From: Malacoraja senta
Taxonomy: Eukaryota
DNA: 64,000 nucleotides
Direction of reading: 5' to 3'
Assembly (NCBI GenBank): GCA_038087875.1
Contig: CM075995.1
Span: 3,412,001 to 3,476,000, forward strand
Part shown: positions 1 to 64,000 of the stretch, piece after piece
Numbering within the stretch: the first letter of the stretch is position 1
Layout of the letters: every line of letters starts with the position of its first letter
Notes under the pieces: generated by a model
Told to the model about the DNA's origin: nothing
The model's database searches: none
Seen by the model: only the letters and a program-made list of their open reading frames with translations
Translations under genes and position numbers: made by a program

Positions 1-99
1 GAAAAAAAGTTAGAAATGGGCATAGTTTAGGATATATGGAAACTGTGGTGGCAGCCATTAACATTTCCATGAAATGTGACTTTTCATATTAGTTTAGCC

Positions 100-405
100 T
101 AGTTTAGTTTAGTTTAGACATACAGCGCGGAATCAGGCACTTCAGCTCACCTGGTCTTCACCAATCAACGACCCCTGCACATTAACACACACTAGGGCCA
201 ATTTTACATTTACACCAAGCTAATTAACCTACAAACCTGTATGTCTTTGGAGTGTGGGAGGAAACCAAAGATCTCGGAGAAAACCCACACAGGTCATGTG
301 GCGGACGTACAAACCCCGTACAGACAGCACCCGTCATCCGGATTGACCCTGGGTCTCTGGCACTGAAAAGCAGTAGCTCTACCGCTACGTCACCGTGCCG
401 CCCTA
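100..405 (-). mobile_element. HE1-like V-SINE (tRNA-derived head, CR1-type 3' tail)
   Basis: Reverse complement reads GGCGGCACGGTG...GACCCAGGGTCAATCC (A/B-box-like), then the central GGTTTCCTCCCACACTCCAAAGAC and a (CTAAA)n tail. More than 20 copies occur in the window. Confidence 0.85.
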
Positions 406-814
406 ATTTAGATTTGGTGTATTTTTGTTCATTCTTGCATCATCCATGTGGTGATGTCAGAGACCATGAGTGAATTTGCCAAAATAATCGTGTCTTCTAT
501 TAAATGATAATCTTCGAAAAATTACTTTACAATATCTTCAATTCAGTGGCATACTAAACTTTTTTGTTTTGTTGCAGAATTAATGCATTTTCAAGCACAT
601 TTCAATTTAGCTTAGTTTAGTTTAGAGATACAGTGCGGAAACAGGCCCTTCGACCCACCGAGTCCGCAACGACCAGCAATTCCTCACGCTCTCCTACACA
701 CGCCATGGCCAATTTACAATTATACCATCCCTGTACGCCTTGGGAATGTGGGGGAAAACTGGAGAAAACCCACTCAAGTCACGGAGAGAGAACAGACAAG
801 TACCCGCAGACAAT

Positions 815-1125
815 AAACAATAGGTGCAAGAGTAGGCCATTTGGCCCTTTGAGCCAGCACCGCCATTCAATGTGATCATGGCTGATCATCCACAATCAGT
901 ACCCCATTTCTGCCTTCTCCCCATATCCCCTGACTCCGCTATTTTTAAGAGCCCTATCTAGCTCTCTCTTGAAAGCATCCAGAGAACCTGCCTCCACCGC
1001 CCTCTGAGGCAGAGAATTCCACAGACTCACCACTCTCTGCGAGAAAAAGTGTTTCCTCATCTCCGTTCCTAAATGGCTTACCCCTTATTCTTAAACTGTG
1101 GCCCCTGGTTCTGGACTCCCCCAAG
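815..1125 (-). mobile_element. CR1 LINE 3' end nested in a SINE (host SINE about 605-1192)
   Basis: Encodes GESRTRGHSLRIRGKPFR, the CR1 ORF2 C-terminus, followed by the CR1 3' UTR; it splits a SINE copy. Confidence 0.85.
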
Positions 1126-1518
1126 TCAGGATCAAACCCGTGTTTGTGGTGCTGCAAAGCAGCAACAATACCGCTTCGCCACCTTGCCATCCTTAATTCT
1201 ACTTTGATATGACAAGATATTGCTTCTTTAGTGTCTACTCTGTTAACGCAGCTCTTGTGAGAGGCGCTCATTTAACACAATCACTTGTGCAGCATATAAA
1301 GTTGAATGACGTGCTCTTCTACATAAATAGCTTCAATCTGCACATTGTTAAAAAAAATACACAATTGGAGGGTGGAACTCAGTCACAAGATTTCAAGCCC
1401 ATTGAATGTTGTTTTTTCTTCAGAGGCTTGAAAGCCCTCACAAATTATCTGCTTTTCACCACCAGAAATCTCCACTGTTCACAAGATTTAAAAAAAAAAT
1501 CGAGCCTTCAATCGAAAC

Positions 1519-1885
1519 CGTAGACACAAATAGCCAGAGTAACTCAGCGGGTCAGGCAGCATCTCCGAAGAAAAGGAGTAGGCGACGTGTCGGGTCGAGA
1601 CTCTTCTTCAGAGGAAAGGGAAAACGAGAGATATTGACGGTGATATAGAGAGATACGGATGAAATGAATGAAAGATAGGCCAAAAGTAGCGATGATAAAG
1701 GAAACAAGCCAAAACGAGTTACAGACAATAAGACTCGATAAGATAGACACAAAAAGCTGAAGTAACTCAGCGGGACAAGGCAGCATCTCTGGAGAGAAGG
1801 AATGGGTGACCTTTCAGGTCGAGTTACTCCATCATTTTGTGTCTATCTCCGGTTTAAACCAGCATCTGCAGTTCCTTCCTATCCA
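1519..1885. mobile_element. Penelope-like pseudo-LTR remnants, partly fold-back
   Basis: TAGACACAAAA.GCTG.AGTAACTCAGCGGG..AGGCAGCATCTCT units, the same sequence that follows the GIY-YIG fragment at 61097-61496. Further copies lie at about 2048-2145 and 2530-2695. Confidence 0.7.
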
Positions 1886-3562
1886 GAAGACTCAACAAGA
1901 CAATTTGTTGATTTTCTTACACAGAACGTCTTCTAGCGAATTGCTTTGCAGATTAATTCTTTGGTGGAAAATATCGGCAAAGGAAATACAGTATGGGTTC
2001 AAAGGTCAACCACAAATATTTAACTCATGCAATTCATAAGATCTGAAGATAGACACAAAATGCAGGAGTAACTCAGCGGGTCAGACAGTATCTCTGGAGT
2101 GACGGAATGGGTGACGTTTTGGGTCGAGACCCTTCTTCAGACTGAATTCTACAGATTCATAAGATCTGAATCTGTTTTGAGTTGGCCTCTTTTATCCCAA
2201 GGCCAAGATGTACCTCATGACCCACATGTGCCAACAGCCATTATGCCTCACTTGACTATTATGACAGAAAATGTTGCCGCTGTTATTGTTGCAAAAGCCC
2301 ATTGTCATTCAGGTCGTGGTTCATTTAATGATAATTTGAGCATGGCCACAGGGACCTACCTGCCTTATACTTCCAATCCCAGGCTTTCAGACTCCCAAGA
2401 AATTGGGTAGTAGTTTCAGTATTGTTATTGGGATAAGCAGAGTGGTGAGTGTTTTCTTGATAATGAACAGGGGTCAGAAAGGAATTTAGTGATCATGTGT
2501 TATCGGTAAATATTTTCAATTACAGTTTGCGTGGGAAGGAAATGCAGATGCTGGTTTAAACCAAAGATAGCCCGCAAAAAATGCTGGAGTAACTCAGCGG
2601 GACAGGCGGCATCTCTTGAGAAAAGGAATAGGTGACGTTTCGGGTCGAGACCCGTTTTCAGACTGAGAGTCAGCGGAAAGGGAAAGGAGAGATAAAAGGT
2701 CACAAGGTCATAAGGAATTGGAGTAGAATAAGGCCATCAAGTCTACTCCGCCATTCAATCACGACTGATCTATCTCTCCCTTCTAACCCTGCCTTCTCTC
2801 CATAACCCCTGACACCCGAACTAATCAAGAATCTTTTTATCTCTGCCTTAAAAATATCCATTGACTTGGCCTCCGCAGCCTTCTGTGGCAATGAATTCCA
2901 CCGAAAAATGCAGAATTGTAAGTGCTCCTTCTCTGCCTTGACTTCACAGCCATCAATCGATTAAAATGCTTAAAACCTTGCACTGGATGTCTGCTGAACA
3001 ATCTCCTTGATTATGTTGCTTGACAGCATCTCAGGCAAATTTAATATGATACTCTTTGCTTTGCATTGTCAGAGATGGAGTGAAGGCATTGTATGAGAGG
3101 GAGTGCAATTTCTAGCAAGCACGAGCTACTAAATTAAAAAGGAATGGTTGTTTTTTAGCTCAGGGAAGAATACACAAAAGTCATTGGATTTTGATGAGAT
3201 TTAAAATGAATAACTGCTGCAATGGTCTGTTTGCATTTATGAGCCTGTATCATTTACTGATAGCACCAGTCGTATATCAGCTACATTGATGCCATCTGGA
3301 ACAGCAATTGGCTCCCTTGCAAGAAATCACTTGATATATCTGAGGCCACTTTGACACGGAGACTTAAAGAACATTATAAACAACAGTTAGTCCAATGTAC
3401 GACTGACTTGTGCAGAGTATCAAATACAATGTGTGAGATTTTTAAAATTGCAGTTATACTCAGCTTTGCTTGACTACAGGGTATCCAAAATTGCCTTGCA
3501 AACAACAAAATGCTTCTTTCCGTGTGCAATGTATGAAATCTGATTTTGCTGACAGCAAGTAA

Positions 3563-3852
3563 CGGCGGCACGGTGGCGCAGCGGTGGAGTTGCTGCCTTA
3601 CAGAGCTGGAGACCCGGGTTCGATCCTCACTACGGGCGCTGTCTGTATGGAGTTTGCACGTTCTCTGCCGTGACTTGCGTGGGTTTTCTACAGGATCTCC
3701 GGTTTCGGTTAATTGGCTTTGGTGAAAAATTGTAAATTGTCCCCAGTGAGTGTAGGATAGTGTTAGTGTGCGGGGATCGCTGGCCGGCGCAGACTCAGTG
3801 GGCAGAAGGGCCTGTTCCCGCCCTGTATCTCTAAACTAAAGCTAAACTAAAC
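3563..3852 (+). mobile_element. HE1-like V-SINE, near full length
   Basis: GGCGGCACGGTGGCGCAGCGG (A box), GGTTCGATCC (B box), GGGCCTGTTCCC...CTAAACTAAA tail. Confidence 0.9.
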
Positions 3853-4164
3853 CCAACGCACTATAATGAAATATGAGAAGAGGTTATCATTGTTTCCTAA
3901 CATTGTCGGAGGTCAAAGAATTAACCATGGATGAAGTGAACTCCCACCATTATCTCTGAAAGGGTAGTGTGGAATTGTTAACATCATCTAAGTGGACTGA
4001 CAGAATCCAGAGAACAACTTCTGACTGATCTATTTGACTCTGGATAAACAAGTCCCTGCGGTCACAATGAATTCTACTTCTTTTCCCAATTCACCACTTT
4101 GAGTTCGTCCAGGTTGAGAAACAGCTCCTTCTCAGCAACCTATTGAACAGGCCATTGAACTGTA

Positions 4165-4745
4165 GTGTTCAGGGGTTGTTGGGGGGGGGGGGGGGGTGAG
4201 GGGTTGTGGGGGGGAGGGGTTGTGGGGGGGGGAGGGGTTGTGTGGAGGGCTCTCGTGTTGGGCGGCTCTTGGGCTGGACCGCTCTCGGGCTTGGCGGCTG
4301 GGCAGCTCTCGGGCTGGGCGGCTCTCCGGCTGGATGGCTCGCGAACTGGGCGGCTCACGGGCTGGGCGGCTGGGGGGCTGGGCTCACTCACTCATGGCTT
4401 CTGGACTCTCTCACTCACGGACTCTGGACTCTTTCACTCACGGACTCTGGACTCAGCCCCGCCTCCGGGACTGTATCCCCCTCGTCCCAGTGATTGACAG
4501 CGGGTGCCGGATGGGGCGTTACCTTCATGGTGATTGACAGGCGAGAAGACCAATCTGCTGATCTCATGATTTTTAAACCTTCATAACTTTTGTAATATTC
4601 CACCGATCGGAACAAAACTTGGTGTGCTTGGGGCAGAGGAGAACGGTGATTAAGGTGGCGAAATAAATCCTAGCGAATATTAGCGAAATTTAAAAAAAAC
4701 GCAAACCGGAGGAAGACAAGATGAGAGTTTTAGTAATACTATCGA
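4165..4745 (-). mobile_element. Divergent non-autonomous Helitron-like fragment with G-rich tandem repeats
   Basis: Its 5' end (rc TATTACTAAAACTCTCATCTTG) and the GTGATTGACAGG block resemble the Helitrons at 39109 and 52838. No 3' CTAG or hairpin was found. Confidence 0.55.
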
Positions 4746-4982
4746 TAGATAGATGGACCAAATGCAGGTAGGTGGGACTAGTGCAGCTGGGACATGTTGG
4801 CCATTGAGGGCAGGTTGGGCTGAAGGGCCTGTTTCCACATTATATAACTCTATGACTCTATTTCATTTTCCTTGTTTCAACTGAACCAATATCTCATCAA
4901 ACCCCTCAATTTCACTTGTTTCAACATTAATGCTATTTATAGGCCTTTTGATACTCTGTTCCTTGGTCATGCACTAGTATTT

Positions 4983-5270
4983 GAGATGAGGAGAAACTTT
5001 TAGACCCAGAGAGTTGTGAATCTGTGGAATTCTCTGCCACAGAAGGCAGTGGAGGCCAATTCACTGGGCGTTTTCAAGAGAGAGTTACTGTACATTTAGC
5101 TCTTAGGGCTAACGGAATCAAGGGATATAGGGAAAAAAGCAGGAAAGGGGTACTGATTCTGGATGATCAGCCATGATCATATTGAATGGCGGTGGTGGCT
5201 CGAAGGGCCGAATGGCCTATTCCTGCACCTATTTTCTGTATCAATCTATATCAATCTATATCAATCCTGA
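4983..5270 (+). mobile_element. CR1 LINE 3' end
   Basis: GAGAGTTGTGAATCTGTGGAATTCTCTGCC (RVVNLWNSLP), CR1 3' UTR and a (TATCAATCTA)n tail. Confidence 0.85.
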
Positions 5271-6052
5271 TAAAAAATCCAAGATGAAATCTGTGACCCA
5301 CAAACTTCTAATTCGGAGGCAAGTGCCCCACCAACTCAGCAATGACTGATACTTCTGTGTGTGATTGAGTCCGTGTGTTTATTTTTGTGTATAGATTTGT
5401 AAAATGTAAAATTAAATCACGCAGAGATACAGTGGGACAAGATAAACAGTGTGATTTCAGTTTGCTTTGGAAGGAATTCAAAGGTGATTACATTTGATGG
5501 CTGACGCTATGCAGTGCCTTGTTTTCTTGCATTGCGCTGAATATTGGTTTCAGCCCTGTTTTTCAGTGCTCAGTGGGAAAAAGAAACATGAGCTCAAAGA
5601 GGGCTGCTTTGTACCTCTCGCAGTTAAGTCTGCCCAGATGATTGCAGTCTCTTCACTCTTTCTCAGGTCTGCCGAGGGGTACAAAATGATTCCTGACCTT
5701 GGAGCAGGGAGACATTACTCATGCTGTTGGCGAGGGCCGTTGGATGTGAAATCCATTGGTGCAACTGGGGAACATGCTCTTTCTCCGTAACCTCAACCTC
5801 GTTGTAAAGTACTCCACGCCATTCAAAACAAATGTAACTGGGACATTTGATACTCTGCAGACATGAGCCGTTTCAGACTCTGAAAAACGCAATAAGCTGC
5901 ATGAGTGTCAACAGTTAGGTGCTTCAAACAGTTTAAAGAATATCTGTTTTCTTTTTTTCCTGGTCTTGTTTTAGTTTAGTTTAGAGATAGAACGCGGAGA
6001 CAGGCCCTTTGACCCACCGAGTCCGCGCCGACCAGCGATCCCCTTACACTAA

Positions 6053-6703
6053 TGGGCCTGTCCCACTTGGGCGACTTTTTAGGCGACTACAGGAGACTAT
6101 GCGGTCGCCACATGTTCGTGGGTGGTTGCCGGGGAGTCGCCCTCCATGGTCGTGATGAGTTCCCGCATTCTGGGAACTAGTCGCGGCTTCATTCTGGCCG
6201 CCGCTAATTTTTCAACATGAATGAAGCTGCCATGGAGAATAGCGAGAATTCTTGTGCCGTAGGTGCAGTGGTAGTGGGTCATCAGGAGGTCGTAGGTTGT
6301 CGTAGGTTCTCGTAGGTTGTCGCCGGTGCTGACCAGTGAATTTCATTGGCTCATTGGGGAAAAAAACGTAAACAGTAGTTTTCAGAACGAAGGATAACGG
6401 ACCGGTAATGTTAAATGTCCGCCGAGCTTCACAGCTGTGTATCTCTAGCTTCTTAAAAGTTGTCTCCACTCCTTCTCCCCACCCGTCTCCCCCCTCTCCC
6501 CCCCTCTTAAAGGACTTACGTGACCCTTCCCATACACTGTGCTCTCACCGTCTTAATTACAGCGCCAACCTTCCTATTCATCGTGGTGTGTGTCTGTATC
6601 ACATTGGCTTTGCACCCTGTGAATTTCACTCACACAGCGCTCCCCCCGCTTGCCCTGTCCCCCGCCTGCATAACTGGCTGGTGAAGGAAGCGATGTGTGT
6701 GTG

Positions 6704-6735
<32 letters not shown>

Positions 6736-6842
6736 TGCGTGCGTGTGCCACTCTGACTGTCGCCGTTCCGGTTGCCGTTTTTTTCAGAGCCCTGCTACGA
6801 CTTCACAGTCGCCTGAAAAATAGCTTAAGTGGGACAGGCTCA
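6053..6842. mobile_element. PIF/Harbinger-type MITE nested in a SINE (host about 5968-7075, minus strand)
   Basis: TIRs TGGGCCTGTCCCACTT / AAGTGGGACAGGCTCA with a TAA target duplication on both sides; internal (TG)n(TGCG)n microsatellite. Confidence 0.8.
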
Positions 6843-9177
6843 TAACACTATCCCACACTCACTAGGGGCAATTTTACATTTTATACAAAGCCAATTAACC
6901 TACCAACCTGTACGTCTTTGGAGTGTGGGAGGAAACCGAAGATCTCGGAGAAAACACACGCAGGTCATGGGGAGAACGTACAAGCACCGTGCAAACAAGC
7001 ACCCGTAGTCAGGATCGAACCCGGGGCACTGGCGCTACAAGGTAGCAATTCTACCACCGTGCTGCACCGTGCTGCATCTTGAAATCATAGTTACAGGAGC
7101 GCTGCTGCACCCTTTAATCTCCATATTCAAGAGGTCATTCCTCATGTGTGAGTAAATGTTGACTGATGCACCCTCTCCGAAGCCTTTACATCCTCCCTGT
7201 AAAGGACACACAATACTCCAAATGCAGTCTCACCAATGTTCAATAAAGCCGCAATGTTAAAATGTTCGAAGGGCTTGGGGGTATCCAAGAGAGTTAGATA
7301 CAGCTCTAAGGGCTTATGGAATCGAGGGATATGGGGAGAAATCAGGAACAGGGTACTGATTCTGGATGATCACCCATGATCATACTGAATGGCGGTGCTG
7401 GCTCGAAGGGCCGAGTGGCTTTCTCCTGAACCTATTTTCTGTTTCTATGTTACTTGAGGGTTGATTTTTCTCCCAAGTTCATGCTGGGGAAATGATGGAA
7501 AGGATTTTTGGCCCGCTCATTTTACTGTGCGGTGGAGCTGAACACAGCGAATTTGCCACGAGCAAGATTGGCAGAGAGTCAGAAACCAGAGGGGGGAAAA
7601 AGCAGCCTCGATATTCCTGACCTGTTTATTGTTAATAGCCCTAGCCTTTCAATGCCACATTTTATGTAGTGTTGCACAGTATCCCTGCAGCACATATCTC
7701 ATTAAATCATACACACTCACAAAGAGTGGCCTATAACAAGAATGGAAGAGATGTGAGACCTCATAACCAAAGGATTTTGTGCAGACAAACACACCTCATT
7801 ATTTGGTCCATTCTGTTTTGGTGCTGGAGTCTCTGGCTATTTCATTTGCAGTATGAGAGAACGCTCCTTTCATTAACTACAAGATTTCTACAGTAGGATA
7901 TTCATTTGTGCAATGAAAAGAGTAATCAGTGGTTACAATTATTTATTACACTGAGCTGGAACCTTTAAAGACCTTACTAAATGGGCTACCTCTCTTCAGC
8001 GTCCTTAATACTTAATTGGCTCATGCGAGCTGTATTTCATTCATGGGCCCTTATTTTTCGTTTATGCCTTCAAGTGGAAACAGGTCCGATTCCCAACTTT
8101 GAATCAAACAGCAAGTAAGAGGATTTAAAGATAATGTTTTGGTCACTGACATTTTTTATAGTTCAGAGATGCAGCGTGGATACAGGCCCTTCGGCCCACC
8201 GAGTCCACGCCGACCACATTAACACTACCCTACATGCACCAGGGATGATTTGTTTACATTTATAGCAAGCCAATTAGCCTGTAAACCAGTACGTCTTTGG
8301 AGTGTGGGAGGAAACCGTAGATCTCGGAGAAAACCCACGCGGTCACAGGGAGAGCATTAAAACTCCGTACAGACAGTACCCGTGGTCGGGATCGAACCCG
8401 GGTCTCTGGCGCTGTAAGCGCTATTAGGCAGCAACTCTTCCGTTGCGCCACTGTGTCGGATTTGTCTGATTTTTGATTACCTATGGTACACAGAGAGGAA
8501 TTTAACAGATTAGCAATCCCTGTCAGCATTGGATTTTTCTAAGGATTTTATTTTGTCTTTCCCAGGGAATTTTGTGGGTTTGTGAGAGGGTTGGGGGCAG
8601 AGAGTCGAGTTGCAGGAGAAGGACGCAGGTCTGTAGGACTTGTTTATGTCTCCTTGCTCTTAACATGCCTTGTGTATGCCTTAAACTGAGCTTATATAAC
8701 TAGTTGCTGCTTTACCGCGTCAGAGATCCGGGTTTGATCCTGACTATGGGTGCTGTCTGTATGCAGTTTGTACGATTTCCCTGTGACCACGTGGGCTGGG
8801 TGCTCCGGTTTCTTCCCACACTTCAAAGACGTACAGGTTTGGAGGTTAATTGGCTTTGCTAAAATTGTAAATTGCCCCTACTGCGTAGGATGGTGTTAGT
8901 GTGTGTATGAAGTGATCGCTGGTGAGTGCGGACTCCGAAGGCCGAAGGGCCTATTTCCGTGCTGAATCTCTAAAATCTATTCACAGTCTAAAAGGACATA
9001 ATGTGCTGGAATAACTCAGCAGGTCAGGCAGCATCTCTGGCGAACATGGATAGGTGATGATTCTTCACACTGTTTGTATGGGGGGGGGGAAGAAAGCTGG
9101 AAAAGGAGAGAGGCAGGACAAAATGTGGCAGGTAATAGGTCGACATAGGCGAAGGGGGATTTGATAGCCAGATGGTT

Positions 9178-11326
9178 GGAGGGTAGCTAATGTTATCCCA
9201 CTTTTCAAGAAAGGAGCGGGAGAGAAAACAGGGAATTATAGACGTTAGCCTGACATCGGTGGTGGGGAAATAGTGCGGCAGCGCGGATTACTGCAGCGGC
9301 CCCTACAGCCTGTCTGTCTTTTTTTAAATTTTTGTCTAGTTAAATGTAGTTGTTTGTGTTTTTTGTACTGTATTTAATTGTGTATATGTGTGTGTGAGTG
9401 GGTGGGGGAAACTTAAAAAATCTCTTCCCTGTACGGGAGATCCGACCTTTTCCCTGTCGGGTCTCCGTTGTCGTTGGGGCCTAGCTCCGTGGAGCGGCCT
9501 CCGACCGGGACGACCTGGGGGGCTCCAGTCGCGGAGCCTGTGGAGCTGCGGACTTACCATCGTGGGGCTGGCCGTCCTCGGAGCGTGAGGAGCGGTGGTG
9601 GCTCGCTGCTGCGGCCCGACTCCGGAGCTCCAGCTCCAGCTGCAGACCCGTGGACTATGATATCGGGAGCTCGCGGGTCCGGGTGAGAGACCGCTTTCCG
9701 GAGTTCCCGCAACGCAACTTCTCCCGCCCGTGTCGCGGGGTTGGAACGACCCGGAGCGGGGCCGTAAATCGCCCGGCGCGGCTTAATGGCCGCGGGACAT
9801 TCCAGCGCCCGCCGGGGGCTCGAACTTTGTGACTTTTGGGCCCGGAGCGAGGCCGTACACCGCCTGGCGCGGCCTCAACGGCCGTGGGACTTAACATTGC
9901 CCGCCTGGGGCTTCAACATCGGGAGAAAAATGGTGCAGGGGAGAGAAAAGACTTTGCCTTCCATCACAGTGAGGAGGAGATTCACTGTGATCGATGTTTT
10001 CTGTAAATTGAATTGTTTGTGTGTCGTGTAGGAATTGTTTTGTTTGTATGGCTGTGGAAACGGAGTTTCGTTTGAGCCTCTTTGAGGTTCAAATGACAAG
10101 GAATAAAATCTAATCTAAAAAAAAAATAAGATGCTGGAGTCAATTATTAAGGAAGTAATAATGGCGCATTTGGAAAGCAGTAAAAGGATTGGTCCAAGTC
10201 AGCATGAATTTATGAAGGTGAAATCCTTCTTGTCTAATCTTCTGGAATTTTTTGAGGATGTGACAAGTAAAATGGATGAAGGAGAGTCAGTGCTTGTAGC
10301 GTCTCTGGACTTTCAGAAACCCTTTGATATGGTCCCACACAGGAGATTAGTGGGCAAAATTAGAGCACATGGTATTGGAGGTAGGGTATTGACATGGATA
10401 GAGAATTAGTTGGCAGACAGGAAACAAAGATTAACGGGTCCCTATTAGAATGGCATGCAGTGGCGAGTGGAGTGCCGCAAGGCTCGGTGCTGGGGCCGTA
10501 ACTATTTACAATATACATTAATGATTTAGATGATGGAATTAAAAGTAACACTAGCAAATTTTCAGATGACACAAGGCTGGGTGGCAGTGTGAAATGCGAA
10601 GAGGATGCTAGGAGGTTGCAGGGTGACTTGGACATGTTGAGTGTGTGGGCAGATGCATGGCAGATGCAGTATAATCTAGATAAATGCGAGGTTATCCACT
10701 TTGGCGGCAAGAACAAGGTCAGATTAGGAAAAAGGGAAGTGCAACAAGACATGGGAGTCCTTGTACACCAGTCACTGAAAGTAAACATGCAGGTACAGCA
10801 GGCAGTGAAGAAAGTTAATGGCATGCTGGCCTTCATAATGAGAGGATTTGAGTATAGGAGTAAAGAGGTCCTTCTGCAGATGTACAGGGCCCTGGTGAGA
10901 CCACATCGGGAGTATTGTGTGCAGTTTTGGTCTCCTAATTTGATGAAAGACATCCATGCTATTGAGGCAGTGCAGCGTAAGTTCACAAGGTTAATCCCTG
11001 GGATGGCAGGACTGTCATATGAGGAAAGATTGGAAAGACTGGGCTTGTATTCACTGGAATTTAGAAGGATGAGAGGGTATCTTATAGAAACATATAACAA
11101 AATAAAAGGACTGGACAAGCTAGATGCAGGAAAAATGTTCCCAATGTTGGGGTGTCCAGAACCAAGTGTCACAGTCTAAGAATAAAGGGGAGGCCTTTTA
11201 AAACTGAGATGAGAAAAAACTTTTTCACCCAGAGAGTTGTAAATTTGTGGAATTCTCTGCCACAGAAGGCAGTGGAGGCCAATTCACTGGATAAATTTAA
11301 AAGAGAGTTAGATAGAGCTCTAGGGC
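9178..11326 (+). mobile_element. 5'-truncated CR1 LINE with decayed RT, interrupted by the element at 9271-10126
   Basis: ANVIPLFKKG at about 9186 resumes as KMLESIIKEV at 10128. RT motifs GVPQGSVLGP and FSDDTRLGG are present with stops and frameshifts. Confidence 0.9.
9271..10126 (+). mobile_element. CpG-rich non-autonomous retroelement with a Rex1-like 3' tail
   Basis: Homologous to 44150-44975. Ends GTTTCGTTTGAGCC...AAATGACAAGGAATAAA followed by an (ATCTA)n/A tail; it splits a CR1 copy. Confidence 0.7.
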
Positions 11327-13950
11327 AAAGGTTCCCAACCTGGGGGAAATTTGATCCCATGGGGTAAAAATTAGTGGGTGTACAAGTGGGGGGGGGGGGG
11401 CAGTGGGGGATGTAGGGGAGAAAGGGGGTTTGGGGGGGGTGCGGGGGTTGTCAGAGATTACCAAACACTGAAGAATTCGATGTTCATACCTGCTTGTGGC
11501 CGACATGGTGGCACAGCGGTAGAGTTGCTGCTTTACAGCGCCAGAGATCCGGATTTGATCCTGACTACGGGTGCTGTTCTTACGGTGTTTGTACGTTCTC
11601 CCCGTGACCTGCGTGGGTTTTCTCTGAGACGTTCGGTTTCCTCCCACACTCCAAAGACATACAGGTCTGTAAATTAATTGACTTGGTATAAATGTAAATT
11701 GTCCCCAGTGCGTGTAGGATAGTGTTAATGTGCAGGGATCACTGGTCGATGCGGACTGGTTGGGCCGAAGGGCCTGTTTGCGGGCAGCATCTCTCAACTA
11801 AAAAAAGTAAATTTCAGCGACCAAAGCATTATCTTTAAATCCTCTTACTTGCTTTTTGATTCAAAGTTGAGAAACCTACAATCAGAAGAAGGGTCCTGAA
11901 ACAAAGAGTCATCTATCCATGTTCTCCAGAAATACTGCCTGACCCGTTTAGTTACTCCTGCATTTATGTGTCCTTTTCTGTAAACCAGCATCTGCAATTC
12001 TTTGTTATATTATTTTGTTATATTAAGTTATTTATTATATCGTTTACAGCGTACCATGTTTGCATATTCTGTTGTGCTGCTGCAAGTAAGAATTTCACAG
12101 TTCTATCTGGGACAAATGACTATAAAACACTCTTGTGTTTAGTGCCCATGCCTATTCATTGAAGCGTGGTGAATCAAGCAACAAAATGCAATCACTTTTG
12201 TTGCTACTATTGTATTTTTTACCACCACTTCTTATCGGGCTCAGTTTCACAGTTTTACTTCACTAGCCTTTTAACTGCTCAAACTGTTTTTAACTCAAAG
12301 CGATTTTAACTAGAAAAGCAGAGCATCTTGACACTAGGCCCTAAGACCCAGAGTCAAAAGGAGCAAATTTCCCCAGTGAATGAATAAAGAGAGATTGATT
12401 ACACGTTAAACTTCAAATCTGGTTCATAGATATTGATTGACCGGAAGCCCTATAGATTTTTTTTTTTTAACAACACAGTTAGTTTGCTTTATCCTGCTGT
12501 GGTTGACAGGCCATCTTCTCCTGTTCCACCTTATATGCCGATGAAGGTATTCACCAGAGTTTTCCCTTATAATGACAACAACACATGAGCTGTAGTTTTA
12601 GAAACTCGGTTTTTAAAAAAAATCAATTGGATCAGGTAACGGTATACCCTGTTGATAATGCGCAAATCTCAGTTGGTTTAAGTTTCAAAATGAACTGGAG
12701 TTACGTGATTCCCAAATGGCCCATTTAGTCCCTTTGTGTGTGGAACTGAATCTGCCCATTAGGACACTTATCCCAAGAGTATAAGTTTGTAAGTTCTAGG
12801 AATGGAATTAAGCTGTTCGGCCCATCCAGTCTACTCCGCCATTCAATCATGGCTGATCTATCTTTCCCTCTCAACCCCATTCTCCTGCCTTCTCCCCATA
12901 ACCCTTGACACCCATGCTAATCAAGAAGATGTCAATCTCTGCCTTCAAAATATCCATTGACTTGGCCTCCACAGCCAACGGCGGTAAAGAATACCACAGA
13001 TTCAATACCCTCTGACTAAAGATATTCCCCCTCATCTGCTTTCTAAAAGTACGTCCTTTTATTCTGAAGCAATGGGCTTTGGTCCAAGACATTCCCACTA
13101 TATACAACTATAATATTAGTGCAAAGGCCCCATAGCAGAAGCATCCACGTCTTGAGGCTGGAAATTGGAAGTATCCTGAGCTAATTCTGTTACCACCATC
13201 ATCTATAGCGACAAGTGATGGCTTCCACTGATTGTCGCCGGAAGCTTGCGTCCTTTTCAAGACGGACGATAACAGCGAGGCCAACATTTGTAACAAAATG
13301 GACATGAAAAGAAGAAGATTAGTGCAAAAAACGCTGAAGTCCAAATGCAACCAAAGACACGGTCCATTGAAGCAGGCAGATGGTGATGTTAGGGTTGTGA
13401 AGTATTCAACACCCTGATAGTTATTGGGAAGAAGCTAATCTTGAACCTGATGGTCAAGGTTTTCGGGCTCCTGTATATATTTCCCGATGGAAGGAATCAA
13501 ATGGGAGCATGGCCAGGGTGGTGACATTGGATGCCTTTTTGATGCCTTTGGTTTTAGTTTTTTAGAGAAACAGCGCGGAAACAGGCCCTTCGGCCCAGAG
13601 GGTCCACGCTGACATGGTTTAGATCCCCGCACAATAACACAATCCAACACCCACTAGGGACAAGTTTTACATTCACAAAGCCAATTAACCTACAAGCCTT
13701 GACGTCTTTGGAGTGTGGGAGAAAACTGAAGATCTCGGAGAAAACCCACACAGATCAGGGGGAGAACGTACAAACTCTGTACAGACAGCTCCCGTCGTTG
13801 GGATCGAACCCGGGTCTCTATCGTTGCTGGTTCTGTAAGGCAGCAACTCTACCGCTGCACCACCCTGACCAGGTACCAGGTTCCACTGAGAAGGTCCCAT
13901 AGTCAATTAGCTTGGTGGCATTCACTCTTTCGACACTTCGTGGAGTCTTA

Positions 13951-14260
13951 AGGGCCTGTCCCACTGTACGAGGTAATTCAAGAGCTCTCCCGAGTTTAAA
14001 AAAAATCAAACTCGTGGTAAGCACGTAGAATGTACGTAGCGGGTACGTCGGAGCTCGGGACGTCTCTTAGCGGCTCGTAACGCTAACGGCAGGTACTCAG
14101 GAAACGCGGTAAGCTCGTGAAGACTCGTGAAGATTTTTCAACATGTTGAAAAATGTCCACAAGAGCCCCGAGTACCTACGAGCAGCTATTACCGTAATTC
14201 TCCGAGTCAGGGGAAACTCGGGAGAACTCTTGAATTAGCTCGTACAGTGGGACAGCCCCT
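13951..14260. mobile_element. PIF/Harbinger-type MITE
   Basis: Long TIRs AGGGCCTGTCCCACTGTACGAG / CTCGTACAGTGGGACAGCCCCT; TTA duplicated at 13948-13950 and 14261-14263. Confidence 0.85.
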
Positions 14261-15531
14261 TTAGAGAAATGTAGTCATACGGCATGGAAACAAGTCCTTC
14301 GGCCGAACTTGCCCACTCCAACAAACGTGTCCCATCTACGCTAGTCCCACCTGCCTGCGTTTGACTCATATCCCACTAAACATGTCCTATCCATGTCTAA
14401 CTGTTTCTTAAATGTTGGGATAGCCCCTGCTCCAACTACCTCCTCTGGCAACTTGTTCCATTCACCCACCACACTTTGTGAGAAAAAAATCACCCCTCAG
14501 ATTCCTTTTCCCCTTCACCTCAAAACTGGTTCCATAGATTCATATTCAGTTGAAAAGATGAGTGACTTTGGTGAAGGAACAATGGAGAGAATCTCTGTAT
14601 GTACTAAACCTTGACAAGTTTAGTTTTTTTTAGTTTAGAGATAAAACTCAGGCCCCACCGAGTCCGCGCCGACCAGCGATCCCCACACACTAACACTATC
14701 CTACACACACTAGGGGCAATTTACAATGTTACCAGATCCAGTTAAACTACATACTTTGGAGTGTGGGGGGGAAACCGGAGCACCCGGAGAAAGCCCACGC
14801 AGTTGAATGGGAGAACATACAAGCTCCATTACGCAGCACACGTAGTCAGGATCTAACTCAGGTCTCTGGCCTTGTAAGGCAACAACTCTACCGCTGCGCC
14901 ACCGTGCTGCCCCACTTGTTGACATATTTGGGAGACAAAAAACAAATTCTGAAAATGAGATGTGGGCACGAGAAAATGTTCAACACCTGCTTGAACAAAG
15001 AAATTGGACTAAATGAATTATGTTAGAAATTATACCTACCTTAGGAGGTAAAAATAATGTGGTGAATATTTAATTACTCTTCAATTGTTAGTCCTTAAAT
15101 ACTCAAGCAGTAAGAAGAAACACCATTTTAAGTGTCTATTTTAATGGAGGCTCTTATTTATTTTTTTGGGCACATTCTGACCTTTTCTTTAAACTGGTTT
15201 GAATCGCTAAAGATACCAGAAGGAGCAAAGTCTGCACAACAAGATGGAATAAAAACAACTTGGCACTCGCCATAGAATACACAAAATATCTTTTAGTGTT
15301 CGGTAAAAATGAAGGAGATTGATGAGCAAGAAATGTTTTTAAAAAATGTAAAGATATGGATCAGATATGTATCGCAGAGGAATACATGTAAAGATGCATT
15401 TTAGAAACAAAATGCAGTAACTGGGACTCCTGTTTAGGAAAGAACTGCAGATGCGGGTTTAAATCGAAGGTAGACACAAAATGCTGGAGTAACTCAGCGG
15501 GTCAGGCAGCATCTCTGGACAGAAGGAATGG

Positions 15532-16205
15532 ATGTCATTTAAGTTCCTGGGAACCATCATCTCCAAGGACCTTCAGTGGGGGGCTACCATCGACTCCACA
15601 GTCAAAAAGGCAAAACAGAGGAAGTACTTCCTGCGGCAGCTGAGGAAACACAATCTACCACAGGCAATGATGGTCCAATTCTATACGGCCATCGTACAGT
15701 CTGTTCTCACCTTCTCCATCATGGTCTGGTTTCGCTCAGCTACCAAGTACGACATCCGGAGGCTGCAGAGAATCGTCCGATCAGCTGAGAAGGATATTGG
15801 CTGCAACCTTCCCTCCATTGACAAACTGTACACTGCAAGGGCCAGGAAACGAGCAGATAAGATCATCTCTGACCCCTCTCACCCTGGCCACAAACTCTTT
15901 GAATCACTTCCCAGCACTTCTGGAAGGCGACTCTGGACTGTCAAAGCTGCCACAGCCAGACATAAAAACAACTTTTTTCCACGAGTAGTAGCTCTACGCA
16001 ATAACCAAAAATCTGAAGCCTCCTTTTGCTCTGGTATTTTATTTAATTCACATTACTCAATAATGTTTTATTATTAATGTTTAATGTTTTATGCATCATT
16101 CTTAACTGTCACTGTATGTCATGTTGCCATTTGCGGGCGGAGCACCGAGGCAAATTCCTTGTATGTGAATACTTGGCCAATAAACTTATTCATTCATTCA
16201 TTCAT
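15532..16205 (+). mobile_element. Rex1/Babar-type LINE 3' fragment
   Basis: ORF FKFLGTIISKDLQW...KKAKQRKYFLRQLRK...DPSHPGHKLF...SGRR; AATAAA followed by a (TTCA)n tail. Confidence 0.85.
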
Positions 16206-16572
16206 GACGTTTCGGGTCGAGACCCTTTGGGCATTTTGGGCAGTCACGGTGGTGCAGCAGTAGAGTTGCTGTCTTACAGCGAAAGCAGCGCCGGAGACCC
16301 GGATTCGATCCCGATTACGGGTGCTGTATGTACGGAGTTTGTACGTTCTCCCCGTGATCTGAGTGGGTTTACTCCAAGATCTTCGGTTTCCTCCCACATT
16401 CCAAAGACGTACAGGTTTGTAGGTTAATTGGCTTGGTAAATGTAAAAATTGTCCCGAGTTGGTGTAGGATAGTGTTAATGTGCTGGTCAGCATGGATTCG
16501 GTGGGCCGAAGGGCTTGTTTCCCTGCTGTATCTCTAAAACTACAAAACTAAAAACTAAAACTCTTCTTCAGT

Positions 16573-16600
16573 CTGAAGAAGGGTCGCGACCCGAAACGTC
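16573..16600 (+). ncRNA. Minimal hammerhead-ribozyme-like core (PLE-associated)
   Basis: CTGAAGA-A-GGGTC GC GACCC-GAAA-CG-TC, which is CUGANGA, stem II, GAAA and a GUC triplet. Confidence 0.6.
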
Positions 16601-16766
16601 ACCCATTCCTTCTCCCCAGAGATGCTGCCTGACCCGCTGAGTTATTCCAGCATTTTGCGTCTACCTAACTGGGACTCCTAATCACTGGCAGCCCTGACAT
16701 GCCATGACCAAAAAGGTTTTTAGATGCCATTTCATGTATTTTCAGAGCTGTGGTATTTAGTTTAGT

Positions 16767-17930
16767 TAGACAATAGACAATAGACAATAGGTGCAGGAGT
16801 AGGCCATTTGGCCCTTCGAGCCAGCACCGCCATTCAATGTGATCATGGCTGATCATCCCCAATCAGTACCCCATTCCTGCCTTCTCCCCATATCCCCTGA
16901 CTCCGCTATTTTTAAGAGCCCTATCTAGCTCTCTCTTGAAAGCATCCAGAGAACCTGCCTCCACCGCCCTCTGAGGCAGAGAATTCCACAGACTCACCAC
17001 TCTCTGTGAGAAAAAGTGTTTCCTCGTCTCCATTCTAAATGGCTTGCTCCTTATTCTTAAACTGTGGCCCCTGGTTCTGGACTCCCCCAACATCGGGAAC
17101 ATGTTTCCTGCCTCCAGCGTGTCCAAACCCTTAACAATCTTAGATGTTTCAATAAGAATCCCTCTCATCCTTCTAAACTCCAGAGTGTACAAGCCCAGCT
17201 GCTCCATTCCCTCAGCATATGACAGTCCCGCCATCCCGGGAATTAACCTTGAAAACCTACGCTGCACTCCCTCAATAGCAAGAATGTTCTTCCTCAAATT
17301 AGGGGACCAGAACTGCACACAATACTCCAGGTGTGGTCTCACTGGGACCCTGTACAACTGCAGAAGGACCTCTTCGCTCCTATATTCGATTCCTCTTGTT
17401 ATAAAGGCCAACATGCCATTCGCTTTCTTCACTGCCTGCTGTACCTGCATGCTTACTTTCATAGACTGATGTACAAGGACCCCCAGATCCCGTTGTACTT
17501 CCCCTTTTCCCAACTTAACGCCATTTAGACCGTAATCTGCCTTCCTGTTTTTGCTACGAAAGTGGATAACCTCACATTTATCCGCTTTAAACTTCATCTG
17601 CCATGCATCTGCCCACACCCCCAACCTGTCCAAGTCACCCTGCATTCTCATAGCATCCTCCTCACAGTTCACACTGCCACCCAGCTTTGTGTCATCTGCA
17701 AATTTGCAAATGTTACTTTGAATCCCTTCATCCAAATCATTGATATATATTGTAGATAGCTGGGGTCCCAGCACCGAGCCTTGCGTTACCCCACTAGTCA
17801 CTGCCTGCCATTCAGAAAGGGACCCGTTAATCTCTACTCTTTGTTTCCTGTCTGCCAACCACTTCTTTATCCATGTCAGCACTCTACCCCCAATACCATG
17901 TGCCCTAATTTTGCCCACTAATCTCCTATG
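16767..17930 (-). mobile_element. 5'-truncated CR1 LINE with a 351-aa open RT fragment (16863-17918)
   Basis: QGSVLGP, KFADDTKLGG, RPHLEYCVQFWSP and VVSLWNSLP motifs; (CTATTGT)n tail. Confidence 0.95.
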
Positions 17931-19769
17931 TTTAGAGATACAGCGCGCGGAAACAGGCTCTTCGGCCCACCAAGTCCACGCCGACCAGTGATCAGCACTA
18001 TCCTACACACACCAGGGAAAAAAAATGCAATTTTTATCGAAGCCATTTAATCTACAAACCTGTACGTCTTTGGAGTGTGGGAGAACCCAGAGGTAATCCA
18101 TGCGGTCACAGGGAGAATGTAACAATTCCATATATGGAGCACCCATAGTCAGGATCGAACCCGGGTCTCCGGCACTGTAAGGCAGCAACTCTACCGCTGA
18201 GCTACTGTGCCGCCCAGAAACTATTGGGGGGTTTTAACGGTCAAAGTAGGTTGTTCTTCTCTCTGCATTATCCCCTGCTGTTTAAGTGCAGAGGCTAAGG
18301 GGTAAGGGAGGTTTCATCTTCTGAAACAATAGTCCCTGGAACTCATCCCGAAAATAAGTTAGGGAGAGATGCTTTTGCTCATTAGTCCTTGGCTCCTTTG
18401 AGGTTTTGCCAGACATTGGGTACCAAAGTACAAAGAAAAGGTTTCATGGAGTTGCACTGCAGAGGAGATTCCATCAGACTTGCCTGAATTGGAAAACGTT
18501 AGTTCTGGGGAGAGAGAGAGCGTTGTTTTCCCTGGAGTGAAGAAGGCTGAGAGGTGACCTAATAGTGATCCATCAAACTATATGAGACATAGAGAGGGTA
18601 GATAGTTGGAATCGTTTTCTCCTGAGGAGGTATCAAAAACAAGAGGACATGGTTTTAAGGTGAGTGGAAGGAGTTTCAAATGGGATTTGAGGGGACAATT
18701 ATTACACAAAGTATCTGAAACCCATAGCCAGAGGAGGTGCTGGATTCATATAGAATCACTATGTTTAAGAGGCATTTAGACAGGCACTGCAATACGCAAA
18801 GCATAGAAGGAAACAGACCTAATGCAGAGAAATGGTATTTTGTGCAGATGTTCAATGGATGTGGTGGGCTGATAGGCCAGTTTCTGTTCGGTACAACTGT
18901 ATCATTCGATGGGAACTGGTCCAAGTAAGCTAGAAACAAAGCTTGGCAGCCAAAGCTGTAATTAAACAATGAACAGTAGGTAAAGTGGAGATGCTTAAAC
19001 TAGAATGTGTATACCCCGGAGGAAGAATGATAGGGAAATTAAAACCAGATGTTTACAGGCGTTGTTTATAGGCATATTTTTAATGTTTATGTACATTATA
19101 TGTTAGATATAGCTAACGCAATCAGGGGATGTGGGGAGAAAGCAGAAATGGGGGACTGATTGTGGATGATCGGCCATGATCATATTGAATGGCAGGTGCT
19201 GGCTCGAGGGGCCGATTGGCCTACCCCTGCACCTATTTTCTATGTTTCTATGTTTCTATGTTCTCTGGATGACCAAGATGGCAGGCAGTAAAATAAAGTG
19301 GAAAAAACGAAACACATCGCGAAGGGAAGGTTGCTAATATTAATGATAATGAGGTTGATAACAGAGGAGACGCAATGAAGGAAATAGGAAGCAGTGAGAT
19401 AGTGAGATAAAAGGTTACGGGGGAGAAGGCAGGAGAATGGGGATGAGAGGGAGAGACAGATCAGCCATGATTGTATAGCACAGTAGACTTAATGGATCAA
19501 ATAGCTTGATTCTGCCCCAATGTCGTATGGACTCGTGCAGCGAATGTTAAATAGAATTAAAAAATATGTTTTATTTACCAATAAGACATTTACCGTAAGC
19601 GAAGAGGTAGGACCCAAAAGACTATTAACTGATAGAAGTAGTGGTCTTGGATGAAGTACTAAATGATATGTTATGTCGATCATCATCAGTAAAGATCATG
19701 TTACTGGTTTCTCAGCAAAGGGAGGTATAACTGAAGTTCTGGATAAGCAAGCAAATGAAAAAGATGAGC

Positions 19770-20310
19770 TCTTCCTTGGAGCTCCGGAGGATGAGGGGTG
19801 ATCTGACAGAGGTGTATAAAATCATAAGAAGAATAGATCGGGTAGACGCACCGAGTCTCTTGGCCAGAGTAGGGGAATCTTGGACCAGAGGACATGGGTT
19901 AAGTGAAGGGGGAAAGATTTAATAGGAATCTGAGGGGTAGCGTTTTCACCCAAAGGGTGGTGGGTGTATGGAACAAGCTGCTGGGGTAGGTATGTTTAAG
20001 AAAGAACTGCAGGTGCTGGAACAATCGAAGGGAGACAAAAAATGCTGGAGAATCTCAGCGGGTGAGGCAGCATCTATGGAGAGAAGGAATAGGTGAAGCT
20101 TCGGGTCGAGACCCCTCTTCAGACATAGTTGTGGCAGGTACTATCCCAACGTTTATGAAACAGTTAAACAGGTATATGGATAGGACAGGTTTGGAGGGAT
20201 ATGGAGCAAACGCAGGCAGGTGTGAATAGTGTAGATGGGACATGTTGGCCGGTGTGGGCAAGTTGTGCCAAAGGGCCTGTTTCCATGTTGTAATACTCTA
20301 TGACTATGAT
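19770..20310 (+). mobile_element. CR1 3' fragment with a PLE remnant inserted at about 19990-20123
   Basis: RRMRGDLTEVYKII and ESWTRGHG remnants followed by the CR1 3' UTR. Confidence 0.75.
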
Positions 20311-20854
20311 TCTCTGAGCTGCTGGAGGAGTTGGCTGCATTTCTGGTGGATTATTTACGAGCCACAGATACTGGTATTCCTCTGAGGCTACTGGAGGAAA
20401 TAAAGGAGGAAATAGAGGAGGCTCTGGTCATAATATCCCCAGTATTTGTAGATTCAGGAGAGATGCTCAAAGACTGGAAACTTGCCAACACTACAGCCTT
20501 TTTCAACAAAGGGTGAAGGGATAAATCTAGCGTCTATAAACCATTCAGCGTACATTTAATGGTGCGGAAATTAAAAGAAACAGTATTGAAGGATAGAATT
20601 GGCAGCCACTTCGTAAAATGTGGTTGAAATAGAAAAAAACTATCAAGGATTTGTTAAGGCAGAATTGAAAAGGGGAAAATGTGGTTAATCCAGCAAATAG
20701 GGGCTTCCAAAAAGCTTTTGGTAAAGTGCCACATAACAGACTTATCTAAAAAATAGAACCCCTTGAACAGAAAGGGCCTGTAACAGCATGAGTGGAAATT
20801 GGCCAAAGGACAGGTAACAGAGTGCAGGAGCGATAGGTTATTTCTCATGCTCAG

Positions 20855-21335
20855 TTTCAGTTTAATTTATTGTCACGTGTATCGATGTACAGTGAAAAGC
20901 TTTTATTGCGTGCTATCCAGTCAGCAGAAAGACAATACATGATTACAATCAAGCCATTTACAGTGTATAGACACATGATAAGGGAATAACGTATAGTGCA
21001 AGGTAAAGCCAGCAAAGTCCAGTCAAGGATAGTCCGAGGGTCACCAAAGAGGGAGATAATAGTTCAGGACTGCTCTCTGGTTGCGGTAGGATGGTTCAGT
21101 TGCCTGATAACAGCTGGGAAGAAATTGTCCCTCAATCTGGAGGTGTGCGTTCTCACACTTCTATGCCTTTTGCCCGATGGGAGAAGGGAGAAGAGGGAGT
21201 GGCCGGGGTGCGACTCGTCCTTGATTATGCTGCTGGCCTTGCCGAGGCAGCTTGAGATATCAATGGAAGGGGGGAGGATGGCTTGTGTGATGTTCTGGGC
21301 TGCGTCCACAATACGCTGCAATTTTTTGCAGAGGG
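20855..21335 (-). mobile_element. Rex1/Babar-type LINE 3' fragment
   Basis: KKLQRIVDAAQNIT...IIKDESHPGHSLFSLLPSGKRHRS...FFPAVIRQLN; 3' stem-loop TTTCACTGTAC...GTGACAATAAA. Confidence 0.85.
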
Positions 21336-22619
21336 AAGTATAGAATAGAATAGCACAGGGTCGATATTTGAACAACAACGCTTCTTTAATGATTTGGATT
21401 TCGGATGCAAGTATGCAGATTACATTTATTTGCTGCAGTGTGAATATTTGATCAGATCCCATTCAAACAACGCATAGGCCAATGGTACCTGCAAACATTC
21501 AAAACCTGCAGATAGCCAGTTTTTGCACAAAAACGGTGACGTGGCGTTAGAGCTACTGGCTTACATTGCCGGGTTCGATCCTGACTACGGGTGCTGTCTG
21601 TAGGGAGTTTGTACGTTTTCCCCGTGACCTGCGTGGGTTTTCTCCGAGGTCTTCGTTTTCCTCCCCCACTCCAAGGACGTACAGGTTCATGGGTTAATGG
21701 GCTTGGTATGAATGTAAAATTGCCCCTAGTGTGTGTAGATTAAGATTCAGATTCAGATTCAGATTCAGATTCAAACTTTATTGTCATTGTGCAGTTTACC
21801 AGTACAGAGACAACGGAATGCAGTTGGCATCTCACCCAGAAGTGCGAACACAGAATTATGGAACAGTAAAATATATATATGTATATACAGTAGCAGCAGT
21901 GCAATTTTCGGGAGGGGGGGGAGATCAGTCACTGATGGAAGGGGGTGGGGGGGGTGGCGAGGGGGGGGTGACTGGCAATCACCAAGGTGCAGAGTTAAGT
22001 AGGGTGCAGTGTAGGATAGTGTTAGTATGCAGGGATCACTGGTCGGCGCAGACTCGGCGGGCTGAAGGGCCTGTTTCCACTCTGTATCTCTAAACTAAAC
22101 TAAACTAAACTGAACTGATGAGGAGCATTGGTGCAGCACAGGTCAGAACTGCATCTCATAACGTTCCTTGTTTTTATCTCATTTTACCAGCAGGGAATCA
22201 CTATTTCTTTCCTCAGGCAAAACACTCTAACAATAACATAACAGTTATCCAATTTGCCTGGCTGGAAAACTTTCCAACCATTTATGGCTCAGATACAAAA
22301 CAGACCATTTTTTGTGTGCTGATCAAAGTGCCTGTGGAAAGTTTTTTTTTCCCCTCTCTCAGGATTTGGGAGCATAGGCTGTTTATTATAGGACAGGCCT
22401 TTCCTGAATGTATTGTACAGACGAAAGGCTGTGGCATTTTCCTCCTGCTTAAAAAAAAAATCACAAGGGTGAATTCTTCCACAATACCTTTGCCTGTATT
22501 TTTAAAAGAACCTTCAGCAGGACAGAAAACATTTACTCCCCTTTACTTTCAGCCTGAAGAAGGGTTCACTCGAAACGTGAACCATCGTTTATCTCCAGAG
22601 ATGCTGCCTGACCCGAGCG

Positions 22620-23055
22620 ACTCAAGGGTCTGAGCTATTGGGAGAGATTGAGCTGGCTAGGACTCCATTCTTTGGAGCGCAGGAGGATGAGGGGTGATCC
22701 TATAGAGGTGTGCAAAATCATGAGAGGAATAGATCGGGTAGACGCACAGAGTCTCTTGACCAGAGTAGGGGAATCAAGAACCAGAGGACATAGGTTTAAG
22801 GTGAGGGGGGGGAAAGATTTAATAGGAATCTGAGGGGTAACTTTGTCACACAAAGGATGGTGGGTGTATGGAACGAGATGACACAGGAGGTAGTTGAGGC
22901 TGGGGCTATCCCAACATTTAAGAAACAATTGGACAGGTACATGGATATGACAGGTTTAGAGGGATTTGGGCCAAATACAGGCAGGTGGGTTTAGTATTGG
23001 TGGGACATGTTGGTCAGTGTGGGCAAGTTGGGCCAAAGGGCCTGTTTCCACGCTC
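22620..23055 (+). mobile_element. CR1 3' fragment
   Basis: LGLHSLERRRMRGDPIEVCKIMRGIDRV...GESRTRGHRFK. Confidence 0.85.
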
Positions 23056-23905
23056 TAAGTCAAGTCAAGTCAAATCACATTTATTTATATAGCACATTTA
23101 AAAAACAACTCTCGTTGGCCAAAGTGCTTTACATTTGTTATAAGAATAATATAAGCAAACAAACTACATATATATATACATATAGCCCTCACTCAGAGGA
23201 CGTCAAGAAAGGCTTGGGAGTATAGATAAGTTTTTAGTCTTGACTTAAAGGAGTCGATGGAGGGGGCAGTTCTGATGGGAAAGGGGATGCTGTTCCACAG
23301 TCTAGGAGCTGCAACCGCAAAGGCGCGGTCGCCCCTGAGCTTATGCCTAGACCGCGGGATATTCAGCAACCCCAAGTCGGCTGATCTGAGGGACCTGGAG
23401 GTGGAGTGGTGGGTGAGAAGACTTTTAATGTAGGTGGGGGCAAGCCCATTGAGGGCTTTGTAGACATAGAGGAGGATCTTGAAATGTATACGGAACCGCA
23501 CAGGGAGCCACTGGAGAGAGGCCAGGATCGGGGTGATGTGGTCCCTTTTTCGGGTGCCCATCAGGAGTCTCGCTGCAGCGTTTTGGACCAGTTGCAGGCG
23601 GGACAGGGAAGATTGGCTGATGCCAGTGTAAAGGGAGTTGCAGTAATCTAGGCGGGAGGAGATAAATGTGTGGATGATCTTTTCGAGGTCATCAAACTGG
23701 AGGAATTGTTTTATTTTAGCTATCGTCCGAAGCTGAAAGAAGCTAGCTTTTACCACGGCATTGACCTGTTTGTCAAATTTCAGTGCTGAGTCAAATATCA
23801 CGCCAAGGTTTTTGACGTGAGGTTTGAGTAGTGGGGTAAGGCTTCCAAGGCTGCCTGCTATCATTTTGATTGAGTCCGAGGGGCCGAGAAGGATGACCTC
23901 ATGAT
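23056..23905 (-). mobile_element. L2 LINE 3' fragment (ORF 23193-23864)
   Basis: VKNLGVIFDS...SRLDYCNSL...LQLVQNAAARLL...HITPILASLQWLPV...GDRAFAVAAPRLWNS, typical of the L2 C-terminus; (TTGAC)n tail. Confidence 0.9.
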
Positions 23906-24304
23906 TATGGAAACATAAAATTCCTCTATGACTAAGCCTCTATGACTCTCCATGACTCTATAACCCGCTGAGCTACACCAGCACTTCGTGGTCTATCTTT
24001 TTGTCATTAAAACAACGTGGGCTGACGGTTCCAATTGAGTTGAGTAGGTCATCCGTGCTGTGATATTGGCCTGGAAGTGAATGCTGTTGTTAATTTGCTT
24101 AACCTCACAATAGATTTTGAGGCTTTGCTAAGACCTTATCAGCGGTATCTCTCCAGTAAATTGAGGTGCCCGCTGCAGGTAGGCCAGTCTCCAAAGAGCA
24201 CAAGGATCACTCAGTGGATCATGAGCTTTAAGTTGCATACTAGGTTTTGCTCTGCAAATACAGTTAACGTCACACTGCCAAATGATGCACTGACACACTG
24301 ACGT

Positions 24305-24890
24305 TAGAAACATAGAAACATAGAAACATTGAAAATAGGTGCAGGAGTAGGACATTCGGCCCTATGAGCCAGCACCGCCTTTCAATATGATCATGGCTGA
24401 TCATCCAAAGTCAGTACCCCGTTCCTGATTTTTCCCCATATCCCTTGATTCCATTAGCCCTAAGAGCTAAATCTAACTCTCTTGAAAACATCCAGTGAAT
24501 TGGCCTCCACTGCCTTCTGTGGCAAAGAATTTGACAGATTCACAACTCTCTGCATGAGAAAGCTTTTCCTCATCTCAGTCCTAAATGGCCTACCCCTTAT
24601 TCTTAAACTGTGAGCCCCTGGTTCTGGACTCCCCCGACATCGGGAACATTTTTCCTGCATCTAGCCTGTCCAATCCCTTAGGAATTTTATGTTTCCATAA
24701 GATTCTCTCTCATCCTTCTAAACTCCAGTGAATACAAGCCCAGTCGACCCATTCTTTCATCATATGTCAGTCCCGCCATCCGGGGAATTAACCTTCGTGA
24801 ACCGATGCTGCACTCCCTCAATAGCAAGAACGTCCTTCCTGAAATTAGGAGATCCTAACTGCACACAATACTCCAGGTGCGGTCTCACCA
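24305..24890 (-). mobile_element. CR1 3' fragment
   Basis: HSLRIRGRPFRTEMRK; (TTTCTATG)n tail. Confidence 0.85.
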
Positions 24891-25084
24891 AGTTAATGGT
24901 GAACTAAATCATCAGTGTCAACCTTTGTGAAAGGTAACTCCCAAGACATGGGAAATGGCCTGCATTTTCCACCCTCTGATGGTGAACTTCCTTATCAGGG
25001 GACAATTTTCTTCAGAAGAGGTATGGATGCATGTGACTTTTATCTTGCTAATATTAAGTGTAAGGACAACTTGAGGTAACCGGG

Positions 25085-27170
25085 GGACGCAGGATCATTT
25101 CATTCCAAAAAGGAAGAAAGATTCTATGGGGAGTAGGAGGCAACCGTGGCTGACAAGAGAAGTTAGGGTTAGAATAAAACTAAAAGAAAAGATGTATAAC
25201 ACAGCAAAGGGTAGCCAGAAGCCAGAGGATTGGGAAACTTTCATAGGACAACAGAAGGAAACAAAACAGGCAATACGGGCTGAAAAAATGAAGTACGAGG
25301 GGAAGCTGGCCAGGAATATAAAGAAGGACAGTAAAAGCTTCTTTAGATATGTTAAGGGAAAAAGAGTAGCAAAGTCAAATGTGGGTCCCTTGAAGGCAGA
25401 TACGGGTGAAATTATTATGGGCAACAAGGAAATGGCAGAAGACTTGAATAGGTACTTCGGATCTGTCTTCACTAAGGAAGACACAAACAATCTCCCAGAT
25501 GTACTGGAGGACAGAGGATCTAAGGGGGTAGAGGAACTGAAAGAAATTTTCATTAGGCGAGAAATAGTATTGGGTAGGCTAATGGGACTGAAGGATGATA
25601 AATCCCCTGGGCCTGATGGTCTGCATCCCAGGGTCCTCAGGGAGGTGGCTCTAGAAATAGTGGACGCATTGGTGATCATTTTCCAATGTTCAGTAGATTC
25701 AGGATCAGTTCCTGTGGATTGGAGGATAGCTAATGTTATCCCACTTTTCAAGAAAGGAGCGAGAGAGAAAACGGGGAATTACAGACCAGTTAGTCTGACT
25801 TCGGTGGTGGGAAAGATGCTGGAGTCAATTATTAAAGAGGTAATAATGGAGCATTTGGATAGCAGTAAAAGGATTAGTCCAAGTCAACATGGATTTATGA
25901 AAGGGAAATCGTGCTTGATTAATCTTCTGGATTTTTTTGAGGATGTGACAAGTAAAATGGATGTAGTGTATCTAGACTTTCAGAAAGCCTTTGATAAGGT
26001 CCCACACGGGAGACTGGTGACTAAAATTAGAGCACATGATATTGGGGGTAGGGTGTTGACATGGATAGAAAATTGGTTGGCAGACCGGAAGCAAAGAGTA
26101 GGAGTGAATGTGTCCTTTTCAGAATGGCAAGCAGTGGCGAGTGGAGTGCCACAAGGCTCGGTGTTGGGGCCGCAACTGTTTACCATATATATTAATGATT
26201 TGGAAGAGGGAATTAGGAGCAACACTAGCAAGTTTGCGGATGACACAAAGCTGGGTGGCAGTGTGAACTGTGACGAGGATGTTAGGAGGTTGCAGGGGGA
26301 CCTGGACAGGTTGAGTGAGTGGGCAGATGCGTGGCAGATGCAGTATAATATAAATAAATGTGAGGTTATCCACTTTGGCGGCAAAAACAAGGGGGCAGAT
26401 TATTATCTCAATGGGGTTAGGTTAGGTAAGGGGGAGGTACAGCAAGACCTGGGTGTCCTTGTACACCGGTCACTGAAAGTTGGCGTGCAGGTACAGCAGG
26501 CAGTGAAGAAAGCTAATGGAATGTTGGCCTTCATAACAAGAGGATTTCAGTATAGAAGTAAAGAGGTTCTTCTGCAGTTGTATAGGGCTCTGGTGAGATC
26601 ACATCTGGAGTATTGTGTACAGTTTTGGTCTCCTAATTTGAAGAAGGACATCCTTGTGATTGAGGCAGTGCAGCGTAGGTTCACGAGATTGATCCCTGGG
26701 ATGGTGGGACTGTCATATGAGGAAAGATTGAAAAGACTAGGCTTGTATTCACTGGAGTTTAGAAGGATGAGGGGGATCTTATAGAAACATATAAAATTAT
26801 AAAAGGACTGGACAAGCTAGATGCAGGAAATTTTTTCCCAATGTTGGGCGAGTCCAGAACCAGGGGCCACAGTCTTAGAATAAAGGTGAGGTCATTTAAG
26901 ACTGAGGTGAGAAAAAACTTTTTCACCCAGAGAGTTGTGAATTTATGGAATTCCCTGCCACAGAGGGCAGTGGAGGCCATATCACTGGAGGAGATTTAAG
27001 AGAGAGTTAGATAGAGCTCTAGGGGCTAGTGGAGTCAAGGGATATGGGGAGAAGGCAGGCACGGGTTATTGATAGGGGACAATCAGCCATGATCACAATG
27101 AATGGCGGTGCTGGCTCGAAGGGCCGAATGGCCTCCTCCTGCACCTATTTTCTATGTTTCTATGTTTCTA
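25085..27170 (+). mobile_element. 5'-truncated CR1 (HER1-like) LINE
   Basis: Continuous ORF2 from the post-endonuclease region through RT, followed by the 3' UTR and a (TTTCTATG)n tail. Confidence 0.95.
25126..26784 (+). pseudogene. CR1 ORF2 reverse transcriptase fragment (552 aa open, defective)
   Basis: KSPGPDG, NYRPVSLTS, YLDFQKAFDKV, GVPQGSVLGP and KFADD motifs. No endonuclease domain, a 5-aa deletion before VVYLDF, and a frameshift at about 26775. Confidence 0.9.
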
Positions 27171-27441
27171 ACCCCGGCATTCCCTCTCTCTCTATCCCTC
27201 CCTCTCCCAAGTCGCATCAGCTTCTCGTTTTCACCCAGCAAATAGCTAACAATGGTCTGTTTCCTTTATTATCGTTACCTTTTTGCATATCTTTCATTCA
27301 TAGAAAATAGAAAATATGTGCAGGAGTAGGCCATTCGGCCCTTCGAGCCTGCACTGCCAATTGCTCTTTATTGCAACTTCATTGCTCTTTATCTCTTTAC
27401 ATCATCGTCTCTATCTCTTATTTCCCTTATCCCTGACTAGT

Positions 27442-27469
27442 CTGAAGAAGGGTCTCGACCCGAAACGTC
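27442..27469 (+). ncRNA. Minimal hammerhead-ribozyme-like core in a PLE pseudo-LTR
   Basis: CTGAAGAAGGGTCTCGACCCGAAACGTC. Confidence 0.6.
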
Positions 27470-28994
27470 ACCCATTCCTTCCCTCCAGAGATGCTGCCTG
27501 TCCCGCTGTTACCCCAGCTTTTTGTGTCTCTCTTTTGCCTCAGTGAACTAGTCAATGATGTGATGTCTTCGCGCTTGGCCTCTGAATGGGGCAGCATGGG
27601 CATTGGAATTGGAATTCTCCACGGAATATGATATAGCTTCAACAGTTCCCTGTTTGCAGTGTTTAGCTTTATTTCAGTGGGTAGCTTGTTGGGGGTAGAG
27701 TACTGTGGTTAGAAATATAAAGGATAATGTTACGCACAGAAACAGACTGGTTTGACTGCAGTGTGCATGGTGATCAGGTGTGTTATGGACTAAAAGGACA
27801 CAAATTGTCGCTGCAAGTCAGCGGGTCAGGCAGCATCACTGGAGAACATTGATAGGTTTAGTTTAGTTTAGAGATGTATCGTGGAAACAGACCCTTCCAC
27901 CCGCGTCGACCGGCGACCTCCGCACAATAACACTATCCTACACACACTAGGGACAAACTTACATTTATACCACGCCAATTAACCTACAAACCTGTACGTC
28001 TTTGGAGTGTGGGAGGAAACCGGAAATCTTGGAGTAAACCCACGCAGGTCACGGCGAGGTTGCACAAACTCCTTGCCGACAACACTCGTGGTCAGGATTG
28101 AACCTGGGTCTCTGATGCTGCAAGGCAGCAACTCTACCGCTGCACTACTGTGCCGCCCTACGGCGATGTTTCATTCTTTTTGTTTCAGGTTCCATGCTCG
28201 GTTTTCGTTGAAAGAGATTTCCGGCCTTACAGCCTCAAAGTGTGAAAGTGTTATTTGCAAGATCTCACTTCTGAGTCAGTCTTCGTGGGGTCGAGTCCCA
28301 CTCTGGGGACGTGAACACAATGTCCTGCAGAACACCCACGGGCTCCGCTGTGGGAAGAGCGCACTGCACCACCTTTTTGTTAAAGAAAAATATAATAAGC
28401 TCCTTTCTGTTCTCTTGGATGAAGAAAAACATCCAGCAGCAATATTCAAGGAAAGGCCAGGGGAGTTAGTATGGCAGTCTGGTCAATGTTTATTCCTCTG
28501 CAAACAACTTAAACAGATGCTCTGGTCGTTATCATATTGCTGTGGGTGGGTTGTTATTGCGCGTAAATTGGCTGCCAGATTTCCCACATCTAGTTTAGTT
28601 TTAGTTTAGCTTATTGTTTAGAGATGCAGCGTGGAAACAGGCCCTTTGGCCCACCGAGTCCGCACTGACCAGCGATCCCTTCACACTAACGCTGTCCTAC
28701 GCACGCCAGGGATAATTTATATTTATACCAAGCCATTTAACCTTCAAACCTGCACTGTTTTGGAGTGTGGGAGGAAACCAGAGCACCCAGAGAAAACCCA
28801 CACAGGTCACGGAGAGAACGTACAAACTCTGTACAGCCAGCACCCGTAATCAGGATAGACCCTGGATCTCTGCTGCTGTAAGGCAAGACAATGGGTGCTC
28901 TGGTTCCCCCCCGCACTCCAAAGACATGCAGGATTGTAGGATAATAAGCTTCTGTAAATATAAATTGTCCCTAGTGTGTAGGATAGTGCTAGTG

Positions 28995-29313
28995 CAGGGG
29001 TCGGGAACTTTGTGCTGCATAGGGGCCAGGACCCATGTCTGTGAGTGGATGGCAGGCCACATCTATCGCCATAGTGTGACACTTAGTGTTGTCTTACGCA
29101 TTAGTTTTCACGTGTTTTCAATTAGTTTTCTGCAGTTCCAACGTCCCTCGCTTGCCCCGGGACTGGCTGTAGCGCCCAGGTCACCTGCGTGCCCCGGGAC
29201 TTGCTGCAGTTCCCAGGTCGCGAAAACAAATTGAAAAATAATACGCCTGCGGGCCGGATGATTTCGGGTTACGGGCCGGATTCGGCCCGTGGGCCGTAAG
29301 TTGCCGACCCCTG
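28995..29313. mobile_element. hAT-type MITE nested in a SINE
   Basis: TIRs CAGGGGTCGGGAAC / GTTGCCGACCCCTG; perfect 8-bp TSD TGCTAGTG at 28987-28994 and 29314-29321. Confidence 0.85.
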
Positions 29314-29779
29314 TGCTAGTGTGTGGGATGAATGTGGTCAGTGCGGACTCGGTGAGATACTGCATGGAAGCAGGCCCTTCGGCCCTCCGAGTCCGCACCG
29401 ACCAGTGTTCCCCGCACATTAACACTATCCTACACACACTAGGGACAATTTACATTTATGCCAAGTCAATTAATCTACAGACCTGTATGTCTTTGGAGTG
29501 TGGGAGGAAACTGAAGACCTCGGAGAAAGGTCATGGGGAGAACGTACAGATAGCATCCATAATCAAGATGGAACCCAGGTCTCTGGCACTGTGAGGCAGT
29601 AGCTCTACCGTTGCGCCACCGTGCTGCCCGTTGAGATGTATTTCAAGAATACATCTTAGACTGCGTATTGTATCAGAGAAATCTGAAATCCCAAAAGGTC
29701 TTATGTACATCTAGAGCTTCCTTTCTTTCATGTACACTAACTCTTCCTCATTCATCCCAGCCTCCATTACCAATCAGTC

Positions 29780-30660
29780 TGAGGAAGTAGTTGAGGCAAG
29801 AACAATAACGACATTTAAAAGTGGGACTAACTTGGATGGCAAGTCTGAGTATAGAAGTTGGGAGGTCATGTTGCAGTTATATTAGACCTTGGTGAGGCCG
29901 CATTTAGAGTATTATGTCTGGTCAGAGACAAAGCGGCAGCACCGTAAGGAGAGAGAGAAGGGGGCTCGACGACTACCAGTCTCCGCCAGTCTCCACTGCC
30001 CAAGTTGCACCAAGGTATGTGGATCGCGGATCGGCCTCTACAGACATCTGCAGACCCACAAGTAGACGACCCTATGGAGAGGAGAGGACAGTCATAGTTG
30101 TTTCGAGTGACCGCCGATGATGATGACTGACCATGTTAGAGGAAAGATGTTGTCGAGCTGGAAAGGGTGCTGAGAAGATTTACAAGGATGTTGCCAGGAC
30201 TCGAGGGCCTGAGCTATTGGGAGATTTTGAGCAGGCTAGGACTCAATTCCTTGATGAGCAAGAGGTTGAGGGGTGTTCTTATAAAGCTATACAAAATTAT
30301 GAGAAGAATAGATCAGATAGAGGCAACGAGCCTCTTGCCCAAAGTGGGGGAATCAAGAACCAGAGGACATAGGTTTAAGATGAGGGGGGAAAGATTTAAT
30401 ATGAACCTGAGGGGTAACATTTTCACACAGAGGGTGATGGGTGTATGGAACGAGCTGCCGGAGGAGGATGTTGAGGCAGGTAATATTGCAACGTTTCAAA
30501 AACATATGGACAGGTACATGGATAGGACAGGTTTAGAGAGATATGGGCCAAATGCAGGCAGGTGGGACTAGTTTAGGTGGGATATGTTGGTCTGTGTGGG
30601 CAAGTTGGGACAAAGGGCCTGTTTCGGTGTGGCATGACTCGATAACTCATTGACTCTACA
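29780..30660 (+). mobile_element. CR1 3' fragment interrupted by an RTE 3' end
   Basis: LVRPHLEY...LRRFTRMLPGLEGLSY...GESRTRGHRFKMRG...VWNELPE. Confidence 0.85.
29919..30129 (+). mobile_element. RTE-clade LINE 3' end
   Basis: Translates ETKRQHRKEREK...HCPSCTKVCGSRIGLYRHLQTHK*, the C2H2-like RTE C-terminus; (TGA)n tail. Confidence 0.8.
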
Positions 30661-30792
30661 TTTCCTGTTTTACATAAATTGCAGTTTAGTTTAGTTTAGT
30701 TTTGTTTAGTTCAGTATTGTTTAGAAATAGAGTGCGGATACAGGCCCTTCTGCCCACCGAGTCAGTGCCAACCAGTGATCCTTGAACACTAA

Positions 30793-31137
30793 AGTACCTG
30801 TCCCACTTACGCGACATTTTCGGCGACTGCTGGCACCCGTCATAGGTCGTTGCAGGTCGGTGAAAATTTTCAACATTGTGAAAATCCAGCGGCCACCAGA
30901 AAGACGCTGCGACTCTTTGGGCGACTGAGGAGAGAGACTACTCATGACCATACAGGCGACACCCTGGCGACATGTCGCGGGGTGAAGCTTGTATGGTCGT
31001 GAGTAGTCGCCCAAAGAGTCGTACCTTGTTCTGGTTGCCGCTGGATTTTCAACATGTTGAAAAATTTCGCCGACCTGTAACGACCTATGACGGGTGCCGG
31101 CAGTCGCCAAAAAAGTCACGTAAGTGGGACAGGCCCT
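30793..31137. mobile_element. PIF/Harbinger-type MITE nested in a SINE (host about 30683-31368, minus strand)
   Basis: TIRs CCTGTCCCACTTACG / CGTAAGTGGGACAGG; TAA duplicated at 30790-30792 and 31138-31140. Confidence 0.85.
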
Positions 31138-31819
31138 TAACACTGCCCTACACAGACTAGGGACAATTTACAATTTTACCAAGCCAAATAACCTACAAAC
31201 CTGGACGTCTTTGGAGTGTGGGAGGAAACCGGAGCTCCTGAAGAAAATCCACATGGTCACGGGGAGAACATACAAACTCCATACGGACAAGCACCCGTGG
31301 TCAGGATCGAACCCGGGTTTCTGGCACTGTAAGGCGGCAACTATACTGCTGCGCCACCGTGCTGCCCTTGTCTTGTTGGAAAATGTGTCGTCTGAACGTT
31401 TAACATCATTCCACTGTAACTAAGACATACAAACTTCAAACAAAAAAGTTAGCCGGGAAGTACACGGAGTGTATCACAGTCCTTGTTCTAGATGTGTATT
31501 AAGTAGACTTTGATTATTCAATCATGACGTCTCCTGAAGCAGTAGTTGCCAAGCTTTGAAACATGTAAGCCGTCTTTCTTCTTACACACTAATTACAATG
31601 TAATCATTAATTCACTGATGAATAGAATTATTGGAGCAGCTACTATACTTTCTTTTCTGATTAATTGGCAAAAACCTAAAACCACTTGCAAAAGAGCGTA
31701 ACTGGGATCAAACATCATTAGACGGAATGAAAGAAGGTATGTATAGCACGCTGAGAAATCCATTCTCTAGTTCACTCTCCAATAAAAGTGAACCGATGGA
31801 CTTTGAAGTGGAGTCAGAT

Positions 31820-33011
31820 CCGAACCGCTCCACAGAGGATGCAATCTCCTCTGCAGTCCACCTGAGCCTACAACACCTGGAGGAGAAGAATACCCAAGTG
31901 CGGATGCTGTTTGTTGATTTCAGCTCAGCATTTAACACGATAATCCCCCAGCATCTGGTGAGCAAACTGGCACCCCTAGGTTTCAATACCATACTATGCA
32001 ACTGGATCCTGGATTTCCTTTCCGAAAGACCCCAGTCTGTGCGGGTGGGGAAGAACACCTCCTCTGTCATCAAACTGAGCACCGGCTCCCCTCAGGGCTG
32101 TGTCCTGAGTCCGCTGCTCTTTACATTGATGACACATGACTGTGTCGCCAGGTCCACCACTAACCATATCATCAAATACGCGGATGACACAACAGTAGTG
32201 GGCCTCATCCGCAATAACGACGACCAGGCATATAGAGAGGAGGTGGAACAGCTGGTGAGCTGGTGCAGCAGGAACAACCTTCTCCTAAATGGCAACAAAA
32301 CCAAGGAGATTGTAGTCGATTTCAGAAGGAAAATTCAGCCCAGTCACACTCCACTTTGCATCAACAACTCAGCAGTGGAGCAGGTGAAAAGCATCAAGTT
32401 CCTGGGGGTGCATATAACGGACACCTTAAACTGGTCCACAAACATTACATCTCTGGCAAAACGGGCACATCAGCGGTTGTACTTCCTCCACAGGTTGAGA
32501 AGTTTACACCTCCACCCTCCCATCCTCGCCACTTTCTACAGAAGCACAATTGAGTCGGTCATGACCGGCTGTATCTCTACGTGGTGCGGCAGCTGTACAG
32601 CTGCAGACTGGAAGTGCCTTCAGAGAGTGGTGAGGACAGCGGAAAAAATCATTGGGACTTCTCTTCCTTCCATCATGGACATGGGGTACAAGCGCTGTCT
32701 GAGTAGAGCTAAGGGCATTACCAAAGCCCCCACACACCCACAATTTGGACTGTTTATACTGCTTAACTCTGGGAGGAGGTACCGCAGCATGAAGAGCGGG
32801 ACAACCAGGTTCTGCAACAGCTTCATCCCCCAGGCCATAAGATTATTGAACAATCAATTAAACCGAGGCTAGAACTTTTTAAATATCGACACTTCTAAAA
32901 AAAATTAAAAAAAAACTGGAGAGTCAAATGCAACGAAATTTCGTTCTAGGTGCACTGTGTATAGGTGTATATCTGAATGACAATAACGTTTTCATTCATT
33001 CATTCATTCAT
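31820..33011 (+). mobile_element. Young 5'-truncated Rex1/Babar LINE with an RT ORF open to 32872
   Basis: [43 protein letters not shown] and SGRRYRS with no stops; 3' UTR and (CATT)n tail. Confidence 0.93.
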
Positions 33012-33221
33012 AGTGGAGATAACAAACTGAATAGGAAGGCTTATCACGGCGAGAGAAAAGATGTGAACTGCATGGGAAATAGCAAGCGCTGCTTGCGATT
33101 ACGATTGACTACATCGGACAATATTCACCATGCCTGTCTGCAGAGTCCTAATCGTTCGGGCGTGGGGGAACCGGCGAGAACAAACGGAGGAGACCACAAA
33201 CAGAATGTGTTAAAATTGTCA

Positions 33222-33421
33222 NNNNNNNNNNNNNNNNNNNNNNNNNNNNNNNNNNNNNNNNNNNNNNNNNNNNNNNNNNNNNNNNNNNNNNNNNNNNNNN
33301 NNNNNNNNNNNNNNNNNNNNNNNNNNNNNNNNNNNNNNNNNNNNNNNNNNNNNNNNNNNNNNNNNNNNNNNNNNNNNNNNNNNNNNNNNNNNNNNNNNNN
33401 NNNNNNNNNNNNNNNNNNNNN
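33222..33421. other. Assembly gap (200 N)
   Basis: Run of 200 N. Confidence 1.
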
Positions 33422-33703
33422 GCGCACTAACACTATCCTGCACACACTAGGGACAATTTATATTTATAGAAGGCCAATTAACTCAACAAACCTGTACATC
33501 TTTGGAGTGTGGAGGAAACCGAAGATCTCGGAGAAAACCCACGCAGGTCACAGGAGAACGTACAAACTCCGTACAGACAGCACGCGCAGTCGGGATCGAA
33601 CCTGTGTCTCTGGCGCTGAAAGCGCTGTAAAGCAGCAACTCTACCGCTGCGCCACTGAGCCGCCATAGTAAATATGGTAAGACCAATATATTCAGGTGAT
33701 CAA

Positions 33704-33939
33704 AAAATAGTAAGGTTAAACGAGAACTTACCAATTTGAAGTTTGATCTTTATTTTATGAGGAGTTACGTTGGTGATTACGTGAAGAAGTCCCGCCTGTG
33801 CGCATGCGCGTCAATCTTCAAAGCAGCGGTATGAAATCGCAGATAACAGAATATTTGAAGTAACATAGTAAGATCAGCAACATGAGAACTACCATATGAC
33901 CTTTATGAGAGAGAGGGTTGGGCGTGGTGGGCACGTAAT
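33704..33939 (-). mobile_element. DIRS right terminus (element A type)
   Basis: Reverse complement of the DIRS right end seen at 60690-60916. It contains a 34-nt ITR core identical to 55807-55840. Confidence 0.85.
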
Positions 33940-36900
33940 TGGATGGTTGCCCGAGTCACGGGCTGAACCAGCAATTCTATGTTAGAAATAACCATATTTC
34001 TATTATCATTCCCAACATCATCGGGAATCATGGCTGCATAGGCCAGTCACTACAAAAAATGGCTGAAGCGAGATTTTGCTGAATTTTTTGCAAGACCCGA
34101 CTGATGAGGCAAAATGGAGGAAGACGTTCCTCCCCAGTGTAGCGAGAATACATCTATCACCACTGCCATGCCACATATTTCACCAACATCCATTCTGTTT
34201 TGACATTGATTTTACGTGATGATACACCAGTGCCAAATGAGGTTAGGTAAACTATCACCGGATACTTTGACTTGATTGCACCCATGTGATTAACATATGA
34301 TTAACATATGACACCACCAAAGTGTATCAACTTGGACTTGAGCATGCAGATTATGCATATTCGCACAAAAACCTTTAACCCATAGAATGCACCTAGCGTC
34401 TATAGGTAGTTGATACCATATAACTGAAGAATTGGTAACTCATGCAAATCCCATCACCTCCGTAACTAGAGATGGTATTAGTAATTCCCCATCTTTGAAA
34501 CACTAGCATCAGTTTGTAATATAACTGAAGATTTACTGACGAAAAGTTAGTGGAGCAATGCTGAATACTGTTCGTCCACCATAGTGACTTTCATGGAGTT
34601 AAATAACGAGACCTACTTACCAGCGTCTCTAACTCCAGGTCCCTTACCTTTGCTGGAGTTCCAGTGAAATTTCATTCGCAGACTCTGTCCATGTTGTCAT
34701 TTCCATTAGATCGCTGATGCTGCACCAACTTCTCTTGTAGTGGCTAGTCTGTCTCCGACGGAGCAGCAATTTTAGAGGCAAAGCACACCGCTTTCCCTCA
34801 TGCGATTGTCGTGCATTATGCATTAAGCATGGGACCGCGGCACATAGTCATATTCGGGTTCCTGTTTGGAGTTAATCCATACTAACCTTAGACACTCTTT
34901 TTAGAGTGGGAGTAATTGCACCTGAACCAGGTGTCACCATCCGTATCCTCAATTTGTCTGTGCATGCCTCTGTACCAAACATGTTTTGCAACACCATCTC
35001 CCATGGTCTTATAATATATATGGCTCCATCTTCATCCTTTATACATCCGAATGGGAGGACCTATGCAACCTGAACCAGGGGCTGCCTCAACCATCTTCAT
35101 TCTTCATACATCCGAATGGGAGGACTTATGTAACCTGAACCAGGAGCTGCCTCAGGCAAGTGTGCATGTATTTTAGCACCATCTCCATCACTGCATTCAA
35201 CCTAATGGGAGGAATGGCAACCCTGAACCAGGCGTTGCTTCAGGCTCATGTGCATACTCCTGTAGCACTCTCTTTACCACTCCGTCATTTGAGTGGGAGG
35301 AAATTTGCAACCCTGAACCAGGAGCTGCTGCCTGACATGCCTTAAGATGGAGCGTTCTTTGACTGCGACAAGTCGCAATCTTGTCTGACATAGATGCCCA
35401 AGACTTGGCACTCACTTTGAGTTGGGATTGTCAGGTTGCTTCCTTCAGCAGCCACCAGGACTAGCTGTGCAAATCGATGCTCTGTTGGTATCCTCATTTC
35501 CCAAACAGGCTGCACTTGCTGGTGACTCCGAATCCTGCTCCTTTCCAATGCCAATGCAGTATACAGGGAAGGACTGGAGCGCCTCTGGCCCCCGTACGTC
35601 AGACATAGTGGGAGAAATGCTGGAACAAAAACCTGCCAGTTATTTGTCATGGGCAAAGACATTTACATGAATGAAGACGCCCATCCCAGTTAAATCAGAG
35701 ATTTGATTACTTTATTGATATGAATAAAGTCGGCGTCTTGGGGAAGAAACTTCCACAGTCCCTTTAATGAGCGGAATTACCATGACGCCACCATGTGTAG
35801 CTCGCACAGGTGACTGACAGATATAGCTCAACAAGGCTTTCCAAGCCAGGGATCTAGACCGCCATGGCAGGTCCGATTCTACTACACAATGTATTGGTGT
35901 AAGTGATAATAAAATTTCTCTCTTGGTTATGATAGTCACAACGTGACCTAGTGGCAACTATATAAATGCCCACCCTGTATAGCCATACTTTAAAAGAATA
36001 CACTATAACTAGTCCACACAACCCATGTTTCGGAAACCCAGACTCACGTACCTGCATAGTTACTGGTGGTCTTGAGGTAAGCCCAAAGGCCCCTGATGTA
36101 GGTTCCATTCCCGTCCTTGATTTGGAGGGTAGAACTGCCTGGGTGCGTGGATAGTATATTTTCCCTGAAGGCCAGCTTGGGCCTGGGCCTGAAGACCTCT
36201 GCCCACAGAATCAGTTTTCTGGCTGCTACCAGCTTTAGAGAAATGCTACTGCCATTGGAGACGTAAGGGTGATATTGCCGCTAGTAACGTGAGGGGAACT
36301 CAGGTCCCCCCCCCCCCCCCCCCCGGGTATTCTGGAATCTTATTCATAAATGTAGAATGTGCCCTGGACACACTTTCCGGGGTTGGGGTCAGTCACACAC
36401 TGACCCCTTGCACTCTCTCCACTGAGGGGAGATTAGTAAGCAGCCCTGAAAACAGGCGCTGCCGTAGTCCCCCGAGGACCTGCGCTGATATGGCCCTGAT
36501 TCGTGGATGGGTTAAACCCATATCAGGATGGGTTAAACGCCCGAGGACGTACCCTTAAATGATGGAGGGGAACCCTCCTGGCCGGGCTCGTCCAGCCTAG
36601 GCCTCTCCGACTCCGTATGGTTGCCCTCCTTTTGGGCTGCCGAAGTCGGGGTCGCTGACCGCACTGCCAGCGAGTTGGGTAGCGAACCCGACGGCCACCG
36701 GCTACTCGCTCTCGCACCGGCTACCGTAGCCGGCATCACCCGCAGTCTGAAGTACCCCGCAGCCCGAATAATAAAGCCCTCGGGAGTCGCTGACCACACT
36801 GTCAGCGACTCGAGCAGGAAACCCGACGGCCACCCGCTATCCGCTCTTCCGCGGTCCGTAGCCGTCATCCCCGCGGTCCAATTGGTTTCCCCGCGGTCTG

Positions 36901-37132
36901 ACCGGGTTTCGCCCGTATGCAATATCCAACAGGAAACTCTGCGAGAAGAGATTCCTGCAACAAAGGACAACCTGAGAAGTAAGTTCGAAACTTACCTGGA
37001 GGATTTGAAACTTACCGCTGAAGGAACAGCGCGCCTGCCAGCCAGTCGTTGCGCCATGCGTTAGACGTAATGACGCGCATGCGGGCTGGCGGATTCTTCG
37101 CGTAGTCACTCACGTGACTCCGAAGTAAAATA
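33940..37132 (-). mobile_element. DIRS retrotransposon 5' part (element B): left ITR, leader, decayed gag/pol
   Basis: Left end rc TATTTTACTTCGGAGTCACGTGAGTGACTAC. A decayed RNase H-like motif (QVD..., YVNHMGAIKSK) lies at about 34265-34345 and internal tandem repeats at about 34915-35345. Confidence 0.8.
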
Positions 37133-37938
37133 TGTTATGAAAATGTAAGTAAAAACATAGTGGAAGTATAATACAATGTAGAAATAGAATGCAGCAATTT
37201 CACAACAAACTGATCTACACTGTGGTTTGAGGAAACAGCTGAGAGTGGGGCTGTATCTGCACTAATTTTTTTTTTCAAATGAGACCCATTTACGTAGGTT
37301 CTTTTCATTGTGTTTGTTCCTTTCAGGTTAGCAACCTTATCTCCCGCTTGCAGCCCTTCCCTTCTATAGACACCTGCTGTCTTCTAAAAAAGACACCTGG
37401 ATATCTGGCCCACATCCTCTCATAAATATATATTACAATGGTTGCAGTTATTAAAAAGGAAATTGCCCTTTGCCCCACAGTGATGTATGCTCCATCGGTC
37501 TCCACAGTGCCGTGATCATTCATCGTTCAACCTCTCTGCTCTCGATAAGCTAACTGTGACCTTAAGTGACAATGTGACAAATTTCCTTTTTTGTTAGTGC
37601 GGCTGCCCTGGTTATTTACCAACCCTTTGTCCTTCCTCATTAACCCACATGCGCCACTGTCCACCCTGATGAGCTACGCATTAACAATTGAAATACTACA
37701 AATTCTGACCATTTGCTGAGCAGGCACCACACTTACTTAGCATTAAATGTGGAATATTTAAGGTTTGAGTGCAACGATGGCAAACCGCAGGTTTCTAGGT
37801 TTCAGTAATGTCACCAACAAGCAAGCTGGATTTGTTTTAATCGTTATTAAGGTAATGCACCCCTTTAGTCTAATGTCACCAAAGAAGAGAAGGTTTTTGT
37901 CGGCGTTCAATGGCTCCAGCAGAAATTGTCAGGATTTT

Positions 37939-38748
37939 ACATATACATCAATGTTCATTAAATGCCAGACACTCTTTAATACAATTTAAAGTACTACATA
38001 GATTACATTATTCTAAAACAAAACTAAACAGAATCTTCCCACATATCTCCCCTATCTGTGATAAATGCCAACATTTAGAGGCTAACCTAACTCACACATT
38101 CGCGAATTGTATAAAAATCAAAACATTTTGGACAGACATTTTTAGAATAATATCTATAGTTGTCAACACTCAATTGGATCCTGATTTAAAATTAATAATA
38201 CTAGTAATATCAGAACAAAGTCTAACACTTACAACAACCCAAAGAAACTTCATCGACTATAGTATAATAACTGGAAAAAAATTAATATTAAAATTTTGGA
38301 AAGATCCTATAACCCCCACAATTAAAATGTGGATTATGGAAATGTCGGAGACCTTACATTTGGAAAGAATCAGAATTGTCTTAATGGACAAACAAGAACT
38401 TTTTATCAGAACATGGTCTCCATTTATTGACTATTTGAAGGGACAGACTGGTTCGGCACGAGAACCTGACTGAAACTCGAATTAAGGATTAGATGAAAAG
38501 TTATATTTTAAAATTTACGAATATATCTCCAATGTTGTACTTTTAGTAATTTACTCCATTCTTCTTTATCATGTTTTTTCCCCTTCTTTCTTTTATTCTC
38601 TTATTTTCTACCTATATAAAAAAAAATTAAAAAATACTAGAAGCAGAGTTAATATCAATCGATAATATTGGTAATGTAGGAATAATATACATGAAATGTT
38701 TTCAATATGATATGTACCTACCTCTAATAAAAATATTATTAAAAAAAA
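37939..38748 (+). mobile_element. L1-clade LINE 3' fragment with TSD
   Basis: ORF HQCSLNARHSLIQFKVLHRLHYS...CDKC...HTFANC..IKTFW (L1 cysteine-rich domain), AATAAA and an A tail; 18-bp TSD AGAAATTGTCAGGATTTT at 37921-37938 and 38749-38766. Confidence 0.9.
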
Positions 38749-38918
38749 AGAAATTGTCAGGATTTTTTCTCCAGTTAGAGTCAAGAGTCAAGAGTGTTTT
38801 ATTGTTATATGTCCCAGATAGAATAATGAAATTCTTACTTGCAGCAGCACAACAGAATATATAAACATAGCAATCCGTAAACAGTATAGTAAACAATAAA
38901 AAAATAGTGCAGTGCTTG

Positions 38919-38961
<43 letters not shown>

Positions 38962-39477
38962 GTGTGTGTGTTTGTGTGTTTGTGTGTATGTATGTATCTT
39001 CTTAGGCCCCCTTCGGTCATGACTGGCCATGGGTGTCTCCAGGGTGATATTCCCTATATGGAGGACACCTGTGCGTGACTTTGTTTAACTTGGGGAGATA
39101 TATATGTATCTATATTACTAAAAGTCTGATCTTGACCGCTTTTGGCTCGCTGTGGCGTGATTTCCGAGAGAACGTCGCCACCTACGGCCATCATTTTTGG
39201 CCACTTCGCTCAGAGCCCCCCTCCCCCTTCCGGGACCGGAGGATTTTTCCCATCGATGAAAAATCATAGAGATATTAATGTTTTTACATTTTTTACCATT
39301 CCCTCTGCTGCCCCCGCTGGTGGGAGGGGGGAGGGACTATAAAACCCGGAAGTGGTGTGCCTCACTCAGTCTCTGCAAGGTGGAGGAAGCCTCAGGGTCA
39401 CGTCTCTCTGAATAACACTAAACACATGTCTACTCAACTGTGAGTGCCCTTAATGTGGTTTGAAAATGAAAATGTGG

Positions 39478-40352
39478 TTGGTTTGAAGTACAAATGCACT
39501 GCAAATGGTTGTTTGGGTGGGGTGTTTTGGGTTGAAGTGGGAATGCACTGCAAATGGCTGTTTGGTGGGGTGCTTTGGGTTGAAGTGGGAATGCACAGCA
39601 AATGGCTGTTTGGGTGGGGTGTTTTGGGTTGAAATGGAAATGCACTGCAAATGGCTGTTTGGGTGGGGTGTTTTGGGTAGAAGTGGGAATGCTCTGCAAA
39701 TGGCTGTTTGGGTGGGGTGTTTTGGGTAGAAGTTGGAATGCACTGCAAATGGCTGTTTGGGTGGGGTGTTTTGGGTAGAAGTGGAAATGCACTGCAAAAA
39801 TGCACTGCAAATGGCTGTTTGGGTGGGTTGTTTTGGGTTGAAGTGGAAATGCACTGCAAAAAAAGAATGCAAATGGCTGTTTGGGTGGGGTGTTTTGGAT
39901 TGAAGTGGAAATGCACTGCAAATGGCTGTTTCGGGGGTGTTTTGGGTTGAAGTGGAAATGCAGTGCAAATGGCTGTTTACGGGGGGGTTTGGGTTGAAGT
40001 GGAAATGCAGTGCAAATGGCTTTGGGTTGGTTTTGGGTTGAAGTGGAAATTCACTGCAAATGGCTGTTTGGGGGGGGGGGGTTGGTTGAAGTGGAAATGC
40101 ACTGCAAATGGTTGTTTGTGGGGAGGGGGTGGGCTGAAGTGGAAATGCACTGCAAATGGCTGTTGGAGGGGTTGGGTTGAAGTGGAAATGCACTGCAAAT
40201 GGCTGTTTGGGGGGAGGGTTTGGGTAGAAGTGGACATGCACTGAAATTGGCTGTTTGGGGGGGGGGGTGGATTGAAGTGGAAATGCACTGCAAATGGCTG
40301 TTTGGGGGGGTTTTAGGTTGAAGTGGAAATACACTGCAAATGGCTGTTTGGC
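39478..40352 (+). repeat. Minisatellite, ~48-49-bp unit, about 18 copies
   Basis: Unit GGGTTGAAGTGGAAATGCACTGCAAATGGCTGTTTGGGTGGGGTGTTTT. Confidence 0.95.
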
Positions 40353-40726
40353 TAAGCTGGACAACTTCCTGTTTGCACTATATTGATTTTAGATAAAACG
40401 CTACCACTTACGGCTGTGATTTTTGGCCATCTTTCTCAGTCCCCCTCCGCTCATCAGGTGCAGAGTATTCTTCCCATCAATGAATAATAAAAGTGTTATT
40501 AGTGTTTAAAAAATGTTGAGAATCTCTCTCCTGTGCATCACGCCATGAAGGCTACACCTTTTCCAGGGGGAGGGATTATAAAACCCGGAAGTGTGGGTGT
40601 GGCTCAGTCTCTGCATGATGGGGGAGGGAGAGGTCACGACTCCGTCTGAGCTGTGTATCAACTGAACACACTGAATGTCTACTGAACAGTGAGTGTGGTG
40701 TTTTGTGTGGTTTTATGGTGGGTTTA

Positions 40727-41222
40727 CCCTGCTTGAAATGGTATGAAACTGCATTTGAATGTGGTGCCCTTGCACCCTGCATGAAATGTTATGAAACTGC
40801 ATTTGAATGTGGTATCGTTGCACCCTGCATGAAATGGTATGAAACTGGATTTGAATTTTGTGGCTTTGCACCCTCCTTGAAATGGTATGAAACTGCACTT
40901 GAATTTGGTGGCCTTGCACCCTGCTTGAAGTGGTATGAAACTGCACTTGAATTTGGTGGCCTTGCACCCTGCTTGAAGTGGTTGGAAACTGCACTTGAAT
41001 TCGGTGGCCTTGCACCCTGCTTGAAGTGGTAGGAAACTGAACCTCAATTTGGTGGCCTTGCACCCTGCTTGAAGTGGTATGAAACTGCACTTGAATTTGG
41101 TGGCCTTGCACCCTGCTCGAAGAGGTAAGAAACTGCACTTAAATTTGGTGGCCTTGCACCCTGCTTGAAATGGTAGGAAAATGGATTTGAATTTGGTGGC
41201 CTTGCACTCTGCTTGAAATGGA
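40727..41222 (+). repeat. Minisatellite, 48-bp unit, about 10 copies
   Basis: Unit CACCCTGCTTGAAGTGGTATGAAACTGCACTTGAATTTGGTGGCCTTG. Confidence 0.95.
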
Positions 41223-41540
41223 ATTTTCAAGGAATAGCCGTGAGTCAACTGCCAGCCCACGAGCCGTGAGTGAGCTGCCAGCACATCATGCTTGAAGGAC
41301 TGAGCTGCCATCTCAAGAATCCATTTGGCCCACAATGTCCATACTAGCCCTCTGGAGACCAGTAGTCCCTGCAGCCAACAGCACCATTAGCAGCGCTCCA
41401 GAAAGCCCCCCCCCCACCCACCCCCCCCCCCACTGGCAACCAATATTGGAATTGGTGGAGAGGTGGAATATTGCGTCGGGGGACCAGCCCTCCCGTGTGA
41501 ACATGGGACCCAACGGGTCCCACTTAGTCTAGCATATATA

Positions 41541-41980
41541 TGTGTATGTATGTATCTTCTTAGGCCCCCTTCGGTCATGGCTGACCATGGGTGTCTCCAG
41601 GGTGCTATTCCCTATATGGAGGACTAATGTGCATGACTTTGTTTAATGTGGGGAGACGAGTGCACAAACAGCCACCCTACGGTCCTTAACAGATCTGGGT
41701 CAGGATCCAGCGGCATGGAGTCCAAGTTGACCGGAGACCCTTTTCTGCTGCAGCCTTCATTCACCTTCCCGGCCGTTGTGACGCTGCACAAAGGTCAACA
41801 TCATCCTCCGTCTGCTCCACTGTTGAGGTCTTGGTTCGTTTGCTCTTTGACAGAGACCTCCCCCTCGACCTTCCCGCCATAGGTGGCCCTACCAGGAGCA
41901 TAGCTCCAGACGGCATCGCTCTCAGGATCTTAGGTCCACACAAGCTTCTCCACCACGACAAGGTGACAATCCACTGAGTA
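41541..41980 (-). mobile_element. Bipartite non-autonomous RTE derivative (5' UTR joined to 3' end); a truncated sister copy lies at 38985-39098
   Basis: Reverse complement begins GTCACCTTGTCGTGGTGG...GCTATGCTCCTGGTAGGG (RTE/Expander-like 5' UTR) and ends GGGGCCTAAGAAGA(TACA)n; no ORF. Confidence 0.6.
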
Positions 41981-42144
41981 GGTATATATACAGTATATAT
42001 ATATATATACACACATACACATATATATGTGTGTATATATATATAAATGCACATGCACATATATGTATACACACATATATATACACATACACACACACAC
42101 ACACACGCACACGCACACGCACACGCACACACACACACACACAC

Positions 42145-42181
<37 letters not shown>

Positions 42182-42639
42182 AAAACAAACAAACAATAAT
42201 AGTGCTAAACGATAAAACCAATGTCCCTGAAGTTTATGTATCTATGTAGTTCAGAGTTTATTTGGAGGTTGCAGTGTTTAATAGCCTGAGAGCCAAAGGG
42301 AAGAAGTTGCTCCTGAACCTGGACGTTACAGGACGTAAACAAAACAAATCCTTGTTCAAAGGATGAAACTCACAGCACCAGGAAGGCAGATACGATGCTG
42401 GCATGAAAGGAGTGAAGCTTCTGCACATGATTGGATTCCAATCCAATTCAAAAGCATTGTCTTTTGTCCTGGAATGAGTATCTAAGCAATTGAATAACTC
42501 TTGTTTTCTGCACAATTAATTTTCATTCACAAAGAACAGCGTAATTGCAAATTTATCACTGTTGATGCTATTCATTTAGTCCATGAATAGTGTCTAAGAG
42601 CTGCTTTAGAGATTTGAGCCTGTAATAAAAATATACACA

Positions 42640-43176
42640 GAAACATAGACAATGGTGCAGGAGTAGCCATTCGGCCCTTTCAGCCAGCACCGCCATTCAT
42701 TATGATCATGGCTGATCATCCAAAATCAGCATCCCGTTCGTGCTTTTTCCCCATTTCCCTTGATTCCTTTAGCCCTAAGAGCTAAGAGAAACATATAAGA
42801 TTGTTAAGGGTTTGGACACGCTAGAGGCAGGAAACATGTTCCCGATGTTGGGTGCGTCCAGAACCAGGGACCACAGTCCAAGAATAAGGAGTAAGCTATT
42901 TAGAACAGCGACGAGGAAACACTTTTTCTCACAGAGAGTTGTGAATCTGTGGAATTCTCTGCCTCAGAGGGTGGTGGAGGCCTGTTCTCTGGATACTTTT
43001 AAGAGAGAGCTAGATAGGGCTCTTAAAGATAGTGGAGTCAGGGGATATGGGGAGAAGGCAGGAACGGGGTACTGAGTGTGGATGATCAGCCTTGATCACA
43101 TTGAATGGCGGTGCCGGCTCGAAGGGCCGAATGGCCTACACCTGTACCTATTGTCCTTTGTCTATTGTCTATTGTC
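42640..43176. mobile_element. Two CR1 3' ends back to back (minus 42640-42785, plus 42786-43176)
   Basis: Each carries the CR1 3' UTR; the plus copy encodes DTLEAGNMFPMLG...RVVNLWNSLP. Confidence 0.8.
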
Positions 43177-44149
43177 AAACCTGTACGTCCTTGGTGTGTG
43201 GGAGGAAACCGTAGATCTCGAAGAAAACCCACGCAGGTCACGGGGATAACGTGGAAACTCCATACAGACAGCACCCGTAGACGGGATCGAACCCGTGTCT
43301 CCGGCGCTGTAAGCGCTGTAAGGCAGTGACTCCACCGTGCCAAGTGTGACTGAAGTTTTCTTTGATACCGTTGGTTACTTGGATTTTCATGTCAGTAATG
43401 ATTTTTCCCAAAGAGCAAGACATCAGCTCATGAATGCTCAGTTTTCCTGCTTATTTGTTTGATTATTTTAATAAATCTGCAGCTTATAAGTGGCTGAAGG
43501 AACCATGTGTAGATGATATATGCATGTGCCTTTAACATAGTGACCTCATCACTACTAACCACTCCCCATATCACAAGTATAACTACAACCCCACCCACAG
43601 ATCGCTCTCTAGTTCCTGTGACAGACCACGTACAGCTAGTGCATTATGTAATGCTCCAGTATGAATAAAGATAGTAAAGTAACGATGTGTCATTATAGCT
43701 TCTTTACACCATGTAGGCTGTTAAATGTATCCAAACCGCTCTCCATCTGCCACTGCAGGATGCCATTTTGCCACCTTTACTTTAGACATTGGAAATATAG
43801 TATGGAAAGAGGCCCTTTGGCCCACCGAGTCTACGCTGACTATGATCACCCCGTACACTAGCACTATCCTAGACACGCTAGGTACAATTTACGATTTACA
43901 GAAGTCAATAATCCTACAAACCTGCATGTCTTTGGAGTGCAAGAGGAACCCAGAGCACCCACTTGTCTTGCCTTACAGCAGCAGAGACATGGGTTCGATC
44001 CTGATTACGGGTGCTGTCTGTACGGAGTTTGTACGTTCTCCCCGTGACCTGTGTGGGTTTGCTCCGGGTGCTCTGGTTTCTTCCCACACTCCAAAGGAAT
44101 ACAGGTTTGTCGGCTAATTGACTTGGTATGGTTGTAAATTGCCCCCCGT

Positions 44150-44975
44150 GGGCGGCGCGACTTGGTTGCAGCGGCCTCTGCAGTCCGTCTGTCTTTTTTA
44201 TTTTTTTTTGTTTCGTTTGAGTTTTGTTTTTAGTGTTTTTTTAACGGGGTATGTGTGGGGGGCGGGGGGCGGGGGGTAGGGAGGGGGAAACTTTTAAAAT
44301 CTTTTCCCTGCACGGGAGAACCGACCTTTCTCTGTCGGGTCTCCGTTGTCGTTGGGGCCTAGCACCGTGGAGCGGCCTCCAACCAGAACGACCTGGGGCT
44401 CCAGTCGCGGAGCCTGCGGACTTCTCACCATCGTGGAGCTGGCCGAGTTCGGAGCGGGAGGGGCTGTGGTGGCGCGCGGCTGCGACCCGACCCCGGAGAT
44501 TCGGAGGCTTCAGCCGCGGGACTGGTGGACGGTGACATCGGGAGCCCGCGGGTCCATGGTGGGAGATCGCTTTTCGGAGCTCCCGCAACGGCAGCTACTC
44601 CCGCCCAAGTTGCGGGGTTGAAGATGACCTGGAGCGGGGTCTGGCATCGCCTGGTGCGGCATTGGTGGCCGTGAGACTTGCTGGCGCTACCGGGGGCTAC
44701 AACATCAAGACCCGGAGCGGGGTCTGGCATCGCCCGGCGCGGCTTTGGTGGCCGCGGGATATGTTTACAGTCGCCCGCCGGGGGCTTTGACTCTGACATC
44801 GGGAGGAGAATGGAGTGCAGGGGAGAGATAAGACTTTGCCTTCCATCACAATGAGGAGGATGTTTGTGTAAATTGTGTTGTGTCTTTTTTAATTGTTTGT
44901 ATGACTGCAGAAACAGAATTTCGTTTGAACTTAGATTCAAACGACAACAAACAAATATCTAAATCTAAATCTAAA
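44150..44975 (+). mobile_element. CpG-rich non-autonomous retroelement (same family as 9271-10126), nested in a SINE
   Basis: Shared blocks CTGTCGGGTCTCCGTTGTCGTTGGGGCCTAGC and AAGACTTTGCCTTCCATCACA; (ATCTAA)n tail. Confidence 0.75.
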
Positions 44976-47469
44976 AATCGTGTGTGCAGGATAGTGTTGG
45001 TTTGCGGGGATCGCTGAACTCAGTGGGTGCGCTGTATCTCTGAAATAAAACGAAACACCCGGAGAAGACCCAAGTGGTCACAGGGTGAAGGTAAAAACTC
45101 CATACAAACAGCAACCCTAGACAGAATCGAACCCGGGTCTCTGGAACTGTTCATAAGCGATAGGAGCAGAATTAGGCCATTCGGCCCATCGAGTCTACTC
45201 TGCCGTTCCACCATGGCTGATCTATCTCTCCCTCCCACCCCCATTCTCCTGTCTTCTCCCCATAACTCCTGACACCCGTACTATAAGGCTGTAAGGCAGC
45301 AACTCTACCCGTTGCACCACCGTACCGCCAAGGTAAGTTCTCCCGGATAAGTCGTGGCGATGAGGTTGGAACAGAAACAGCTCAGCGTTCCCATCTCTGG
45401 CCTGGGAAATTGTCGGGCAACATTACTTCTGAATGAGGCGTTCATGTAGGAATGCCGTTTTACCAACAGACTAATCCTCACCGGTGTTTTCTGATCCTGT
45501 CCTCAGCTGAGCCTCACTGGCTGGTGCTGTTCTGCAGAACTCCCTGGAGTGATCACAAACAAAGCTCCTGGCTTACTTCCCCCTCCGTAGTGCTGGTTAA
45601 TTGCAACGTCCTTTGTTCAGCTAACTCCACTCCGTCTGGGAGTTGACTCTTAGACCTTCTGGTCCGCGGGGCCAGGTGCTGACTGTACCTAAAAGGTCAG
45701 CAGGGAATCCGCGAAAGGATCATTTGACAAAATTGATTTCGCTCTCCTGCTTTTAGTTCACTTGATATCAGAATGCCTGCTGAAGAAACATTTCCTGTTC
45801 GAGACACAATTCTTCATAACAACCAAGGCTTAAGGGAAACAGCTGCTTTTGAGCTTAAAGAACCAGCATCCAACATACAAGCAAAGTCCAGTCTGCATCT
45901 GCAACATGATATAAATGGCGCTTTCATCATCACTGGTGCAAACACACAGTGAAATTCTTTCCTTAGTTGTAGTTTTAGAGGTACAGCATAGAGGCAGGCC
46001 CTTCGGCCCACCGAGTCCGCACCGACCAACGATCCCTGCACATAAACACTGTCCTACACACTCTAGGGACAATTTATATTTATAGAAAGCCAATTAATCT
46101 AGAAACCTGTATGTCTTTGGAGTGTGGGAATAAACCGAAGATCTCGGAGAAAGCCCACGTGGTCATGGGGAGAACGTGCAAACTCCGTACAGACAAGCAT
46201 CCGTAATCAGGATTGAACCTGGGTCTCGGTTGCTGAAAGTGCTGTCAAGCAGCAACTCTACCACTGCGCCATCGTGCCGCCCTTACATAAAGTCCAGTAG
46301 AGCATTCCCATACTCAAGCGCATCCGCGATTAGCAAGTGTACAGAAATAGCCTACTGTGCCCGCGTGCAAGAGGCGCCATGTTTTGGCGCCATTTTCAAA
46401 GTCCAGTCCGCACTCTAGTACTAATGAGCGGTGCCCCAATCCTGGTAAGCCCCAGCCATCACCTTCCTTGGATGTGATGTCTCTCTCCACATCTATCTAC
46501 CTTTCCACCCGCAGCCGAGGAGTTGATGGTCTGAACAACAAGAGTCCCATTACCTAAACGGACCGTGAGTGGGTTTTCTTGCTGTCCATTTCGGTCTCGC
46601 AAGGTTTGGCGCTTTGCACCAGAATATCAACAACGTAATTAATGTCATGCATTTATTTGAAGAAATACAGAGATTCTGCCCCAAAATAGTAAAATTTAAA
46701 GACAATTTCAAAGAGTGGATTTGAGACTCAGGCCTAAACATTGGACCCACGCGCGCCCATGTTCGTAAGTTCATACGTTATAGGAGCAGAACCCCGGAGG
46801 AGGTAGTTGAGGCAGGGATTATCGCAACGTTTAAGAAGCAATTAGTCAGGCACATGGATAGGGCAGGTGTAGAGGGATATGGGCCAAATACAGACAAATG
46901 GGACTGATGTAGATGGGACATGTTGGTCAATGTGGGCAAGTTGGGCTGAAGTGCATGTTTCCACACTGTATGACTCTAATTAGGCCATTCAGCCCATCAA
47001 GTCTACTCCACCATTCCATCATGGCTGATCTATCTTTCCCTCTCAACCCCATTCTCCTGCCTTCTCCCCATAACCCCTGACAGCCATTCATGTGTTGTGC
47101 ATGAATTGTTAATTGAAGACGAATCTTGTCTGTTGAAGTGTCTGTGCCCTCTTCTGATTCAAGATATTGTGCCGACACTTCCTGGGATGCCTCAACCCAG
47201 CGCAGATTTCAATTTCCGATCATACTTCACACGTGTGACAATGTCACCACGCGTTCTATTGGTTTTACTTGCTCTGTAACAGCTAATGTTTCAAATGTGA
47301 CAATATATACGTCCTTTGTAAGAGGGAACTGCAGCTGTTGGTTTACTCTGAAGGTAGACACAAAATGCTGGAGTAACTCAGCGGGTCAGGCAGCATCTCT
47401 GGAGAGTAGGAATTCCTTCTCTCCAGAGATGCTGCCAGTCCAGCTGAGTTACAAGCTCACAAGTTCACA

Positions 47470-47935
47470 AGTTATAGGAGTAGAATTAGGCCATTCAGCC
47501 CATCGGGTGTACTCCACCATTCAATCATGGCTGATCTCTGCCACCTAATCCCATTTTCCTGCCTTCTCCCCATAACCCTTGACACCCATTCTATTCAAGA
47601 ACTTGTCCTTCTCTGCTTTAAAAACATCCACTGACTTGGCCTCCACAGCCCTCTGTGGCAAACATCTTCCACATCCACTCTATCGATGCCTTTCATTATT
47701 CTGTAATTTTCAATCAGGTTCCCCCTCAACCTTCTAAACTCCAGCGAATAGAGGCCCAGTGCTGTCAAACGCTCATTATATTCTAATCCACTTTACTGGA
47801 ATCATTCTTGTAAACCTCCTCTGCACCCTCTCCAGAGCCAGCACATCATTCCTCAGATATGGGGCCCAAATTTGCTCACAGTACTCCACATGTGGCCTGA
47901 CCAGCGCCTTATAGAACCTCAACATTACATCTCTG
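47470..47935 (-). mobile_element. CR1 3' fragment
   Basis: CR1 3' UTR plus reverse-complemented LVRPHVEYCEQIWAPY-type coding remnant. Confidence 0.8.
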
Positions 47936-47960
47936 TTCGAAACACATTACTCCACCATTT

Positions 47961-49517
47961 TGTAGGTATGTTACAATACTTACCTTCAGCGGCGCTGCAA
48001 TTCTGCCACTGGCCATGCGCGCGATTTTGGCGCCTTTAAGGGGGGGGGGCGGGGTTAAAACGCGGGTTTCTCCTACCTTGTCCTGTATTCTATTTCGTTG
48101 GAGTGCCAGCTTTTGCTGAAAAATTGTTCCGACGGGCGTTTTGTGTGTTTTTTATTTTTATTCGATCGACAATGTCAGCGCTGGAGTCATTTTAAAATCA
48201 GCTTCGAAAGCCGTCAATGCCGACAACGGGGACGGATTTCACGCACAGGACAGGTAAACGAAAGCAGTTTATTTTATGTATAAAAGTGCTTCTTAAGAGG
48301 CCTTTAATTCACATTTTTTAATGCGAAACAGTGATTCTTTTCCCCAAACTAACGGCAGAATTTTTCATGCCGATACGGGGTTAAATTCACCGCAAATCAA
48401 CGTTCCAAATGATCGCGTTCCAGAAAATCCCACTCGCAAGATGATTTAAATGCCCATTAATTTACAGGTGTTAAACATTAAATTCCTTCCATTTGGCCTG
48501 TAAATCCATGACAATGAGATTTAAAAATTATGTTATATTGTGAATTCTTGTGTGAATGTTATTTGGACACTTAGGCTATTTAAAAATGTTAATCTATTCT
48601 TAAGAAATTGATAGATGTTTAGATCTAGTAATTGAATTTTGTAATTAGCTACAATTAGGTAACTAATGGCTCTGTCTCACGATGTTGCGGTCATTGGCGG
48701 TGAAGAGCGGCATCGGTGGAAGAGGGGACCGCACGTCAACCCCGAGAGCGCCGAGTACGGCCGGTCCCACGAGCTTGCGGTGTCATAGAAAATAAAGCAA
48801 GCGGGGCTGTGGTGGCGGTAGTGCTGATCGCGGCGCCCGTGCCGCACACGTGCCTCACTGGCGGAGGCTGTGGCAATGAGAGTTCCACTCACGGCGCTCA
48901 TGCTGCACTGGCGGCGGCTGTGGCGGTGACCGTGCCTCACTGGCGGCGGCTGTGGCGGTGACCGTGCCTCACTGGCGGCGGCTGTGGCGGTGACCGTGCC
49001 TCACTGGCGGCGGCTGTGCGGTAAGAAATTATTTTTCAACAGTGCTGACTTTTTGTGAGGCACGTGTGCCTCGGCGGTGGGCGTTTGACCGAACCCACGT
49101 TCTCTGGCGGTCCACGAGCGGTAGATACTTCCTGTATCACCGCCAATGACCGCAGACTCGTGAGACAGGCCTTTAACTAATTATATGCTTTGTTTTCATG
49201 TCATCTAAGTAAGATTGTTTCATATTTGTTTCAGTATGCTTCAATCTATAATAACTGAAAATTTCTTTCAGTTCTCTTAATTTTTAAGAAAGTTATGGGC
49301 TTTTGACTGTCCTCGATCACAGCTTTTGTGCTAAGTCAATGGAAAAGCAATAGGGAACAAGATGCTAATTTCCGAGTATGAAAATGGTCATAACCTTTTT
49401 AATACTGAAGATATGAAAGTGAATTATGTGTCAAATTAAACATCTTTTTATGCTTTATCTGATGGGATAAATTACAGACTTGATTTTTTAATCTCAAAAT
49501 TTTGTAACATTGCTACA
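47961..49517. mobile_element. Unclassified non-autonomous TIR DNA transposon
   Basis: Ends TGTAGGTATGTTACAA / TTGTAACATTGCTACA split the PLE-remnant sequence CCATTTTGTGTCTATC. The duplication reads as TTT, or as ATTTT if the termini are GTAG/CTAC. Confidence 0.65.
48667..49173. mobile_element. PIF/Harbinger-type MITE nested in the TIR element, with an internal 31-bp GC-rich tandem repeat (~48890-49020)
   Basis: TIRs CTGTCTCACGA..TGCGGTCATTGGCGGTGA / TCACCGCCAATGACCGCA..TCGTGAGACAG; TAA TSD at 48664-48666 and 49174-49176. Confidence 0.8.
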
Positions 49518-49974
49518 TTTTGTGTCTATCTTCTATGCCCTTTGTAATTTGCTTCACATGGAAAGCAAGGAACCCTACACCAAGGATGCACTTTTAAACC
49601 TCCCGCCCCCCCACCCATCCCTGACCCCATGGTTTGACCCCATGAACCCTATATTATGACCGATTTTCCATGGGTCATGGCACAGACACTGCCATTGTCT
49701 GTCCAGCAAACTTATAAAGTCTTAAAATCTTTAAAAAAGAATAAACTCCATGATTTCTTGAACCAAAATGTCTCCGTTACACAATTTATCAATCGCATTA
49801 TCTGCAACAAACCATTGCCCCCACCCTATGTTGTATTTAATGTCTCTCAACATCATTTGAGATTGGTGATTTATTGGTAAAATCCAAAAATCAGTTATTT
49901 CAAATGAATATTCAATTTCAAATGTTATTTCAAAATATTATTTTGAATTATTTCAAATATATGTTTGATTTGGA

Positions 49975-50915
49975 AGTCAGGAGTCAAGAGTCAAGAGTGT
50001 TTTATTGTCATATATCCCAGATAGGACAATGAAATTCTTACTTGTTGCAGCACAACAGAATATGTAAACATAGTACATAACGGAAGGAAAAAAAAGTTCA
50101 GTGTGTATATATACACATGCACACATACTCAATAAATAAACAAATATAGTGCAATAATAATATTAGTCTGTTATAGTTCAGAGCTTATTTGCTGTCGTGT
50201 TTAATAACCTGATCGCTGCAGGGAAGAAGCTGTTCCTGAACCTGGACGTTACAGTTTTCAGGCTCATGTACCTTCTTCCCGATGGCAACGGTGCAACGAG
50301 TGTGTCGCCAGGATGGCGTGGGTCTTTGATGATGTTGGCCGCCTTTATGAGGCAGCGTCTTCGATAGATCCTTTCGATGGTGGGGAGGTCAGAGTCAGTG
50401 ATGGACTGGGCAGTGGTCACAACTTTTTGCAGTCTTATCCGCTCCTGGATGTTGAAGTTGCCAAAACAGGCCACGATGGAGCCAGTCAGTAAGCTCTCTA
50501 CTGTGCACCTGTAGACTTTCAAGAGAATCCTCCTTTACATACCGACGCTCCGTAATCTTCTCAGGTATAGAGGTGCTGATATGCCTTCTTTATAGTTGCA
50601 TTTGTGTGCTGGGTCCAGGAAAGATCTTTGGAAATATGCACACCCAGCAATTTGAAGTTTTTGACCCTCTCCACCATCGTCCCATTGATATTAACAGGGT
50701 TGTGGGTCCTCATCCTTCCCCTTTCAAAGTCCACAATCAGTTCCTTGGTTTTGCTGATGTTGAAAGCCAGGTTGACAAAAATGCTGGAGAAACTCAGCGG
50801 GTGCGGCAGCATCTATGGAGCGAAGGAAATAGGTAACGTTTCGGGTCGAAACCCTTCTTCAGGTTGTTGTGCTGGCACCATTTGGTCAATCGGTCGATCT
50901 CACTTCTATTCCAAG
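49975..50915 (-). mobile_element. Rex1/Babar LINE 3' fragment with a PLE remnant inserted at about 50772-50862
   Basis: NISKTKELIVDF...VKNFKLLGVHISKDLSW and YRCTVESLLTG...KDPRHPG...LPSGRRY; (TTGACTC)n tail. Confidence 0.88.
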
Positions 50916-51819
50916 TATCTATTGTGCTTTTCCAGTATCTCATTTCAAATGGTGATTCTCCTTCTTCCATTTATATCTCTTCCAGGTCAATTTTTTGTTC
51001 CTTTGTTTGTTCCAGAGCAGATTAGTACTTTACTTTTTGGCCTTGCCTTTTGTCATTCAGTCCCCCAATCTCATTCCCAACCTTTATCCTCTCGCGCCTC
51101 TTCCAGCGCCAGAGACCAGGGTTCAACCCTGTCTATAAGAGTTGTCTGTATGGAGTTCATACCTTCTCCCCATGACCACGTGGGTTTTCTCTGGGAGCTC
51201 TGGTTTCCTCCCACTTTCCTAAGACGTACAGGTTTGTAGGTTAATTGGCTTTGTTAAGAATTGGAAATTGTCCCTAGTGTGTAGGATGGTGCCAGTGTAT
51301 GGGGATAGCTGGTTGGCACAGACATGGTGGGCCGAAGGGCATGCTTCTCTAAACTAAACTAAATTAAACTAAACTGAAACCTAAGATAGACACAAAATGC
51401 TGGAGTAACTCGAAGGGACAGGCAGAATCTCTGGTGAGAAGGAATGGGTGACGTTTCGAGTTGAGACCCTTCTGCAGACTGGGTTCTTATCTCCACAGTT
51501 GCAGCCGGTCCGGCAGATTTACTCCAGCATTATGCTTCTACCTTTGGTTTAAACTAGCATCTGCAGTTCCTTCCTAAACTGTGCATCTCAAACCACTCCC
51601 AGTTCTCATGGAAGGTTGTTTACCTGAAATGTTGACTTAGTTTCATCCTTCACTGATGCTGCCTGACCTGCTGAGCATCCTCAACATTTTATCTGTTCAA
51701 CCTCTATGTTCCTCTCTGTGTCCGACTGTTGAGTAGAAAATGATGAACACGTGAACAAGTGCTCTTGTGATATCCACTAGGCTCCGACTGAAATCACTCT
51801 CAAACTATCCAGCATATAT

Positions 51820-52670
51820 GACAAGGCAAGAGACAAGATACATTTATTGTCACATGTACCAATTGGCACAGTGAAATTTGTGGTCACCATACAGCCATAC
51901 GAATAAAATAAAGAACACAGAACACAGAACACAATAGTCTTTAACATTAACATCCCCACACAGCGGTATTAAAGTTTCCTACTGTGAGGGAAGGCACCAA
52001 AGTTCAGTCATCCTCCTCTGTTGTTCACCCGTGGTCAGGGCCTCCCGAGACCTCCGTAGTTGCCGCTACGGGCGGCCCGATGTTCAGGCCCGCTCGCCGG
52101 GATGATGGAACTCCAACGTCGGGACGGGAGAACATCCTCAGTGGCTTAGACCTCCGAATCGGCCACTTCTCACTTCGTCCACGGCTCCCAAAGTCCACAG
52201 GCCGAGCTGGGCGGAGATTCAATGCTGGCGACCCCCGGCAAAGGGTCCCAGGACTCCGCGATGTTGGTCAGCGCCGCCCGCGCTGGAAGCTCCGCGAACC
52301 ACAGCTGCAGCAGGCCCAACACTCCGGAGCTTCAAACGGCGATCCAGGAAAGGCATCGCCTGCTCCGCGATGAATCCAGTGCTGCACCGCCGCTGTAGCT
52401 CTGGTCTAGTCTCTGGTCTCCGGCAGGAAAGGCCGCGCCAATCCAGTTGGTAGGCCACGAGAGGGGGGCGAGGACGCGACTCGGAGAATAGTCGCGTCCT
52501 CGCCAGGAAATGACTGGGAAACGGTTTCCCCCTTACCCTACCCCTCTCCCCCACATAGAAATACTTTAAAAAATCCTCCAGAACATACTTTTAACAAACT
52601 ATTTTTTTTTTTAAAGATAGAAAAACAAACAGACTGTAGGCAGAGGCTGCCATCATGCGCCGCCCCTAGA
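51820..52670 (-). mobile_element. CpG-rich non-autonomous retroelement, related to 9271 and 44150 in its 5' region
   Basis: rc 5' GGGGCGGCGCATGATGGCAGCCTCTGCCTACAGTCTG, a T-rich spacer and GGGG..GGGGGAAAC; 3' AATTTCACTGTGCC...GTGACAATAAA with a repeat tail. Confidence 0.6.
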
Positions 52671-52837
52671 GGCCACTGTTCTTATACTCAGTACCCCTCA
52701 GCAATACCACAAAAGCCTTTAAAATTCACTTTGACTTTTGAGTTCATAGCTTATAAAAAGGAAGAGACACTAGATGATGCAAAATATTGGTAACTCAGTG
52801 TGTCAGGCAACACCTTGTTTCGTTTTTAGTTTAGAGA

Positions 52838-53525
52838 CTAGACTAGGGGACGCGTTGGGTCCCAGCATCACACGGGAGGGCTGGTCCCCCAATGCAATAT
52901 TCCACCTCTCCACCAATTCCAATAATGGTGGCCAGTGGGGGGGGGGGGGGGGCTTTCTGGAGCGCTGGTTTGGGTATTGTGGGCTGAAGGGACTGGTTTC
53001 CATAGGCCTAGAATGGACATTGTGGGCCAAATGGATTCTTGGGCTGGCGGCTCAGTCACTCAAGCCTGTTGTGCTGGCAGCTCACTCACTCATAGCTGGT
53101 GGGCTGGCAGTTGACACGGCTATTCCTTGAAATTCCATTTCAAGCAGGGTGCAAGGCCACCAAATTCAAGTGCAGTTTCATACCATTTCATGCAGGGTGC
53201 AAGGCCACTAAAGACAGGGAGTCGTGACCTCTCCCTCCTCCATCTTGCAGAGACTGAGCCACGCCCACACTTCTGGGTTTTATAGTCCCTCCCCCCTCCC
53301 CCCAGAAGGGGCGTGACCTTCATGGCGTGATTGACAGGAGAGAGAATCTCAACATTTTTTAAACACTAATAACTCTTTTATTTTTCATCAATGGGAAAAA
53401 TCCTCGGCACCTGATGAGCAGAGGTGGAGTAAGATGGCCAAAAATCACAGCCGTACGTGGTAGCGTTTTTTCTGAAATTAATATAAAACAGGAAGTGGTC
53501 AAGATCAGACTTTTAGTAATATAGA
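52838..53525 (-). mobile_element. Non-autonomous Helitron (short form), inserted at an AT site in a SINE tail
   Basis: rc reads A|TCTATATTACTAAAAGTCTG...GGGACCCAACGCGTCCCC...CTAG|T. Removing it restores TTAGAGA|TACC of the SINE. Confidence 0.88.
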
Positions 53526-53592
53526 TACCGTGAGGAAACATCGGCCCACCGAGTCCAAGCTGACCAGCAAACCCCCTACACTAACACTATCC

Positions 53593-53760
53593 AAGGGGGT
53601 CAAGGAAAGAGCGTTCATGTCGTGACCCTGTTTTCACCAATCTTTCCATCACCACGCACAAGAAGCACAAGACAGACACCATTGGATGCAGATGCTGAGA
53701 AGTGTGTTCAGCTCTGGCTGACAAACTACTAATCTTGTGTGTGGACTAGATAAGAAGAAG
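53593..53760 (+). mobile_element. 5'-truncated non-LTR retroelement 3' end (clade uncertain)
   Basis: TAAGAAGAAG tail; 8-bp TSD CACTATCC at 53585-53592 and 53761-53768 inside a SINE. Confidence 0.65.
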
Positions 53761-54859
53761 CACTATCCTACACATGAGGAACAATTTATAATTTTTACAG
53801 AAGCCAAATTTACCTACAAACCTGTACGTCTTTGGAGTGTGGGTGGAAACCAGAGCACCCGGAGAAAACGCTCACAGGTCACAGGGTGAACGTACAAATT
53901 CTGTAAACAGCCAGCACTTTAGTACGTCTTTGGAATGTTGGAGCACCCGGGAAAGCCACACAAGGTCACAGGGAGAACGTAGAAACTCAGTACTTACAAC
54001 ACTCGTAGGCAGGATCGAACCTGGGTCTCTGGTGCAGTAAAGCAGCAACACTACCTCTGTGACACCGTGCCACTCTCAAAGAGAGTGAATCTTTGGAAAA
54101 TGGTTCAATGGCTCATTGGCGCTTTATTGTCATGTGCGCACTGCTCAGTGAAACTCTTTTTGCTTATACATCACGCATGCACGATTCGCTATATTTTGGT
54201 GCCATTTACAAAAAAAAGTCCGGTCCAGTCCCGTGCTCGATGTACTTGTCGATTCATGTCGGGATTCTTCTTCAGATTGATCATAGGGTGGGGCAGGAGC
54301 AAGCTGGGAGAGAGCAGATAGATACAAAAAGCTGGAGTAACTCAGCGGGACTGGCAGCATCTCTGGAGAGAAGGAATGGGTGACATTTCGGGTCGAGACC
54401 CTTCTTCAGACTGAAAGTCAGGGGAAAAGGAAACAAGAGATATAGATGATGATGAAGAGAGATCAAGAGCAATGAATGAAAGATATGTAAAAAAGTAACG
54501 ATGATAAAGGAAACAGGCCATTGTTAATTGTGGGCTAGGTGAAAATTAGTTATTGACAATGAAACTCAACAAGATGACTTTGAAGCAAATAAACTTATTT
54601 CAAAAATGTTCTGTGTACATTCGTAAGGGTTGTGACCTAGATTTTGGGATTTGTGAATGTAACTTACGCTACATCTCATGCAGCTGAGTACAAAAACTCT
54701 CTGAAAAGCTTGTTCGAAGTTCAATAAGGAATTCCAGCACAGGAAACAAAATAAAACTCAATCATTATGCTCTTGATAAGACTATTTTCAGAAAGTTCTT
54801 AAGTGTGGGGAGTGGGGAAATAGGAAAAATATTAAAAACTGAATATTTATATTGGTTAT

Positions 54860-55042
54860 AGACACAAAATGCTGGAGTAACTCAGCAGGTCGGGCAGCAT
54901 CTCTGCAATCTGAAGAAGGGTCTCGACTCGAAACGTCACCCATTCCTTCTCTCCGGAGATGCTGCCTGTCCTGCTGAGTTACTCCAGTATTTTGTGTCTA
55001 CCTTCGGTTTAAACCAGCATCTGCAGTTCTTTCCTACAACCA
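54860..55042. mobile_element. Fold-back PLE-derived mini-element with a hammerhead-like core (54910-54937)
   Basis: ~45-bp inverted arms flank CTGAAGAAGGGTCTCGACTCGAAACGTC; 15-bp TSD ATTTATATTGGTTAT at 54845-54859 and 55043-55057. Confidence 0.8.
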
Positions 55043-55174
55043 ATTTATATTGGTTATTTCAACGGAAAATACCAAATATTATTTTGTTTTTTGTATTATA
55101 GGCAAGAATGCAAGTATCGGCAGTCAGACAAATCGAAATGTCTAGCACCTGAAATATATGCACTGAAGCTCTGA

Positions 55175-55562
55175 CCTCCCTTCCATCGAGGGGATCTACC
55201 ACAGTCGCTGCCTCAAAATGGCTGGCAGCATCATCAAGGACCCACACCATCCTGGCCACACACTCATCTCCCTACTACCTTCAGGTAGAAGGTACAGGAG
55301 CCTGAAGACTGCAACGACCAGGTTCAGGAACAGCTACTTCCCCACAGCCATCAGGCTATTAAACCTGGCTCGGACATAACACTGAACTTTACTAGCCAAT
55401 ACTGTTATTTGCACTTTATCAGTATATTGACCATTGTGTATATATTTATAGAATGCCTTGTAGTAAATGCCTGCTATGTTCTGTTGTGCTCAAGCAAAGC
55501 AAGAATTTCATTGTCCTACCAGGGACACATGACAATAAACTCACTTGACTTGACTTGACTTG
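55175..55562 (+). mobile_element. Rex1/Babar LINE 3' fragment
   Basis: IIKDPHHPGHTLISLLPSGRRYRSLKTATTRFRNSYFPTAIRLLN; (TTGAC)n tail. Confidence 0.85.
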
Positions 55563-56046
55563 CACATAGCAAAATACTTTTCCACACAGCTTTTCCTTCA
55601 GGTTTTCCCTGGTTTCTTCCCTGGCCCCATGAATTTACTTGCACACAATAAATTTCTCCATGCCGGTGGCATGTATCCGAATATTATAGATTGGAATGTA
55701 AAACATTTTGTATCAGCTAGTCCCTTAGTTTCTTAACTTTCCCTGGACTTCCAAAGGACACATAAAGGTTTAGGCTTATTTTACTTCAGAGTCACATGAG
55801 TGATTCCGTGAAGAAGTCCCGCCTGTGCGCATGCGCGTCATATCGTCGTTCGCATGGCGAAGCACCGGACTGGCAGGGCATCGCTCCTGCCGACGGTAAG
55901 TTGAAACCTACAGGTAATTTTTTTATTACTTACCAGGTTTAATGTTCGTGCAGGAACCTCTCTTCACAGAAGTATCCTGCAGGATTTGGCGAAGTCCACG
56001 AGTGGACCGACTATGGGCTGTGGGGAGACCCCAGTTCTGACCGCGG

Positions 56047-56083
<37 letters not shown>

Positions 56084-56193
56084 GGAGAGTCAAATGCAAC
56101 GAAATTTCGTTCTAGGTGCACTGTGTATAGGTGTATATCTGAATGACAATAAAGTTTTCATTCATTCATTCATTCATTCATTCATTCATTCAT
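56047..56193 (+). mobile_element. Extreme 3' end of the Rex1 family at 31820-33011, inserted into the DIRS leader
   Basis: A-run, then CTGGAGAGTCAAATGCAACG...GACAATAA and (TTCA)n; near-identical to about 32916-33011. Confidence 0.9.
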
Positions 56194-56490
56194 AATCAGG
56201 TTGTCGCGTTCGCGTTTAAAGCCACTGACAAAGCGGTCAGTGGTTTAAATCCTGCTGTGGTTCCCGGGGTCGGTTGAACACGCAGGGAGGCGGGGTTAAC
56301 GCCAGAGTCGCTGACATTACGGTCAGTGGCTCACGGAATCGTCTTTCTGTGGGCCCCAGGCATGGGGTGAGAGCACAGATTAAATCAAACAGCCCTATTG
56401 AACTCGGAGGAGTTGGGCTGAGAGGGTTTCCCTTTCAGAAATAAGTATGAATTTGTATGCATTCTGTTGTTATTTTTTAACCCTTCACAG

Positions 56491-56750
56491 GCACCAGCGC
56501 AGGCCCATGGTACAGGCCACGCCAGCAGCCCTTGGGACAGGGCTGCTTAGTGTATGAGCGCGGGCCTATGGTACAGGCCGCACCAGCAGCACCTGGGACA
56601 GGGCTGCTTAGTGTGTGAGCACGGGCCTATGGTACAGGCCGCACCAGCAGCACCTGGGGCAGGGCTGCTTAGTGTGTGAGCGGGCCTATGGTACAGGCCG
56701 CACCAGCAGCACCTGGGGCAGGGCTGCTTGGTGTGTGAGCGCGCTAGCCG
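56491..56750 (+). repeat. ~60-bp tandem repeat x4 inside the DIRS leader
   Basis: Unit GGGCCTATGGTACAGGCCGCACCAGCAGCACCTGGGGCAGGGCTGCTTAGTGTGTGAGC. Confidence 0.9.
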
Positions 56751-56866
56751 CATTGTCGCACGGAGGCTGTGAAGATTTAAATCTCCAGGTAAGTGCCACA
56801 AACTTAGCTGGAGTTCGGGTTGTTTTGCTGTGGTGCCGTGCTGTATATTTCTTCCAGGACAACACC

Positions 56867-57850
56867 ATGGACAAGACGACCAAGGGAAAGAGGCAAGCCG
56901 CAAGAAAATTGGTAGACAGCCGCGGGAGTGGGGTCTGTGAACAGCTGCCTCATACCCCTGCACAATTGCCGGCCGGGAGCGGGGCGACTGAAGACTTGGT
57001 GCTGCAAAGCACAGAGCCAGCGCCAGTCGGGCATAAGGCCACGAGCAAGTCTGTTAGGCCCACTGACTCGGCAGAGTCAGGAGCGGAGAATTCCTCTCCG
57101 GGGCTGGATATCCCAAGGGTTCAAGGGTTATCCCAAATGGAGCACCTTTTGCATAGGTTGTTCCCCAAGGGCACACTCCAGGAGCAGGAGTAGTGTCGGC
57201 GGCAGGCTGGAGAAGAGGCCGCGCCAGCAGCACCTAGTAGAGGGCTGCTCGATAGCACCCTCATTAATGAGGCGCGTGCAATGGGTCAGCTGAGTTCTGA
57301 CCCCGACTCTGACGGTGAGTTCAATCCAGGCGAAGACGGCAGCTGCCAGATGTCCCATTCCTGGCAGTACGATTCACTGTTCCGTCAGAGTCAGGAGAGG
57401 CACTGGGAGATGAGTAGGCCTCCACGATAAATTACTTAGTCTCCCATCAGCTACAGGAGCTCACGATGGATGAGACCGCAAAGAAGCATGAGGCCCCGGG
57501 GAACTGCGTGTTGCTTAAGGTGCCGGCAGTGAACCAGGTGATATGGGGTCAGGTGAGCTGCAAGAATCCTGAAGCTGCTGGGCTCAGAATCACTGCGTTC
57601 GCTAGAACGATCGATGGAGGGCAGCTGTCCGAGACGCAGCAAGGTTAAGCCTCCGGTGGTCGGCAAATCTGAAAAAAGGAGGTATCCCTACAAGAGAGGT
57701 GCAGATTCCGGGTTTGGACCAGGAACAAGCCGGCCGTCAACTCAGATACGCAGCTGGCACTCTGCAGCTCCAAGGATGAACGGCATTTTGGCGACAACGC
57801 ACCCTATGCCTTCATCAGCAGTGGGCAGTTCACTGAAGCTGGTGGCAGCA
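56867..57850 (+). pseudogene. DIRS gag-like ORF1 remnant
   Basis: Kozak-like ACCATGG start, a low-complexity N-terminus and a P-x-N-C...P-x-VN-xx-IW motif; interrupted by stops. Confidence 0.55.
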
Positions 57851-59401
57851 TGACAGCTGGGCACAGGTTCCACGTACCCTACCAGTCCTACTCAACAAGG
57901 TGGGTCCGGCACTTCCGAAACATGGGTAAGTGGACCACTCACAAGTAGGTAATATTTACACTTGTTTGTACAGCATACAAAGGATAAAAGCATTGTCATC
58001 TGCTTAGAGGGCACAATACTAGCATTCCAAGCAAGTTTGGAATTAGGGCCAGAATTGTCGTATTCAAGACAGGCTCGAAAATCGTGCAAAGTACCCATGG
58101 AATGATGGCAGGAGTGGCCTGTTCATTATGAAAAATGGAGAATGTCGTTTAACTGTACTAATAACAGTAAAACATTGCAAAATGGGATAAACTATATTCC
58201 GAGGGTATTCAACTAATTATTAAATCGGTGTTTGGACTCAGAGTTCGAAAACACTTGTTATATCTGGTCTGTATGATATTTCTAACGCTGTATTTTGTTA
58301 AAATCACCGGTTCAGTCTCAAACTATATTTGAGAAATTGGGCTCATCCATCCAGCTAACTTAAGTTGTTACCAAATAGACTTGTTGGTCATTGGAATTTA
58401 CCTTTAACTATTCATTAGTTATGACTCCGCCATGGGGCACGAGATTGGAGTTAATAGAAACCTGTTATAAAGCTGAATTCTATTAATGTAGAGTATCGGC
58501 AATATAGTAGCTGTGAGTCAGCTGTGCAAGTCGGGGAACTGACATCGTGCAAAGTAGCAATCTCTCAAATGACATGTGGGTGATTGTTAACTGGCTTATG
58601 CTATGACCAGCTGAAGCTACCTAAGTCACAATGATGAACAAACAGTATTCAGCATTGCTCCAGCTAAGTGCTCTAAGAGGGGAAATTGCGAATGTCATCT
58701 CTAGTTGGTGGAGATTTGCATGAGTTGCCAATTCTTCAGTTGTTGGTATCAACTACCTATAGACGCTAGACGCATCCCATGGGTAAAGGGCTAGTGAGCG
58801 AATACATAATCTACAAGCCCAGCTTCATGTTGATACACTACGGTGGTGGCAGATGTTAGTCACATGGCAATCAAGTAGTATCCTGTAATATTTACCTAAT
58901 CCCTTGCCACTGGTTTAACATCAAGTTCAGATTCAGGACAACACAGAATAAGTGTTGAATCACAAAGTATTTATGAAAATATGGTTCAGCGGCCAGGGCA
59001 ATGGATATTCCCATCAACCATCTCCTCGTGGCCGCAGGATGGTCAAGGTTAGTTTCGAAAAAATGTTTTTCCATAGACTGATTGCCGACCCAGGGCTAGT
59101 TGCCCATTCTGTTTTACATTCAAATCTTAGCCTCCCCTGAGATAGACGGGTTGCTATTGATTTATTTATTCACGTAAACCATTAATACGTTTAAATCAAT
59201 GTCATGGTTAATCCATTGTTGATTATTCACTCATCCTGAGTTAATCGATGCAGTGAGACGCCGGGATTTGAATCTACGGCATGAAATCACAGAGCTTTGA
59301 ACTCTTCACGGAATCACTCACGTGACTCCGAAGTAAAATAGTAAGATTAAATGAGAACTTACCAGTTTGAAGTTTGATCTTTATTTTATGAGGAGTTACG
59401 T

Positions 59402-60916
59402 CAATTCATTGACTTGCAGACTCTGAAAAGACTGTTCCTGCGGCTCGGGTTGTCAGGCCGAACCATGGACGTGCTCACTGCAGATTGCAGGGATAACACC
59501 AGATAAGCAGTACATTTCCTCATCAGGAGATGGTAAGTATTTTGATTAAATGCTAAATTACATATATACGGCACGGATAACTGACGTCTGGGAGTTTATT
59601 GTAGAATGGGTCTTTGACAAAAATTAAGTTATAGTACCATTAACTGTGCCAAACGTGCCTTCTCATCATAATTTCTGCAGGGAGCGGGACCCACTCTGTC
59701 GGGTCTCACCCTCTGATATACAGATTCATAAAGGGTATCTTCAACTCAAACCTCCCAGGCCCAGGTACGCAGAGATATGGGATGTTAACATTGTGCTGAT
59801 GCCGCTTCGCCGGTGGGCTCCAGCTACATCCCTGTCCTTGGTCAAACTCAATTACAAAGTGGTTATGCTCATGGCGCTGGTTCAGCGCAACGGGTCCAGT
59901 CATTGCATAAGCTGTGGCTGGACAGGATGGTTACATCACCATGAACATAAATATGGCAATTTATGTTCATGGCTTAGTCAAGCAGAGCAGACCAAGGGCA
60001 TCAGGTCTCAAACTAGATTTTGGGGCATACCCCATGGACCTTCGGTTGTGCGTGGTCACACATCTACTACAATACGTCAAGGACACTAAGAGCCTTAGGG
60101 GCACAGATCTAGCAATGTTTGTTAGTTACATTAAACCTCATAAGAAGGTATCAGTACAGACAATCTCAATGTAGTTAAACGGGTTCTGGCTTGTGCAGGA
60201 GTGAACACTGACATTTTCAAATCTCACTCCACCAGGGCTGCAACAATTTCAGCAGCAGGGTTATGGACGTTCCACTGTACCACATCCTAGCGACTGCAGG
60301 ATGGTCAAACGAACGATCTTTCCAAACATTTTATAACAAACCCATTGCCAGACCGGGGGTATTTGCCAACTCTATTTGCCAACTCTATTTTAAGTTCTGT
60401 TTATAGTTTCCCCCAGATGAGTGGGGTTACTATTGTTATTATTTGTTCATTAATAAACATCGGCATGTCTAAATCTATGTCATGTCTGAATGCATTATTA
60501 ATGTTCACTCATCCTTGGTCAATTGATGCAGTGAGTGACGCATGGACTCGTGTCCACGGCATGAAATCACAGAGCTTTGAAATCTTCATGTAGTCACTCA
60601 CGTGACTCCGAAGTAAAATAGTAAGATTAAACGAGAACTTACCAGTTTGAAGTTTGATCTTTATTTTATGAGGAGTTACGATGAGGGATTACGTGCCCTC
60701 CGCTCCCAACCCTCTCTCATAAAGATCAGCCGGTAGTTCTAGTTTCTCGAATCTTACTATATTCAGTTCATCAACTGTTATCTGTGATTTCACACCGCTG
60801 CTTTGAAGATTGACGCGCATGCGGGCTTGGGGTTCTTCATGTAATCCCTCATCGTAACACCTCATAAAATAAAGATCAAACTTCAAACTGGTAAGTTCTC
60901 GTTTAATCTTACTATT
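59402..60916 (+). mobile_element. DIRS 3' part (element B): pol end, tyrosine recombinase, ICR, right ITR
   Basis: ICR at 60581-60692 is complementary to a left end and to the right end 60840-60916; terminus GTTCTCGTTTAATCTTACTATT. Confidence 0.9.
59420..60400 (+). pseudogene. DIRS tyrosine recombinase, frameshifted
   Basis: KPPRPRYAEIWDVNIVL, AQRVQSL (catalytic R), LCVVTHLLQY, FKSHSTRAA (HxxR), AGWSNERSFQTFYNKP (W and catalytic Y). Confidence 0.88.
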
Positions 60917-61096
60917 ATATATATATTTAAATATAATATATAAATATATATATATATTTAAACTTTTTTCTCTCTCTCTCGTTTATCATATTGTTTCCAG
61001 TGTACTATGTTTATATATTCTGTTGTGCTGCAGCAAGTAAGAATTTCATTGTTCTATCTGGAACATAAGACAATAAAACAGTCTTGACTCTTGACT

Positions 61097-61496
61097 TCGC
61101 CGAACACCTCCGCTTGGTTCGCAATAACCAACCTGACCTCCCGGTGGCTCAGCACTTCAACCCCCCCTCCCATCCCGTATCCGACCTTTCTGTGCTGGGC
61201 CTCCTCCATGGTCAGAGTGAGGAGCACTGGAAATTGGAGGAGAAGCACCTCATATTTCGCTTGAGCAGTTTGTACCCCAGCAGTACGAACATTGACTTCC
61301 CTCATTTCAGGTAGTTCTTACTGTCGCCTCCCCTTCTCAGCTCTGCCTCTGGCTCCTCCTCTTCCTTTCTTCTTCCCGCCCCCCCCCCCACCCTCACATC
61401 AATCTGAAGAAGGGTTTTGGCCCGAAACATTGCCTATTTCCTTCGTTCCATAGATGCTGCCCCACCCGCTGAGTTCCTCCAGCATTTTTGTCTACC
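61097..61496 (+). mobile_element. Penelope-like element 3' end: GIY-YIG endonuclease C-terminus plus pseudo-LTR
   Basis: FAEHLRLVRNNQPDLPVAQHFN...KLEEKHLIFRLSSLYPSSTNIDF*, then a pseudo-LTR with a hammerhead-like core at 61404-61431; inserted in a (TTGACTC)n tail. Confidence 0.85.
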
Positions 61497-61812
61497 TTGA
61501 CTCTTGACTCTTGACAATGCGCCACTCGAATGACTCAGGGAGCAGATTGCACCGATATGATATTCAACATTTTAAAAGATTCAGATCAGAACCCCCTCTC
61601 TCACCGTCCCTCCCCCACCCAAGTTGTTGTACCAGCTTCAAAGTTGTCTTGTTGGGTCTCATTGTTTATGACTTTTTTTCACCTAGCCCACAGCTAACAA
61701 TGGCCTGTTTCCTTTATCATCTTTACTTTTTTGCATATCATTCATTCATCTGTTCTATATCTCTCCATATCGCCATCTATATCTCTCATTTCCCTTTCCC
61801 CTGACTCTCAGT

Positions 61813-61840
61813 CTGAAGAAGGGTCTCGACCCGAAACGTC
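61813..61840 (+). ncRNA. Minimal hammerhead-ribozyme-like core in a PLE pseudo-LTR (about 61590-61905)
   Basis: CTGAAGAAGGGTCTCGACCCGAAACGTC. Confidence 0.6.
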
Positions 61841-62084
61841 ACCTATTCCTTTTCTCCGGAGATGCTGTCTTACCCACTGCATTACTCTAGCTTTTTGTGT
61901 CTCTCTTTAGAAAGCTTTTATTCAGGTTGCCTTAGGATTTCAGTGCTGATCATTGCATAACAAATACATCGCAACAACTACCACTGATGATTATTTCTGC
62001 CAATGCACTATCCCCAATATCAGATGTCACTTTAGAGCAGTTTTCATCAGTGAGCTATTTTCCAATTGAATAAAGCCGTAAGGT

Positions 62085-62490
62085 CACAAGGGATAGGAAT
62101 AGAATTTGGCCATTCGGCCCATCAAGCCTACTCCGTCATTCAATCATGGCTGATCTATCTCTCCCTCCTAACCCCATTCTCCTGCCTTCTCCCCATAACC
62201 TCTGACACCCGTACTAATCAAGAATCTATCTATCTCTGCTTTAAAAATATCCACTGATGGCCTCCACAGCCTTCTGTGGCAAAGAATTCCACAGATTCAC
62301 CACCCTCTGACTAAAGAGATTTCTGCTCATCTCCTTCCTAAAAGAACGTCCTTTAATTCTGAGGCTATGACCTCTAGTCCTCGACTCTCCCACTAGTGGA
62401 AGCATCCTCTCCACATCCACTCTATCCGAGCCTTTCACTGTTCTGTGTGTTTCAATGAGGTTCCCTCTCATTCTTCTAAACTCCAGCGAA
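62085..62490 (-). mobile_element. CR1 3' fragment
   Basis: MRGNLIETHRTVKG...GESRTRGHSLRIKG...RVVNLWNSLPQ. Confidence 0.85.
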
Positions 62491-62980
62491 TTGCTGATTG
62501 TGAGAGCTAAAGTATATGTTTGCTATTCACTGTTTATACATTTCAAGTCCGTTACTAAACACTCACTGCACTGTATCACTTTAAAATTTATAATAATCAA
62601 GCTATCATTTTCCGGAAGTCCATTAAAACGAAGTCTTCGTTTTAAACCAGCATCTACATTTCCGTCCTACACATTTTATGTGTTTAGTTTAATTTAGTTT
62701 AGTTTATTGTCACGTGTACCGGAACAGTGAAAAGCTTTTATTGCATGCTAACCAGCCAGCGGAAAGTCAATACATGATTTTGTATGTTCTTGTGTCCAGT
62801 CTGAGACCATACAGTCGCAGTGTCTCTGTGGGAATATGTGCCAGAATATGAGGAACATGTAGCATAGAGTCGGAGAGCCAGGGTGCGAGCGTGTGTGTAA
62901 GTGTTGGTGCGTTAAACCAAGAGTTCCAGGAGTGTGCAACTGGAGTGTCGGTGAGAGTGAATACACAACACCAGAATGAA

Positions 62981-63163
62981 CGTTTAACAAAGAACTGCAG
63001 ATGCTGGAAAAATCGAAGGTAGACAGAAATGCTGGAGAAGCTCAGCAGGTGAGGCAGCATCTATGGAGAGAGGTCTGAGGAAGGGTTTCGACCCGAAACG
63101 TCGCCTATTTCTTCTCTCCATAGATGCTGCCTCACGCGCTGAGTTCCTCCAGCAATTTTGTCT
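62981..63163. mobile_element. Fold-back PLE-derived mini-element with a hammerhead-like core (63075-63102)
   Basis: Inverted arms; TSD ACCAGAATGAA at 62970-62980 and 63164-63174. Confidence 0.8.
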
Positions 63164-63689
63164 ACCAGAATGAATGTGATCAGTCTGAGAGTCCAGAATG
63201 AAAGTGAGAGTTCCTGTCTCAGAATATCTCAGTGGGAGGAAGCGAGTGAGAGCACTAAGGGTGCCTCACTGCCTCTTCATTTCTTCCCCAATTTTCCATA
63301 TAGTAAACACTTATAAGTGAAAAAGACAAGCTCAATAAACGCCATGAATTTCCTTTGTCCTTAGTGGTAGGGTTCAACCAACAGAACCCCAGTAAGACTT
63401 GAGTACATGGATAGACACAAAAAGTGCTGGAGTAACTCAGTGGGTCAGGCAGCATCTCTGGACAAAAATGGATAGGTGATATTTGGGGTCAGGACCTTCT
63501 TCATACTGACTTCAACATGACCTATCCATTTTCTCCAGAGATGCTGCCTGACCCGCGGAGTTGCTCCAGCATCTTGTGCCTATCTTTGGTATAAATCAGC
63601 ATCAATGCTGTTCAGGGTCATAACATTAGTTGTATATTTTCCCCTTGCATTTAACCTCCCAAAGTGCAACACGCACACTTGCTGAGATT

Positions 63690-63894
63690 AGCAGTTGTCT
63701 AGTTGCCACAACTGCTTTTGGTGCTGCTTTGGAGAGGGGTCGGTGTGGAAGAGGGGGTGGAAGATTGCAGCCTTCACGTGGTCCGCCCTGTTTTGACGAA
63801 TGCAATCAACCTGGCGTGCACAATCAAATAAGATCAAATAGAACAAGTTGTCCTGCAACTTTAGGCTGTGCATGCCATACGCAAGAAGAAGAAG
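63690..63894 (+). mobile_element. Non-LTR 3' end with a GCCATACGCAAGAAGAAGAAG tail (possibly Ingi/Vingi-related)
   Basis: Terminal motif and (AAG)n tail; 5' boundary uncertain. Confidence 0.4.
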
Positions 63895-64000
63895 GTGTGG
63901 AAGAACACAAACAAAGGAAGAGGAATGGTGGAGTTAAAGGAAAAAAATCTAAACCAGCAAGAAAACAGGAACTGAGAGAAGTAAATGCTGGAAATCTGAA

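Follow-up and report, generated by a model that had tools for sequence, protein, structure and literature searches.

Two copies of a DIRS retrotransposon, here called A and B, have swapped their 3' parts in a stretch of Malacoraja senta DNA of 64,000 nucleotides (positions 3,412,001 to 3,476,000 of contig CM075995.1; hereafter the window, whose coordinates are used throughout). The swap is reciprocal, and each of the two chimeric joins is found once in the genome. The arrangement is very probably the product of a real inversion of 25.5 kb, in which two breaks were rejoined by end joining. The features concerned are the following.

33222 to 33421: assembly gap of 200 N, 282 bp left of the right end of A and 518 bp from J1
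33704 to 33939, minus strand: A 3' terminus, with the inner end of the ICR, terminal loop, right ITR and extension; outer flank still attached
33937 to 33941, minus strand: J1, where the B 5' part is joined to the A 3' terminus; 2-nt microhomology; unique; junction accounting from single copies
33940 to 37132, minus strand: B 5' part, with the left ITR at 37132, degenerate ORFs, the pol C-terminus and a ~105-bp deletion near 34181; 92-95% to B-type copies
33940 to 59401, 25,462 bp: putative inverted segment, bounded by the two reciprocal chimeric junctions
37133 to 55776: host DNA inside the inversion, with SINE and LINE remnants, tandem repeats and short unique stretches
55777 to 59401, plus strand: A 5' part, with the left ITR, an ORF1 remnant, a pol remnant, a ~950-bp deletion at 58988/58989 and the ICR at 59303-59401; ~97% to A-type copies
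56049 to 56192, plus strand: insertion in A of a LINE 3' fragment with a poly-A / TTCA tail, missing from A-type copies; 97% over 115 bp to 32897-33011
59401 to 59402, plus strand: J2, where the A 5' part is joined to the B 3' part; 1-nt microhomology; unique; the B side begins at the DIRS integration crossover position
59402 to 60919, plus strand: B 3' part, with the pol end, a degenerate tyrosine recombinase (59650-60382), the ICR (60583-60695) and the right terminus; 82-bp inverted arms

The two elements

DIRS1-like retrotransposons, as described in the available text of PMC3266345 and PMC7192593, have inverted termini, an ICR complementary to both ends and an extension on the right. They end in the trinucleotide ATT, leave no target-site duplication and nest in other DIRS copies. 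The same traits are found here. The ICR of A matches the left end at 36 of 38 positions and the right end with its extension at 64 of 67; the corresponding figures for B are 36/38 and 79/82. After the terminal A, TT follows in 31 of 33 right ends and variable bases come next, and the flanks, inspected by eye for a target-site duplication, show no longer repeat. The window copies differ from the published elements in being degenerate, in having no detected reverse transcriptase, and in that each carries the 3' part of the other.

The coding regions can be traced mainly through related copies. One such copy has a tyrosine recombinase domain (PF00589) above the cut-off, which maps by tblastn to 59754-60382 with an E value of 2e-30; the window ORFs alone gave no Pfam match to this domain. 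The ORFs of related copies also place the C-terminal, RH/MT-like part of the B pol at 34581-33998 on the minus strand and the B recombinase at 59650-60382 on the plus strand. In A, the ~950-bp deletion removes part of the recombinase region, a related copy recovers only a 28-residue remnant at 58986-59069, and ORF1-like matches lie at 57346-57829. A methyltransferase is suggested only by a sub-threshold Dam match in a related copy (E 0.002), mapping to 34166-33998, and the domain library identified no RNase H. At a cut-off of E 1e-3, two reverse transcriptase fragments from a related RVT_1 copy had no tblastn match in A or B. Hence the window copies are classed as non-autonomous or decayed derivatives and not as complete members of the group.

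A and B represent two subfamilies that are about 80% alike where they can be aligned. Both elements are young, with a divergence of ~3-4% from their relatives.

The exchanged parts and their junctions

The swap can be read from the termini. The A-type ITRs have the same 34 nt at 33780-33813 and 55807-55840, and the B-type motif is found at 37077 and 60817, where the match between left and right ITR is looser (79% over 63 nt). In intact copies the ITRs are inverted; in the window each pair stands in direct orientation because of the swap. The ICRs point the same way: that at 60583-60620 agrees with the left end at 37132 in 36 of 38 nt, against 33/38 for the left end at 55777, and the one ending at 59401 agrees with the 55777 left end in 36 of 38, against 34/38 for the other. 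Finally, the pol frame ending in LLVQPVT stops at 33940, and NSLTCRL* follows 59402. These correspondences were all proposed in an earlier sequence-only reading, which had also placed the continuation of the A ICR directly at 33939. On that point it needs a correction, for in intact A-type copies 5 nt separate 59401 from the continuation, and their sequence is unchanged in 33 of 37 regex matches (counted as fetched, with loci that overlap).

In other genomic copies the halves are joined as expected of unbroken elements. The halves of B are collinear in all nine non-self loci and in 10 of 10 longer fetched copies; those of A are collinear in 8 of 10, and in the remaining two the ICR harbours a second DIRS. 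The copies compared are the best matches to one half, and so form a non-random sample of close relatives. The B 3' part is 92-96% identical to the nine best other copies, and the A 3' terminus is ~97-99% identical to A-type copies. The two halves of B rank their relatives in a similar order (Spearman 0.87, n=9, or 0.67 when the junction-proximal piece is used), and the halves of A rank them differently (rho -0.31, p 0.31, n=13). The A-type copies are almost equally distant, and their ranking by the 3' half uses a piece of only 236 bp.

Against these copies, the reciprocal swap, the limits of the inversion at 33940 and 59401, and the non-homologous position of the breaks all hold as first described. 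Turning the segment back restores the order of parts in both elements, which are degenerate and so coherent in order alone. The same chimeric joins in other copies had been named as evidence that would speak against an inversion. None was found: in 1.94 Gb, the J1 and J2 24-mers have one match each at up to two mismatches, with none for a control. For the intact B site, by comparison, there are 805, with one mismatch at most; the junctions are thus not due to chance.

Both reciprocal products are present, and their ends are reciprocal to within 5 and 11 nt. The net loss over the two junctions is 19 nt; A lost 5 nt and B lost 11, as judged for B from its relatives. The B end at J2 is untrimmed, and the joins contain small deletions with no templated insertion or duplication. 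The breaks fall at the end of the ICR in A and at the end of pol in B; on a map of the element, about 1 kb lies between them. The motif CAATT does occur at both junctions, as had been noted. Its reading as a duplication from a staggered cut was rejected: in intact B copies CAAT flanks both sides of the stretch missing in the window, and its presence is thus a coincidence, not a shared or duplicated site.

Origin of the probable inversion

In the proposed course of events, two DIRS1-like copies, one of each subfamily, would first have inserted head to head ~18.6 kb apart. Later, two double-strand breaks would have opened, one where the ICR and terminal hairpin arm of A end on the inner side, the other at the boundary of pol and recombinase in B. 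End joining would then have put the 25.5-kb middle piece back in reverse, with microhomology of 2 nt and 1 nt at the joins and a net loss of 19 nt. The product that combines the B 5' part with the A 3' terminus has no complete ICR. Since a complete ICR is required for retrotransposition, according to the available part of PMC7192593, this product could not have moved here alone. As for what caused the breaks, ordinary damage has about an even chance.

Another possible trigger, put forward tentatively, is a DIRS tyrosine recombinase acting in trans. The enzyme would have cut a target in B at a base where integration is proven to occur, the integration would have been aborted, and the end would have been joined to a break in the terminal region of A, at a conserved motif on the boundary of ITR and ICR. 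Such a trigger is a subset of the end-joining inversion, and the two breaks may have been held in the same complex.

At B, a target matrix derived from host flanks only (33 right ends and 23 left ends) gives the J2 cut the top rank among ~9,500 strand-positions of an intact B copy, L067. A sliding null gives p values of 0.0023-0.019 over four matrix widths and three copies. However, the motif idea arose post hoc, after the sequence had been viewed, and laxer nulls are weaker, with 0.033 for any good site and 0.09-0.17 for breaks that favour AT-rich DNA. A B-like copy, C13, carries a clean two-ended nested insertion at the exact J2 base. Among the seven matches to a search for this base, two belong to that insertion (it is duplicated in C5736 and counts as one event), three are further DIRS right ends in host DNA with the same first 7 flank bases, and two are not DIRS. 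Still, one insertion event against 805 intact sites means that the B site is no hot spot. The untrimmed B end at J2 and the youth of both elements also suit a recombinase.

At A, the break overlaps a short motif common to both ITRs and both ICRs, a sharing described in the part of PMC3266345 that is available. The A break is no significant target (p 0.08-0.29), and no nested left ends were found there. Further points against a recombinase are that the product is no clean crossover, since bases are lost and the joins are left to left and right to right; that the lost B bases are themselves reconstructed from relatives; and that the B 3' part is joined to foreign sequence at the J2 base in the window only. 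Recurrent aberrant breakage at the B site was considered as well, and the window is the sole match. The earlier suggestion of aberrant recombinase action finds partial, post hoc support at the B break, one of the two.

A replication origin is improbable. A fork would have stalled at the long terminal hairpin of A and switched template twice, and in fact folding of the intact A terminus yields a stem of 80 bp (-99 kcal/mol, z -13.8) with the break near its loop end, and the short microhomology suits template switching. However, the hairpin exists in every copy, and no other examined copy is broken there. Two reciprocal joins whose deletions are small, and in which nothing templated was inserted and nothing duplicated, fit better with two-break end joining.

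It is very unlikely that the segment is inverted in the assembly only. Both junctions lie on one contig, which runs from 33422 to ~76,857 and so is merely ~43 kb long, with J2 26 kb from its start and the 200-N gap 518 bp from J1. Twenty read runs contain part of 37133-37937, and four of them were compared over 33422-38000, with J2 outside this interval. Among the 32 pieces listed of ~119,000 from these four runs, no contig bridges J1, a bridge being defined as reaching at least 31 nt into B. The contig of the best run (37108-37968) reaches 25 nt into B, and that run is possibly the source of the assembly. It differs from the assembly by three gaps in 864 bp and by no substitution, a pattern that points to indel errors in the assembly. 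The one contig from a relative spans only 37234-37938 and ends 100 bp before the left end of B, and the listed pieces show neither an empty insertion site nor the outgroup orientation. A missing bridge is expected, because contigs drop rare variants inside high-copy repeats. Mis-joins through repeats occur at homologous positions, unlike these junctions, which share 1-2 nt, and two independent chimeras would not be reciprocal to within 5 and 11 nt.

Scarcely credible, and contradicted by the junction positions, are ectopic homologous recombination, a clean crossover by the recombinase at the ICR, and a chimeric A/B family inserted twice. The elements did lie inverted with common 80-bp arms ~95% identical, and a clean ICR crossover exists in this genome (L077), but ~1 kb separates the breaks on a map of the element, the L077 crossover falls at the ICR circle junction, ~67 nt away from the A break, and neither join is found elsewhere.

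Non-allelic homologous recombination fails, as the crossover is not at homologous positions and no full-length chimeras result. For a clean DIRS crossover only the B end at J2 fits; the A cut is off by ~67 nt and 19 nt are lost, in contrast with the L077 crossover and the C13 insertion, which are clean. Also rejected was the nesting of a third DIRS at the B site that then recombined with A by homology, as this would need two extra precise deletions.

Related events and surrounding DNA

The event belongs to a class that is already known, the rearrangements bounded by transposable elements at non-homologous positions. In human genomes, 103 of 493 events are of this kind, with both breaks in transposable elements, according to the available text of PMC9675761, which calls them TEMR-NHE. 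As there, both breaks lie in elements of one family in opposite orientation, with non-homologous junctions and little microhomology. The human cases involve Alu and L1 in place of DIRS, and their inversions have a median of 2.5 kb, whereas the present one measures 25.5 kb and is seen in one assembly with no reference allele.

Reciprocal inversions and translocations induced by L1 ORF2p, in the portion of bioRxiv 10.1101/2024.12.14.628481 available, resemble the recombinase trigger in that an enzyme cuts a target and the ends are exchanged by end joining. Those events leave cDNA inserts and short duplications; the window has neither, and here a tyrosine recombinase would do the cutting. In Antarctic fish, DIRS1 hot spots lie at chromosome fusions, and breaks from DIRS transposition have been proposed to promote rearrangement (PMC5941688, PMC6387122, as far as their text is available). 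That evidence is cytogenetic and ectopic recombination is invoked, whereas the window offers a base-resolved local inversion at non-homologous sites. A causal link from DIRS to rearrangement in fish is called hard to show in the accessible text of PMC6387122. No base-resolved, non-homologous DIRS-to-DIRS inversion was found in the literature searched, available in part and mostly outside subscription journals.

As it stands, the window holds a single local inversion in repeat-rich DNA, and its class has been counted before in human genomes. Its value is that of a lead, since a break at the very base where DIRS integrates makes DIRS-driven rearrangement testable. Were the recombinase trigger true, an animal chromosome would have been rearranged by the recombinase of a retrotransposon, without homology and in a case resolved to the base, and such events could be counted genome-wide from split DIRS copies with no need of a reference.

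The inversion has no evident function. No host gene was found by Pfam in 83 and 108 window ORFs, picked from 243 in unmatched DNA and a few long ones besides, or in 143 of 248 ORFs from 100 kb of neighbouring DNA, a search that short exons would escape; Rfam gave no RNAs. Inside the inversion, 37133-37937 and 55565-55776 are single-copy. These inner flanks do not continue the repeats of the outer flanks, and either pairing of flanks makes a plausible target. Pfam yielded LINE domains only, plus a weak zinc finger at 29886-30062, which resembles the tail of a LINE ORF2 and whose PDB matches had E values of 0.05 or worse.

Two DIRS1-like elements with exchanged 3' parts

Elements A and B are DIRS1-like and belong to different subfamilies. 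Each is present in the window as two separated pieces, joined to those of the other element at J1 (33939/33940) and J2 (59401/59402). The assembly, probably of a cartilaginous fish, comprises 1.94 Gb in 6,182 contigs, with the window at G000:C19:3412001-3476000. Since gaps lie at 33222-33421 (200 N) and next at ~76,858 in window coordinates, both joins fall within one contig of ~43 kb.

Pieces of elements A and B (window positions)
33704-33939, minus strand: A3, 3' terminus of element A
33940-37132, minus strand: B5, 5' part of element B
55777-59401, plus strand: A5, 5' part of element A
59402-60919, plus strand: B3, 3' part of element B

The sequence-only reading had assigned the inverted terminal repeats (ITRs) to two pairs, and this assignment holds: the ITRs at 33780 and 55807 have the same 34-nt core, and pairing of the A and B motifs is as described there. 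Likewise, the internal complementary region (ICR) ending at 59401 matches the left end of A (36/38) better than that of B (34/38), and the ICR at 60583 matches that of B (36/38) better than that of A (33/38).

Each of the four pieces was compared with single genomic copies. B5 lies upstream of B3 in all nine non-window loci (10 loci listed; searching with B3 produced 42 matches among 40 scored candidates). Twenty longer fetches, picked among the best matches, show B5 followed by B3 in 10/10 and A5 followed by A3 in 8/10. The remaining two A copies carry a second, antisense DIRS at the ICR, and in L062/L077 the host A3 picks up again past a 5.2-kb nested element. Each junction 24-mer occurs once in the genome with up to 2 mismatches allowed, and the intact B site 805 times with up to 1. 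Within this assembly the swap is real; it does not characterise the family.

Anatomy of the joins

In intact A copies, five extra bases lie between the counterparts of 59401 and 33939, with the same sequence in 33/37 matches (overlapping loci each counted). The ICR had been said to continue at 59401 into the sequence ending at 33939; the order is as proposed, but these five bases intervene. Intact B copies carry a 12-base stretch separating two CAAT-like words (15/19 matches, again counting overlapping loci as fetched), so that the CAATT seen at both joins, while present, is a coincidence. Microhomology amounts to 2 nt at J1 and 1 nt at J2, with a net loss of 19 nt; comparison of the junctions with intact A and B copies found no insertion or duplication. 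A was broken at the inner end of its ICR and B where pol ends, non-homologous positions as originally noted. Because ~1 kb of the element map separates the two breaks, homologous recombination between A and B is excluded.

Part of the unique flank is present in 20 sequencing runs. When 33422-38000 was compared with four runs, neither a J1 bridge nor an empty site was found among 32 pieces listed, of ~119,000. The case for a chromosomal event is drawn from the junctions. Repeat mis-joins and read chimeras are not known to yield two reciprocal non-homologous joins matching to 5 and 11 nt, as the reciprocal ends do here, with one of the joins (J2) 26 kb inside the contig. It is thus very improbable that the segment is inverted in the assembly only. 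Nor did the B5-A3 product arrive alone, since it is without a complete ICR, which PMC7192593 describes as required for retrotransposition.

The proposed inversion of 33940-59401 is well supported and belongs to an already-known class of event. Transposable element-bounded rearrangements with non-homologous joins account for 103 of 493 events in human genomes (PMC9675761), exchange of enzyme-made breaks through end joining has been demonstrated for L1 (bioRxiv 10.1101/2024.12.14.628481), and DIRS-driven rearrangement has been proposed on FISH evidence (PMC5941688, PMC6387122). DIRS features are described in PMC3266345, PMC7192593 and PMC13465315.

In the same four runs, the summed contig depth (not copy number) of the DIRS terminal sequences at 33728-33880 and 37094-37132 was 4-5 orders above that of unique DNA in each run, and also far above that of the element body. 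Short terminal DIRS derivatives may be abundant.

A possible recombinase cut in B

One tentative model, somewhat doubtful on balance, is that a DIRS tyrosine recombinase cut B at a target site, after which the ends were joined to a second break in A. A target matrix built from 33 right and 23 left ends of DIRS in host DNA reads approximately (g/t)-A-T-T-w-T-A-y, in agreement with the ATT junction described in PMC3266345. At J2, the end of B lies on the crossover of the top-scoring site among ~9,500 in the intact copy L067; in L068, one base shorter there, the same site is in the top 0.3%. When this break geometry was shifted stepwise along three B copies, p was 0.0023-0.019 across four matrix widths. 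However, the target-site idea is post hoc, and for any good site the null is 0.033, or 0.09-0.17 among AT-rich windows, in which the top site has 0.009-0.018.

The site has also been used in vivo. On C13 (~1741800-1751170; L089-L091), nested DIRS split a B-like element at the J2 base in a clean two-ended insertion, with two elements in tandem there and one in C5736. These contigs are 97-99% identical, which suggests that one is a haplotig or duplicate of the other, differing in an insertion, and the insertion was scored as a single event. The first nested element retains reverse transcriptase and recombinase Pfam hits. Yet one event in 805 B sites is too few for a hot spot, and no other genomic copy is broken at this base.

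The A break fits less well as a target (p 0.08-0.29), with no nested left end found there. It overlaps a short motif common to ITRs and ICRs, close to the loop-side end of a strong hairpin, a post hoc observation. A true crossover is seen at L077:1116-6373 (contig C6), where a different, antisense DIRS occupies the precise ICR circle junction in an A-type copy; the 3' terminus of that copy resumes afterwards. There the recombinase crossed over cleanly with an ICR in the chromosome and zero bases were lost, and on the element map the circle junction is ~67 nt away from the A break. The one unusual feature of the inversion is that a break coincides with a DIRS integration base, which is suggestive from a single event and offers a testable lead.

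Nested arrangements also include an A-type copy apparently tail to tail with a second DIRS at the ICR, within a nested-element cluster (L063/L078, contig C2625), and an antisense DIRS in a B-type copy, ~330 bp upstream of where J2 falls (L093:3863-8614, contig C1).

Age and surroundings

A and B diverge by ~20% where alignable. From the recombinase region of A ~950 bp are missing, and A has acquired a LINE tail at 56049-56192; a deletion near 34181 removed ~105 bp of B. Pfam-positive ORFs from related copies place the recombinase at 59650-60382 and pol C-terminal sequence at 34581-33998, and gave no reverse transcriptase match in the window elements.

The mean distance of A from its relatives is 3.2%, and B is 3.6% from its nearest. 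Self-templated repeats differ at 5/105 and 5/120 bases in A and B. Compared with unique DNA, where 19/708 bases differ in one related organism, these figures suggest that both insertions are roughly as old as that split. The inversion is probably younger than both. Rankings of relatives by the two B halves agree (rho 0.87, n=9); those by the two A halves do not (rho -0.31, n=13, not significant).

Searches of the inverted segment and of 100 kb of neighbouring DNA yielded neither a host protein domain nor an Rfam RNA; short exons would escape them. A weak C2H2 zinc-finger match at 29886-30062 (+), below cut-off, resembles a LINE ORF2 tail rather than a host exon. SINE and LINE remnants are dense across the window. 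A LINE reverse transcriptase ORF lies at 31661-32869, and the 3' end of that LINE (32897-33011) is 97% identical to the LINE tail in A (56063-56177). The inverted segment contains a 49-bp tandem array (39478-40351) and an 84%-identical repeat as an inverted pair (40357-41532 / 52838-53503), one member of which contains a tandem expansion of 48 bp. A third DIRS, more divergent (73-80% identity; L052:1759-6483), lies ~35 kb right of J2 in normal arrangement.

What the first reader, a model, noticed from the sequence alone, without database searches (positions are those of the whole stretch)
56221..56332. Paired covarying RNA hairpins conserved in the leaders of both DIRS elements
Seen: element A has GCCACTGAC-AAAGCG-GTCAGTGGT (56221-56244) and GAGTCGCTGAC-ATTACG-GTCAGTGGCTC (56305-56332). 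Element B in sense orientation has GAGTCGCTGAC-AGTGTG-GTCAGCGACTC (36784-36811) and TCGCTGGC-AGTGCG-GTCAGCGA (36652-36673). All four have an 8-11-bp stem, a 6-nt A-NNN-YG loop and compensatory or G-U changes, while the surrounding leader has diverged. Inference: a selected cis-acting structure such as a packaging or dimerisation signal, or a palindromic protein site. I know of no such element described for vertebrate DIRS.
Basis: partly seen in the sequence, partly recalled or inferred. Interest (0 to 1): 0.72.

Follow-up and report, generated by a model that had tools for sequence, protein, structure and literature searches.

The report
Gag-derived hairpin kept by parasitic DIRS1
A small hairpin inside the first gene of a family of vertebrate jumping genes is kept and often multiplied in dead copies that have lost that gene, so it is likely an RNA tag that lets those copies borrow the copying machinery of intact ones.

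Summary
The four hairpins are real, at the stated places, and recur over 1,500 times in the genome (controls 1-2). They are not a leader feature. In protein-coding copies the same stem lies once inside ORF1 (gag-like), at about codons 34-42. The 'leaders' of A and B are decayed, partly duplicated ORF1 5' ends of non-autonomous families, so A and B share the hairpin by descent.

Selection is still supported. In non-coding families the inner stem shows 11 family-level changes against about 30 expected from the flank (p 7.5e-5), while private CpG mutation rates are equal. All 104 inner majority pairs are Watson-Crick or G-U. Two or more hairpins occur in 35 of 54 non-coding copies and 0 of 24 coding copies.

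Against: a tree-aware covariation test is not significant, the flank is only modestly more diverged (75% vs 83%), strand evidence is thin, and one small family fixed a mismatch. The loops exclude kissing self-dimerisation.

Best reading: a cis-acting RNA recognition stem for ORF1p/RT in trans, placed like Ty1's in-GAG packaging domain. No wet evidence; none found in print for DIRS. The scan earlier noted other hairpin arrays in a Ngaro and an LTR element.

The parts
55777..55814 (+). Left terminus / ITR start of element A
   Evidence: 95% complementary to 59303-59340 and 87% to 60583-60620
55893..55953 (+). Two U1-type splice donors (GT at 55896 and 55914) and a candidate acceptor (AG 55952-55953) upstream of the ex-ORF1 region; splicing is predicted, not shown
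   Evidence: Sequence, positions; donor-pair pattern 2101 times in the genome vs 6 control
56047..56191 (+). Private insertion (poly-A plus short repeat tail ending in (TTCA)n) just upstream of hairpin A1
   Evidence: 97% match to 32897-33011; absent from family copy L014/L102
56219..56246 (+). Hairpin A1 (11-6-11 register; loop AAAGCG), homologous to ORF1 codons ~34-42
56305..56332 (+). Hairpin A2, from an 85-90-nt tandem duplication of hairpin plus downstream ex-ORF1 sequence
56489..56743 (+). Four ~61-nt tandem repeats of ex-ORF1 sequence carrying a second stem (GCAGC.CCTG/CAGGGCTGC)
56785..57190 (+). Captured second ORF1 5' end (donor, acceptor, ATG at 56867, stop after codon 110) from a distant coding family
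56963..56990 (+). Third homologue of the hairpin site inside the captured ORF1 start; decayed in this copy, paired lower stem in most family copies
60583..60919 (+). Right terminal structure of A (ICR / right ITR); a partial second copy lies at 59257-59400
   Evidence: 82-nt arms 96% complementary
36955..37130 (-). Left terminus, two donors and candidate acceptor of element B
36784..36811 (-). Hairpin B1 (perfect 11 bp, loop AGTGTG)
36649..36676 (-). Hairpin B2 (8-bp core, loop AGTGCG), from a 135-nt duplication
36380..36930 (-). Decayed ORF1 5' end of B (start codon lost, frame broken)
   Evidence: Local alignment to coding copy L183
33700..33920 (-). Right terminal structure (ICR region) of B
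   Evidence: match to 60688-60916

Best explanation
The hairpin lies inside the 5' end of ORF1 in coding DIRS1-like copies and is conserved and often duplicated in non-coding families, where it likely forms on the sense RNA and likely serves as a recognition tag that would let ORF1 protein and reverse transcriptase supplied in trans pick that RNA for copying. Shown: (1) its place in ORF1; (2) A and B belong to non-autonomous families that kept amplifying after losing their reading frames; (3) the inner stem changed less than its flank and stayed paired while loop positions 2-5 turned over; (4) duplications. The free loop with a fixed first A and last purine suggests shape or stem read-out, perhaps with a non-canonical A-G closing pair, rather than loop pairing.
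For: Location: ORF1 starts 92-105 nt after the donor pair in coding copies, and the site reads E-S-L-T-V-R-S-A-T. Non-autonomy: 4 of 5 three-hairpin copies cover only 12-13% of RT (the fifth none), yet are 87-92% identical to each other; windows A and B give no RT hit. Selection: inner arms show 11 family-level parsimony changes vs 29.7 expected from 42 flank columns by CpG class (Poisson p 7.5e-5; 13 of 19 groups used). Singleton CpG rates are equal (0.041 arm, 0.040 flank), while shared variants number 10/1376 in arms vs 89/3569 in flank. Pairing: majority pairs 2-11 in 19 non-coding groups are 176 WC, 12 G-U, 1 A-C and 1 other of 190, whereas within-group departures are symmetric (25 G-U, 22 A-C, 12 other, 1 WC of 60). 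Double changes include T-A to G-C, G-C to A-T and T-G to C-G; 58 cells change on both sides vs 21 in shuffles (not tree-corrected). A site is found in 78 of 90 leaders collected by an anchor outside the hairpin. Three neighbouring ORF1 stems survive in only 10-14 of the 54 non-coding copies that carry this site. Two distant coding families keep a stem at the homologous codons. Synonymous-codon randomisation gives z -0.2 to -4.6 in 15 copies and -1.0 to -2.4 in 7 more. DIRS-1 RT acts in trans, its ssDNA is antisense, and 5'-end occupancy by element proteins has been presumed (PMC7192593, passages).
Against: The tree-aware G-test found no significant pair among 122 units (best stem pair E about 19). 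All 43 non-coding rows lie on one side of the tree (62 of 78 rows used), so independent events are few. Strand evidence is weak. At pair 6, G-U 110 vs A-C 126 genome-wide. The 513 vs 16 excess at pair 4 may be one inherited change, and 8 of 12 fetched C-A copies form a small non-coding family with that mismatch fixed. In coding copies only 6 of 24 sites have pairs 4-11 all paired, and the top three pairs often mismatch. Four-fold sites in the stem change 1.8 times vs 2.96 in background, a modest effect. Non-CpG singleton rates are lower in arms than flank (0.011 vs 0.019), so alignment noise may inflate the flank. Tandem duplications also hit segments without this hairpin. In coding copies the most consistently structured stretch lies just downstream (nt 361-560), not on this hairpin.
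Confidence: 0.5

Rival explanations
1. The hairpin is a selected RNA structure read by host factors. It would keep the genomic RNA unspliced, stable or exportable despite two strong donors about 200 nt upstream.
For: The same conservation data apply. The donor pair occurs 2101 times and an acceptor-like sequence precedes the ORF1 ATG. Integrated copies keep this putative intron, so unspliced RNA is copied.
Against: The hairpin covers no splice site. The free loop offers no fixed motif for a known host protein, and there is no Rfam match.
Confidence: 0.18
2. The palindrome is an accident of the ORF1 codons, inherited from one ancestor and tidied by template switching, and the duplications are neutral slippage.
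For: There is apparently one main origin of the non-coding families. Covariation is not significant. Template switching can create and maintain hairpins (PMC8794818, passages). Many other tandem repeats occur.
Against: Template switching restores Watson-Crick pairs and would not leave a G-U fixed in 513 copies. There are 0 inverted loops vs 247 in normal orientation. The first loop base is A in 98 of 102 non-coding sites while positions 2-5 turn over. The stem is more stable than synonymous recodings.
Confidence: 0.14
3. It is a palindromic DNA site (11-6-11, like dif or lox) bound by the element's tyrosine recombinase or a dimeric host factor, or a hairpin in the single-stranded cDNA.
For: Conserved arms with a free 6-nt spacer; few changes in the arm sequence of non-coding families; weak strand bias.
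Against: Both halves changed together by transversion (T-A to G-C), which only pairing explains. Arm sequence differs among coding families while pairing mostly persists. The spacer ends are asymmetric (A...G). Tandem sites have different spacers. DIRS integration uses the terminal 3-bp junction (PMC3266345, passages). Three of four window hairpins are weaker on the antisense strand.
Confidence: 0.13
4. The hairpins dimerise two RNAs by kissing loops.
For: Analogy to Ty1 SL1a/SL3a (PMC5454406, passages); chimeric families imply that two RNAs meet during copying.
Against: Of the 14 commonest loops none is self-complementary (best 4 of 6 positions); the loops are purine-rich and the most variable part.
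Confidence: 0.05

Closest known systems
DIRS1-like tyrosine-recombinase retrotransposons (vertebrate families with LAP2alpha-type ORF1)
   Same: ITRs, ICR, ORF1 then RT, MT and YR; about 4.7 kb.
   Different: A and B are non-autonomous, near full-length derivatives with dead ORFs and a multiplied ORF1-derived hairpin; no cis RNA signal for DIRS was found in the searches run.
Ty1 TIPIRT domain (53-nt 5' UTR + 327 nt of GAG coding RNA; PMC5454406, passages)
   Same: Stem-loops overlaid on the 5' gag coding region, needed in cis by helper-dependent elements (shown for Ty1, inferred here).
   Different: No complementary kissing loops here; a different retroelement order; no functional test.
Retroviral psi / psi+ downstream of the major splice donor, and VL30-type parasites (from general knowledge)
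   Same: Purine-rich hairpin loops downstream of 5' splice donors, kept by non-autonomous RNAs.
   Different: The site lies downstream of the predicted acceptor and ORF1 start, so a short leader intron would not remove it; ORF1 has no clear homology to retroviral Gag (PMC4495291, passages).

Membership tests
DIRS1-like retrotransposon | Inverted terminal repeats | tested here: met
   A: 55777-55814 vs 60583-60620 and 59303-59340
DIRS1-like retrotransposon | Internal complementary region near the 3' end | tested here: met
   A: 82-nt arms 60614-60695 / 60838-60919, 96% complementary; B carries the homologous region
DIRS1-like retrotransposon | RT, MT and tyrosine recombinase in order after ORF1 | tested here: met
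   Family copy L185: RVT_1 E 2.8e-20; Dam E 0.012 and Phage_integrase E 2.5e-5, both below the curated cut-off; RNase H not reported. The window copies hold only broken remnants.
DIRS1-like retrotransposon | ORF1 with LAP2alpha domain | tested here: inconclusive
   No Pfam hit; Atlas hit at 0.89 to a cluster with 21% PF11560, a lead only
Ty1/retroviral-type packaging domain | Structured RNA in the 5' part of gag | tested here: met
   (sequence-based prediction)
Ty1/retroviral-type packaging domain | Retained in cis by helper-dependent elements | tested here: met
   (comparative evidence only)
Ty1/retroviral-type packaging domain | Complementary kissing loops | tested here: not met
   (self-complementarity only; a partner elsewhere in the RNA was not searched)
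Ty1/retroviral-type packaging domain | Bound by Gag/ORF1p and required for RNA selection | not testable with these tools
   Needs binding and mobilisation assays
Known Rfam cis-element or ribozyme (IRE, HDV-like, hammerhead) | Match to a covariance model | tested here: not met
   No hit at gathering score and none over the hairpins in 2 window stretches and 9 loci
Tyrosine-recombinase site (dif/lox type) | Fixed half-site sequence, matching spacers between partner sites, position at the recombination junction | tested here: not met
   Half-sites vary among coding families, tandem spacers differ, and the site is internal

The most novel reading that the evidence does not exclude
This is the first RNA packaging/template-selection signal of a DIRS retrotransposon. 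It is a stem-loop hidden in ORF1 that parasitic full-length families perfected and multiplied to outcompete their autonomous helpers, an arms race readable in over a thousand genomic copies.
Probability: 0.35. Interest if true: 0.75.

Novelty: new variant of a known kind. Interest (0 to 1): 0.5.

Why it matters
How DIRS elements choose and prime their RNA template is unknown (PMC7192593, passages), although their proteins act in trans. Non-autonomous families show what must be kept in cis once coding is lost, and here they point to a defined 28-nt target that can be probed and mutated. The finding also shows that apparent 'leaders' of DIRS copies can be recycled gag sequence.

Tried and rejected
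- Rfam: no relevant match (the L114 hits lie outside the hairpins and below gathering score).
- IRE-like reading of the C-AGUG loop: rejected because the loops vary and the stem does not fit.
- Tree-aware covariation test: not significant.
- RNA evidence: no RNA holder listed. One RNA run from another organism, about 6% read, gave almost no depth over the hairpins and no splice joint, so it is uninformative.
- Metagenomes: no ORF1 relative; 0 of 58 donor-pattern hits carried the ITR or hairpin.
- Pfam on 4 fragments of window element A: nothing.
- RNAalifold over 475 nt of 30 coding copies gave only a weak consensus.
- 6 of 21 rows mislocated the site (one copy has it deleted); the two distant families were redone.
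- Loop inversion as a template-switch footprint: 0 vs 247.
- Literature searches listed no paper on a DIRS RNA hairpin or packaging signal. The library lacks most subscription papers, and Repbase was not available.
- Earlier findings by sequence and by place: nothing.

Full report
Observation. The four hairpins are present as described. In the window the core pattern hits only these four sites (7 strand-matches, 0.29 expected). Three fold with z between -3.6 and -5.2; B2 does not stand out alone. In the genome (G000, 1.94 Gb) the motif has 1515 forward and 1499 reverse matches against 2 and 1 in the control. It is therefore a feature of a large repeat family. The host looks like a cartilaginous fish from its other repeats; that is recalled, not tested.

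The elements. A (about 55777-60919, +) and B (about 33700-37130, -) have inverted termini and an internal complementary region. A family copy, L185, carries ORF1, RT (Pfam RVT_1 E 2.8e-20), a weak Dam hit and weak integrase hits, in DIRS1 order. This matches the DIRS1 layout in PMC3266345, PMC9210276 and PMC4495291 (passages read; no supplements).

Unbiased sample. To avoid selecting on the hairpin I collected copies by a splice-donor pair upstream of it (2101 genome matches vs 6 control) and took the first 90 of the 100 listed, all on contig C1. A profile with no pairing term found 126 sites in 78 of 90. Of the 12 misses, most are interrupted or deleted copies; others have a longer loop (L093, L097, L168) or a diverged site (L092, L099).

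The main correction. In 29 of the 90 copies that I classed as coding, ORF1 begins about 92-105 nt after the donors and the hairpin lies within it, at about codons 34-42. B aligns to this coding region with its start codon lost and the frame broken. A's family has the same decayed segment, plus a second ORF1 start captured from a distant coding family with a third homologous site. Among 40 fetched long copies, the 20 coding-type ones mostly retain RT, MT and YR. The 20 others have broken or missing ORFs: 4 of 5 three-hairpin copies cover 12-13% of RT, yet are 87-92% identical to one another. These families therefore spread after losing coding capacity. On a tree of the region upstream of the hairpin (62 of 78 rows; damaged ends, late sites and three duplicates left out), all 43 non-coding rows are separated from the 19 coding rows (99/92). 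A and B thus share the hairpin by descent. Pairs and triplets come from duplications of at least two kinds (85-90 nt and 115-135 nt units). Two or more sites occur in 35 of 54 non-coding and 0 of 24 coding copies.

Is it selected? I grouped 167 non-coding hairpin units (102 from the unbiased set less duplicates, plus copies found by similarity to A and B) by their flanks. In 19 groups of three or more, majority pairs 2-11 are 176 Watson-Crick, 12 G-U, 1 A-C and 1 other. Within-group departures are symmetric (25 G-U, 22 A-C, 12 other, 1 WC). In the 13 groups with a homologous upstream flank, the inner 16 arm positions show 11 family-level changes against 29.7 expected (p 7.5e-5). Singleton CpG rates are equal in arm and flank, and all 104 inner majority pairs are paired. 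Loop positions 2-5 change about 3 times per site, while the first base is A in 98 of 102 sites. Double changes include T-A to G-C, G-C to A-T and T-G to C-G. On 89 distinct sites, 90.6% of cells pair and 58 change on both sides vs 21 in shuffles, a control that ignores relatedness. In coding copies the site is more stable than synonymous recodings, and two distant families keep a stem there.

Against. A tree-aware G-test on 122 units found no significant pair. Between families the flank is 75% identical against 83% for the arms. At the CpG pair, G-U and A-C copies are equal genome-wide (110 vs 126). The 513 vs 16 excess at pair 4 may be a single inherited change, and 8 of 12 fetched C-A copies form a small non-coding family with the mismatch fixed. 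By my hand count the independent fixed events are about 4-5 G-U against 1 A-C, which is suggestive only. Coding copies tolerate mismatches in the top three pairs. The strongest folding signal in six coding copies lies just downstream, at nt 361-560, so this hairpin is one module of a structured ORF1 5' region. Other segments are duplicated too.

Mechanism. What a non-coding family keeps cannot serve ORF1 translation or protein sequence; it must act in cis during transcription, processing, template choice or copying. DIRS-1 RT works in trans, its single-stranded cDNA is antisense, and its primer is unknown (PMC7192593, passages). The fixed G-U pairs and the weaker antisense folding in three of four window hairpins lean to the sense RNA. 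I put recognition by the element's ORF1p/RT complex at 0.5, host RNA processing at 0.18, neutral inheritance with template switching at 0.14, a DNA site at 0.13 and kissing dimerisation at 0.05. Template switching (PMC8794818, passages) left no inverted loops (0 vs 247). The loops are not self-complementary. RNA reads from another organism could not test splicing or expression.

Comparison and novelty. The elements are members of DIRS1. The hairpin is placed and retained like the Ty1 TIPIRT domain, which includes 327 nt of GAG coding RNA needed in cis (PMC5454406, passages). It fails the kissing-loop feature, so it is not filed there. Rfam has no match. Seven searches (listings) showed no description for DIRS; subscription papers, supplements and Repbase notes were not seen and could bear on this. 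Earlier scan notes describe different hairpin arrays in a Ngaro terminal repeat and in an LTR element; I did not test them. Verdict: a real and probably selected RNA stem, a new variant of a known kind of signal, function unproven; interest 0.5.

Noticed in passing
G000, e.g. L190-L204: Non-autonomous DIRS1 families keep near full length (about 4.1-4.7 kb) despite dead ORFs and make up about 6 in 10 of the sampled copies; a length constraint is possible.
   Followed up: partly
window 56785-57190; L080, L085, L166: Chimeric families: A's family captured a second ORF1 start from a distant coding family, and another family pairs a non-coding 5' end with a hairpin of a different coding type. This suggests template switching between element RNAs.
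   Followed up: partly
window 55893-55953 and 36955-37018: Two tandem U1-type donors about 20 nt apart and an acceptor-like sequence just before the ORF1 start, 2101 genome copies; splicing of DIRS1 leaders is untested.
   Followed up: partly
ORF1 codons ~50-145 of coding copies (e.g. L150, L118); window 36395-36470 (-): Further predicted stems downstream. Two (GCAGC.CCTG/CAGGGCTGC and GTCAG-N6-CTGAC, the latter with the main hairpin's arms in reverse order) persist in 35 and 31 of 54 non-coding copies.
   Followed up: partly
L255-L274; window 56963-56990: In one distant coding family the top of the hairpin is predicted to refold into a GGAG tetraloop above a 2-nt bulge.
   Followed up: no
window 56047-56191 and 32897-33011: Two 97%-identical copies of a short young repeat tail with a poly-A head and (TTCA)n end; one is inserted into element A.
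   Followed up: no
window 59257-59400 vs 60537-60680: Element A has a 1280-nt duplication that yields a second partial ICR / right-terminus block.
   Followed up: no
L189:430-620: A ~190-nt insertion in this DIRS copy has many 98-99% identical genomic copies, i.e. a very young repeat.
   Followed up: no
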